DNA of 63,841 nt, the filler included, from Reclinomonas americana ATCC 50394 (Eukaryota), in the NCBI GenBank assembly GCA_048213135.1. It is 5 parts of 4 records of this genome, joined end to end, with 100 filler letters (N's around TTAATTAATTAA, not from the genome) between each part and the next. Parts side by side here need not be neighbours in the genome. Positions count along the whole stretch, not along the records: positions 1 to 30,364 come from PS015622.1; 4 more parts are not named here. One strand, 5' to 3'. The notes under the pieces are model-generated. The model saw only the letters and a program-made list of their open reading frames with translations. It made no database searches and had not been told where the DNA came from. Position 1 is the first letter of the stretch. Every line of letters starts with the position of its first letter. Shown piece by piece: positions 1-63,841 of this stretch. Both the position numbers and the translations under genes were made by a program.

Positions 1-237
1 CGCTCCACTCATCACCACCGCATCCACCACCAGTGTCATGACACGTCGTTGCGCGCGCAGTGGCGTAGTCAGTGTCGTTCCATCGAGACAAGCCATCAGC
101 ATCAACTGTGCCAGCGCAAGCGGAGAGCGCACATTGCGTCCGTACATCAGAGACAGTGTGTCGTGGAATGGGTTGCCTCTAAAGGGCATCATAACAAGCG
201 CGCCACGCACGGCCTTGTGATCGCGCACTGACCACAT
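1..237 (-). CDS. Possible 5' end of a hypothetical protein running off the window edge
   Basis: ATG at 237 with a stop-free frame to base 1 (MWSVRDHKAVRGALV...), divergent from the SDF2-like gene; no recognisable motif. Confidence 0.25.
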   Translation of the reverse strand, partial: MWSVRDHKAVRGALVMMPFRGNPFHDTLSLMYGRNVRSPLALAQLMLMACLDGTTLTTPLRAQRRVMTLVVDAVVMSGA

Positions 238-298
238 GTCTGTGAACGGCGAGCACTGTCCGCCACTGTCCCTCACTGTCCACTCTTTTTTTTCGACC

Positions 299-735
299 AT
301 GCTGCGACAACTGGCTGCGGTCTTGTTGATTGTGTGCGCACTAGCGACGCTGGCTGTTGCCAGGCGAAACGGTGAGTGCGCTGGGCGTGTGTACGTGGGT
401 TTCTGTGTGCAATTTCGTTCACACACACGCACTCGTTTGCCACACCACGCGCGCGCTCTCCTGCGTGCACTTGTGTGTGTAAGAGAGTGTGTGTGTGTGA
501 GAGAGAGAGTGTGTGTGCATCTTCTCTGTGTCGACACATTTTCATGCGATCACGTCATTGTAACACGTGGCATTTACTTACTCTCTCTCTCGTGTCACAT
601 TGCAGAGTTTGTCACATGCGGCTCTGTGATCAAGCTGAAGCACGCCAACACGGCCTATCGGCTGCACTCACATGAGATCCCGTACGGCAACCAGGGCGGT
701 GCGAGCGGTCAGCAGAGTGTAACTGCTGTCCCCGG
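299..735 (+). CDS. SDF2: Stromal cell-derived factor 2-like MIR-domain ER protein, 5' part (2 exons; rest lost at the gap)
   Basis: Signal peptide MLRQLAAVLLIVCALA; after a GT-AG intron, EFVTCGSVIKLKHANTAYRLHSHEIPYG...SGQQSVTA, the SDF2 MIR signature. Confidence 0.85.
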
Positions 736-1010
736 TGAGTTGAGAGAGAGAGAGAGAGAGGAGGAGGGGAGGAGAGAGAAGAAAGAAGAAGAAGAAGAAG
801 AAGATGAAGAAGAAGAAGAAGAAGGAGAAGGAGAACAGTTGAGCAGACAGTGTCCTTATCTTCTCCTCTCTTCTTCTCTCTCACCTGCTCCTTGCGTTCT
901 TTNNNNNNNNNNNNNNNNNNNNGAGAGAGAGAGAGAACAAGGAGAAGACATGCCTGTGCTTGAGAGAGAATCTCTGCACCTTTTTGTCTCATTGTGATTG
1001 ACACGGTCAG

Positions 1011-2301
1011 TGCGACGACTGATTTGCGAGAGCGATTTGGTGCGAACCGCGTCTTCAACACGCCGCTGTGCGAGCAGGGCATTGCTGGATTTGCAATTGG
1101 AATGGCGGCGGTGGGGCATACGGCGATTGCCGAGATCCAGTTTGCGGATTACATTTTCCCGGCGTTTGATCAGGTGGGTGCATGGTTGTCGCCTTTGCAT
1201 GCTGTCTGTCGCTCATGCAGCTGGATCTGCTCAGCTCCCTCTTCTTATTCTTCTTCTTCTTCTCCTCCTCCTCCTCCTCCTCCTCCTCCTTCATCATCAT
1301 CATCATCATCATCTTCTTTCTTCTCCTTCTCCTTCCCCCTCCTTCTCCTTCCCCCTCCTTCCCTCGTGCCTCACCCGCTTCTTCCTGCAGATCGTCAACG
1401 AGGCTGCCAAGTACCGGTACCGAAGCGGCAACCAGTTCGACTGCGGCCCGCTGACCATTCGCACGCCGTGCAGCGCCGTCGGCCACGGTGGCCACTACCA
1501 CTCGCAGAGCCCCGAGGCGTACTTCGCGCACACGCCGGGTCTCAAGGTCACTCCTCTGTCTCCTCTCATCTCCACTCGCCTCTTGTTGTACCTGACCGCG
1601 ATTGCAGGTGGTGATGCCGTCGACGCCGGCCGAGGCCAAGGGTCTGCTGCTGGAGTCCATTTTCACGCAGGATCCAGTCATTTTCTTCGAGCCCAAGATC
1701 CTCTACCGCTCCGCCGAGGAGCAGGTGCCGACGGGCGACTACAGAATTCCACTCGGCAAGGTCTCCTCACTCTCGCCCACTCTCCCTCTCTCTCTTTCCT
1801 GGTGTTGGTCTTGACTGATGTTGCATGGGCAGGCGCGTCTGGTGCGCGAGGGCTCCGACGTGACGCTGCTGGCGTGGGGCTCGCAGGTGCACGTCATGAC
1901 GCACGCTGCGGCCATGGCGCAGCAAGAGTTGGGTGTGTCGTGCGAAGTGATTGATCTGCGAAGCATCACGCCGTGGGATGTGGAGGCTGTGGAGGCCTCC
2001 ACGCGCAAGACTGGACGACTGATTGTGGCACACGAGGCGCCGGAGACGTGCGGATTTGGTGCTGAAATCGCCGCCACCATCATGGTCTGTGTTGTTTTCC
2101 TCCTCTTCGTGCACACCCGCTCGTCAAACCACTCACCGCTCTCCTCTCCCCACGCTCCAGGAGTCGTGCTTCTTGCACCTCGAATCGCCGATTATCCGTG
2201 TCACGGGACTCGACACACCATTCCCTCTGATCCACGAAAAGTACTACGTACCGGACAAGTACAAGGTCTTTGAGGCCATCAAGAGGAGTATCAATTACTG
2301 A
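1011..2301 (+). CDS. BCKDHB: Branched-chain alpha-keto acid dehydrogenase E1 beta subunit (5'-partial, 5 exons visible)
   Basis: [77 protein letters not shown] joined by GT-AG introns; TGA at 2299-2301. Confidence 0.95.
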
Positions 2302-2432
2302 CACGCCGTTGCATCAATGAACGCATGACAAGCGCGTGTTGCCTACTTTGCGTTTTTCACTCACAAAGACAATCTCAATCTTTCATCTGTGTTCTATCGC
2401 TCTCTTTCTCACTCACTCACTCGTTAGCACTA

Positions 2433-5400
2433 TTATCTGTCGGCTGCGGCCGACGACGACGACGACGACGCTGGCGGTCTCAGGTACTCGGCCAGATCGA
2501 CAGCCATGTTTGTCACGTTGCGCTGCAGCACACGCAAGAAGCCGCGCGATGCCGGCGGCACAATGCCCAGGGCGCGGCAAGCCGCCACGGCTGCCTCCGA
2601 CATCTCCGCCGATGATGACGATGCTGGCGCCGGTAGTGGTGGTGGTGCTGCTGCAGTCGACGAGGTGCCAGACACTGATGATGGTGGTGGTGGTTGCGAC
2701 GGTGCGGTGGCCGACAACTGGCGCAGAATCTCCAGCAACTCGTCGCCTTGCTGCAAGAAGTGGTACTGAATGATATCGGTGACGTCGCGTAGTCGCTGTG
2801 TGCGGGGAGAGTGAGTGTCACATGCACGCCTCATCTACGCAAGGAGTAGGCGGTACATACCGCAGCCAGCTCCAGCGACCTCCGCCGGTGTTGGAACATG
2901 AGCAGCACGACGCCCTCGTTGTACAGTTTCGCGTGATGCGCACCCTCATCTGTTCCGCGATACTTTTCGTATCCGGCCTCGTTGTAGTACGGTTCACCGT
3001 TCAGTACCAGGCCCTGGATGGAGACCAGGAGCTGCAGTAGGGTGCTGGCCGGCGTCCAACACTCACTTTCGTCCTTGGAGAACCACGTGCCGAGCAAGCT
3101 CACTGTCGCACACATCACGTGAGTTGAGTTGGGGGATAGGAAGGGAGAGTGAATGGAAGTGAGTGGGGACGAACAACAAACGGTGCCGTCCGTGTACATG
3201 TTCGGGTTGACTTTCTCCGAGTTCACACTGTGATACTTGACTCGAGGCGGACTCTGCGGGTAATCACCGGGCACCGCAATGTCGAACACAAAAATGCCGC
3301 CAAAGTACCTGCACATCGACAAGGTGAGTGTGGCCAGAGCGACTGCACACATGCACACTGTGTGCGCTCACGCAACGGCGTGCCTCGCGGACCAATCATG
3401 GCCGCGCGCAGCAGATCCAATCGTGACTCGAACAGTCGCACGTACACACCACCTGCCGTGAAAAATCGCCCGTGAGCAGCCAGACAGACAGCATCACATC
3501 GCACGTGTGGTAGCACGCAACTCGGCAAATCCGACTGCAGCGACGTCAAGTCCTGCTGTAGCCGGCGCATCGTGCTCGACGAGAACTCCTACCAGAGATA
3601 CTTGTCGATCAGCAACGACACGCAAATCGCCGCACACACCCACAAACACGAAAAGGGACGCACTGCTGGAGGATCCTGTGCAAACAGGTGGTCCACAGGG
3701 GCATCGTCCAGCATCTCAAATGTCGGCATCGATTCGCTGCAAAAAAAAATCGCCGAGTAAGGATCAACTGTGTTTCATCGAGTTGCAACAAGGCAAGAGA
3801 CACACCCTCTCGCTTGCATCTCTCGCAAGCGCGCCATGCTGGTGGCCAAAAACTGCAAGACACTCAGATGCTCAGTAACATCCAATCGCCACATCACAAC
3901 GCCACACCAACGGCTCACCTCCTGCACTGCGGCCTCCTGTGCGGTGCGCACAGCAGGAGCAGCAGCGGCGGCGGCGGCAGGCACGACACCACCACCCGGA
4001 GGCACGGACACGAGTTGACCGGCTGGCAGTGGGAACGCCGGCGCAACAGCAGAAGCTGCCGGCTGACCAGCGATTCCCTCCACGAGTCGATCGGCAGGCG
4101 CATGCAGTGCACGCAGCAACGAGTCTTCGTAGAACGGGTTGCCGCCGCGTTGCACTTGCAGAAGCGCAGCCGCTGCAGGACCTGCATGACCAAGTTCATC
4201 ATATCAGCGACAGATGAAAAACACAACACAATAACAAGGAACTTGATGGCAATGGTCACCTTGCTCCTGCTGCAGTGCATCTTCGATTTCCTCCGACATC
4301 TCTCCCTCCGACTGTTCGTCTTGCGGCGACAGCACAATGCACTCGAACGGAAGAATCTTGGATCTTGTGCCGTCCGACCATATCACGTCCAGCTTGCCGT
4401 TCTCCAGACCCACCACTTCACCCGTCCACTGCCCAGGGGGCGCTGGAGCTCCATTCGCCCCCTCGCCAGCAGCCACTTCTTCGGGCTCCGCAGCAGCATC
4501 TCCATCCCCTTCGCCGACCGCCGCAGGCTCGCCAGCCGGAGCGCCTGGCGGTGGAGCTGCTGGTTGTGCGCTTGAATCCAACTTCAGCACAATGTCTCCG
4601 AGACGAATCTGCGGCGGCGTTCACGTCAGTGAACTCACTCACTCATCGCACACACACATGTGCGAGAACAGACCTCATGATCGGCTGACGCCTCAATGTC
4701 GTACACGGACACGGTATCCACAGGTCCATCCGAGTCGTACGTCAAGCTGCGGCATCAATGAGCACCGCTACCACCACCATCACTTATATCTGCACTGATC
4801 CATCATACTCACGTGTCGGTTCGCGCATCGCGATTGTACCACCGCACATTGGCGGTACGATCGGCTGGATCCACGCTGAGAACGAAACCACACTGGCCAG
4901 CTGCGACCAAGATGGGGGTGAGGCAACCAGCACACAACTGGTGTGCAGAGTGGAACGCACGTTGGGCGCCTGGTGCATCGGGATGGCACATGACGAGATC
5001 ACCAGGGAAGAAGTCCAGATCCGCCACATCCAGCACCGGGCACAAGTCGATCGCACGGATTCCTCTGCACATCAGTCAGCGACCCAACACCAACATCAAC
5101 AGAAGAGTGCGGCGTCGACGCCTCACCGCTCCAGTGCGCCATCCTGCCACACCACATCGACCACAGTGTGCGTCATGGTTACCAGCACACAGCGCTTCAC
5201 CTGATCCTTGACGGCCGGCCACGAGAGCGGAACGTTAGCCGAGGATGCCGACGCGCCGGAACCGTCTGACCCTGAGCCACTTGCACCGTTCTTCTCCTCG
5301 TCGGCAGGAAACGAATTCTGCACCACGGGCGACGCAGCGCGCACCACACGCTCCATCACTCGACATCTGTGTTTCAGCACATCGCTCGAGGCCTTGGCCC

Positions 5401-7209
5401 GAGACTTGATCGCACGACGCCTCGCCAATCGTCGGCGATCCTCACCAGGATCGTCGTCCGACAGCTGGTACTCCTCCACAGTCGCAGGCGCCGATGCAGA
5501 TGCGGCAATATCACCCGCACTGCCCTCCCCACCACAGGCCGCCGCAGTCGCCGTCGATGCACTACCGTCGGCGGCACCACGAGTGCCGCCAGCAGCGGCC
5601 TCCTCCGTCAGCTGCTGGATCTCCTCTGGTGTCTTGGACCACAGTGCCGGTGGCATGTGCACAAGAGCCGTGCTGGCCAGTGCAAAATCGCCCACCTGGA
5701 ACTTGGTGTGATCGTAGTGCTGCAGCAATTGCACGAGCTCACTCGAGCAGATGGATGGTGGCCGGACCACGAGGCCCGAATTCTGCAGCGCGTGACGGCG
5801 ACGTCAGTTACGAGAGAAGAAGGTGAGGAGGAGACAACACTCGACAGAGAACATCACCAGTCGAGTGGCGAGCCAGTCGACGTCGACAGAGACCTCCTTG
5901 AAGGAGGTGACCACACCCCACCGATGCAGTCTCTTGAAGCGGCCCTTGCTATACGTGGCATGCTCGCGCAGGTACGATGGATCGCACTTGACGCGACAGC
6001 CGGGATAGTACTGCAACTCTTCGCGCTCCTCGTCGTCCGACGGCACCGAGTCGGTTTCGGGGTTGATGGGAGTGACACGCACGAGTTCCGGCGAGCTGAT
6101 GGCACACTCGGATCCGTCCTTGAAACGAAGCGTGATGCGAATCTCACTCTGCACACATCATCAGCTTTGAATAAAAAAACATGCACAAGACCACTTCAAC
6201 GAGACGCACGTCCACCACACGGCCGATCCAGTCACCACGCAGCACAAGACGACCACGATCGTACACCAACATTGCCTGCAAATGACGTGCATCCACATTT
6301 TCGCGAACATCCTCCGCCTCCTCGTCGTCCTCCTCTGCCTGCTGCTCGCCCTCCTCACCGTCATCATCATCGTCGTCATCATCATCACCAGCACCTCGTC
6401 GTGGTCGTCGCCGGCTATTGTCGCCGCCCGACTCTGACGACGCGGAGTCACTATCCTCCGAGATGCCGACGGCATCTGCTCTTCTCGACCCTCCCTCCTT
6501 GGTGCTGGCCAGTTTCTTGGACGGCGACACAAACTTGACATTGCAGCGCAGCGACACATTGACAACATATCCCATGCGCGACATGCGCGTGTCGGTGGTT
6601 CGCGCCACCACATCGCCATTGAGCAGCGCCCGATCCACCACCTCCAGTTCATGCAGAGGACATATCAGTGGCACATCGTCCTCATCGTCGTTCTCTTCCT
6701 CCTCGTCATCCTCCTCCTCTTCGTCGTTCTCATCGGGTGGCGGACCCGTCGGCACCCACGTCAGAATGGCGTGATTCTCCGGCAACTGAACAGCCACAGG
6801 CGACCACGTGAGCGGCAACACACAGCACAAGACAAGAGCCGCGGACACAACGCGCACCCGAAAATGAGACCGCTCCTCATCCTCCTCATCATCATCATCG
6901 CCTTCATCGTCGTCGCTGTGCTGGTCTTCATCGCCAAACTCGCGGACTCGATCGACAACAGCCTGCAACCGCGGACGTAAGAGAACAGCACAATAACGTG
7001 ATGACAGGCCCAATGAAGCGCACCACATAGCCACGTGCATAGCGCGGCAGCAGCGACTTCAACGCGGAAGCTCGCGGTCTCACCACATCCTCCACGAAAA
7101 TTCTCTGCGGAGCCACTGCTGCTACTCCTGCTGCTGCATCAGCGTGCACAGCTGGCACCTCCACAGCACGTGACTGCGCAAGTTGCGAGTGAGCAAAAGG
7201 GGAGGCCAT
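2433..7209 (-). CDS. UBE2O: E2/E3 hybrid ubiquitin-conjugating enzyme, UBE2O-like (multi-exon)
   Basis: N-terminal LEVVDRALLNGDVV, YYPGCRV, THTVVDVVWQDG and FFPGDLV blocks; C-terminal UBC domain GPRGTPY, NPNMYTDGTVCLSLLGTW (catalytic Cys), LLQLLVSIQGLVLNGEPYYNEAGY. Confidence 0.88.
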
Positions 7210-7399
7210 GTGAAGATGTCGCACGCACGCGCGTGGACGACTTGTGCATCAAAGGAGAGAGAGTGTGTGTGTGTGTGCATGTGCGTGTGTGGTGCTGCCG
7301 TGAACACAGCGTGGGGGTGATGTGAGGAGAGGAAGCAGAGGATGAGTTGCGCCACTTGTCCACTGCGACAATGTGTCTTGTGTGCGTTTCGATGATTGC

Positions 7400-7830
7400 A
7401 ACTCACCGCTGGGGAACGGTTGGCCATGGTGGCACTCTTCACACGCAAGACGACGAGGCTCCGACTGTCGGCGCTGTCTCTGTGCCTCTCGAGAAAGAAA
7501 CTGCTTCGTGGGACAACCTCGAACGTCGCGATAATATATCGTTTCCGGCAATTTTGCGATTCTTTCATCTTCACACCGCTGGGGCCACAGTCGACGATCT
7601 TGCAATGGCTGTTCTGCCACTCGTGCCGACCAACAAGCTTGCGAAATGAATGCATGCATGGAGAACGAAAGAGACCCAACCTCGAGGTCCTCAGGCTCCA
7701 CACCCACACTGGCCACAGCAGTTTCTGTGCCTGGTGAAGAACGTACGCAGACACATATACAAAGTATGAGCTGGAGCATCCACAGAGCGCGACGGAAACG
7801 CTTGCCAATGATGCGAGGCTGAACACAATG
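7400..7830 (-). CDS. Possible exons of an unidentified protein
   Basis: Protein-like open stretch (SHCKIVDCGPSGVKMKES...RYIIATFEVVPR) bounded by plausible splice sites; no homology recognised and gene structure unresolved. Confidence 0.2.
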
Positions 7831-8149
7831 CTCCACGCTGCACAGATGCATTGCCTTCCAGGCTCTAAACCGGGTATGCACTGTCGTTCTTACCTCTAAA
7901 CATGAACAGAGAGCCACGCCAACTGTCACGTGATTCAACGAGTGGCAGAAGAACAGCACAATCAATGGCTGCATCACGTGCAAGAAAACTCGATCACACG
8001 AATCCCCTCGCACAGTCCATACTACTGCGCTGTGCGACACGACACGATCTGTGCTGCGTTATCATTTCCTTTGCTTCACTCACTCACACGGTGGAGGCAA
8101 GTGGACACAGGAGACGAGCAGCGCGATCACTGCACAACACGCATCACAG

Positions 8150-8259
8150 TCAGTGTGCCAAAGATCGCACGCCGCGCAACGTGACGAATCCCTGACACCG
8201 CACCTCTGATGATCCCTTCGACAAGCGCGCAAACGAGTTCTGATAGCCGAGCATGACTG

Positions 8260-8297
<38 letters not shown>

Positions 8298-8842
8298 GAG
8301 TGTGCGTGTGAGTGACAGTCGTTGAATCATTCGAGTAGAGAACGTACATCCACCGGTGGCGCCAATGAGACCGGCCATTGCCGCCGTCTGTCGTCGCAGC
8401 GGTCTTCCTATGAGGGAGAGAGAGGAGAGAGGAGAGGGGAAGTGAGAAGGCCATGGCAATGACACACCGCGTCTCACACACAGACTCGCACGCGTGCACC
8501 ACGCACGCACTCCTCTCTCGTACAAGCGCTTCATGTGTGTGTGTGCGAGTGTGTGCGACTGCGTGTGCGTGCGTGTATGTGAGTTACCTGCCACATAGCC
8601 AAAGGGTACCGACAACGCCACCACGCCCAGTGCCATGCCCCTGTTGCAGCACACACACAGAGAGACAGAGGCAGGCACTTGCTCGTTCAGCGCTCACGCA
8701 CAGAGGAACGCGCACGCGCTGTCTCTCACACACACGCGATGGCACACACTCACACACACACAGAGACACTCGCTCACCAGTCGCCCGCAGACATGTTGCC
8801 CACAATGGTGGCCACTGTCAACGGCTGTCGCGTCTCGCTCAT
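8150..8842 (-). CDS. Mitochondrial complex I accessory subunit, NUXM / plant 20.9-kDa family (4 exons; 3' end uncertain)
   Basis: Spliced MSETRQPLTVATIVGNMSAGDW/GMALGVVALSVPFGYVA/GRPLRRQTAAMAGLIGATGG/FMLGYQNSFARL matches the family pattern VVGNF..GY..G..GGF..AYQNS..RL; not recovered as a single ORF in the track. Confidence 0.8.
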
Positions 8843-9198
8843 CGCTGCTCTGTCTCTCCGCCACACAAACACAGAATGAAAATCACAATCACTGGTCGAC
8901 ATCGACTTCATCATCTCAGGCCATCTTCATTCCCTCTCACACGCTCCACCTGCTCCCGCAGCACACCACTCTCCTGTCGCACCTGCCGCACGTGCTGCTC
9001 CAGAGCTGTGTTGCGCAGTCAGCAGACACACAGACAACTTCGCACTCTCCTTTTGCTCTTCTCGCTCACCCAGCACTGCATCACGCGTCTCATATACGCG
9101 ACGAAGGAGGTGACGTGAAGCAGCTGCCTGCTCTGCGTCGCTCATGGTGACAATCGAGGCCGCAGAGGACGCGGTGTCCCTTCAATCGTCGATCGCGG

Positions 9199-10273
9199 AT
9201 GAGCGCCCCGAAGCTCACTGTCTGCATCAACGGGTGCGTCTCTCTCTGTGTGTATGATCCCCATCTAGTCGACACGTACTGACTTGATGCGCAGGTGGCT
9301 CGGGGCCACTTGGAAGCATGTGAACAAATTCACGCAGTACCACGAGTCACTGGGCCGGCATGCACCGACGCAGATCGCGCCCATGCTGACCAAGTTACAC
9401 AAGCAGCACAATGCTCTCTCTGTCTCGTTGCTTGCTCTGATCTGTTGCTGCAGTGTCAATCCACAATTTGCACGCAACGAGGCTCGACGATCGCTCTGGC
9501 AGCTGCAGCTGGAGCGACGGCAGCGCAACATTCCGCCCACCACACCACTGCTGTTTCATACACTGAGTGGCAATGGGTTTCATTTGCTGGCGCACCAGCT
9601 GCGCGTCATAGACACCATGCCAGAGGTGTTGTTGCCATCCCTTGCACGCTCGCTCGCTCTTTCGCTCGATCGATGGCTCAGTGTGCTCGGTTGCAGTTTG
9701 GCGCGTTGCGCAGCAGCATTATCGGCGTGGTGATTGACTCGGCACCGCCACTGCCGCAACCGGAGGTGTGGACACGCGGGTTTGTGGGCGCCCTGGTGGC
9801 CGGCTGGCTGCCGAACTCGCCCACGGCCAAGGGCCCCGACCCGTACACGCATCCGGTGCTGTCGCCACCGACCAATGCCATCATGCACGGCCTCTTTGCC
9901 GCGCTCAACTACCCGTCGTACTATTCGGGCATTGTCAACACTGTCGTCGGCCATCGCACACCACTGTTGTTCATGTACAGCGACGCCGACCCTCTGGTCG
10001 ACTACCATCACGTGGAGCGCGTGGCTGCCCTCGCGCGCGATCTGCACGCGCCTCTTGTCCGCATGGTACCGCCGCCAACGTGCTTCTGTTCGCTCGTTTT
10101 GCCTGCTGCTCATGGTCATTCGTTTGCAGCACAAGTTCCACGGCACACCACATGTCGGCCACATGAAAGCCAAGCCCGAAGAGTACGCGGAGAACCTCGA
10201 ACGATTCATCGGCGATTGTCTCGCTCGTCCTCGTCCTCCTCCTCCTCCCCCTTCGCCTCCACCTCCTCCATAA
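9199..10273 (+). CDS. TMEM53/DUF829 family alpha/beta-hydrolase-like protein
   Basis: VCINGWLGATWKHVNKF, LLFHTLSGNG, GVVIDSAP, LFMYSDADPLV, FHGTPHVGHMK..PEEY; GT-AG introns; TAA at 10271-10273. Confidence 0.82.
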
Positions 10274-10280
10274 AGAGAGC

Positions 10281-12998
10281 ATGCGCGTCGTACTTCTTCT
10301 CCTTCTTCCACTACTGCTGCTGCTGTGGCTGGCAGTGTGCATGAGCAGCACGGCAGCTGCTGCGTCTACTGTGCAAGCGGGTGTGGAGTACACCTCGAAT
10401 GGACACGTGCGCCTGGTCATGTTGCCGACCACGCTGGCGCACGGACCCTTTGCGGCCTGGGGCTCCTTCACAGACACGATTGAGAGCAATGGATGGTCGG
10501 TGCTGCAGGTGCACACGAACAGCTCGTTTGCGGATAACTTGCAGGCGTATGCGGCCGGGTACTTGGAGGGTGAGTGAGTGACTTGGTGAATGAACAGTGT
10601 GTGCAGCGTGACTCTCACTCGCGTTACACAGGTGCGCTGACAGTGCAACGTGGATGGGAGTCACTGATCAACACGCGTGGTGGGCACACGGATTACTCTC
10701 GTTGCGTGCATTGATGATGAGATGAGGGTCGAACGAATGCGCTCATCTTCTGATGATGATGGTGGTCAGCTGCCATGGCCAAGTTTGTGGACGACAACCT
10801 GGCGTGGGTGGCGCAGCAGGTGCAGAATAACCCGCGTGATCCGTACTGGCACCAGGCACGTGTGTTTTCTCCGCGCGCACATACACGAAGTTCATCTCTT
10901 GACCTCGCTGTTCCCACAGGTCGGCCTGCTGTATGATCAGTTCGATGGTGTCTTTGATGGGTATGTGTGTGTGCGGTTGATCGTATGTCGACAATACGCT
11001 TGCATTCTCTGACACACGCGAGGGCAGGTACACTGCCATGGCCAAGCCGAACCAGTTGTTCAACCGTGACGTGCTCATGTCGGCAATCTTGCAAGGTCTT
11101 GCTTTCATGCGCCAGCCCGCTCTGCGTGTCGCAGATTGTTCACCCTGTTCGTAGGCGATTTGGATGATCTGTGCCGCGTGTTTGGTTGCACGGGACGCAC
11201 GGCGCACCGCCTGGAGACCACCGGCAACAGCCACTGCAGTGTGCTGATCAAGGTGACGCCGTCGGGTGAACTGCTCTCCGGGCACACCACATGGAGCGGA
11301 TTCGAGAGCATGACACGGTGCGCCTGCTTTGTACGTTCATAATCGAGAGGTGATGCTCAATCTCGAGTGCACTGCGCGCAGCGTGTACAAGATGTACGAC
11401 TTTGCGTACACTCGCGACGGCACGGTCGGCTCGGGCATTGTGCCGGGCCGCCGAGTGGCATTCTCGTCGTACCCAGTGGTGCGTGAATGCATCTTTGTAG
11501 ATCGCCTGCGTGTGCTATCTTGATCACTCGTGTGCGTGGTTGACAGGTGCTCAACTCGGATGACGACTGGTACCAGGTCGCGTACAGATTTCTTGTTGTT
11601 TCTCCGCATGTGTCTGCGTGCCTCTCATTGTCAACCCCTCGATTCAACAGACATCGGCCGGCCTCGTGGTGACCGAGACGACCATCAGTAACAACAATGC
11701 AACTCTGTGGCAGGTGCTGTCTCTCGCTCGTCGGAGGTGCTCCGATGCCATTGAACACGTGCTGACGCGATGATTGCACAGTTCGTGACGCCGCAGACGG
11801 TGCCCGAGTGGGCGCGTGTCATGGTCGCCACTCGCCTCAGCTCTGCGGGCGCCGACTGGGTGTCGACTTTCAGCAAGTTCAACAGCGGGTACGTTTCCTC
11901 GCTTCGGCGCCTGGCACTCGCAGCGCGGAGTCTCACAATTCTCTTGGTGGCAGTTCTTATAATAATGAGTGGATGGTGTTGGACTACAAGCTGTACCAGC
12001 CCGGCAAGGCTCTTGAGCCAGGAACTTTCTGGGTGGCAGAGCAGGTTTGCGCGTGTGCCTCCTGCTGTGACGAGAGAAGCGTGTATTCTCACACGACGTT
12101 GATCACACAGATGCCGGGCATCATTGTCAGCCGCGACATGTGAGCTCGTGCTGTCGTGGGATTTTTATTCAGCAGAACTTCAGTGCAAACTTACGCGCTC
12201 ATCCTTCTCGCCTACAGGACTTCGTGGCTCACGGAGCACTCGTACTGGGCCAGCTACAACCGTCCCTTCTTCCAGGAAATTTTCGACATTAGCAACCAGG
12301 CGGAACTCCTCAACAAGTACGGCGATCACTTTAGCTGGAGCCGCACGGCGCGCGGCGTCATTTTTGCGCAGATCCAGGTCTGGAGCCTCGTCGCACTTCG
12401 TCTTGACCGTCTCGTGGTCATACTCACGAGGTAATGTGTGTGGCGCAGTCGTCGGTGGTCGACGAGGAGTCGTACAAGCGCGTCATTCGCCACAACAAAT
12501 TCCAGTCGGATGCTATTGGCACGCAGGGATGCTCGAATGGCCGCTCGGCCTCCAATGCCATCTCTGAGCGCGGCGACCTCACCGTCACGAGCGCACAGTG
12601 CATTCATGACATTGCACAGCAGGACGAGGCCGGCATCGACGCCAAGTTCACCAGCTACGCCAAGGTGTGCAAAACAAAACAGAGTGCTTGCGGACTTGAG
12701 TGACTTATTCGTGCACGATACCCAGATGGCCAGCGGCACTCTGAGTGCGTGGATCCAAAGCGGACCGACGTACGACGATCAGCCGCCGTTTGTGTGGAGG
12801 TGAGAAAGTGTTGGACAAAAATTATTCATTGTGTTCGATTCTCATTTCAACCACGCAAAAACGCACAGCAAGAGCCCCTTCAGCAGCACCCCGCACGTGG
12901 GTATGCCAGACAAGTGGAATTTCCCGTGGGTGGAGGTGTCATTCCCGCCGACCGAGGACGACACCGAGCCGACGCAGCTGCAGTTCAACGCTGTCTAA
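10281..12998 (+). CDS. Phospholipase B-like (PLBD family) secreted/lysosomal Ntn-hydrolase, about 15 exons
   Basis: Signal peptide; QAYAAGYLEG, DPYWHQ, SHCSVLIK (catalytic Cys), GHTTW, FSSYP, ETT, NSGSYNNEW, YWASYNRPFF, NAISERGDL, GIDAK, SGPTYDDQPPFVW, HVGMPDKWNF. Confidence 0.93.
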
Positions 12999-13289
12999 AA
13001 ACGACCAATGCACCATGCGACCTCCCTGTTTCACCCTCGCGATGGAATTCAATCGTGGTGGATGCGCACCGCAAGTGGGGTAATTGCAACAATAGCAATA
13101 GCAACCACCAGGTGTGTAGCCGATCCGGTTTATATGCGCCTGGCCGACGGCCAGCATTTCGTTTAGAATTCGTCCGACAAAAACCGTTTGTCAGTGTGGA
13201 TTTTTTGTGCTTTGCGCGAGCGAAGAAGGAATCGAGATAGAAAGCAAGACCGAGCCCTGTCTGTTCGCACTCTCTTATCAGCAGCAATC

Positions 13290-25073: not shown

Positions 25074-28000
25074 ATGTCTGTCAGCAGCGGCATCGACACC
25101 TGCGTCGACGCTTGCATTCGCGGTGCGTGAGTGTGTGTGGCGACAACTGACGTGAACACTGGTTTTCGCGCGCTCAACACCCGCAATCACTTGCACAGAG
25201 TACCTCAGTCGTCGCAAGTACAAACAGACACTGGCGGCGTTCGACGCAGAGAATGTGCGTCTTTCTTGTTCACTGTGTGTGTGTCTCTCTCTCTCTTTCT
25301 CACAGTGCATCGCAGCCTCGCAACTCCTCGTCGATCTCTTCTCGAGGCGAGCTCGCCAAGCGTCTGTGCATTCAGTCCATCATCAAAGCCAATGAGAAGC
25401 GAGGTCGGCACTACTCTCGCACTCTCGCCGTGTGCCTCAAGCCTCATCGCGCTTGCACAGATCCACCACTGGTCTCCTTCTTGGAGATGATCGTGTGGCA
25501 TTTCATGGAGATTGCCGAGATCAAGAAGGAGAAGAAGCGACCGTCGACGGCGGCGGCTGCGGTGGAGGAGAGCAATGAGCGAGAGGAGGAGGTACGCAAG
25601 CCAGTGCGACCGGCATCGGCGCACGGCAACCGACCGCGCATGCCCGAGAGCGACGGAGCAGCAGCAGAGGCACCGCCGGCTGCTGCGAGCAAGGCTGGAT
25701 CGCTGCAAGTGCCGGCCTGTTTCGTCCACACGCCTTGTTGATGATGTTGGTGGTCACACTCACAAGGCATGTGTGTGCTTGCAGTCTTGTCCAAGCGACC
25801 GACGTCGGCACCGAGTGCGGCCACCAAGGCTGCCGAGCGAGAGGTTTTTTATTTGTAACGATGCTGTCGATGATCGTGTTGTCTCTCCCCACTCACTCGT
25901 GACATATCTTTTGACAGGCGTGTGTCATTGTGAAAAAGACGGGCGAAACCATCTATCGCTACCCCGGTCAGATCCACGGGTGCGCTCGTGCTGCGTTTGC
26001 CGATAACCGCCTCGGAGTTGTCTTCTTATTGTGTTTTGTAGAAATTCAATGGTGCTGGAGGACCTCACCAACTGCACCGTGTGCATCTGCGATCACTGTG
26101 CGCAGATCACGGTCGACAACTGCCACGACTGTCGCATTCTGATTGGCGCCAGCAGCGGCTCTGTCTCCGTGCGCGATACGACTCGCTGCCGATTGTACAT
26201 TTGCTGGTCTGTAATACTCTGTTCTTTCTGTTTCCCCTGCTGGCGCCTCACCACTTTCCTCTGTCGTCGTCATCGCATACAGCAAGCAGTTCCGTACACG
26301 TGGTCTCACCGACTCGGATGTGTGGATCTACTGCAAGACCGATCCGGGAATTGAGGATGCGACCAACCTGCGCTTCGGTCCGTTCAACGCGTTTTATCCA
26401 CGCGCCGACGAACACTTTGACGTTGCGCAGCCCCATCATGCCCCTTCCCCCAACTCCTGCTGATCGTCGCCGCAGGCCGCAAATCTCGAACGCGAGACCG
26501 ATCGTCACGAGTTTGTGTACGATTTCAGTCCGCAAGCCACCCGCGACTTCCCGCTGCCACACTGGCGCGAGATGACGCCCGCCGAGGCCGCTGCCGAGTG
26601 GATCATTGAGCTCCCGGAACCACCGGCCGGCTCGCCAGTGAAGCCGGAGAACTGGGGACCCCCCGTGCATCCCGTCGACCCGCAACGTCGTCCAACTGCA
26701 GTTTCGCGCCAAAATTCCCGTGCGCTGCGGTGAGTCACTCACAGATCCACACGCGCTCATGTCACGCCCGAGAATAACGCGCGAGACTGTGTACTGGTCT
26801 GCCTGAGGGAGAGAGAGAGCGCGCGCTGGGAGAAGAAGAAGGGAGGTGAAGAAAGTGCTGACTGTGTGTGTGATCAGGGAGGATGATCCGACGCCGCCCA
26901 CTCGATCCAGTGCATTCGGTGCTTCCTCATCTGCTGGCTCATCTTCTGCACCACGTGGAGCAGCAGCAGCAGGTGGAGGAGGAGGAGGAGGACGCGGTCT
27001 CTTTGCAGACACTGCAAGTGCTGTGCCATCATCTCTGCGCAAAGGTGATTGGATGCACGCAGATGCGCGTTGTCTCTCCCTCCTTCTGTGTTGCTCACTC
27101 TGCACATGTGTATACACACAGGTGACAGCGATGACGAGGATGATGGGCCACCGGCTGTGTTCCGCCGACCTTCGGCTGCTGCGGGTGGACGCAAGTCATC
27201 GTTGCGCATCTCTCTTTCCCTCTTGTCTCGTCCCTCATTGACACTGCGGTTACAGTCATGGAGCGGTCGATGCCGACGAGACTCCCATGAAGGTCAACGA
27301 AGTGATGGAGGAGGAGGATTTGGACGACGAGTTGGAGGAGTTGGATCGTTGCGTCTGTCCCTTTCCTCATCCTTCCTCACCCATGGGCTGACGCGGCGAG
27401 CAGGCGTGTCGCGTCCGGCTGGTGGAGCACGAAGCAGTGCCGGCGGTGCTGGACCGTCGACTGGCCCGCGCACTGTCAATATGCAGCGTGCGGAGCAGTT
27501 GACACCCGCTGTCAGCCGTCAACTTCGCTTGTTGCGTGGCGTGGGCGCCTGTGCTGTCGATGCCACGTTCCTGACCTGCCGCGTGCGTATATGTTTTTTC
27601 CGCGCGTAGGTTGCTGCTGGGTGAGCGGCTGTTGACGCCAGACTCGTGGCTGCAACAAGGATTGTTTTTCGAGACCAAGCAGGGCCTGCATTTTGGATTG
27701 GTCCAGAACAACGTGAGTGACGACGATGTGCATGGGGACTCTGTTGGAAGGCTGTCAACTCAGTACATGTGTGCCACCGCAGGGCGGCCCGTGTGGCGTG
27801 CTGGCGTGCATCAACGCGTACATTGTTTATTACATTTTGTTTGTGGAGCGTCGTGGCAACAGGTGTGATCGTATATGCTCTTGTCCTCTTCCACGCCCAC
27901 GAGACACTGAATGCGTTTCTATCGCACCCTGCAGTTTCCCGCAAGTGGCGGAGCACATGCAACGATCGGCTTTGGTTTATGCCATCACCGAGGTCATTTG

Positions 28001-29101
28001 GAACGTGGCCGAGGAGACAGGTGGAAATCGCGCTGTGATTGCCATGTTGCGTCGTGCGCACTCTCACGCTCTCTCTGTTAACCTTGCTTCATTCTCACAA
28101 TGTGCACTCGGCTCTCCCTGCAGTCCCGGCAAGGCACGCAGTCGCAATGACATTAATTTCGAGCAGGTGCGCTCGATCATCGTGGACAGCAAGGCGCAAG
28201 TGTCGGAGACCGTCGAGCAGCATCTGGCGTCGGTGAGTCCCTCGCCTAAAGCTTGTACGCATCGCCCTCCCTCAGTTTCATCACCGCCTTCTCATTATCT
28301 TTGATGACAGTTCCAAGAACGCGAAGGCCTCGGCGTGTTCATGGTCGCCATTAGCTGCGTGCTGACGCGCGGCATTGATCGTGTGCGGGCCGACATGGAT
28401 ACGCTGGTGTCGGACACGACGCTGATCTCGCAGCGCGGATACTGCTCGCAGGTATGCACTCACGCTTCGTAGTTTCTGTGCGCACATCAGACACAATGCC
28501 TGACTCGCACCGTCAGGAAATGATCAATCTCATGCTCGTCGGCCGCGCCTCGACCAACGTGTTTGACGGAATTCGCAAGCTTGAGGGTACGTTTTGTCGC
28601 GCAGCACTTTCCCGTCTCCTCCGCACTAACGTGTCGTGCAGGCGAAAGCATTGAGCTCAAGGGCATCCACAAGCGCTCCAAGGTCGGCTTCCTGACGCTG
28701 TTTGAGAAGTACGGGCACATGGAGGTCGGCGCGCACTACAAGGAGCCTGTGAGCCCTATCTGGGTCATTTGCAGCGAGAGCCACTACACCATCCTGTTCG
28801 CCAAGGAAGACATTCCATCGCGCCAACAGCAGCGCGGTCGCTTTGATCTGTGGTACTACGATCAGCTGGCGCAGCAGGATTCGTCCATCATTCTCACAAT
28901 CGGTGTGTGTGTGGTGTCTCTGTCTCCTCTCTCTTCGCACTCGCTCACTCACTCTCCTTGTGCCGTCGCGCAGACACCAGCAATCACGACTTCCAGCCAC
29001 CAGACAGCGACAAGGAGCTGGTGCCGCCAATCGACGACGTGATTCGCACCAAGTGGAAGCACGGGCAGGTGGATTGGAACGGCACACAACCCTTCCTGTA
29101 A
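25074..29101 (+). CDS. MINDY4-like deubiquitinase with N-terminal LisH-like region and internal RP2/TBCC domain
   Basis: CIREYLSRRKYKQTLAAFD..ISSRGEL; TBCC region GETIYRYPGQ..CKQFRTR..DPGIE..VYDF; MINDY region GLVQNNGGPCGVLA, GYCSQEMINLMLVGRA, PIWVICSESHYTILF, FDLWYYDQLA, PPIDDVIRTKW; continuous in-frame splicing. Confidence 0.85.
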
Positions 29102-29133
29102 AAAAAGCACCATTCTTCATTTTGATTACCTCT

Positions 29134-30257
29134 CTATGATTGGGGTTGGTCGTCGGCTGATGGTTTCGGTCTTTTTCGCTCTGGACTCGACGTGGAGTCG
29201 CCAACCTCATCGCTCGCCACGCCCGCGGCATCGGCAGCCGAGGGACTGCGCGATCGCTTGGTGGTGACAGGAGCAGCAGCAGCAGCAGCAGCAGCGTCGA
29301 CCTCCAACTCTGCGTCAAAGCTCGCTGCATATCTGGCCTCGATCGCCGCCACCGCCTCGGCCGCCTTTGCACGCATGATAGCAGGCGACACGGTCGGCGC
29401 CGCCACCGACTCCTGCAACGATGCCACCGCCCTCGCTCCGGCCTTCTTGCTCCGCATGCGCATCAGCTGCGCCTGAATCGCCGCCATTTGCGACGCCGCA
29501 CTGCGCATCGCCACAGTCACATGAGCAGCCACATCACGCGCAGAGAACAACAACAACAACGACAAAGCAACGCACGCAGAGGCAGCCTTGGCCGGCGCCG
29601 GCTTCTCCGCCTCCTTCTTCTTCGTCTTCTCCTCGCCCGTCGCCGGCTGCTGCGCCTCCGGCCGCTGCGCAACACGCATGATGAGCAGCATGGCCACTTG
29701 TCGCCCACTCATACAACACACGTACTCACCCGATCCTCCCAAAACTTCACTATCAGTCGTCGCCCCAAGAACTCCGTGCCGTTCAACTCTTCGATCGCTC
29801 GCTCCGCATCCTACATGCATTGTGAGCACACGCAGGGCGGGGAGAGTGTGTGTGTAAGAGTGAGAGTGAGAGACCTCACGCGTCTCATACTCGACCACCG
29901 CGTAGCCTCGTGGCTCTCCACGACGCGGACCACTCGTGTGAAACATGTACTCCAGTCGCGCAATCTTCCCGACTGGCGAGAACTTTTGCAGCACGTGAAT
30001 CCTGCGTGGCGCAGTCAGTCTGTGAGTAACTGGCATGAAAGAGAGAGAGAGAGAACGCAACTCGCGTGCTCTCAAGTCCAAGTTTCCCACAAACAGCTTG
30101 CATTCGACATTCTCCGCGCGTTCCTCTTTGGAGAACAGGTGCTCGCCAGTGCGCTCATAAGCCTATACACACACAGAGTGTGTAAGTGACAGAGAGACAG
30201 GCTCACACACGCAGAGAGAAGCGCAACTCGATCACGAAAGCGACCGCGACTGCTCAT
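29134..30257 (-). CDS. RBM18: RRM protein, RBM18-like
   Basis: KLFVGNLDLRAREIHVLQKFSPVGKIARLEYMFHTSGPRRGEPRGYAVVEY; C-terminal AAIQAQLMRM. Confidence 0.82.
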
Positions 30258-30364
30258 AAACGAAGTGAGAGAGTGAAGAGGTGGCGCAATTTCGTTTCAC
30301 ACGCGCGCGAAACTTTCTTTGACGCACCTCACACGCGTCACTCTCTCACTCACTCTCACTCACA

Positions 30365-30464
30365 NNNNNNNNNNNNNNNNNNNNNNNNNNNNNNNNNNNN
30401 NNNNNNNNTTAATTAATTAANNNNNNNNNNNNNNNNNNNNNNNNNNNNNNNNNNNNNNNNNNNN
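30365..30464. other. Artificial scaffold spacer (N44-TTAATTAATTAA-N44)
   Basis: All-frame stop linker at 30409-30420 inside N runs; the same linker occurs at 56562, 59799 and 62568. Confidence 0.95.
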
Positions 30465-30509
30465 ACCTCCAAACAAATGACCATCATTGCATGTCTTTCT
30501 TTGCTTCTC

Positions 30510-31287
30510 ACCAGCAGTAAAGTACGACTGCAGCTGGAGGCTCTGGTACACGGCCTTGATGATGCGCGGCAACATCGACGCGGTGTTGTTCTCGCGCAGG
30601 TACACGGCGCGCTCGTCAGCCGGCATGTCCATAATCTGCGACGGCAAGAAAGACAAAATGAGCCTCACAAAGACAACTGTCTCACGTGCAGAGTGATGAT
30701 TGTTGGCAAACCTTCTTCTCAAACACAGCGCTAAAGGGAATGAGCGGTTCGCCACTGTGTCCCTGCACCCACTCGGCCACCGGCTTCAACCACTTGTTCT
30801 TCTTGCGCAGGTAGTCGTTCTCCGACAGATTGATGAGGTACACGGCGGGCTTGGCGGTCAGCAGCTGCAGCTGATTCAACACGTCAATCTCGTCGCGGTT
30901 CCAGTCGCCCAGTCGGATCTCCTTTCCGGTCTCGTTCAGCCACTCGCGAATGTGGCAAATCGATTCCTGTTGTTGGGTGAATCAAAAGGCGATTTGAGTG
31001 GTCGTGCAATGCAGAAGGAGGTTTCGCATGGCGGGAGAAACGCAACCCATTCAGCCTTCCTGTCCTTCAGCAGTCCACGCGCGTGCTCACGCTCCAGCAC
31101 CGCGTACCTTGCCTCCATTGTCTCCTTGTCCTGCACACACTCTTTCGTCAGTCGCAAAGGCCACGGAAAGCGCAGCGACGCTCAGACAATGAACCTTGGC
31201 CAGCAACTCGTCGCGAATGATTTCCAAGTCGCGCACCGGATTCACGTCCACCTCCTCGTGTGGTACATCGACATCGTCGAAGCCGCC
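30510..31287 (-). CDS. OLA1: Obg-like ATPase 1 (YchF family), internal fragment
   Basis: VNPVRDLEIIRDELLAKD, LLTAKPAVYLINLSENDYLRKKNKWL, IPFS, SMLPRIIK..LQSYFTAG. Confidence 0.92.
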
Positions 31288-31455
31288 TGTGTCATATTCA
31301 GAGATTAGTGGGGGAAGGAGGGTGGGAAAGAGGGAAGGAGAGGGAGAGAGAGAGACAGGGAAGGGAGGTTGGGAGAGAGGGAGAGGGAGAGGGAGACAGG
31401 GAAGGGAGGGCGGGTAAGAGGGAAAGAGGGAAAGTGTGTGTATGTGTGTGTGTGC

Positions 31456-31533
<78 letters not shown>

Positions 31534-32076
31534 GAGGAGGAGGAGGAGGAGGAGGAGGAGGAGGTAGGAGGAGGAGGAGGAGGAGGAGNNNNNNNNNNNN
31601 NNNNNNNNNNNNNNNNNNNNNNNNNNNNNNNNNNNNNNNNNNNNNNNNNNNNNNNNNNNNNNNNNNNNNNNNNNNNNNNNNNNNNNNNNNNNNNNNNNNN
31701 NNNNNNNNNNNNNNNNNNNNNNNNNNNNNNNNNNNNNNNNNNNNNNNNNNNNNNNNNNNNNNNNNNNNNNNNNNNNNNNNNNNNNNNNNNNNNNNNNNNN
31801 NNNNNNNNNNNNNNNNNNNNNNNNNNNNNNNNNNNNNNNNNNNNNNNNNNNNNNNNNNNNNNNNNNNNNNNNNNNNNNNNNNNNNNNNNNNNNNNNNNNN
31901 NNNNNNNNNNNNNNNNNNNNNNNNNNNNNNNNNNNNNNNNNNNNNNNNNNNNNNNNNNNNNNNNNNNNNNNNNNNNNNNNNNNNNNNNNNNNNNNNNNNN
32001 NNNNNNNNNNACTGCACGATCAATGGTGAGCGTTTGGATCACAAAGAACAGAGACGCAAAGCGGACTGCTTCACAC

Positions 32077-32325
32077 CGTGTCGCGGCAGTGGCTGGAACG
32101 GGTGCGGCTGGTAGTGGCGGTGGTTGTGGTGGCTCGTCGAAACTGCTAGTTAGATCAACGTATGGCGCTGGTTGTTGTTGTTGTTGTTGTTGTGCAGCGG
32201 CGGCGGCGACGGCAGCAGCGGCGGCGGCAGCAGCAGCGCCTGCACCAGAAGAAGAAAGCGGTGCTGCGAGAGGAGTTGCCGGGCGAGACGCTCCTGCTGA
32301 TGGCGGCAGTGGTGGTGGCAGACTC

Positions 32326-32373
<48 letters not shown>

Positions 32374-32690
32374 AGGCGAGTCAGTGGGGTCGTTCAGCAG
32401 TGACCCTCCCCGTCTCTCTGTCTCCCGTACCAGCTTGTGCGGCGCGGAAGCAAGCAGTGGTCCCACAGACGGATGTGCCTCCCACGACGCCGATCCTGCT
32501 TGGCAGTGAGGGCAAGCGCCAGCTCCCTCTCTCTCTCTCTTCTCAACCTCGACACGCAACTCATGGACACTCTCTCGCCCTCCAGCTCGCACAGATCGGG
32601 CAGGTTGAGCACCGACAGACACGCGCCAAACTTGTCGGCGGCCAAGCGATCAATCTCACGCTGATACTCAATCACTTGATGATCGAAGCT
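32077..32690 (-). CDS. Exons in an apparently inverted contig, probably the N-terminal part of the FIGNL1-like gene
   Basis: Minus-strand exons (FDHQVIEYQREIDRLAADKFG; SLPPPLPPSAG...QQQQPAPYVDL) end in a GT donor facing the left gap; the next contig starts mid-gene in Pro-rich plus-strand sequence. Confidence 0.5.
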
Positions 32691-32803
32691 GTGAAACACA
32701 CAAACACACACACACGCACACGCACACGCACACATGCGCACTGTCAACACACACACAGCAGAGAGAGCACACATTCACACAAANNNNNNNNNNNNNNNNN
32801 NNN

Positions 32804-35265
<2,462 letters not shown>

Positions 35266-35298
35266 TCAATACGCGCAATACACACGCAAAACATGATT

Positions 35299-36407
35299 TC
35301 ATTTCTTCGGCGTCCCTGGTGGCGACGGCAGCGTTGGCACGGCCGTCACCGGCACAATCGACCGCGGTGACACGGCAGTAGGCAATGTGACAGGTGGCGG
35401 CGGCAGCAGCGACAGTAAAGGTGGCGCAGCCATGAGCGCACTGGCTGCCATCGTGGCCGTCACGGTGCCTGGTGGGTGATGTGTGGGTGCCGGATGATGA
35501 TGATGTTGCTGTTGCTGCTGCTGCTGGTGTACCACCGCCACTGCCAGTGGTGGCACTGCTGGAGGAGGTGCTGGTGCTGCCGCCACCACCGTCGGCTGCG
35601 TACATGTCACCGCCGCCGCCGCCGCAGGTGCGTCGTCGACGCGCGCCTGCACACCACAGTCCACAATCCGCACCTCGCTCTTCACCATCCCAATCGACGT
35701 TCCCTCACGCTCCACCAGCTCCAGAATCTCCATGCCGCGCACCACGCGACCAAATACCACGTGTTTGCCATCCAGCCACTCCATCGGCGACATGATGAAG
35801 AAGAACTGCGCGCACAATGTCAATCGCCTGCTGACTGTGAGACAAGAGCAATGAGAGACGGACGCGCCTGTGAGCCATTCGTGTCGGGCCCGGCATTGGC
35901 CATCGAGAGAAGCCCACGCTGATCGTGATGCAAGCGGAAGCTCTCGTCGGGAAAGCGCGATCCGTAAATGCTCTCACCACCAGTGCCGTCGCCACGCACA
36001 ATGTCACCGCCCTGAATCAACTGTTGCACGAGAAGGTGAGAAGGCGAGAGAGACAGAAGGTGTGTGTAATGGACGCAACAGCCTTGGGAATGACGCGGTG
36101 AAAGGGACATCCCTTGTAGTGCAACACTACGCGCGCGCATGTGAGTGAGCGAGCGAAGATGACAACAACAACAACAATGACTTACCTTTGCGTGAGCGAC
36201 CAAGGCCCTTCTCGCCTGTACACAGTGCACGGAAATTCTCGGCGGTGCGTGGCACCACGTTGGCGTACAACTCGCACACAACGCGACCAATCACTCGCCC
36301 ACCAATCCCAATCTCAAGAAACCTGTCATCGCGTCAGTGAGAGAGAGAGAGAGGAGAGACGCGCACACACAAAGACGCAACACGTGAGGATTGCCCTGCG
36401 CTGACAT
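35299..36407 (-). CDS. Cyclophilin-type peptidyl-prolyl isomerase with low-complexity C-terminal tail
   Basis: [80 protein letters not shown]. Confidence 0.93.
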
Positions 36408-36488
36408 CGCGTGAAACCAAGACGACTTGAGAGACGAAAATACGCGAGGTCGACATCGACTTGTGACTGTGTCTGTGTGCGCGTGTCA

Positions 36489-39146
36489 ATGGAGGAGGCC
36501 GACAAGCTGCTGAGCGCCGAGCAGCGTCCGGGTGGTGTGGTGACTGCCGTGCACTTCATCACACGCGATGCATCAGCCGCGTTGCCGGCGACAGATGATG
36601 GTGTTTTGCACGTGCACATGCACATCACCAACCTTGACACACTCACACAAGCGCGTGTGTGTAGGCATTGGAATGGTGGCGCGACTGGTGAAGCAGGCGC
36701 GGTATGCAAGTGGAGACAGTGGCAAGTCGGCGGCGCTGCATGCACTGGCGCAGATGCTTCCGCGACTGCCGGCGGTGCATGTGGCCGCGTGTGTCGAGTC
36801 CCTCGTGCAGCTCATCATGCAGACCATTCAGCGTGCGGGAGAGCCGTCTGTTGCAGCCATGGCCGCTGCATGTGCGCTCTTCTCCACGGTCAATCACTGG
36901 CAGCGCGTGGGCGGGCCCAGTGAGCCCCGACGAATGCTCGTGGATATGACGGCAAAGATCGTCTCCAAGTTGCGGGCCCCGCTTCCCGCGCGTATGGCTT
37001 ACACTGCTGCTCATGCGTATATGCAGAGCGATTACTGCAGCTGCAGGGGCGCCAGATGTGCAGCTGGCGACGCTGGCGCTGATTCAGCATGCGGGCGAGG
37101 AGTTTGGGACGGTGTTGCGACCGCAGACGCAGCGGATTGTGGAGTTTGCGCAGCCGTTGATGTTCTCGGCGGAGGCGGTGTTGCGCGAGCGTGCGGCCGA
37201 GTGTTTGGCGTTGAGTGTGCGCATTGCGCCGGCCAATGAGCAGCGCAAGAGCATCATGCAGGCGGCGCTGGATTCGTTCGAGTCGGCCGTCTCGGTGCTG
37301 ACCAAGATGGTGGATCCGAGCTTCTCTTGCACTGCGGCCATGCTCAAACTCGATCCAGTGATTCTCGGTGCGTGTTGCACGTGGACCATACAGGAGGAAG
37401 CAAGCAGGCACTCACTCGCACCGCTGCAGATGGCGGATCGGCGATGCTCGCCAACCAGCTGGACAGCCTGGCGTGCCTGCTCTCTCGTCTCTTTTGCATT
37501 CCGGAAATGGCCATTCCGGCGGTGCGAGTGATTCGCCTGGCGGAGGCGGCCGCCGGTCTGGATCTGTCGTGTCGGGTGGTGACGGGCCGACAGGCGATTG
37601 ATTTGCCGCTGCCGACCTCGGCGTACGCGCTGCTTGTACCGTCGGTTCATTTGTGTGCGCTGCGTGTGGTGGTGTCGCTGGTACGCCAATGTCAGCGACA
37701 GCTGGCCCCTCTGTGCAAGCGCCTCATGGATGTGCTGGTGCGCGAGCTGGAGACGTGGGACGCAGTGTCGCAGTTGAGTCGCACCACCTGTCACTCGCCC
37801 GTGTTGTCCATGTCGGTGACATTTGTGTGTGCAGTGTCGAGCTGCGTTGCGAGGTGTACGGAGCGCTGTCGCTGATGGCGTCGTTGTTTGGATCGACGGT
37901 GACGAAGCAGCTGGTCAGCCGTGTGCTGCCCAGCATCGATCGGGATGTGTCTGCGGTTGCGTCACGGGTCAAGGGTCCTCGTCACCCAAATCGTGTGTCT
38001 GACGCGCACACGCAGATCGTGGCGCAAATGAGCAAGCAGGCAGGTGACAGTGGCGGTGCGACGCCGTTCCGCGTGTTCGAGGCCCGAAATGCGTGCTGTG
38101 TGGCGGCACTGGGCTGTTGCGTCTTTCTGTTGCAGCTCTCCCCCTTCCCCACCTTCTCGTGAGCTCACAGCTCGCTGCAGGTCTCGACAGCATTGTGGTC
38201 GCCTGTCCGCACGTGTTCCTCGAGGCCACAAGTTCCAGTGTGCTCGCACACTTGTTGACTCTGGTGCAGACGGTGCGACTGGCGCGGCATGCGGCGATGC
38301 ACGGCTGTGTGGTGGAGCCGGCGTACCGCAGTCTGGCTCGCACGTGCCTGCTCACCGGCGTCGCCAGTTTGCAGTACTTGCATCAGGCGGTGGCCGTGCT
38401 GCGCGAGGGTCTGACCAGTCGCCATGTGGAGGTGAGTGATGGTGGCAAGGGTCGAGAGATTTACTTGTCGCCGACCGCATGAGTACCACCAGATTGTGCG
38501 CGAGTGCCAGCAGGGTGTCGCCATTGTCGGGGCCATGCTGCAGCCGCGCGGCGCACCCCGCAGTGTGGTCGACCGGCCACCCATGCCGTCGCGCCCCGCG
38601 TTTCCCACCACCGTGACCGCGGCGGCCCCACCACCCTCATTGTCATTGTCATCATCGTCGTCGGCAGCAGCAGCGCCGGCATTGAGCTCTTACGTGCCTC
38701 GACAGCCGTCGACCTTTGGCAGCGCGTCGCGCATCACTCCGGCGGCCACCCGCAAACGACCGCTGGAGCCTGAGCGACCAGAGGACAGTGGAGCGGCGAG
38801 TGGCAGTCAGTCTGTCGCCAATGGTGTCGCCGCAGGGGAGAATGGCGACGACGACGATGACGATGTGGTGGCGGAACCCGACGCCAAGAGACCAGTTCCG
38901 TCGGTGGCTAGCGAGGTGGTGGCTCGAGTGGAACGGGCCCTGGCATCGTTCAGCCAGCAGCCACCTCCTCCTGCACCATCGGCACCTTCAGCTGCTGCCT
39001 CGTTTGCCAGCCAAGTGGACGCAGCGCACGCCTCTTCTCATCACGACGACGGCGACGAGGGCATGGGCATGATGGTCGTCGATGCGCCACCGGACGACGA
39101 CGACCTGGAGGATGACGACGATGAAGACGAGGATGAAGAAGAATAA
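36489..39146 (+). CDS. PELP1/RIX1-like HEAT-repeat ribosome biogenesis factor
   Basis: Helical Leu-rich exons, LLVPSVHLCALRVVVSLV, LRCEVYGAL, CCVAAL, terminal LQPRGAP, then a Pro/acidic tail as in PELP1. Confidence 0.65.
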
Positions 39147-39399
39147 CGATAATGAAGAGCAAGACGTGCACACCGACACACAAAAACAGACCAGCACTCT
39201 TTACTCACACGACCCTCTTCCTCTCCCCTCGCTTCATTTTCATACACACCCAGTCGGCAGACAGACAGACAGACGGACAGACGGTGGGTGGGGTAGACGA
39301 CACGGTGCACGGGGAATACAAACTCCGACAACCGGTCACAGTCACCACCACCGCCGCCGCCGCCGGTGCGACCGCCAACCTCGCACACACATTTTTTCG

Positions 39400-39564
39400 T
39401 TAGAATTCGACCAGTGGAGCACGTGGATCGGAGCACGGCTCAATGTTGGTCTTCAGACCAAACACCTTGGTGACGACGAGCTTGAAGATTTTGCTGACAT
39501 TGATGGAGTGGGAGGCCGACGAAAAGATTAGAGGTGCCTTCATGGCCTTGGCGAACTTGCGGGC
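39400..39564 (-). CDS. Spg1/Tem1 small GTPase, last exon
   Basis: ARKFAKAMKAPLIFSSASHSINVSKIFKLVVTKVF, typical Spg1/Tem1 C-terminus. Confidence 0.88.
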   Translation of the reverse strand, partial: ARKFAKAMKAPLIFSSASHSINVSKIFKLVVTKVFGLKTNIEPCSDPRAPLVEF

Positions 39565-40376
39565 CTGTGGGGGAAAAGGAAAAGGGGAAGTGAGTGGGAG
39601 AAGGGGGAGAAGGGGGATAAATGGGGGGATAAAGTGGGGGGAGAAGGGGGGAGAAGGGGGGGAAGAGAGGGGGAAGAGAGGGGGAAGAGAGGGGGAAGGA
39701 GGGGGAAGGAGGGGGAAGNNNNNNNNNNNNNNNNNNNNNNNNNNNNNNNNNNNNNNNNNNNNNNNNNNNNNNNNNNNNNNNNNNNNNNNNNNNNNNNNNN
39801 NNNNNNNNNNNNNNNNNNNNNNNNNNNNNNNNNNNNNNNNNNNNNNNNNNNNNNNNNNNNNNNNNNNNNNNNNNNNNNNNNNNNNNNNNNNNNNNNNNNN
39901 NNNNNNNNNNNNNNNNNNNNNNNNNNNNNNNNNNNNNNNNNNNNNNNNNNNNNNNNNNNNNNNNNNNNNNNNNNNNNNNNNNNNNNNNNNNNNNNNNNNN
40001 NNNNNNNNNNNNNNNNNNNNNNNNNNNNNNNNNNNNNNNNNNNNNNNNNNNNNNNNNNNNNNNNNNNNNNNNNNNNNNNNNNNNNNNNNNNNNNNNNNNN
40101 NNNNNNNNNNNNNNNNNNNNNNNNNNNNNNNNNNNNNNNNNNNNNNNNNNNNNNNNNNNNNNNNNNNNNNNNNNNNNNNNNNNNNNNNNNNNNNNNNNNN
40201 NNNNNNNNNNNNNNNNNNNNNNNNNNNNNNNNNNNNNNNNNNNNNNNNNNNNNNNNNNNNNNNNNNNNNNNNNNNNNNNNNNNNNNNNNNNNNNNNNNNN
40301 NNNNNNNNNNNNNNNNNNNNNNNNNNNNNNNNNNNNNNNNNNNNNNNNNNNNNNNNNNNNNNNNNNNNNNNNNNNN

Positions 40377-40594
40377 ATACCATGGTCTCAGACGCGCCAC
40401 CTACTCACCACTTTGAGTCACCCTCCTTTCTTTGTGTCAGTTTGTAAACGCACCTCCTCCAGCGCAGCCACGTTCTCCGGCGTTCCCACTACACTAGGAA
40501 ACACCCATCGCGGGCTCTCCTCTCCCGCAAAGCCCGCCTTCATCACTCCACTCCCATTGTCGACCACACACGGTGTTTTCTCCTCAAAATACAT
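40377..40594 (-). CDS. Divergent actin / actin-related protein, 5' exons
   Basis: [39 protein letters not shown]. Confidence 0.88.
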
Positions 40595-40678
40595 GGATGA
40601 CTGATAACGTCGCACTGGGACAATGACGTCACGGCGGACGAGCGATTGTCCACACACACACACACACACACGCACTCA

Positions 40679-41451
40679 ATGTCAGAGCGAGGTGGCGGTG
40701 GCTCCGCATCAGCACTCGCACCCTCCTCCTCCGCGTCATCGCTGTCATCCGCGAGCAATGGTTCGTCGGCGGTTGCTTCCGCTGCTCCTCCAGCAGGCAG
40801 CAGCAGCAGCAGTGCAGCAGCAGGCGGCGAGTCAAGGAACTCTGTCGTGCTCAAGATCGGCATGCTCGGCGACGCGCAAGTAGGGTGCGTGAGTTTGCGT
40901 GTGATCACGCGCGTGACATGTCGCGTTTTTTTTGCTCACACGCACGCACGCACGCAGCAAAACGAGTTTGATGGTCAAGTACGTCGACGGGTGCTTTGAC
41001 GAGGACTACATTCAGACACTGGGCGTCAACTTTCTCGAGAAGACCATCAGTGTGAAGAACACTGACATCACTTTTGTCATTTGGGATGTGGGAGGTGCGT
41101 CGTCCTTTTTGCGCGCTCTCTCTCACTGTGTGTGTGTGCTTAGTGCGTGTGTGTATGTGTTGTAGGCCAAAAGGAGTTTCGCGGAATGGTGCCTATTGCG
41201 TGCAACGACGCTGTGGCCATTCTGTTCATGTTTGACTTGACACGACCGGGGTCACTGGAGAATGTCAAGGACTGGTTCAAGACGTCGCGGAAAGAGAACA
41301 AGGTGTTGTGTGTGTGTGTGAGCAGAGAGCATTGAGTGAGTGATTTGAGTGCTCATTTGTGTTGTAGACGGCGTTCCCGTTCCTCATTGGGACCAAGTAC
41401 GATGAGTTTGCCGACAAGGACGATGTGTATAGGGATGATGTTATCAGGAAG
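40679..41451 (+). CDS. Spg1/Tem1 small GTPase, 5' exons
   Basis: LKIGMLGDAQVGKTSLMVKYV, DEDYIQTLGVNFLEK, IWDVGGQKEF, CNDAVAILFMFDLTR, LIGTKYD. Confidence 0.92.
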
Positions 41452-42105
41452 GCGCGTTCTGGATGGAGGAGTGTGTGTGGTCGTCTTCGCGGTTGTGTTT
41501 CTCTTTCGTGAGATCCGATTATCCGTCGCTCCTTCCCCGCTGCTCGCGGTGTTTCTCTCGTGTAGCAGTGGAGCTGTGTTGTCTCAACGCGCTCACACAT
41601 TGTTAACTTGGCTCTGCTCGCCTCTCTTTCCTCCCTCCCTCTCTGCTGTGTTGTCTCCTCACGCTGTCTTGGGGTTCTCTCTCTCTCTTTCCATCGCTGC
41701 TGACGGTGTTCTCTCGTGGACGCTGCTATCCGTGTTGTCTTGTCGCGCTCACACATCGTGCATCTTGGCACTCTTGCCATTCTCCGTGCTCGCCCTGTTT
41801 CCTCTCGCCTCTCTGCTGTGTTGTATCTTGGGTTTCTCTCTCTCTCTCTCNNNNNNNNNNNNNNNNNNNNNNNNNNNNNNNNNNNNNNNNNNNNNNNNNN
41901 NNNNNNNNNNNNNNNNNNNNNNNNNNNNNNNNNNNNNNNNNNNNNNNNNNNNNNNNNNNNNCCCCCTCCTTCCACTCCTTCCCCCCTCCTTCCCTCCTTC
42001 CCTTCTCCCCCTTCTCCCCCTTCTCCCCCCTCCTCCTCCCCCTCCTTCCCCCTTCACTTCTCCCTTCTCTTCCCCCTTCTCCTTCTCACTCCTTTCTCCT
42101 CGCAG

Positions 42106-42765
42106 ATCCTGTCAGAGCGCGTGCCCTACGCCCAGACGCTGCACCTGAATGTGATCCGCTGCATCAAGGAGTCCTGCTGCAAGGTCGCGCAGGATTACGA
42201 AAAGGAGCTGGCGCAGACGGGTCTGAGCCACGTGGACGAGTACGAGTTGCCCGACGGGCGACGCATCTGTGCGTCCCTCACTCTTGGTTTTTCGCTTCCC
42301 TTCTCCCTCTCACCCTTCTGGCCACAGCCGTCGGCAGCGAGTCATTCCGCTGCCCCGAAGCCCTCTTCCAGCCCTCCATGATCGGCCTCAACTGCAGCGG
42401 CATCTCCGAGACGCTGTACAACTCTATTGGCCGGTGCGACGAGGATATTCGCGAGGACATGTACAAGAACGTCGTGCTCACCGGCGGCTCCACCATGTTC
42501 AAGGGTAAGGCGCTACCGGTCAGATGTAGTGATCTGCGTTTCTCACAGCATGCACACAGACATTGCCGATCGGCTAAAGAAGGAGCTGGAGAACTTTGCG
42601 CCCCCGGGCCAAGATATCGAAGTGAACGGTGTGCCCGACCGCAAGCACGGCGCGTGGATTGGCGGTGCCGTGCTCGCCTCCACCTCCTCATTCAACAACC
42701 TGTGGATCACGCGCAAGGAGTTTGCAGAGATCGGGCCCTCGATCATTCACCACAAGTGCTTCTGA
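42106..42765 (+). CDS. Divergent actin / actin-related protein, 3' exons
   Basis: [53 protein letters not shown] then stop. Confidence 0.9.
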
Positions 42766-42823
42766 AACATGAGATGAAATTTAACGCGCAAACGCTTACT
42801 TTTTTTCGCAATCGACAACGGAG

Positions 42824-43435
42824 ATGGGAACGTGCGTGTGGCGAGAAGAGTGTGTGTGTGTGAGTGCGTGTGCTCACTCTGTGTGTGTGTGTGTTTGTAT
42901 GTGTGTTCAGCTCTCACCCCGTGCACACGACCCGCGAGGTGACTGGTATGTTTTAATACTTTGCGAATGCGTATGAGAAGCAGCAACAGAAGAGTGTGCG
43001 CCTGAGTGTGTGAGAAGAGCGAGTGTGCGTGTGTGTGAGAGTGTCTGTCTGATTTCGTCTGTTTTTTCGATGCGCACACACACGCACACATCGCAACAGA
43101 GTGCGCGCGCATGTGTGTGTGTCTATGAATGAGAGTGTGACTGGAGGGAGTGTGAGACGCGAGAAGAGACACAGAACGAATCTCATTAGTGTTTTGACTG
43201 TGAGAATGAGGCAATTAGTGAGCTCTCACTCTCTTGTTCTCGCAGACACTGTCACCGAGGCAACGGCAACAGCCAGCGCACATGCGTTTGACGAGCTCGG
43301 CGGCCACGCGGTCACTGGTAAGAGCGAGCAAACAAAACGCGCACACACATAAAGTCACTCACTGACTCTCTTCTCACAGACCTGCAGAAGCACGTGGTGA
43401 AGCCGACCACGGTGCCAGACACGCTTGCAGAGTAG
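42824..43435 (+). CDS. Predicted 56-aa four-exon microprotein
   Basis: Exons 42824-42831, 42911-42945, 43246-43317 and 43380-43435 join in frame with GTGCGT/GTATGT/GTAAGA donors and CAG acceptors. Confidence 0.55.
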
Positions 43436-43448
43436 CACACACACACAC

Positions 43449-43482
<34 letters not shown>

Positions 43483-44089
43483 GCGCGCATCATGACAAAA
43501 AGATGATTGACTAATGATGTTGTTGTTGTGTGTTGCTTTTAATGAAGAAACAACACACGCACAACGCAACACTCTGTCGTTTGTCTCTCTCTCGTCCACT
43601 GTGTGTCTGTTTACAAGCTGAGGCCAAAGCTGAAGCCTGGTGCGTTCTTTGCACCGCCCATTTGGTCGACAGGGCCGCTCTCCTGTGTGAGTGCGTTGTG
43701 TGTTGTGAGAGACTGGTGTGTGTGTGAAGGGTGACTGCTGTGACGCAACAGCAACGCTTTCCACTTCGTTGTGCATGCCGAGCACAGTGGCTGTTTGTGT
43801 GAGTGAGTGAGACACGAAGAGAGCACTGATGTTGATGATGATTACGTATACGCACTCTGTGTGTGTGCCTCCGAGGTGCCGTGCTCAGTCGATGATGCGC
43901 TGCCCATGTGCGTTGAGAATGCGTTTCTTGAGAGAAGTTCTCACGGTGTCCTCCTTCACGTCCCGACGATCAATTCCACGCCCGTCATTCGTATCTACGA
44001 TGAACACGCGTGTACGAATGCTGTGTCATGATATGCGCCACGCCGCGCCCAGTTTATTCTTTCACAGACAGAGCGCACGACGTCGACGT

Positions 44090-46266
44090 TCACTCCTCGT
44101 GGCGCTCCAGTGCCGGCATCCACTGCAGCAGCTGCGCCAGCGCCGGGGCGCCGTATCGCATGCGTCCCTCTGCCAGGCGGCGATATCGGCTGGCTTCGCT
44201 CACGGCTTTGAGCAGGTGGCGCACGTGCCTCCACTGGAACCGGCTGCCCAGCATCGACGTCTGGCTGTGGTACGCAAACAGCAGGCACTCCATGGCGGCG
44301 GCGGAACCCTGTTTCGCAGTGAGCCAACTGGTATTTCTCTTGAATATTTTTTCTCCTTTGCACGCAACGTCGTCCACAATGGCCGTGTGATACGTTGCGG
44401 CTCGCATCTCCAGCAGGTGGACCTCGGCGCCGACCTGCAGCCACCCGTACATGCGCTCCTTGGCCACATCCCTGGCGGATATCTGCAGCCGACTGATGCG
44501 AGCCTGTAGCGCCTGCGCCATGTGCGCCAGCAGCTTGGCGCGATCGGCTTGCACCGTCGCCATCGGGGAGCCACTCGGCAGCACTTCACCCAGCAGTACC
44601 GAATACAGCGGCCCGCCCTTGAGTCGCAGTTTCAGGTCAATATCGGGCCGCGTAGACGACAACTGAGCATCGCCGGTCGCGGCCCCACCAATACTGACGT
44701 GCACGTGCTCGGCCAAGGAAGCAGAGGCACAGCCGCGATAGGCATACAAGTTGGCCTGTGGTGCATGCCACGTTGGTCTTTTTCCACACAAATATGTACT
44801 GGTGCATGAAGCAGTTTCGATACCTTGCCAATGGCGGTGGCCAGCGAGACAATCGAGTGCGTTGTGTGCACTTGCAACTGCGTGTCGGACGAGGCAACCA
44901 CTGGCACGAAAATGTCGGAGCACACGAGGGTGTTGAAGGCCCAGCGGGCGAATGCGGGAAACGGCAGCAGTGGCACATCGGAGGACATGAATTCCAGGTG
45001 CCAGTTGCCGAGTTCACCCGCTTCGCGTGTCTCTCCACTCGAGCTCGCGTCCGCAGAAATGGATGAACTCGATAGGGTTGCTGGTGGCAAGGACGCTGAC
45101 GGTGGTGCTGGTGATGGTGGTGGCTGCTGCTGCATGCGCAGCGAGTCGACCTCGCCGACGACGGTACTGTGGCCGGTGCCACTGGTGGAACGAAGTTCGT
45201 TGAATGCCGCCAGCGCCAGCAGCATCTCGCTCAGTGGTCGATGAGTCTCTGCACTCGAGCTCACCTCCGCAGAAGCGGATGAATTCGAAAGGGTTGTTGC
45301 TGGTGGCAAGGATGCTGGTACCGGTGGTGGTGCTGGCTGCTGCAGCGAGTCGATCTCACGAACGAATGTGCGGTGGCCGGTGGCAGAGCGAAGTTCGTTG
45401 ACTGCCGCCAACAGCAGCTCGCTGGTGGTGACACAAAGGGAGGTGAGGGCGCGTGCTTGCCAGCTTTCACAAATGCAAACGCTGCGCACGCAACTCAAAG
45501 TCCACTTCGTCGCCCCTGGCACGCGAGAGAGACAGTGAGTCAAATTCACATTGCGACCAACACGCATGCCTCACACCTTTCAAAGAGGCGCTTCCAGTTG
45601 CGCAGCAATGGATCACTGTCCACATCCCACCCGCCGTCGCCGAACACGGTGCTGCAGTGAACTCGCCCGCTCACGCAGCCAATGCCGGCCTCGTACAACA
45701 ACTCTTGCGTCGAATGCAGACCGAGAAACTCGTCCAACGCCACTGGTGCCTCCAGTGCTGCTGTTTGCTCGGCATCAGATGATAAGCAGTGGGCACACCA
45801 ACACAGAGCTCACGCAACACAGGTAGTCCTCCTCAGAGACAGTCTCCAAGTTGCGCGGCGCGACTTCCACACGCATGTCGTGATCACCGTCGTCGACATA
45901 CGCACGCGGTGCGTGCACGTGGGCGGGCGTCACCGACACGGCATAGTCTCCGTCGTCACCATCGTCGCCATCAATGCCTTCGTGTTCCATTGGCGCCGGA
46001 ACACGATGACCACCCTTCACTTGCGCATGCGCCTGGCGTGGATTCGATGCGTGCATGTGCTGCGCATGCGCAGTCACCGGCGCTGCTGCACGCTGTCGCT
46101 TCCGTGGCGGCCGGTGCTGTGGCAACTCAGCCTCCGCCACCGCAGCCTGTCGCTTGGTGCCTTTTCCCATTGTATCGGAAACTGTTGGAAAGAGCGGGAG
46201 GCCAGTCGATTTGATGAAGCAGTGAAAGCTGGCCAGTACTTTGTCAACCTTGCGAGAAGCAGTCAT
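44090..46266 (-). CDS. Hypothetical protein with C-terminal restriction-endonuclease-like (Crinkler-type) domain and an internal duplication
   Basis: RPDIDL..VLLGEV..DRAKLLAHMAQAL..YGWLQVG.EVHLLEM; long exons; 5' structure approximate. Confidence 0.55.
45020..45420 (-). repeat. Intragenic coding duplication, two units of about 200 bp
   Basis: LLLAAVNELRSATGH..REIDSL..SLPPATTLSNSSASAEVSSSAET versus LLALAAFNELRSTSGTGH..GEVDSL..SLPPATLSSSSISADASSSGET. Confidence 0.85.
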
Positions 46267-46703
46267 GGGCAGCGCCAGCAGTTCGGAGACCGGCGTGAGT
46301 GAGGCCACAACACACACCACCGTCCTCGGCGAGGACAACGAAGGTGCGTGCGGTGACATGATCGAGTGCCTATTGTGATAGTCATTGCGTGCCTTTCATG
46401 TGCATCCGTGTGGAAGAGTGAGAGACAGTGGTGGTCTTGTGCACTCGCTCGCACTGACTCCAGTTCTTCATTCTCCGCAGTGGAGTCGATTGCGATTTCT
46501 GGAGGTGTCGAGCAAGAGGGCAGCGCCACAAACGCTCCATCGGTGAGCGACACACACTCGCACTTCTCACTGCTCTCCCCCTCGATACTCACCACACGCG
46601 CACATAGTTCGGCCTCAAACTCTCACTTTGATTGTGATCAGTCGCGCGCAATGTCTCGCAGTCAGTGAACAATCCATTGAGCGATTTCATTACATACACG
46701 CGT

Positions 46704-48507
46704 TCACGGATGCACGGGATTTCGTGGCACAGTGATAGTCACGACTTGCGGTGCACTGGAGGGTGCTGCGGAGGGCGGGAGACTGCTGGAGTGCTGCAAG
46801 AATACGCCAGCACCTGGCACTGAGGCGCCCGGCAGCGATGGGTACAGATCCATGTAGCAGGGTGGTGGTGTGACCACGTCTTCCAGCTCGCCGTCCACCA
46901 TGGGCACAGCGAGACTGGAGCCAGAGGGACCCGCTCCGGCGGCCGCGGAGGACACGACTGCAGGCGGAGGAGGTGACAGCGGCATGACGGGAGCTGATGG
47001 CACAGCACCGCTGCCGTCGGCCGTGGCTGCCGCATCTGCTGCTTCCGTGTCGGCCTGACGCGAACGGAAGCGTGCAATGGCGGCGTCTATGTGACGGGGG
47101 GCAGTGAGTACGAGGATGTGTGCGCGTAGGTGGAGAAGCACAGAGCAGCAGCAGCGAACCAAAGCGCGACGGAACCACGAGTCGCTGCACCCAGAAACAG
47201 ACGGGTTGAATGCCGGTGACAAAGAAGGCAAGTGAATGAGCGAGCACGACGTACCATGTGGACGTACTCGCGTGGAACCTCCTTCTTGAAGAACTGTGGA
47301 GAAGAAAGAGTCTTGAGCAAGAAAATCTTCTGGCCTGCCCCACCAAAGAGCGACTCACAAACACGCGAGCGGAACACTCGTCAGTCACAGAGGCTCCCGT
47401 TGTGCCGCGCGCCATCAGATACGCTCTTGCCGCATTCAGCGCCTGATAGTCGGCGTGCAACACGTGCTGCCGCGCCGCGCCCTCCTCCATGAGTCGCGCA
47501 GCGATTTCCTTTCGCTCCTCCTCACGCGCCTCATGCTCTGCCCACAACGAAACCGTCAACACCAGCCACCTCTTCGCGCCTCGCGCATGCACAGACTCTC
47601 TCACCTCCATCGCGCATCGCCGACGCCGTCAACCGTCGATGCCTGCCCGCCCCCCAAAAAATCAACAAAAAACTCGCGCTCGCAACTGCACTCTATGGAA
47701 CTCACGTGTGTCGCTTCTTGAGAATGCACGGGAACGCCACAGGCCACACACAGCAGCAGGCACAGCCACCGCCTGCACTCCGCAAATCGATCAGGCGGCG
47801 ACGGAACCCATCATTGACAGAAAAGAACACACACACACAACACACCATCTGCACAGCATGCACCGCAGCCTTCTCCGCACTTGCTCGAGCACCAGTCCAC
47901 TGGGAGGTCATACAACATCGCCTGCCAACACTTACCGCAGCCTTTCCAGAACCTCGCTGTGTGTCGCACAGACAGACAGTGAATTTCCCCGCTCATCGTC
48001 ACTCTCTCACACGTGCACACAAGTACTCTCCGCATGTGCTCTCGCTCTCTTTGCGCTCTGTGTGTGTGCGTGTACCACTGCGCCACGCAACGATTGAAGA
48101 CGCACTCGCGGAACACAAAAATGATGCATTTGATAAAGTAGTAGAGCAGGAGGACCACCAGGAAGATGAGGGCGCACAGGCCACCGTTATCTGCGCACAC
48201 ACACGAGCGGAGAAGAGAAGAGAACGCACACACACATGGATGTCAGCGCATGGTGCGAGTTGTGTGTGCGAGGCCGACTGAACTGTTGTGGCGCGACATG
48301 GGAGTCGCCAGCGATGTGTGTGCGTGGGTGTACACGCTGGGTGTGAGGAGTGCGCTGGCGTGCCGCAGAGAGATCGCGACAATCACGAACGGGACATATC
48401 GAAGTTTGCCACTGCCCAGCGATGTTCAAGCACCCAGAGCAGTCGTACATCGCGAGGATAGAAGGACTCGTCGATACCATCGCTGTTTCATTCATCATGT
48501 ACACCAT
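46704..48507 (-). CDS. Hypothetical Cys-rich membrane protein (one or two genes; structure uncertain)
   Basis: Hydrophobic LCALIFLVVLLLYYFIKCIIFVF, Cys clusters (CSSKCGEGCGACC, CACCC), charged helix and Pro-rich PPPCY tail in exon-like blocks. Confidence 0.4.
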
Positions 48508-48566
48508 GCTCAGTGAGCGATTCCAGCATCACTGCGCTGCTGTCGGTCGTGGCGCGAGTGGAGGCG

Positions 48567-49732
48567 TCACCGTCGACCGCCGACCACTCCTACCAACACA
48601 TAACTCGTCACGATACCGATGCCCTTGACTGCACAGCACACGAAACACCGAGTCAGATAAAACAACACACATGCTCCCTCCCCTGTTCCTCGCCTCACCT
48701 TCGACACTCGCTGCCTCCACCTCAAACACTCCACGCGTCTTGCGATGTGTCGACTGCCAAAAAACAACGAGTGTCAACAGCGAACGATGACAACTCATAC
48801 CGTCGCGGACGCTCACCTCACTCAGTTGAATCATGCCGAACGGCGCCGAGCTCTCCATCCGAGACGCCATGTTCACGGAATCTGTGTGGACACAGAGACG
48901 GGTCAATCAAACGCTCGCTGATCAACAGTGGTCTCTCCCTTTCCCCCACCCTCACTCACTCACCGCCATATAAGTCGAACGTGCGAATCAGACCCGCAAC
49001 AATCCCCGATGTCACTGGCCCCGTGTTCACACCAATGCGGAACTTGATCTCCACTTGCCGCTGTGCGACACAGACAGACTCGTTACAAACCACACCATAC
49101 GCAACAAACAGCATGTCGACCACACAAACGCAACTCGCTGGCACAACTCCAAGATTGCCTGCTTCGCAGCCATTGTAAATTCCACCACGGCCGTCGCGTG
49201 ATCGTGTCGTGGCAAGTACATGCCCGACACGGCAAGATAGGCCGAGCCTGTAGCGGCGATAAGCTGACGATAACACACTTTAGCCCCTTGACCTCACTCA
49301 CCAATGGTCTTCACGCGCTCAATGTTGTGCTGCTTCACCAGCCGGTCGAATGCACCAAGCAGCTGGTGCAGCACTTCAATCTTCTCCAGCAGCGAAACGT
49401 TAACCTTGCCGTCACCACCCGCCGCAGCCGCTCCTGTACTCTCGTCGTGTTCAGCAGCAGCAGCAGCAGAGATAATTCCCTCTTCACACTCACCTGCACT
49501 GCCGGCCGCGTGTTGCACCGACAACACCTTGATGAACGTGCACGTCACCTCCGGGTGGAACTCAAACATAGTCGGCGGTGTTTCAGTCTCGTCCAACGAC
49601 GCCTGCGTCGAGTTATTCAGCGTGGTGACAAAGCTGCGCTGCGTCACGCGACTTCATCTCACCGTGTCCAGCAAGTTCTGAGCACTGCCAAACGACTGTG
49701 CCGTCAGCCTCTCCAGCGCTGCGCGCGGGAAC
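48567..49732 (-). CDS. Class III adenylyl cyclase, C-terminal catalytic domain (5'-partial)
   Basis: FDRLVKQHNIERVKTIGSAY, FRIGVNTGPVTSGIV, TFDLYGDSVNMASRMES, IQLSE, VKGIGIVTSY. Confidence 0.9.
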
Positions 49733-50648
49733 NNNNNNNNNNNNNNNNNNNNNNNNNNNNNNNNNNNNNNNNNNNNNNNNNNNNNNNNNNNNNNNNNNNN
49801 NNNNNNNNNNNNNNNNNNNNNNNNNNNNNNNNNNNNNNNNNNNNNNNNNNNNNNNNNNNNNNNNNNNNNNNNNNNNNNNNNNNNNNNNNNNNNNNNNNNN
49901 NNNNNNNNNNNNNNNNNNNNNNNNNNNNNNNNNNNNNNNNNNNNNNNNNNNNNNNNNNNNNNNNNNNNNNNNNNNNNNNNNNNNNNNNNNNNNNNNNNNN
50001 NNNNNNNNNNNNNNNNNNNNNNNNNNNNNNNNNNNNNNNNNNNNNNNNNNNNNNNNNNNNNNNNNNNNNNNNNNNNNNNNNNNNNNNNNNNNNNNNNNNN
50101 NNNNNNNNNNNNNNNNNNNNNNNNNNNNNNNNNNNNNNNNNNNNNNNNNNNNNNNNNNNNNNNNNNNNNNNNNNNNNNNNNNNNNNNNNNNNNNNNNNNN
50201 NNNNNNNNNNNNNNNNNNNNNNNNNNNNNNNNNNNNNNNNNNNNNNNNNNNNNNNNNNNNNNNNNNNNNNNNNNNNNNNNNNNNNNNNNNNNNNNNNNNN
50301 NNNNNNNNNNNNNNNNNNNNNNNNNNNNNNNNNNNNNNNNNNNNNNNNNNNNNNNNNNNNNNNNNNNNNNNNNNNNNNNNNNNNNNNNNNNNNNNNNNNN
50401 NNNNNNNNNNNNNNNNNNNNNNNNNNNNNNNNNNNNNNNNNNNNNNNNNNNNNNNNNNNNNNNNNNNNNNNNNNNNNNNNNNNNNNNNNNNNNNNNNNNN
50501 NNNNNNNNNNNNNNNNNNNNNNNNNNNNNNNNNNNNNNNNNNNNNNNNNNNNNNNNNNNNNNNNNNNNNNNNNNNNNNNNNNNNNNNNNNNNNNNNNNNN
50601 NNNNNNNNNNNNNNNNNNNNNNNNNNNNNNNNNNNNNNNNNNNNNNTC

Positions 50649-51849
50649 ATGATGAACGCAGCATCTGCTTCGGCGTCACACATGAACCAGTCGCACACCC
50701 AACGACACCGACGACGACGACGACGACGACAACGCAGCGGCACTGCGAAGGATGATTCTCACTCATCAACGACCGCGACACCCACTTCTCACCCCGAGAG
50801 TGCCACTGCGCCGAAGGAGACTGCATTGCTCAGTTCATCAGCGGCAGCTGGCAGCCGTGCGACCTCCCGCAGACGGCGTGCAACTCCCCACTATCGTGTG
50901 CCTCGCGGATCTGGGGTCGATGATGAGGAAGTGATGCGTCGCCTGCAACACTGGCTCGAGACAGACGGCCGGGCAACCGAGCAACAGGCGGATCACACGT
51001 TTGTTGTGCGGCGGACCACGATTGGTGCGTTTGTGTGCTGTGTGAAGATCATCGTGGTGTGGCAGTCACTTTTTGTTTACACAAGTGGCCTCTCTCTCTC
51101 TCCCTCTCTCTCGCTGCACAGGCAAGCCACCGCCGTTGAAGAAGTGGCGACAAAAGTGGCCGGAGGCTGTCGCGCAGAATGGCGGCCGTGCAGTGGATCC
51201 ACGCGAGGTGTTGCGAGGCAGCCGGTGTGCGGAGATGGATGGGCAGATGTTGATCGCACTTGAGAAGGAGTACGTCACCGGCGTGATCGAGCCGCAACAG
51301 TTTTCAGCCGGTCTCTGTCACCTGCAACAGTCGCTGGCCAAGTGCGTTGTCGACGGCACTGCGGTGTCTGTGGAGACTGTGCCTCTTCTGCGTGTGCTGC
51401 CGAGGAAGAGACGCGACCCGCATCGAGAACGAGTGTGTCTGCGAGTGTGGGTGGGGCCAGCGGCGGATCGAGTCGCTGTGTGTGAGACGATTCTGGCGGC
51501 TCGGCAACCGGATGGTGTGTTGTGGATGGTGCTATGCTGTCCACCGGAGGATGCGGTGTTCTATGGCTTGCCGAGCTACAAGCCGCGCAAGTTGAGAATT
51601 GAATGGGCCGCACCGGAATGGGCCATTACCGAGTACAACGTCGACAACTTCGACTTTGACAACTTCCTGGCAGATCCCTCTATCGGCGCGACATACGATC
51701 CAGCCTTATTCGGCTCCAAACGTTTTCCAGACGCCCAGACGATATCTGCAGACGTGAAGAGCGCTCATCTGCACGAGCTCATCTGCACGGACTCTGGCGT
51801 CGCCGACGGCGTTGGCGCGGAATGTGCATGTGGGCGCTTGCATGACTGA
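50649..51849 (+). CDS. Orphan tandem-family protein, copy 1 (2 exons)
   Basis: Exon 1 ends RRTTI, GTGCGT..CAG intron, exon 2 GKPPPLKKWRQKW...RLHD stop; highly similar to 54657-56088. Confidence 0.7.
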
Positions 51850-52236
51850 TCGATCTCTCTCGGATTGTCGGCACTCCATCACGACTTGAGGAGGTGTGTT
51901 CAGGCAAGTGAAACTGTTTGTGTCTCTTGAGTGTTTGGAGAAGATTGCACGTTTCTCGCTGCTGCAGATGCATGTGCTTGGTGCATGTGCTTGGTCGTAC
52001 ATGTGTTTGCATTGCTGTTGATATTTATGTGTTGCTCTGCGCGCAGCTCACATTTGACTGCCCTGCAGGTCACGGTGGTGCGCATGTTCGCATGCTGAGT
52101 TGACCGAAAGGAGTGCGCGGTAATGCATGGAAGCAAGCATTGCGTACAATAGGTATCACTTGCAATTGGTGGTTCATAGTTATCGCAAATTTCATTCCCA
52201 ACGTTTAGTGAGAAAGAATATTACTGGCAAGTCAGA

Positions 52237-54537
52237 CTACCGCCAGTGCGTGCGAAGCATTCGCATCACACGAACATAGTGGTCTGAGGTCAGCCACAGT
52301 CCGTCATCGATAGTGTGCACAGAGGTGTGCAGTACTCTCTCGGAAACGGTAAACATGTGCAGTGGATGGACCACGGCAAACATCGGTGTTGAAGCTGACC
52401 CCGCGGCCGAACCGCTGGCGAAGTCCCCCGCAATCGACATTGTCGTTGGCGCCGGCGGAGCAAGACGAGCGGCGACGAGCTTCTTCGATGAATTGGTCAT
52501 CGATTTGGCGGTTGCTTCGTCCACCAGCTCGACGTAGCACACCCACAGCAGCTTGAGCCTCAAGCCGTTGCTGCAAAATTCAAATACAAGGGAGCAAGTG
52601 CTTATCGTGAGTCTCGAGATCGACATGTCGACAGGATCCGAAACCATAATATAAAACAAGTGGATGAGTATGGACTCACCCAGCAAGAGTGCGAATGACT
52701 GCATAGGTGGACAAGTCGCAAGTGCACCCGCGGCCGTGGTCTCCAGATCCGGAGCCAGCCAGCGCATGATCGCACGGCACACCATCTGCTCCAGATATCC
52801 GGATAATCTCGCCCGCGAGCTCCACTTGTCGCAACCGATCCCACTCTTCTGATGCCGGCGACGACGTCGACATCGACGAAATTACTGTTTTCAGTGGATG
52901 CCCCAAAAAAGCAACGAGCCGGGTAATGGCCATTGCACGCAAGGAGTCCGGCAGCATGTGGCTCCACTCGCATGAACTCCCAGACTGGCAGGATCCAGCT
53001 TGCTTGTGAAACGGGGATTGAACGTGGTGTTGGTGAGTTCTGCCGACAACACTGCAAGACATTACAACGAAATACAGAAAAATCGAAGTAAATACTACGG
53101 CGATCGACGCGCGCATGCGCAGGCACATACAGTACAACAACAACAAAACACATGCAAAAGCGATATCGATATGCAATCGCTTGTTGACGCACGTGAACAC
53201 GATGCATGGCATGACATTCAAGATAAGTTCGCCGTGCTCATTTCGTTTGCAGCCGTCGCAGCCACCGTCGCAGTCGCGGTGCAATACATCGACGCCGCGA
53301 AGTTGAATGTCGTCGCAACCAATTACCGCCACCGGAGAATTCGTCCCACTGGCAACCAGCCACCGAGCACGAATGCCGGCGCCATCGATATGCGCGAGAA
53401 CAACTGTATACGTATATATATACATGCAGTAATTTGTAAGATATCAACATGTACATGCATCACAGCGCGGCGATTGCAGCACTTGCTCAGTGTACGATTC
53501 GAGGCATCGATCTGTGTGCACTTCGTATTCTAACCTGCCGGGTGATGAGACGACGTGGCCGCCGAAACGAGACTTCCGGTGTAATTTCGGAGTCGAACGT
53601 GGACGAGTTGACCTGAGCGCGTTTGAATAAGGAATAATGAGGGTACACAATCTGTGCTTATCTATGGAGGAGAGGTGGAAGAGCAAACCATAGCCTTCAG
53701 GCAGCTGGTTCTCGGGCAGCTGTCCAGATCGTGGAGTACTTGATGCTGAATGCGAACTCGAACCCGACAAGTTCGACGCAGCAGCTGCGCTTGCATACGA
53801 TCGTTGCGGTCGCGTGCTTTGCACTTGAGAACTTGCTGCTGCACTTGGTGCACTTGGACTTGGATCTGGAGGCGTGTCGAATGCGTCGATAATTCCGGAT
53901 CCACAGTCACTTGATTCCACGGCAAGGCCAGCCAGGCCAAGCGCTCGCGGAATGACACGTGCACGCGCCTGCACTGGGGGCTGCGGACGGCCGTCATCTC
54001 TTGTTCTCACGGCAACCAGTTCGTCGTCATCCTCAGCCTGTAGCGCCGACGCCACAGCCAGTGCTGCGGCGTGGTTGTCACGATCGATGTCATCTGCTTT
54101 TTCTGGAGGGAGAAATGCTCAGCATTTTGTGTCACTCTGAAGCAACAAACAGCGACGCCAACACCAGGGGTATCAAACCAGATGCGTTGGTTGCAAGGGA
54201 CGCTTCCGACGACACATCGGGGGAAGACGATCGCGAACGCACACATACTGCGTGCATTGTTGCATGATGATCAATGCCAGTTTTTCCCGCATCTGCATGG
54301 TCGCCTGCCACACAGCACGCATGTGAGACGCTTTTCCGTGCATAGGCACGATTGTGTGTGGGATGATGCCCCTTGAGGGTGCGTGGCAATGCTCATTCTG
54401 TGTGGGTGGAGTCCAGTTGAAGTAGGCACTTTTGTGTGCAAAAACTCACCAGAATCGGCGCCATTCTTGCGTGCCCGCTTGCGTGCACGTGCTCCTGCAG
54501 AGTGTGACAGCCAGTGAGATGCACCGAACGACATCAT
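52237..54537 (-). CDS. Hypothetical multi-exon protein between tandem copies, with a degenerate CCCH-like motif
   Basis: Successive long minus-strand frames; a 51-nt GT-AG intron removes the stop at 53444; PFHKQAGSCQSGSSCEWSH motif; boundaries approximate. Confidence 0.4.
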
Positions 54538-54656
54538 GGGTCTAAACGATATTGCGCAACTTGCGCGTCTGTTGGTCATTTGCGGGGTGCTCGCGTGACA
54601 ACAGGACAAATATGACAGGCCACATGACAACGTCGAATTCAAACTTGACTTGCACG

Positions 54657-56088
54657 ATGAGCGCACCTCTTCCCGCTGTGTCACGCATTCATGGACCGCG
54701 CAGACGACGACAGAGCAGTGCGGATGCCGATGAGGAGGACTTTTCTTCCAGCGCAATGTCGCCATCAACAGCCACGACACTCACCTCTCTCCCCGAGAGT
54801 GCCACTGCGCCGAAGGAGACTGCATTGCTCAGTTCATCAGCGGCAGCTGGCAGCCGTGCGACCTCCCGCAGACGGCGTGCAACGCCCCACTTTCGTGTGC
54901 CTCGCGGATCTGGGGTCGATGATGAGGAAGTGATGTGTCGCCTGCAACACTGGCTCGAGGCAGACGGCCGGGCCACCGAGCAACAGGCGGATCACACTTT
55001 CGTTGTGCGGCGGACCACGATTGGTGCGTTTGTGTGTTGTGTGATGATCATCGTGGTGTGGCAGTCACTTTTTTGTTTACACAAGTGGCTCTCTCTCTCT
55101 CTCTCTNNNNNNNNNNNNNNNNNNNNNNNNNNNNNNNNNNNNNNNNNNNNNNNNNNNNNNNNNNNNNNNNNNNNNNNNNNNNNNNNNNNNNNNNNNNNNN
55201 NNNNNNNNNNNNNNNNNNNNNNNNNNNNNNNNNNNNNNNNNNNNNNNNNNNNNNNNNNNNNNNNNNNNNNNNNNNNNNNNNNNNNNNNNNNNNNNNNNNN
55301 NNNNNNNNNNNNNNNNNNNNNNNNNNNNNNNNNNTCTCTCTCTCTCTCTCTCTCTTTCTCGCTGCACAGGCAAGCCACCGCCGTTGAAGAAGTGGCGACA
55401 AAAGTGGCCAGTGGCGGTCGCGCAGAATGGCGGCCGTGCAGTGGATCCCCGTGAGTTGTTGCGAGGCAGCCGGTGTGGGGAGATGGATGGGCAGATGTTG
55501 ATCGCACTTGCCAAGGAGCGAATCACCGGCGTGATTGAGCCAGAACAGTTTTCAGCCGCCCTCTGTCACCTGCAACAGTCGCTGGCCAAGTGCGTGGTCG
55601 ACGGCACTGCGGTCTCTGTGGAGACTGTGCCTCTTCTGCGTGTGCTGCCGAGGAAGAGAGGCGACCCATATCGAGAACGAGTGTGTCTTCGAGTGTGGGT
55701 GGGGCCAGCGGCGGATCGAGTCGCTGTGTGTGAGACGATTGTGGCGGCCACTCCGCCTGAGGGTGTGTCGTGGATGGTGCTGTGCTGTCCGCCGGAGGAT
55801 GCGGTGTTCTATGGCTTGCCGAGCTACAAGCCGCGCAAGTTGACGATTGAATGGGCCGCACCAGAATGGGTCATCGACGCGTATGACTTCGACAACATCG
55901 ACTTTGACAAGTTGTTGGCGGCTCTCTCCGTCGGCGCGACATACGATCCAACCTTCTTCGACTGCGAACCATCGACAGACGCCCAGCTGCTAGCTGCAGA
56001 CGTGAAGAGCGCTCAGCTGTGTAAGGTCCTCTGCGATTCTGGCGTCGCCGATGGCGCTGGCGCGGAATGTGGGCGCTCGCGTGACTGA
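54657..56088 (+). CDS. Orphan tandem-family protein, copy 2
   Basis: Same exon/intron structure as copy 1 and near-identical core sequence (PESATAPKETALL..., LCCPPEDAVFYGLPSYKPRKL). Confidence 0.7.
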
Positions 56089-56454
56089 CCGATCTCTCTC
56101 GGATTGTCGGCACTCCATCATGACTTGAGGAGGTGTGTTTTGACGATTGAAGTTTTGTGTCTTTGTTTGTGTCTCTCGAGTGGTTGGAAAAGATTGCACG
56201 TCTCTCGCTGCTTTTGCACGGTTTGTGCTTGGTTGTGTTTGGCTCGAGGCATTGAGGGACTGCGTTTCTATCGATATTCATTATGTGTTGCACTGCACAC
56301 AGCCACAGTGGTCTTGCATGCTCACTCATCTTTGACTGCCATGCAGGTCCAGCGTTGGCGGTGGTGGTGCGCTCTTGAAACGAAGTACAAGATCACATTT
56401 GCTCTCCGAAATTTTGACTGTAGGCGGGCGTGGTTCTCCCGGTTTCCTTGCCTC

Positions 56455-56517
56455 ATGATGAGCGCAGCATCTGCTTCCGCGTCGCGCACTCATCAGTCGC
56501 ACACCCAACGACGACGA
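56455..56517 (+). CDS. Orphan tandem-family protein, start of copy 3 (cut by scaffold end)
   Basis: MMSAASASASRTHQSHTQRRR versus copy 1 MMNAASASASHMNQSHTQRHR. Confidence 0.65.
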
Positions 56518-56718
56518 NNNNNNNNNNNNNNNNNNNNNNNNNNNNNNNNNNNNNNNNNNNNTTAATTAATTAANNNNNNNNNNNNNNNNNNNNNNNNNNN
56601 NNNNNNNNNNNNNNNNNAGAGAGAGAGAGAGAGAGTCTAAGAGTGGGAGGAGGCTATCTTCTCAGCCCCTTGCTCTTATCCTTCTCCTTCCCTGGCTGAG
56701 AGACCTCTCTTCACGCAG

Positions 56719-58295
56719 AGCGCGAGTCCGCACTCTCGAAGACGAGGTGAGGGACGGTGCGAATCTCGCGCTTCTCGCCGGTCGACAGGGTGGCGGCGCA
56801 GGCACCACACAACAGCTCGACCGGCTGCGTGAGGCGCGCGAAGAGGCCTCGAGTTTGCGCGATCGCTTCGAGTCATCGCAGAGTGAGTGGGACGCCGAGC
56901 GAGAGCAACTCGAGAAGATGATTGAGGTGCGCTGACGCCCATCGCGCCACCAAGAATCATCACGTTGTTTCTCATCACCACTCTATGTGGCCAGCGGTTG
57001 GACGAGCGTGTGCGGGCGAGTGAGACGCAGAATGATGAGTTGCGACTGGAGCTCGATCTAAGACCCTCGGTCACCGAGTGGCGAGCGCTGCAAGAACGCT
57101 ACGGCACACTCAAGCAGCAGCACCGCGAACTGAAAATCAAGTTGCGCCACCCTGCCTTCCATCGTTAGTTCGCCGCTCCCTCCTCACACTTGGGTGCCGG
57201 GGCAGATTCGAAGGCGAGTTGAGTGTATCACCGCCGTCTGCACTCGAGAATTCACACTCGGCGGCACGCGATGCAATCGCTCGCGACAAGGATGTTCACC
57301 GACTGGGACTGCGCAAGAAACTGGACGAGACACCGGCATCCACGTGTCGCCAGATCCTGCAAGACTCCCTCAGACTACTCAAGGTCACCGAGCCGGATTT
57401 GCTGCCGGCCGCGGTCAAGAAGCTGAACCAGGTGGTGAGCGCCGTTCCTCGTATCCAGCAGGTACGCAGGCCATTTCTTTCTCGCGCGCCTGTTTGCTGT
57501 CTGTCACTCACCGATGATTGTTCTTGCGTGTAGTACGTCCGCGATGTGTGCACGCTCTGCAGCACCATGTTGGAGGTACCGCCGGCCAACGATTTGTCTC
57601 CCGCTGACTCACTGGCCGTGCTGCGCAACTCCTCGGTCAACCTGCAGGAGCTGCGCTCGCTGCGCAAATTCGCCGATCTCGTCGTGTCGGTGCTTCGCTC
57701 GCGAGACACGTCGCAGACACCGCAGGCACACGACGGCATGACACATGCTGCTGTGATCTCGATGTTGCGTGATTTGATTGAGCACGAGAAAGCGTGGCTG
57801 GCCAGTGAGGCCGCTTTCCAGGCAGCGCGTGAGCAACTACGAGTTGCGTGATGTTTTCAACGTGAGCTGGCGAGAGACGGACACTGACCTTGGAGTGGCT
57901 TTCGGTGCAGGATCAACCGCAGGGCGTGCTACAAAAGCTGGTCGCGCACTTCCAGACGCTCTTCGATGTGCCCGAGTTGCAAGGCGTGTTGCCAAAGATG
58001 AACGAGGTGCGTTGCTTGTGCACGGACTTGTGCCTCCCTCATGTGCCTCGCAATAGCTCATCCACACCATCCAGTTGTACCTGTTTGTCAACGAATCGCT
58101 GAATCACATGCGCGCTTTGCGCTCCATGCTCGGCGTGGGTGCGTTGTGGTATTCTGCTCCATATCGTTGTCGATGTTGTTGCTGGCATTAATCCTCTCAA
58201 GCGCAGATGGAATGGCGTCGTTCCGTGACTGCTTGGAGACGCTGCGTCATGTGGTGGATCACAGGTTTCGACAAAACATGGGACTCGATCCGTGA
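56719..58295 (+). CDS. CEP70-like centrosomal coiled-coil protein (5'-partial)
   Basis: [50 protein letters not shown], matching the CEP70-type C-terminal pattern. Confidence 0.7.
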
Positions 58296-58547
58296 CACGC
58301 GCGCAGTACAGCGCTTTTCTTTTTTTAGGCCACACATGTCTCTCCGACACGGTTCATTAACTGCACACGGTTCTAGTACGAGATTTCTACTGCAAACAAT
58401 TAACAGGCCGTCACCATTATCGACACCCGCTCGACAAGAGCAGGCGACGAAACAACGGCCACGGCGGTCTGTTGCGACGCAAAACACACATTTCCCCCCT
58501 TACTCCTACAACACTCTATCTCTCTCTCCCTTCTCCTCCATTCCTCT

Positions 58548-59694
58548 CTATTCCGTCACGTCGGTGCGCTCGATCGACATGATCCGGTGGCCGTCCCAGC
58601 CGAGAATCAGCGAGCGCACCTCCTCAAAGTTGATCCACGTGGTGGGACGCTGTCCGCGGCGTGCGGTGAGCACCTGTCGCACCTCCGTGGTCTTCTTCGT
58701 GATGGGGTCGTACGAGGCCCACGAACGCGCACCGTACAGCAGCGCGTAGTGATTCTTCAAGTGGAACAGCAGGCAGGCGTGCGGGCGTGACAGCGCGCCG
58801 ACCAGTGTTGTCCACTGCTTGGCAATCGTGGCGGGCGTGTCGCTCGACGAGATGCCAATGTCCACTGGTCGCGCCTTGCTGGCCGCTCGCTGCTTCCGTG
58901 CCGCAAAGTATCTCGCCTGCACATTGACAGGCGAGGCTTCGTTGAGACGCGCCACGGCGGCGATAATGTCGGCGTTGCCCACGGGGGCGGTGGAGGGACG
59001 CGGCCGACACAACTTCGTCATGCCACACTGATGAGGGAAAGTGAGTTCACCACGTCAGCTGCAAGCTCGTACACGCAGACAGAAAGCACGCACCACTTGA
59101 CGGAAGAGGCCAGCCACCTCCTTGCGCCAACTGAACCCAGGTCCACTCGCTTTCTTCTTCTTGGCTCCACTGGCAGCAGAGTCTGAGGCACTGCCGCTGC
59201 CGCTGCCTTCACCGACACCACCGTACACGGTAATGGACCAAGCACGCGGCGCGAGAGGTGGCTCGTCACCGCTGGTCGTCATGTCCTCGTCGTCGTCGGC
59301 GGGCCCATCCTCGTCGTCATCAATGTCATCTTCATCAAACTCCTCGTCTTCATCCTCGTCCAGCACCGTGAAATCGTCGAGACTGACCGTCGACCCGGTG
59401 GGCGACGACGGCTGCGACGACGATGCCGATGATAGGCCCGAGTCTGTGCTCGTGCTGCTGCTGGCGCCGCGGCGTTTCCGGAACGCCAACTCCTTCATGC
59501 GCACAAACGCGTCATCGACCGCCGTGTTGCTGCTGTCCTGCGCGCGCTCCGCAAAGTAGGCCGTCACTGCACCGCGCACGGCCGACACCAGCTCCTTCTG
59601 CGTCCACTTCTTCCTCTTGCCGTGCGTCAGCTCCGGCAGGCGGCCGTAGACCGCACGCTCAAAATTGTCGACCGACCGAACACCGAGCAGTCGC
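58548..59694 (-). CDS. Conserved hypothetical protein, BIVM-like/papain-fold candidate (5'-partial)
   Basis: PSTAPVGN, LLFHLKNHYALLYG, QVLTARRGQRPTTWINFEEV..GWDG; acidic linker. Confidence 0.5.
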
Positions 59695-59959
59695 TGCGTG
59701 TGCGAGGGTAAGAAGAGAGAGAGAGAGAGAGAGAGGAAGCAGGGAGAGAGAGAGNNNNNNNNNNNNNNNNNNNNNNNNNNNNNNNNNNNNNNNNNNNNTT
59801 AATTAATTAANNNNNNNNNNNNNNNNNNNNNNNNNNNNNNNNNNNNNNNNNNNNGTTGGAGGCGATGCCGAGGCGGTAGGCTTCCTCGGCCACGGCCTGT
59901 GTGAGCAGTGTGTGAGCCACGTGCACACCATGCAAGGGTTATCTTCTTTGCAAACGCAA

Positions 59960-62480
59960 CAATGCCGACACGCAGACCGGCCTCGCGCATGCGTGCAACG
60001 CGCGGACCCACACAGCCGCTCGCCAAATCCTCATCCGTAACCATCTGCGTGCTGCGTGGTGAGCATTGATATTTACGAAACACAGAGACAAGACAGGCGC
60101 GCAACGTTGGCCACTGCGCGCGCTGACGCCAGGAAGAGCTCGTCGGGGATGTGGCTGGCGCCGGAAACCATGACGCCCAGACCAATGCCTGTGGCACGCA
60201 GAGTGTGAGCGCGGCTTTGAAAGGCAGATGAATTGTGCAAGCTACGTGCGCTCACCAGGATACACCATGGCGTTGTTCGCCTGCGCAGTGCGAATCACGC
60301 GGCCCTTGTACACCACGGGGTCAAACGGCGAACCAGAGGCATACAGGCAACGGCCGTCGGTGTGCTCAATCGCTGCGGGGTGGGTGATGAGAATCAGGAA
60401 GGAAAGAGAGAGAGAGCGAGAGAGAGAGAGAGCAACAGAGAGCGTCAGAGAGCAACAGCGAGCGCCAGAGAGCAACAGCGAGCGCCAGAGAGCAACAGCG
60501 AGCGTCAGAGAGCAACAGCGAGCGTCAGAGAGCAACAGCGAGCGTCAGAGAGCAATAGGGAGCGTCAGAGAGCAACAGCGAGCGTCAGAGAGCAACAGCG
60601 AGCGTCAGAGAGCAACAGCGAGCGTCAGAGAGCAACGGCGAGCGTGAGAGAGCACCAGCAAGCGAGAGAGAAAGAGGAACAACAAGCGAGCGAGAGAGAG
60701 AGAGAGAGTATGAGCGATGCACACAACACACCATCCTTGGCCGTGCACTCGGCATACGAGGTCGGATTGGACAGAGCGAAGATCAGCGGGCGCTTCTGCA
60801 TCTGCGCCATCTCCTTCAGCACCTCCGGCGGGAACGAACCCGGCTGGCCAGACACTGCGACGAAAGAATAAGACACCGGCATGTCACAGGAACAGAGGCG
60901 AGACAGTGGATGAAACCTCCAATCAAGGCCGTCGGCTTGAACGAGCGGATAATCTCCAAAAAGTTCTCCGTCGGAGGGTGATCCTGTGGCACGAACACGA
61001 TGAGTTGACACAGAGAAGAAAGGAAGACAATAAAAAAACACAGAAAAAACCTGCGCAAACGCCAACTTGTGTTCCTGCAAGTCCTTGCGCGACTTGACCA
61101 CCAGGCCCTGTAACCACAAGCGTCAGCACCGCACCCATCTCCTTCCCTTACTGAAAGGCCACTGCACCTTGCTGTCGCGGAACCAGCAGCGTTTGCGAGC
61201 CTCGGCCTCCGTCATGCCGCAGTCTTGCATCAGAAGCTGCACCAGCAGCTCGCCAATACCCGTGCCTGCCTCGCCGGCACCCAAGAAGAGGAAGCGCTGA
61301 TCGGCGAGCGGCATCTTGGTCTCACGCACGGCGGCAATGAGGCACGCCACGGTGATGGCAGCCGTGCCCTGGATGTCGTCGTTGAACTGCGGATGCAGGA
61401 AGTGAGCGACAGAGTGATTACGCACTGCGGGCAAATGCATGCACCGTGGGGTAAAGAGCGCGGTAGCGGTTGAGCAGCACAAAGGCGTTGTGATTGCCAA
61501 AGTCCTCGAACTGCAAAGAAGGGAAAGTGAGTTAGCACAGTTGTTATCCTTACGCACTTTCTTTTCCTCCTCCCTCACATATCACTCATACACTTGCTGA
61601 CTCGCTCACTACTCAATCTCTCTTTCTCTCACACAAACTAACACAAAGACGCATGCACACACACAAACACACAAACACAAAGGGAAAACAAATGCATTCA
61701 CTTGCACACTCAGCAAACTTGCACACACTCACTCACTCACTCACTCACTCACTCACTCACTCACTCACTCACTCACTCACTCACTCACTCACTTACTCAC
61801 TCACACACACACACACTCACTGTTTCTCGCTCTCTCTCTCTCTCTCTCTCTATCACATACCTGCAGCACCACTCGCGGGTACCGGCGGTAAATCTCGCGC
61901 ACCACCTCGTCCACAAAACTGTAGTACGGTTCTCCCTTGATGCGGCGCTGCTTCAGGCCGTGGTAGTGGCCGCTCGACAAGAATTCCTCATTGTTCTGCG
62001 AGGCGAGTGTGTCAGCCACTGTATACAAACACGGGGAGTCAGCACATCTCGCGCACCGTGCCCACATCCAGCGTAATCTGGCGACAAGAAGCACGAGTGA
62101 GACTTGGAAAGCAACAAAAGAGAAGTCAATATCCAGTGAACCACCCACCGGCAGACACTGCTTCGGGTGGAAGCCGGCGCCGAGAGTGTAGAGGCTGAGC
62201 TTTCCGACGGGAATGCCCATGCCGTGCGCACCGAGATCGCCGAGACCGAGAATGCGCTCGCCGTCAGTCATCACAATCTGGCGACGTCGTGAGAGCAAGC
62301 AAACAATAAGAGCATCATTGTGCCGTTCAACGCACCACGCGAACATCGTCGCTGGGCCAGTTGGCAATAATCTCTCGCACGCGACCACGGTAGTTGGCGG
62401 AAATCCACAAGCCGTGCGGCTTGGGGTACACCAGGTGCATGTTGCGGCAACCGTCGCCCACCGTTGGTGTGTACACAACT
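59960..62480 (-). CDS. Malic enzyme (NAD(P)-dependent malate dehydrogenase, decarboxylating), partial
   Basis: [80 protein letters not shown]. Confidence 0.95.
60428..60652 (+). repeat. 20-bp intronic minisatellite, about 11 copies
   Basis: gagagcaacagcgagcg(t/c)ca tandem units inside a malic enzyme intron. Confidence 0.92.
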
Positions 62481-62829
62481 GAGAGGCACAGGGTAATGTA
62501 TGAGTGAGAGAGGGAGAGAGAGANNNNNNNNNNNNNNNNNNNNNNNNNNNNNNNNNNNNNNNNNNNNTTAATTAATTAANNNNNNNNNNNNNNNNNNNNN
62601 NNNNNNNNNNNNNNNNNNNNNNNGAAGGCGAGAGCGAAAGAGAGAAGGCGAGAGCGAGAGAGAGAGAGAAGGCGAGAGCGAGAGAGAGAGAGAAGGCGAG
62701 AGCGAGAGAGAGGAAGAGAGAATCAGAGACATGAGAGTGATGAAGGGTGATGGAGAGAATAAGAGCTGTGCGCGAGTGGAGAGAATGAGATAGAGTTGCA
62801 GATCGATTGGGTGGCTGGAAGCTGACACG

Positions 62830-63180
62830 AAAGCAAACCATCTCCAGCTCGGCGTACTCGCAACGCAGTAATGTTGCGGAAACCGGAATGATCAGGCGAC
62901 TCGCGCACTCCCACCACACGCCGACGCGACAGCGTCAGAGTCTGCACTCGCTCCTGCACGCAGAAAAGAAAATAAGATCGTCGAGCGCACGACTGACAGC
63001 CAGCCAGCAAGCGCTACGCAACGCTGTCGTCGTCGTAAAACTCCAGATAACCGTCACCCGGTCCGGTCTTCAACAGCACCCACCAGCGCTTCCACGCCTG
63101 ATGCTGGTGCTGCTGCAGCGGCGGGTCGACGTCGCTGCCGAGCGGGAGCAGGACCGAGGCGAAGTTGGCGAGGGCGACCT
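62830..63180 (-). CDS. Internal exons of a PH-domain-containing protein
   Basis: AWKRWWVLLKTGPGDGYLEFYDD followed by a beta-strand-like exon (ERVQTLTL...). Confidence 0.55.
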
Positions 63181-63281
63181 GGGCATGGCGAAAGAGTGAG
63201 GAGAAGAGAGTAAAGAAAGAGGAAGGGCTGGCAAGCAAGGAGAGACAGAACCAAAGACAGAGAGAGTCAGAAAGCAAATAA

Positions 63282-63506
63282 GCAAAGCTGTCGGTATCAT
63301 TCAATCCATATTCTCACTTCAGCAGAGTGCGATCAACAAGGCACGAGAGAGAGAGAGAGAAAGGGCTGACAAGCAACGAGAGACAGAAACAAAAACGGAA
63401 AGAGAGACAGGAAGCAAGCAAAGTTGTCTATCATTCAATCCATATTTCTCACTTCAGCAGAAAGATCAACAAGGCACTCTGGAGAGGGAAAGAAAGAAAG
63501 AAAGAC

Positions 63507-63540
<34 letters not shown>

Positions 63541-63788
63541 CAAAGACAAAACTGTCGATATCAATCTATTCTTTCATCTCAAGCTGAGTGCGATCAATAA
63601 GACACACTAGAACAGAGAGCTGACAAGCAAGAAGAGACAATTACAAAGAGAGAGAGAGAGGGCCACAGAGAGAGACAGAGACTTAAAAGCAACGAGAGAC
63701 AGATGCAAGGACAAAGGAGAGAAGGATAGCAAGGCAGTAATGCCGTCGATCCTTTCACCTCAAGCCGAGTGCAATCAACAAGGCACTC

Positions 63789-63795
<7 letters not shown>
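63282..63795 (+). repeat. Degenerate 4-copy repeat (about 60-bp core separated by GA-rich spacers)
   Basis: Core like tgtc..tatca..caatc.at..tctca.ttcag..gagtgcgatcaacaaggcac near 63289, 63426, 63553 and 63745. Confidence 0.75.
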
Positions 63796-63832
<37 letters not shown>

Positions 63833-63841
63833 AGAGAAGAA

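Follow-up and report, generated by a model that had tools for sequence, protein, structure and literature searches.

The window analysed here is one 64-kb stretch of DNA from the intron-rich eukaryote Reclinomonas americana ATCC 50394, and its genes include those for a kinesin, FIGNL1, a cyclophilin and a malic enzyme, as well as genes with a UBE2O-like UBC domain and an Rpn6/PSMD11 PCI domain. Many of their introns start with GTTGCG. A preliminary description of this DNA had listed 25 such donors, namely 23 GTTGCG, one GTTGAGT at 37773 (+) and one GTTACGT at 20699 (-), and the motif coordinates and strands were all correct; five additional GTTGCG donors were found at +36969, -45818, +57141, -59960 and -63022. 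All GTTGCG junctions were placed via proteins and reading frames, eight of the 28 at residue resolution and the remaining 20 by reading-frame models only, which were ab initio models purpose-written for the present analysis. The curated set comprises 151 introns, 28 with GTTGCG and 123 others, the latter number being inflated because some long introns and odd donors among them are probable model errors.

Junctions placed at residue resolution

Against Pfam profiles, structures and homologues, the GT donor fits at all eight junctions checked (13820, 14174, 18707, 33901, 3376, 36079, 60105 and 59960). The kinesin P-loop is interrupted by a 65-nt GTTGCGT intron at 13820..13884 (+), read directly in the sequence, with the upstream exon reaching position 85 of Pfam Kinesin, the split codon at 86 and the next exon starting from 87. 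A second GTTGCGT intron in the kinesin motor (69 nt, 14174..14242, +) is also picked by the donor-blind model, and profile positions 156 to 160 are unbroken over its junction. In the UBE2O-like UBC domain, a 68-nt GTTGCGT intron at 3309..3376 (-) falls within the motif GTPY, at the split codon for P; its exon flanks lie at residues 68, 69 and 70 of the UBE2O chain 9mcb_B and 666, 667 and 668 of the UBE2O chain 9quf_A (PDB), one residue being the split codon, and the downstream exon enters Pfam UQ_con at profile position 42. The FIGNL1 intron (GTTGCGT, 59 nt, 33901..33959, +), likewise read directly, is placed on human FIGNL1 chain 3d8b_A, where the upstream exon runs to residue 86, the split codon is 87 and the downstream exon starts from 88. 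For the 59-nt GTTGCGT intron of the cyclophilin gene at 36021..36079 (-), the 15-aa upstream exon corresponds to residues 66-80 of both 6lxp_A and 1ihg_A, and the downstream exon starts from 81.

Three further junctions were scored by junction scans, in which moving the donor to the GC three bases downstream was about 10 units worse each time. They belong to a 71-nt GTTGCGC intron in the Rpn6/PSMD11 PCI domain (18707..18777, +; Pfam PCI positions 58, 59 and 60; GT donor 120.1 vs GC donor 109.2 with 10 homologues) and to two introns of the malic enzyme gene. One of the latter is a 61-nt GTTGCGC intron at 60045..60105 (-), where tblastn maps query residues 490 and 492 to bases 60106 and 60041, respectively (103.8 vs 93.4), and the other is the additional 64-nt GTTGCGT intron at 59897..59960 (-), where the tblastn residue numbers are unbroken over the junction (75.1 vs 65.0 with 10 homologues). 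The preliminary description had argued that invariant motifs exclude the in-frame GC as donor, and the numbering in kinesin, UBE2O and FIGNL1 indeed leaves no spare residue.

Junctions placed by reading-frame models

Several of the remaining 20 introns have partial protein evidence. The UBE2O-like UBC domain contains a 69-nt GTTGCGT intron at 3453..3521 (-), placed by frame reconstruction; the first residue of its downstream exon aligns at 9quf_A 643, and the upstream exon, which is too short, gave no match to anything. In the phospholipase-B-like gene, a hand model places a 69-nt GTTGCGT intron at 10701..10769 (+); the exons on either side leave a gap at positions 39-68 of Pfam Phospholip_B, as expected if a 22-aa exon ending at 10701 had been missed, and this exon searched alone gave no Pfam match. 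Gene models place a GTTGCGC intron of 54 nt in the TBCC-domain gene (26422..26475, +), where read-through meets a stop, the Pfam TBCC match stops at profile position 101 in the upstream exon and the downstream exon is without match. The 80-nt GTTGCGT intron of the OLA1/YchF-like gene (30967..31046, -; gene models) is a candidate junction, since its downstream exon aligns with OLA1 structures and a search with its upstream exon gave no match. For the 78-nt GTTGCGT intron in the MINDY-3/4 domain region (28046..28123, +; gene models), the flanking exons have no Pfam match of their own.

Frame reconstruction places two introns in the RRM gene, a 60-nt GTTGCGT intron at 30002..30061 (-), with a possible 42-nt alternative acceptor and an acceptor choice that we presume from comparison with RBM18, and, by this means only, a 65-nt GTTGCGC intron after a 10-codon first exon (30163..30227, -). 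A gene model puts a 59-nt GTTGCGT intron in the cyclophilin N-terminus (36323..36381, -), the product of which we take to fit cyclophilin N-termini. The PH-like-domain gene has, by gene models only, GTTGCGT introns of 61 nt (19288..19348, -) and 65 nt (19935..19999, -; read-through meets a stop) and the related form GTTACGT of 68 nt (20632..20699, -). Gene models only also place a 55-nt GTTGCGC intron (27201..27255, +), a 56-nt GTTGCGT intron (27348..27403, +), the related GTTGAGT intron of 62 nt (37773..37834, +), the additional 69-nt GTTGCGT intron at 62954..63022 (-) and the additional 58-nt GTTGCGG intron at 36969..37026 (+), which is the weakest member of the class because its +7 is G. 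A 74-nt GTTGCGT intron in the cyclase-domain gene (49061..49134, -) and the additional introns at 45761..45818 (-; GTTGCGT, 58 nt) and 57141..57205 (+; GTTGCGC, 65 nt) likewise come from gene models. Three GTTGCGT introns were found by the class-aware gene model only, at 27531..27609 (+; 79 nt), 38116..38180 (+; 65 nt), where the donor-blind model used the GT at 38121 instead, and 57843..57910 (+; 68 nt).

General properties of the introns

As shown by these alignments and reading frames, GTTGCG(T/C) forms the predicted 5' end of real, short and otherwise ordinary GT-AG spliceosomal introns. All 28 begin with GT and finish with AG, and the acceptors (GCAG 15, ACAG 10, and TCAG, GTAG and ATAG one each) are of the same types as those of other introns. 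The lengths span 54-80 nt, with a median of 65 vs 68 for other short introns; introns above 90 nt number 0/28 in the class vs 32/123 among the others (p = 7e-4), a contrast that probable model errors among the long introns may affect. CTRAY occurs near the 3' end of 11/28 class introns, against a mean of 2.9 and a maximum of 10 in 200 shuffles, and YTNAY in 27/28, the other short introns having these motifs in 20/91 and 81/91, respectively. When the 28 introns were inspected side by side, the donor was all that they shared apart from branch and acceptor signals of a generic kind, and none of them has an RTATCCT(T) donor or a TCCTTAAC branch box. Intron retention breaks the frame in 25/28, and the phases 0/1/2 are distributed as 9/8/11, so that GTT is not a conserved codon. 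GC-AG introns also occur in the window, one with a GCGCGT donor in the cyclophilin gene, where Pfam continuity runs from 106 to 107.

Frequency and core of the donors

GTTGCG is the commonest single donor hexamer within the window. Three gene models were compared, and even the donor-blind finder, whose only donor information is GT or GC, ranked this hexamer top, with 14/134 introns. The single-PWM model gave 15/128, and the class-aware model, with a donor model conditioned on +3 and thus self-reinforcing for GTTGCG, gave 24/147 and recovered 21 of the 25 sites listed earlier, those that it missed (+10701, -3376, -3521 and -60105) being regained by hand or homology. Among the 86 introns common to the blind and class-aware runs, 12 have GTTGCG, as do 3/20 junctions of two genes checked against homologues. 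These counts support a major donor class, whose share of introns varies with the model from about 14 to 19%, or about one in six. The preliminary description had proposed this frequent class, and the donor-blind ranking and the agreement of 8/8 junctions at residue resolution bear it out; it had also allowed that GTTGCG might show no excess over position-independent base frequencies, and the curated set has 28/151 vs 1.1 expected under independence.

The motif is also overrepresented in the whole window. GTTGCG occurs in 84 copies on both strands, compared with 61.7 +/- 7.6 in 100 dinucleotide shuffles, and GTTGCGT in 34 copies compared with 14.3 +/- 3.8, with none of the 100 shuffles matching either observed count. 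The inferred donors account for 28 of the 84 copies, and the excess is located at intron starts; the other 56, in exons (20 sense, 15 antisense), introns (6 sense, 5 antisense) and intergenic DNA (10), have a density close to background.

The class is strongly restricted in its core. Donors with GTTGCG number 28, against 4 for six other slid-type cores combined, and the GCG core thus makes up 28/32 slid-type but 27/71 canonical donors, 44 of which have other cores (Fisher p = 2e-6). Strong canonical donors have G at +3 in 51/59 and C at +4 in 31/59. The earlier view that each donor is the common donor with one extra T holds in that GTTGCGT resembles G/GTGCGT read one base over; it does not hold as a general rule, since nearly the GCG core alone is used in this way.

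Exon flank and register

The exon side sets the class apart. G stands at exon position -1 in 3/28 GTTGCG donors vs 49/59 strong canonical donors in the curated set (p = 8e-11), and in 92/123 of all other donors. The donor-blind run gave 3/14 vs 26/32 for canonical donors (p = 2e-4), and the genes checked by homology gave 0/3 vs 16/17. The preliminary count of 3/23 was therefore correct and becomes 3/28 with the five added sites, and the anti-correlation with -1 G that it had suggested looking for is present, this G being rare in the class and common in strong canonical donors. T and C make up 21 and 6 of the 28 bases at position +7 of the class, much as they make up 47 and 12 of the 59 at canonical +6. 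Positions +7 to +10 of the class have a log-likelihood of -134.5 when slid and -152.0 when unslid, which is 17.5 nats in favour of reading them as canonical +6 to +9, and the exon flank gives -118.4 vs -150.7, or 32 nats in favour of the slid alignment, on par with -118.3 for a model without constraint. The loss of -1 G, which a slid U1 register would produce because the +1 G of the intron fills the exon -1 slot, together with a +7 like canonical +6, fits a one-base slide of U1 and argues against a simple bulge. Judged from these base frequencies, a register that keeps -1 pairing appears to be excluded, and the slide itself is consistent with the data, short of proof.

Discussion

We found no published account in the literature of a routine donor class of the GTTGCG type. 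The reading towards which we lean is that the same recogniser reads GTTGCGT slid by one base, so that a known but rare shifted register would be in routine use. The 7-mers GGTGCGT and GTTGCGT differ solely in the second base. The reader of G/GTGCGT, presumably the U1 snRNA 5' end, would keep its seven-base frame when binding GTTGCGT; the intron's initial G would fill the slot of the last exon G, one internal mismatch would remain, and cleavage would take place at the sole available GU, one base upstream of the usual position. Because the slid duplex would already be mismatched, only the best-pairing core, here GCG, and only short introns may be tolerated. Pairing of GUUGCGU with the textbook U1 5' end is poor in every register, and textbook U1 would favour an A-containing slid core, as in the human examples, not GCG. 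That GCG should be the best core hints, speculatively, at non-textbook U1 positions 5-6 or at another reader of +3/+4; no snRNA genes lie within the 64-kb window.

A bulged register would keep the normal U1 frame and flip out one U at +2/+3, with GCGU pairing as canonical +3 to +6. Its duplex would have a larger number of base pairs than the slid one, and it predicts equally that +7 T of the class resembles canonical +6 T, and the accessible part of Tan et al. 2016 (PMC4856993) presents the +2/+3 bulge as validated in human cells. However, exon -1 would then face its canonical U1 base, where G stands in 83% of canonical but 11% of class donors; the bulged duplex would be no stronger than that of canonical GTGCGT and should thus need the -1 G at least as much, and we consider this register unlikely. 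It is also rather improbable that the class depends on a dedicated or altered snRNA, either an own U1 5' end that departs from the universal sequence so that positions 5-6 can pair with GC, or an additional U1 variant with position 8 changed, fully complementary to GUUGCGU and serving a separate intron class. Such an RNA would suit donors far more uniform than the canonical ones (GCG core 28/32) with an unconstrained exon flank, as expected with all-intronic pairing, and the G at +3 (51/59) and C at +4 (31/59) of canonical donors are disfavoured by textbook U1; but a fully complementary dedicated U1 leaves a stricter core exclusion than that of canonical donors unaccounted for. To our knowledge, eukaryotes hardly vary in the 5' end of U1, and GC-rich genomes with normal U1 likewise show G and C at +3/+4, both of which count against an altered snRNA.

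The other explanations seem far less plausible. The true donor might be the in-frame GC three bases downstream (GTT/GCGT), or both sites might act as a tandem, since GTTGCG matches the GYNGYN motif as given in the accessible part of Hiller et al. 2006 (PMC1779574) and GC-AG introns such as the cyclophilin GCGCGT are present here. Nevertheless, the extra residue would disrupt the kinesin P-loop spacing, PDB and Pfam residue numbering leaves no room for it at 8/8 junctions, the cost is about 10 alignment units at all three junctions scanned, and the invariant GTT is found in all three phases, which makes this very unlikely; minor use of the GC as an alternative donor may still occur. A mobile intron-generating element (introner) ending in GTTGCGT would explain why many copies begin with the same 6-7 bases, why their lengths keep to a narrow 54-80 nt and why nothing is required on the exon side; yet no common sequence can be recognised in the 28 introns outside the donor and the generic signals of branch and acceptor, and in length range they do not differ from other short introns (median 65 vs 68), so that copies of an introner are just as hard to credit. 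Chance or a gene-modelling artefact, for which one could cite the 20/28 junctions from ab initio models and the self-reinforcing class-aware model, is scarcely conceivable, because the donor-blind model already puts GTTGCG first, 8/8 homology tests agree, 28 donors are seen vs 1.1 expected, and the surplus of motif copies in the window relative to shuffles is as large as the number of donors.

The reading that we prefer, a one-base slide, would mean that slid splice-site recognition is seemingly routine here rather than a rare exception, and it can be compared with several known systems. Donors whose pairing on the exon side and on the intron side compensate for each other are known from MDD-type dependencies and from the 'left-' and 'right-handed' sites defined by LUC7, and here too two donor groups differ in their use of exon -1 G; because strong canonical donors keep -1 G in 83%, however, a strong intronic half does not by itself account for the loss in GTTGCG donors. 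U12-type (minor) introns are similar in forming a second, highly uniform donor class without exon-side constraint beside degenerate major-class donors, but GTTGCG bears no relation to the consensus of minor-class donors, and the acceptors and branch-like motifs are those of other introns here. Bulge registers at +2/+3 and +3 were reportedly described by Roca et al. in 2012, and the class shares with them the primary pattern of GU, U and core and the +7 prediction; unlike the class, they keep -1 pairing. The accessible part of Tan et al. 2016 (PMC4856993) gives human predictions over the whole transcriptome of 68 +2/+3-bulge and 51 +3-bulge sites. GYNGYN tandem donors, as presented in the accessible part of Hiller et al. 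2006 (PMC1779574), also place GT and GC donors 3 bases apart, but here the upstream GT fits in 8/8 tests and the hexamer is fixed rather than a loose pattern.

The closest likeness is to shifted-register sites, in which GU is followed by an extra base, the usual +5 G stands at +6 and the usual +6 U at +7. Roca and Krainer are said to have described such 5' splice sites of human genes in 2009. The human sites are rare and have A-rich cores, whereas here the class comprises about 14-19% of introns, its hexamer is the commonest one and its core is almost all GCG. Experiments in human cells have established both the shifted and the +2/+3-bulged registers of U1, and every U1 pair of the shifted register moves by one position with cleavage still at GU, according to the accessible part of Tan et al. 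2016 (PMC4856993). Unlike at those sites, the loss of exon -1 G is here a property of the whole class, and the proposed register is read from the DNA alone.

Occurrence and frequency of GTTGCG donors

The introns considered here have a 5' end that reads GTTGCG, nearly always followed by T or C (the GTTGCG class). The preliminary description had placed 23 such donors in the window, together with the related forms GTTGAGT (37773, + strand) and GTTACGT (20699, - strand), and all 25 were confirmed in position and strand. The hexamer occurs 84 times in the window (61.7 ± 7.6 in dinucleotide shuffles) and the heptamer GTTGCGT 34 times (14.3 ± 3.8), counts that were each reached by 0 of 100 shuffles; donors account for 28 of the 84 hexamer copies, and the remainder are scattered at background density. 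To avoid circularity, we built a gene finder that was blind to the donor, using coding potential, GT/GC...AG boundaries, intron composition with the first bases left out, and an acceptor matrix. Even in this run GTTGCG was the most common donor hexamer (n = 14 among 134 introns). A model with a single donor matrix, which penalises the motif, gave GTTGCG in 15 of 128 introns and failed on 14 of the 25 claimed sites, and a model with the matrix conditioned on the +3 base gave it in 24 of 147 introns, placing 21 of the 25 claimed donors; the other four were regained by hand or homology. Five GTTGCG donors were found beyond those already claimed (+36969, -45818, +57141, -59960 and -63022).

The curated list was obtained from the +3-conditioned set by removing four introns (+10570, 200 nt; +18253; -59960, 267 nt; -30061, 42 nt), restoring three of these donors in corrected form (+10570, 63 nt; -59960, 64 nt; -30061, 60 nt), putting +18278 in place of +18253, and adding five further donors (+10701, -60105, -60255, -3521 and -3376). 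In this list, drawn from one 64-kb window and with 20 of the 28 class junctions predicted by our own reading-frame models, GTTGCG begins 28 of 151 introns, compared with 1.1 predicted from independent position frequencies. Chance is thus rejected, both by this excess and by the shuffles, and the claim that the motif is commoner than position-independent base frequencies predict was borne out; there is good support both for these donors and for how often they occur.

Placement of the junctions

Junctions were tested by matching single exons separately and checking whether the matches abut. In the kinesin gene, the exon before 13820 ends at position 85 of the Pfam profile, with codon 86 split and the next exon running from 87, and positions 156 to 160 run on without a break across 14174. 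The same continuity was seen for Rpn6 at 18707 (Pfam PCI 58|59|60), for FIGNL1 at 33901 (in the human chain 3d8b_A the upstream exon stops at residue 86, the split codon is 87 and the downstream exon opens at 88), for the UBE2O intron at 3376 (68|69|70 in 9mcb_B and 666|667|668 in 9quf_A), for cyclophilin at 36079 (residues 66-80 and then 81 in 6lxp_A and 1ihg_A) and for the malic enzyme introns at 60105 and 59960, where the tblastn residue numbering is unbroken. The GT donor therefore fits at all eight junctions tested by homology, out of 28 in the class. When every GT/GC-AG combination was scored against 10 homologues at three junctions (60105, 59960 and 18707), the GTTGCG donor ranked first at each. 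The in-frame GC three bases downstream scored lower in every case (103.8 vs 93.4 and 75.1 vs 65.0 in the malic enzyme, 120.1 vs 109.2 in Rpn6), and it is rejected as the true donor on these scores and on the fit of the first GT, in agreement with the preliminary description. One flanking exon each of junctions 31046 and 3521, both among the 20 predicted by the models, had no PDB match; three short or divergent exons used as PDB queries matched nothing or matched on the downstream side only, and five of nine short hand-made exons had no Pfam match. All three phases are represented among the class introns (9/8/11), and retention would break the frame for 25 of the 28.

Exon -1 G and the register of the donor

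The local canonical donor is G|GTG(C/A/T)G(T/C). A G at exon position -1 precedes 49 of 59 strong canonical donors compared with 3 of 28 class donors (Fisher p = 8e-11), and the anti-correlation proposed earlier also holds against all non-class donors (92 of 123, p = 3e-10); some donors in the canonical comparison set are mis-modelled. Because the contrast is also present in the donor-blind run (class 3/14, canonical 26/32, p = 2e-4) and in two genes for which each junction was compared with homologues (class 0/3, others 16/17), it is independent of our donor matrices. Outside the class, exon -1 G seems nearly obligatory in this organism. In the malic enzyme (59897-62335, - strand), the homology-checked canonical donors are intronically very degenerate (GTTTTT, GTTTCA, GTGGTT, GTGCAG), and an exon-final G precedes nine of nine.

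On the intron side, the bases that class members carry at +7 (T 21, C 6, G 1) follow the pattern of canonical +6 (T 47, C 12). We call a donor slid when it carries one extra base after GT, so that the three-base core moves one position. Sliding by one base improves the match of the class to the canonical profile, both downstream of the cut (log-likelihood -134.5 slid vs -152.0 unslid) and on the exon side (-118.4 vs -150.7), where a model of no constraint does as well as the slid one, at -118.3. GTTGCGT and the canonical 7-mer GGTGCGT differ at the second base only; both are cut immediately 5' of their first GT, which lies behind the leading G of GGTGCGT and ahead of the leading G of GTTGCGT. 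From these patterns we infer that the class probably uses a shifted register. A shifted or bulged register had been proposed; the shifted form fits the loss of -1 G, but a plain +2/+3 bulge does not predict it, since such a bulge keeps the exon -1 pairing.

The idea that these are common donors with one extra T in general did not hold, as slid donors are concentrated in the GCG core. Canonical and slid donors number 27:28 for GCG, compared with 18:2 for GAG, 12:1 for GTG, 5:1 for ACG and 3:0 each for AAG, ATG and GGG (GCG against the rest, p = 2e-6).

Intron type

The class introns are 54-80 nt long (median 65), and their acceptors are GCAG or ACAG, the same as in other introns. A CTRAY branch-like motif occurs in 11 of the 28 (2.9 in shuffles), and YTNAY in 27. 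A side-by-side inspection of all 28 found no common sequence beyond the donor, which rejects an introner family, and no minor-class signal in any of them, which rejects the U12 type. Since lengths and acceptors are usual, branch-like motifs are present, and common sequence and minor-class signals are lacking, these introns are, as judged from their sequence, typical of the major class apart from an unusual 5' end. The class is limited to short introns, with 0 of 28 over 90 nt compared with 32 of 123 others (p = 7e-4), although some of the long others may be model errors.

The GTTGCGT intron of the RRM gene (30002-30061, - strand) has two in-frame acceptors that give 42 or 60 nt; the 60-nt form has a typical intron length and presumably gives the protein spacing expected from comparison with RBM18. 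A GC-AG intron with donor GCGCGT and exon -1 G is present in the cyclophilin gene (35806-35867, - strand), its flanking exons abutting at Pfam Pro_isomerase 106|107, and GCGAGT and GCACGT are further predicted GC donors. These GC donors look like canonical donors with C at +2.

Gene content of the window

The 63,841 bases have about 58% G+C outside 17 N runs (3,245 N in total) and carry closely packed eukaryotic genes broken by numerous short introns. At 30365-30464, 56518-56617, 59755-59854 and 62524-62623, two 44-base N runs with exactly 12 bases between them mark the filler joins, some of which break genes (OLA1, malic enzyme); irregular gaps of 20 to 914 N are also present. From per-exon Pfam matches (150 of 151 stop-free exons of at least 20 aa were used) and our gene models, the genes encode a 2-oxoacid dehydrogenase E1-beta, a UBE2O-like E2, a phospholipase-B-like protein, a kinesin, Rpn6/PSMD11, a TBCC-domain and MINDY-3/4 region, an RRM protein, OLA1/YchF, FIGNL1, a cyclophilin, a small GTPase, an actin-family protein, a cyclase-domain protein and a malic enzyme. 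No protein search returned a near-identical protein, the best identities being 55-71% overall, 57-71% for the malic enzyme and about 55-67% for Rpn6, whose best named matches are spread over animals, Mucoromycota, Amoebozoa and plants. Exon 26476-26685 gave no match as a homologue query, and a kinesin exon found only two distant relatives in metagenomes (39% and 44% identity). On these searches, the organism looks sparsely sampled.

The malic enzyme (59800-63100, - strand) has at least 11 spliceosomal introns despite its closest named matches being bacterial (Verrucomicrobia-type, 66-71% identity over one exon), with a sole protist among the named matches at 66%; it may be an old bacterial-type gene or merely strongly conserved. 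The products of two adjacent genes (50934-52057 and 54933-56067, + strand), each about 260 aa long, clearly resemble one another. Their main exons have no Pfam family and an Atlas look-up gave sub-threshold matches only, with no convincing neighbour; the pair seems to stem from a local tandem duplication of an uncharacterised gene. At 25253-29101 (+ strand), the gene models draw no clear boundary between a TBCC domain (Pfam, exons 26043-26421) and a MINDY-3/4 deubiquitinase domain (exons 27783-29098) encoded on the same strand. The stretch, which contains five GTTGCG introns, is either one fused gene or a pair of closely spaced ones.

Discussion

Opposite the textbook U1 5' end, the +4-equivalent position can pair as A but not as C, and GCG is thus not the slid core that would be expected to be preferred. 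The concentration of slid donors in this core can be read in two ways. A slid duplex carrying a mismatch may tolerate no core other than the best-pairing one of this organism, which would point to a U1 or other reader favouring G-C at those positions; or a dedicated snRNA variant may exist. In nearly all eukaryotes that place in the U1 5' end is occupied by two pseudouridines. We would speculate, and consider it rather improbable, that the RNA reading the 5' splice site is altered in this lineage, either as a U1 5' end with G-C for the two pseudouridines or as a second U1 variant complementary to GUUGCGU. If such a second variant were real, the GTTGCGT introns would be a separate snRNA-defined class beside the canonical one, and the strict GCG core in any case makes a sharp prediction on the U1 5' end. 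Rfam gave no match in the window at gathering thresholds and 13 weak ones at E <= 1, none of them an snRNA. The weak matches are mostly miRNA models, hitting both strands of a low-complexity stretch at 740-950 beside a 20-N gap, and are most likely composition noise.

Few features of eukaryotic 5' splice sites are as conserved as the +5 G and the exon -1 G, and U1 registers that are slid or bulged have until now been regarded as rare human curiosities. If about one sixth of the introns are spliced through such a site, the register flexibility of the spliceosome can become a fixed, everyday mode. Such an organism would be a natural system for studying the choice of cleavage site where U1 binding is offset from the GU, namely how U1 hands over to U6/U5, and gene finders trained on standard donors would mis-annotate a sixth of its introns.

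We found no paper that names the hexamer or heptamer, in DNA or RNA form, as a splice site, sequence logos in figures and supplements being unsearchable; by title, the matches listed concern telomerase templates, primers and similar, none of them splicing. An earlier description of GTTGCG donors may exist in some genome paper. Nor did we find a shifted register described as being in use throughout a lineage, the U1 shifted-register papers among the matches listed being human or tunicate. GTTGCG formally matches the motif of the GYNGYN tandem donors (PMC1779574), but here the homologues fitted the first GT at every junction tested. Although established, shifted and bulged registers count as rarities: a table in Tan et al. 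2016 (PMC4856993) gives 68 human sites for a +2/+3 bulge and 51 for a +3 bulge, and the register that the GTTGCG class probably uses is the shifted one described there for rare human sites.

Follow-up and report, generated by a model that had tools for sequence, protein, structure and literature searches.

The gene predicted on the plus strand of Reclinomonas americana ATCC 50394 between the ATG at 25074 and the TAA at 29099–29101 raises the question whether a MINDY-4-type deubiquitinase and an RP2/TBCC-type GAP module are parts of one polypeptide. Within the window, i.e., the whole stretch of 63,841 nucleotides that was analysed, this locus carries, in this order and on the same strand, a MINDY-4-type N-terminal domain (25074–25718), an RP2/TBCC beta-helix (25918–26729) and a MINDY-3/4 catalytic domain (27610–29101). 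Introns interrupt every domain, and both enzyme domains (TBCC and MINDY) show strong codon bias and have kept their key residues. Pfam matches and alignments agree with the initial annotation as to domain content, order and catalytic motifs, and the strings KQFR, PGIE, YDF, QNN/GGPCG (split by an intron) and SESHY were all found. In the reading we favour, albeit with reserve, the locus is a single MINDY-4 gene with an RP2/cofactor-C-type beta-helix module, introns included, inserted into its disordered middle.

The 5' part of the gene consists of the following segments.

25074–25122, 25199–25254, 25316–25403 and 25461–25718, plus strand: exons 1–4, MINDY-4-type N-terminal domain, then a disordered stretch
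25785–25843, plus strand: candidate exon 5, a short Ser/Ala/Lys-rich connector with a weak codon score (+4.2 bits) in the model frame

The product of exons 1–4 comprises a LisH/FOP-dimer-like domain (about residues 1–95) and a disordered Ala/Glu/Pro-rich stretch. Codon scores of these exons are positive in the model frame; in leave-one-out validation, the correct frame came out on top in all 16 homology-backed segments. Long ORFs from other parts of the window were given up as a training set because they read through introns. The assignment of the N-terminus to the MINDY-4 type was borne out, as residues ~4–96 match the extreme N-terminus of relatives with E-values down to 1e-16. In a blastp search, residues 1–170 of the model aligned with the N-termini of at least 43 among 153 MINDY-3/4 relatives, positions 18–112 of the family HMM are covered, and a MAFFT alignment with frog, amphioxus, Cyanophora, Volvox, Ancoracysta and ascidian proteins supports the same assignment. 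The resemblance to FOP/LisH centrosomal dimerisation domains, in a domain placed ahead of an RP2/TBCC GAP module, is weak: among 12 MINDY-4 relatives, the LisH profile gave one match just below its cut-off (19.5 versus 21.6 bits), and the FOP_dimer profile gave sub-threshold matches only, to three of the 12 N-termini, all of these being matches to relatives and not to the sequence of the window itself. The LisH-like stretch crosses an intron. From its sequence, the domain is likely a dimerisation or targeting module. The candidate exon 5 has an acceptor score of 10.3 and a donor score of 5.7; its skipping, from a donor at 25709 to the acceptor at 25917, would also be in frame.

Downstream follows the putative GAP module.

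25918–25979, 26042–26206, 26283–26421 and 26476–26729, plus strand: exons 6–9, RP2/TBCC-type beta-helix, arginine finger kept

Two ORFs match the Pfam TBCC profile (PF07986; length 120, gathering cut-off 24.8 bits), namely 26007–26354 (7.3e-10, 39.2 bits, profile positions 2–64) and 26215–26463 (8e-12, 45.5 bits, profile positions 48–105). By phmmer, the module matches residues 62–110 and 115–157 of human RP2 (2bx6/3bh6), and human TBCC and Leishmania TBCC as well; leave-one-out codon scores of exons 6–9 range from +14.8 to +39.3. KQFRTR and PGIE align with RP2 residues 115–120 and 138, respectively, so that the arginine finger (RP2 Arg118) and the equivalents of Glu138 and Gln116 are retained. 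YDF we take to be the DF motif of RP2. As far as its sequence tells, the TBCC domain is likely to serve as GAP of either an Arl-type GTPase or tubulin. A search of the ESM Atlas with exon 7 returned TBCC and CAP_C clusters only and carries no information on the fusion; a word-index protein search with the exon-8 peptide yielded no candidate, which is weak evidence.

The splicing of the N-terminal domain to the TBCC module is solid, since exon 6 lacks an ATG and has an in-frame stop (25912–25914) at its acceptor. A TBCC gene nested within a MINDY-4 intron was considered and ruled out on the same grounds, exon 6 being startless and closed upstream by the stop.

The module has its beta-helix and catalytic face in common with RP2 (XRP2; 2bx6, 3bh6/3bh7) and with TBCC (2yuh, 5aj8). 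The equivalents of RP2 Arg118, Glu138, Gln116, Arg120 and Ser99, residues whose roles are described in a passage of PMC4539340, are kept; in contrast, the Arl3-facing surface differs, with Lys in place of Gln115 and Ser in place of Phe101. A passage of PMC3879569 states that RP2 carries a myristoylated N-terminus. An N-terminus of this type is excluded here, since the module follows the MINDY-4 domain and begins only after about 170 residues. Pfam searches of all ORF pieces revealed no NDK-like C-terminal domain as found in RP2. Since the N-terminus is a MINDY-4 domain instead of the myristoylation/palmitoylation signal of animal RP2, and there is no NDK match, the protein is not assigned as an RP2 orthologue, though it may act in an RP2-like manner. 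Summed bit scores of 53.9 for RP2, 41.1 for human TBCC and 39.8 for Leishmania TBCC favour the RP2 subfamily only slightly.

The 3' part of the gene encodes the predicted protease.

27610–27712, 27783–27862, 27935–28045 and 28124–28232, plus strand: exons 14–17, MINDY-3/4 catalytic domain
28311–28451, 28517–28586, 28642–28902 and 28974–29101, plus strand: exons 18–21, MINDY-3/4 catalytic domain

Within 27717–29101, five ORF pieces match Pfam MINDY-3_4_CD (PF13898; gathering cut-off 27 bits) and are co-linear on the profile. The best is the exon-20 ORF (9e-28, 97.7 bits); three others score 27.5–34.9 bits and one 26.5 bits. The catalytic exons cover positions 281–623 of the family HMM co-linearly. 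The catalytic residues are placed as the Gln of VQNN, the Cys of GGPCG and the His of SESHY; in an alignment with nine relatives, the GGPCG and SESHY columns are invariant or nearly so. If the intron 27713–27782 is spliced as modelled, Gln and Cys are predicted to be six residues apart, which equals the spacing of Q45 and C51 in MINDY3 according to the section of preprint 10.1101/2025.07.16.665128 that describes the roles of the MINDY-3 catalytic residues. The His of SESHY aligns with chain residue 289 of the MINDY-3 structure 9rmd, taken to be the catalytic His287 with a two-residue tag offset. This cysteine protease domain would likely trim K48-linked ubiquitin chains. Used singly as queries against the PDB, the peptides of exons 9 and 15 matched no RP2 or MINDY chain.

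MINDY-4/FAM188B proteins have the same N-terminal domain at their very start (PF26038 in precomputed annotations) and a C-terminal PF13898 domain with the Gln, Cys and His, joined by a disordered acidic middle; identity with relatives amounts to ~36–46% in the N-terminal domain and 50–59% in exon 20. The predicted protein from R. americana differs by the RP2/TBCC beta-helix of ~175 residues in its middle. Vertebrate MINDY-4 is devoid of TBCC: all 70 proteins found with the frog MINDY-4 N-terminus have this domain and the catalytic domain on one chain and contain PF26038 and PF13898 only, i.e., TBCC in none of them. Nor was TBCC detected in the 56 scanned relatives of at least 560 residues (among 150 listed) or at any of 80 metagenome loci; five of these loci hold both the N-terminal and the catalytic domain, in each case on one chain. 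A word-index search with the exon-20 peptide returned only three relatives, none with TBCC. TBCC between the N-terminal and catalytic parts of MINDY-4 was found nowhere else among the relatives and loci searched, and a literature search brought up no report of a fusion between TBCC and MINDY.

Whether the TBCC module continues into the protease depends on the segment 26654–27530.

26654–26664, plus strand: homopolymer pair GGGGACCCCCC, at which per-codon scores change from frame 1 to frame 2
26730–26735, plus strand: GTGAGT donor (score 7.6), overlapping the in-frame TGA (26731–26733) that ends the TBCC frame
26736–27255, plus strand: ambiguous linker with candidate exons 26878–27044 (CAG/GAG microsatellite) and 27122–27200
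27256–27347, plus strand: acidic exon with its own ATG at 27287, strongly coding from there
27404–27530, plus strand: Gly/Ala/Ser-rich exon with a GTTGCG-type donor at 27531

In the segment 27256–27530, Leu-Arg preceding LLLG fits the family pattern. The continuous spliced frame reported initially could be reproduced without an internal stop (21 exons, 865 residues), but it does not serve as evidence for one gene, since rival paths are equally open. Four fused paths of 865, 859, 806 and 783 residues are open, all fused paths tested being in frame, and an open spliced path also crosses a true gene boundary, leading from the upstream gene's final exon into exons 1–3; frame continuity therefore carries little weight. 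Codon statistics moreover conflict with the exon structure first proposed for 26665–27255. The tail 26665–26729 scores +13.4 bits in frame 2 versus −8.8 bits in frame 1, the frame used there; the value of +13.4 was reached by 18 of 2000 shuffles, and its per-codon value by none of 13 introns. Read in the frame of that annotation, 26878–27044 scores −47.5 bits and looks off-frame. The best-scoring frames require either a one-base assembly error at 26654–26664, where the GGGGACCCCCC run may contain one, or a weak donor at 26720 (score 2.4). With one base fewer in that run, the final 21 codons of exon 9 would fall into the frame that codon bias prefers, and the donor at 26730 would agree in phase with the acceptor at 27121, exon 27122–27200 then being read in its best frame. 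A dynamic-programming splice/codon parse of 26476–27712 was dropped, as it returned a patchwork of tiny exons or long introns that shifted with the intron penalty.

In favour of a fusion, the TBCC exons are flanked by the N-terminal and the catalytic part of an otherwise normal MINDY-4, and the donor scoring 7.6 covers the sole stop of the TBCC frame. Antisense to the gene, a score of at least 7.5 is reached by only one of 241 GT sites, versus 13 of 282 on the sense strand, nine of which are model donors. Three GTTGCG-type donors in the linker (27201, 27348 and 27531) each have an acceptor spaced as in a typical intron, with CAG or TAG at +55, +56 and +79; GTTGCG occurs 40 and 44 times per strand versus 17.9 expected. 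The candidate linker acceptors at 26877, 27121 and 27255 score 3.0, 6.5 and 1.7, respectively, the first being preceded by a branch-like CTGAC motif. Intron lengths speak against a fusion: the 13 homology-backed introns measure 54–78 nucleotides, the proposed intron 26730–26877 measures 148, and the other fused paths involve 402–526; a window-wide census of codon-supported introns was dropped, as it consisted mostly of exon-skipping pairs and gave no base rate for intron length. Also against a fusion, codon scores across 26730–27255 resemble those of non-coding DNA outside the CAG/GAG microsatellite. Searches of the linker in all frames (family HMM, blastp) found no significant homology. We judge it probable, from the sequence, that the TBCC and catalytic domains are joined in one protein. 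A beta-helix module of the RP2/cofactor-C type would have entered the disordered middle of MINDY-4 as a genomic copy, with its introns; if the GTGAGT at 26730 is used, the TGA would be spliced out and the catalytic exons would follow in the same mRNA. The product of ~780–870 residues, its length set by linker splicing, would consist of a LisH/FOP-dimer-like domain, a TBCC domain with arginine finger, and a low-complexity acidic linker plus the cysteine protease domain.

The main alternative, which we regard as possible but clearly the less probable reading, is that there are two genes. The first (25074–26733, ~376 residues) would encode the N-terminal domain and TBCC and stop at the TGA at 26731, as an analogue of trypanosome TbRP2 with its LisH-type targeting domain and TBCC GAP domain; the second would begin at the ATG at 26883, ~27104 or 27287 and encode the MINDY catalytic domain alone, lacking the N-terminal domain that usually accompanies it. 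On this view, the ancestral MINDY-4 would have been broken in two by the inserted TBCC segment, which came with a stop of its own. Consistent with this, the TGA is in frame, 26736–27255 resembles non-coding DNA, and the acidic exon becomes strongly coding from the ATG at 27287 onwards (+34.8 bits for 27287–27347, +0.9 bits for 27257–27286); the ATG at 26883 lies three codons past a stop in its own frame. Short intergenic spacers appear normal here, since the upstream neighbour on the same strand ends at a stop at 24972, only ~100 nucleotides before the ATG at 25074. However, the TGA is embedded in a perfect GTGAGT donor, something that chance would seldom produce; the required fission contrasts with the two halves sharing one chain in all other proteins examined; the family HMM found no second N-terminal domain upstream of the catalytic part; and the GTTGCG at 27201 together with the acceptor at 27255 suggests a spliced exon 5' of the ATG at 27287.

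A damaged or mis-assembled locus, i.e., a recent insertion of a TBCC fragment disrupting MINDY-4 (decay to a pseudogene) or contig indel errors, is improbable. In its favour, the frame signal changes at the G4AC6 run, no clean chain of exons with typical introns and positive codon scores spans 26665–27255, and the window contains 17 runs of N. Against it, none of these runs lies between 24240 and 30364, the flanking homology-backed exons are intact (all 16 segments score in the correct frame, splice sites are canonical, and there is no frameshift), and both enzymes retain their key residues.

The comparison with trypanosomes bears on the N-terminal half in either case. A passage of PMC3879569 confirms that RP2 of Trypanosoma brucei (TbRP2) combines a TOF-LisH module with TBCC. 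As in R. americana, a LisH-type N-terminal module precedes a TBCC GAP domain with the conserved arginine, and according to the same passage this combination works as a stand-alone protein in trypanosomes, the N-terminal motifs alone direct TbRP2 to mature basal bodies, and LisH plus TBCC was in 2013 reported in kinetoplastids only. The stand-alone protein of trypanosomes speaks for the two-gene reading. Unlike the MINDY-4 N-terminal module found here, the TOF-LisH module of TbRP2 is of the FOP/OFD1 type, and TbRP2 has no protease domain. The intron-rich genome of the window presumably does not belong to a kinetoplastid; LisH plus TBCC would therefore have originated independently.

To our knowledge, no cellular role of MINDY-4 has been established. 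MINDY-4 occurs across eukaryotes (Cyanophora, Volvox, ascidian, amphioxus, frogs and fishes), and the publications on it that were found deal, in the parts consulted, with cancer cell lines. A natural fusion gives rise to the testable idea that the substrates of MINDY-4 may be ciliary or centriolar and linked to tubulin or to Arl proteins. That the fusion, if a single protein, acts as a Rosetta stone which places MINDY-4 in a basal-body pathway with RP2, Arl3 and tubulin GTPase control is doubtful; if true, the LisH/FOP-dimer-like N-terminus would be the centriolar address of MINDY-4, and the lineage would have re-invented the LisH-TBCC design of trypanosomes independently and wired it directly to ubiquitin-chain trimming. 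A basal-body location and a coupled action of GAP and deubiquitinase, like all biochemical activities named here, are what we infer. The value of the TBCC-MINDY combination is bounded by its being known from one genome and by the ambiguous linker. Even if the catalytic part is a separate gene, the locus would be the second example, of independent origin, of a LisH-type module ahead of an RP2-like GAP.

A frame of 865 aa, running on the plus strand from the ATG at 25074 to the TAA at 29101, is obtained by joining 21 exons at canonical GT...AG sites; this model reproduces the gene coordinates proposed in the initial annotation, and every motif string quoted there is present. Pfam searches of stop-to-stop ORF pieces placed TBCC (PF07986) at 26007–26463; MINDY-3_4_CD (PF13898) matched five co-linear pieces within 27717–29101. 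Exons 7 and 8 align with residues 62–110 and 115–157 of human RP2 (phmmer against PDB sequences). Among the RP2 residues named as critical in PMC4539340, Arg118, Glu138, Gln116, Arg120 and Ser99 are retained in the TBCC module, whereas Gln115 is replaced by Lys and Phe101 by Ser. Exon 20, which gave 1086 phmmer matches among 1.84 billion representatives (top identity 57–59%), could be aligned to MINDY-3 (structure 9rmd), where its SESHY His coincides with the catalytic His. A MAFFT alignment against nine relatives shows conservation of GGPCG and of the Gln six residues upstream, and Gln, Cys and His match Q45/C51/H287 of MINDY3 as numbered in a preprint (10.1101/2025.07.16.665128).

When model residues 1–170 were compared by blastp with 153 MINDY-3/4 relatives, at least 43 gave a match (E down to 1e-16) between model residues 4–96, approximately, and their own extreme N-terminus. 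Examples known by name are MINDY-4 of frog, amphioxus, ascidian, Volvox, Cyanophora and Ancoracysta. Alignment with relatives confirmed the exon 2/3 junction as chosen; since the Met aligns with theirs, the boundary to the upstream gene is certainly real. The label "LisH-like" is a lead, because FOP_dimer (3 of 12 relatives) and LisH-type matches were all sub-threshold in a scan at E up to 1. Two relatives (P0033, P0065), and by eye a third (P0003), have a Myb/SANT-like domain in the N-terminal region, replacing or beside the usual domain, and another (P0062) is a Hus1 fusion; hence either other modules are tolerated in the front half of the family, or some of the gene models are mergers.

The N-terminal domain and TBCC very probably belong to one gene. 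Exon 6 (25918–25979) scores as coding (+14.8, leave-one-out codon score) and, by comparison with the RP2 sequence, presumably extends the RP2-like region. It lacks an ATG, and a stop at 25912–25914 closes its frame upstream, so that it must be spliced to exon 4 or 5, both of which continue the MINDY-4 N-terminal ORF.

The catalytic domain is probably part of the same gene. Continuity of the frame, on which the initial annotation had relied, was reproduced but is a weak argument, because four fused paths (865, 783, 806 and 859 aa) are equally open as they stand and the same search found an open spliced path from the last exon of the upstream gene into exons 1–3, across a real gene boundary. A codon log-odds score trained on homology-backed exons chose the true frame in all 16 segments (leave-one-out, margins of at least 16 bits). 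It contradicts the frame initially read through the linker between TBCC and the catalytic exons: 26878–27044 scored −47.5, and 26665–26729 scored −8.8 as opposed to +13.4 in frame 2, a value reached by only 18 of 2000 shuffles and by none of the 13 confident introns, even in its best frame. The switch in codon signal coincides with a G4AC6 run. An alternative frame of 26878–27044 reaches about +19 solely through a (CAG)4...(GAG)5 repeat, its flanks being negative in all frames. In one frame, this imperfect (CAG)4 GTG (GAG)5 microsatellite (26951–26999) produces what looks like a spurious coding signal. The segment 27122–27200 is neutral. A strong coding score (+34.8) belongs to 27287–27347, which begins with an ATG; the ten codons ahead of it are neutral. 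Taken as a whole, 26736–27255 looks non-coding, and the exons placed in it are candidates.

The 13 homology-backed introns measure 54–78 nt, with GTGCGT, GTGAGT or GTTGCG donors and mostly CAG acceptors. GTTGCG is over-represented across the window (40 and 44 copies per strand versus 17.9 expected), and GTTGCG[C/T] seems to serve regularly as a variant 5' splice site in this genome.

GTTGCG[C/T] sites of the gene model
26422, plus strand: donor backed by protein homology
27201, plus strand: donor by motif
27348, plus strand: donor by motif
27531, plus strand: donor by motif
28046, plus strand: donor backed by protein homology

For a single gene speaks the position of TBCC between both halves of a normal MINDY-4, which share one chain in every other case examined, as does the preservation of codon bias and key residues in both enzyme modules. 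Moreover, TGA 26731, which is the sole stop of the TBCC frame, falls within a GTGAGT donor with a score of 7.6; among 241 antisense GT sites, just one scores 7.5 or more. Acceptor 26877 is preceded by a branch-like CTGAC motif, and the three GTTGCG copies in the linker have acceptors at +55, +56 and +79. Two genes, split after this TGA, are a less likely alternative: the junction intron would measure 148, 402 or 526 nt, whereas confirmed introns of this gene are all <80 nt, a separate catalytic gene could begin at any of three ATGs, and short intergenic spacers are normal here, the same-strand one upstream being about 100 nt. LisH plus TBCC is also a viable stand-alone design in trypanosomes, according to PMC3879569. 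Damage or assembly error is improbable.

If fused, the protein might use its N-terminal domain for dimerisation or targeting and the arginine finger of its TBCC face to promote GTP hydrolysis by an Arl-type GTPase or tubulin, and ubiquitin chains on nearby substrates would be trimmed by its MINDY domain.

TBCC was found in none of 56 long MINDY-4 relatives (≥560 aa among 150 of the 1086 phmmer matches; 94 shorter ones were left out), nor in any of 80 metagenome loci (most 1–7 kb), five of which also hold the N-terminal domain with no TBCC between the parts. The 70 proteins found with the frog MINDY-4 N-terminus all have PF26038 plus PF13898 with no other domain, TBCC included. A full-text literature search gave no relevant paper joining MINDY4, FAM188B or DUF4205 with TBCC, RP2 or Arl3. 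Since InterPro architectures and the other 936 phmmer matches lay outside these searches, "not found" is not "absent" for TBCC plus MINDY.

The region is eukaryotic nuclear DNA with short introns and a G+C content of roughly 55–65%, and its neighbouring genes are ordinary nuclear gene content.

Neighbouring ORFs (Pfam E-value)
14454–14948: kinesin motor (1.3e-40)
17543–18445: RPN6 N-terminal domain (2.4e-12)
2834–3367: ubiquitin-conjugating enzyme (1.6e-12)

The genome looks very compact. Only some 30 nt separate the stop at 29101 from the end of a long ORF on the minus strand (29134–30162), to which the MINDY-4/TBCC gene would be convergent; this ORF is RRM-like by eye, with no Pfam match at E ≤ 0.001. 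No N runs occur inside 24240–30364. The window contains 17, several of them paired 44-N runs with 12 bases between (e.g. 30365–30408 and 30421–30464), which may represent gaps in the assembly or masked sequence.
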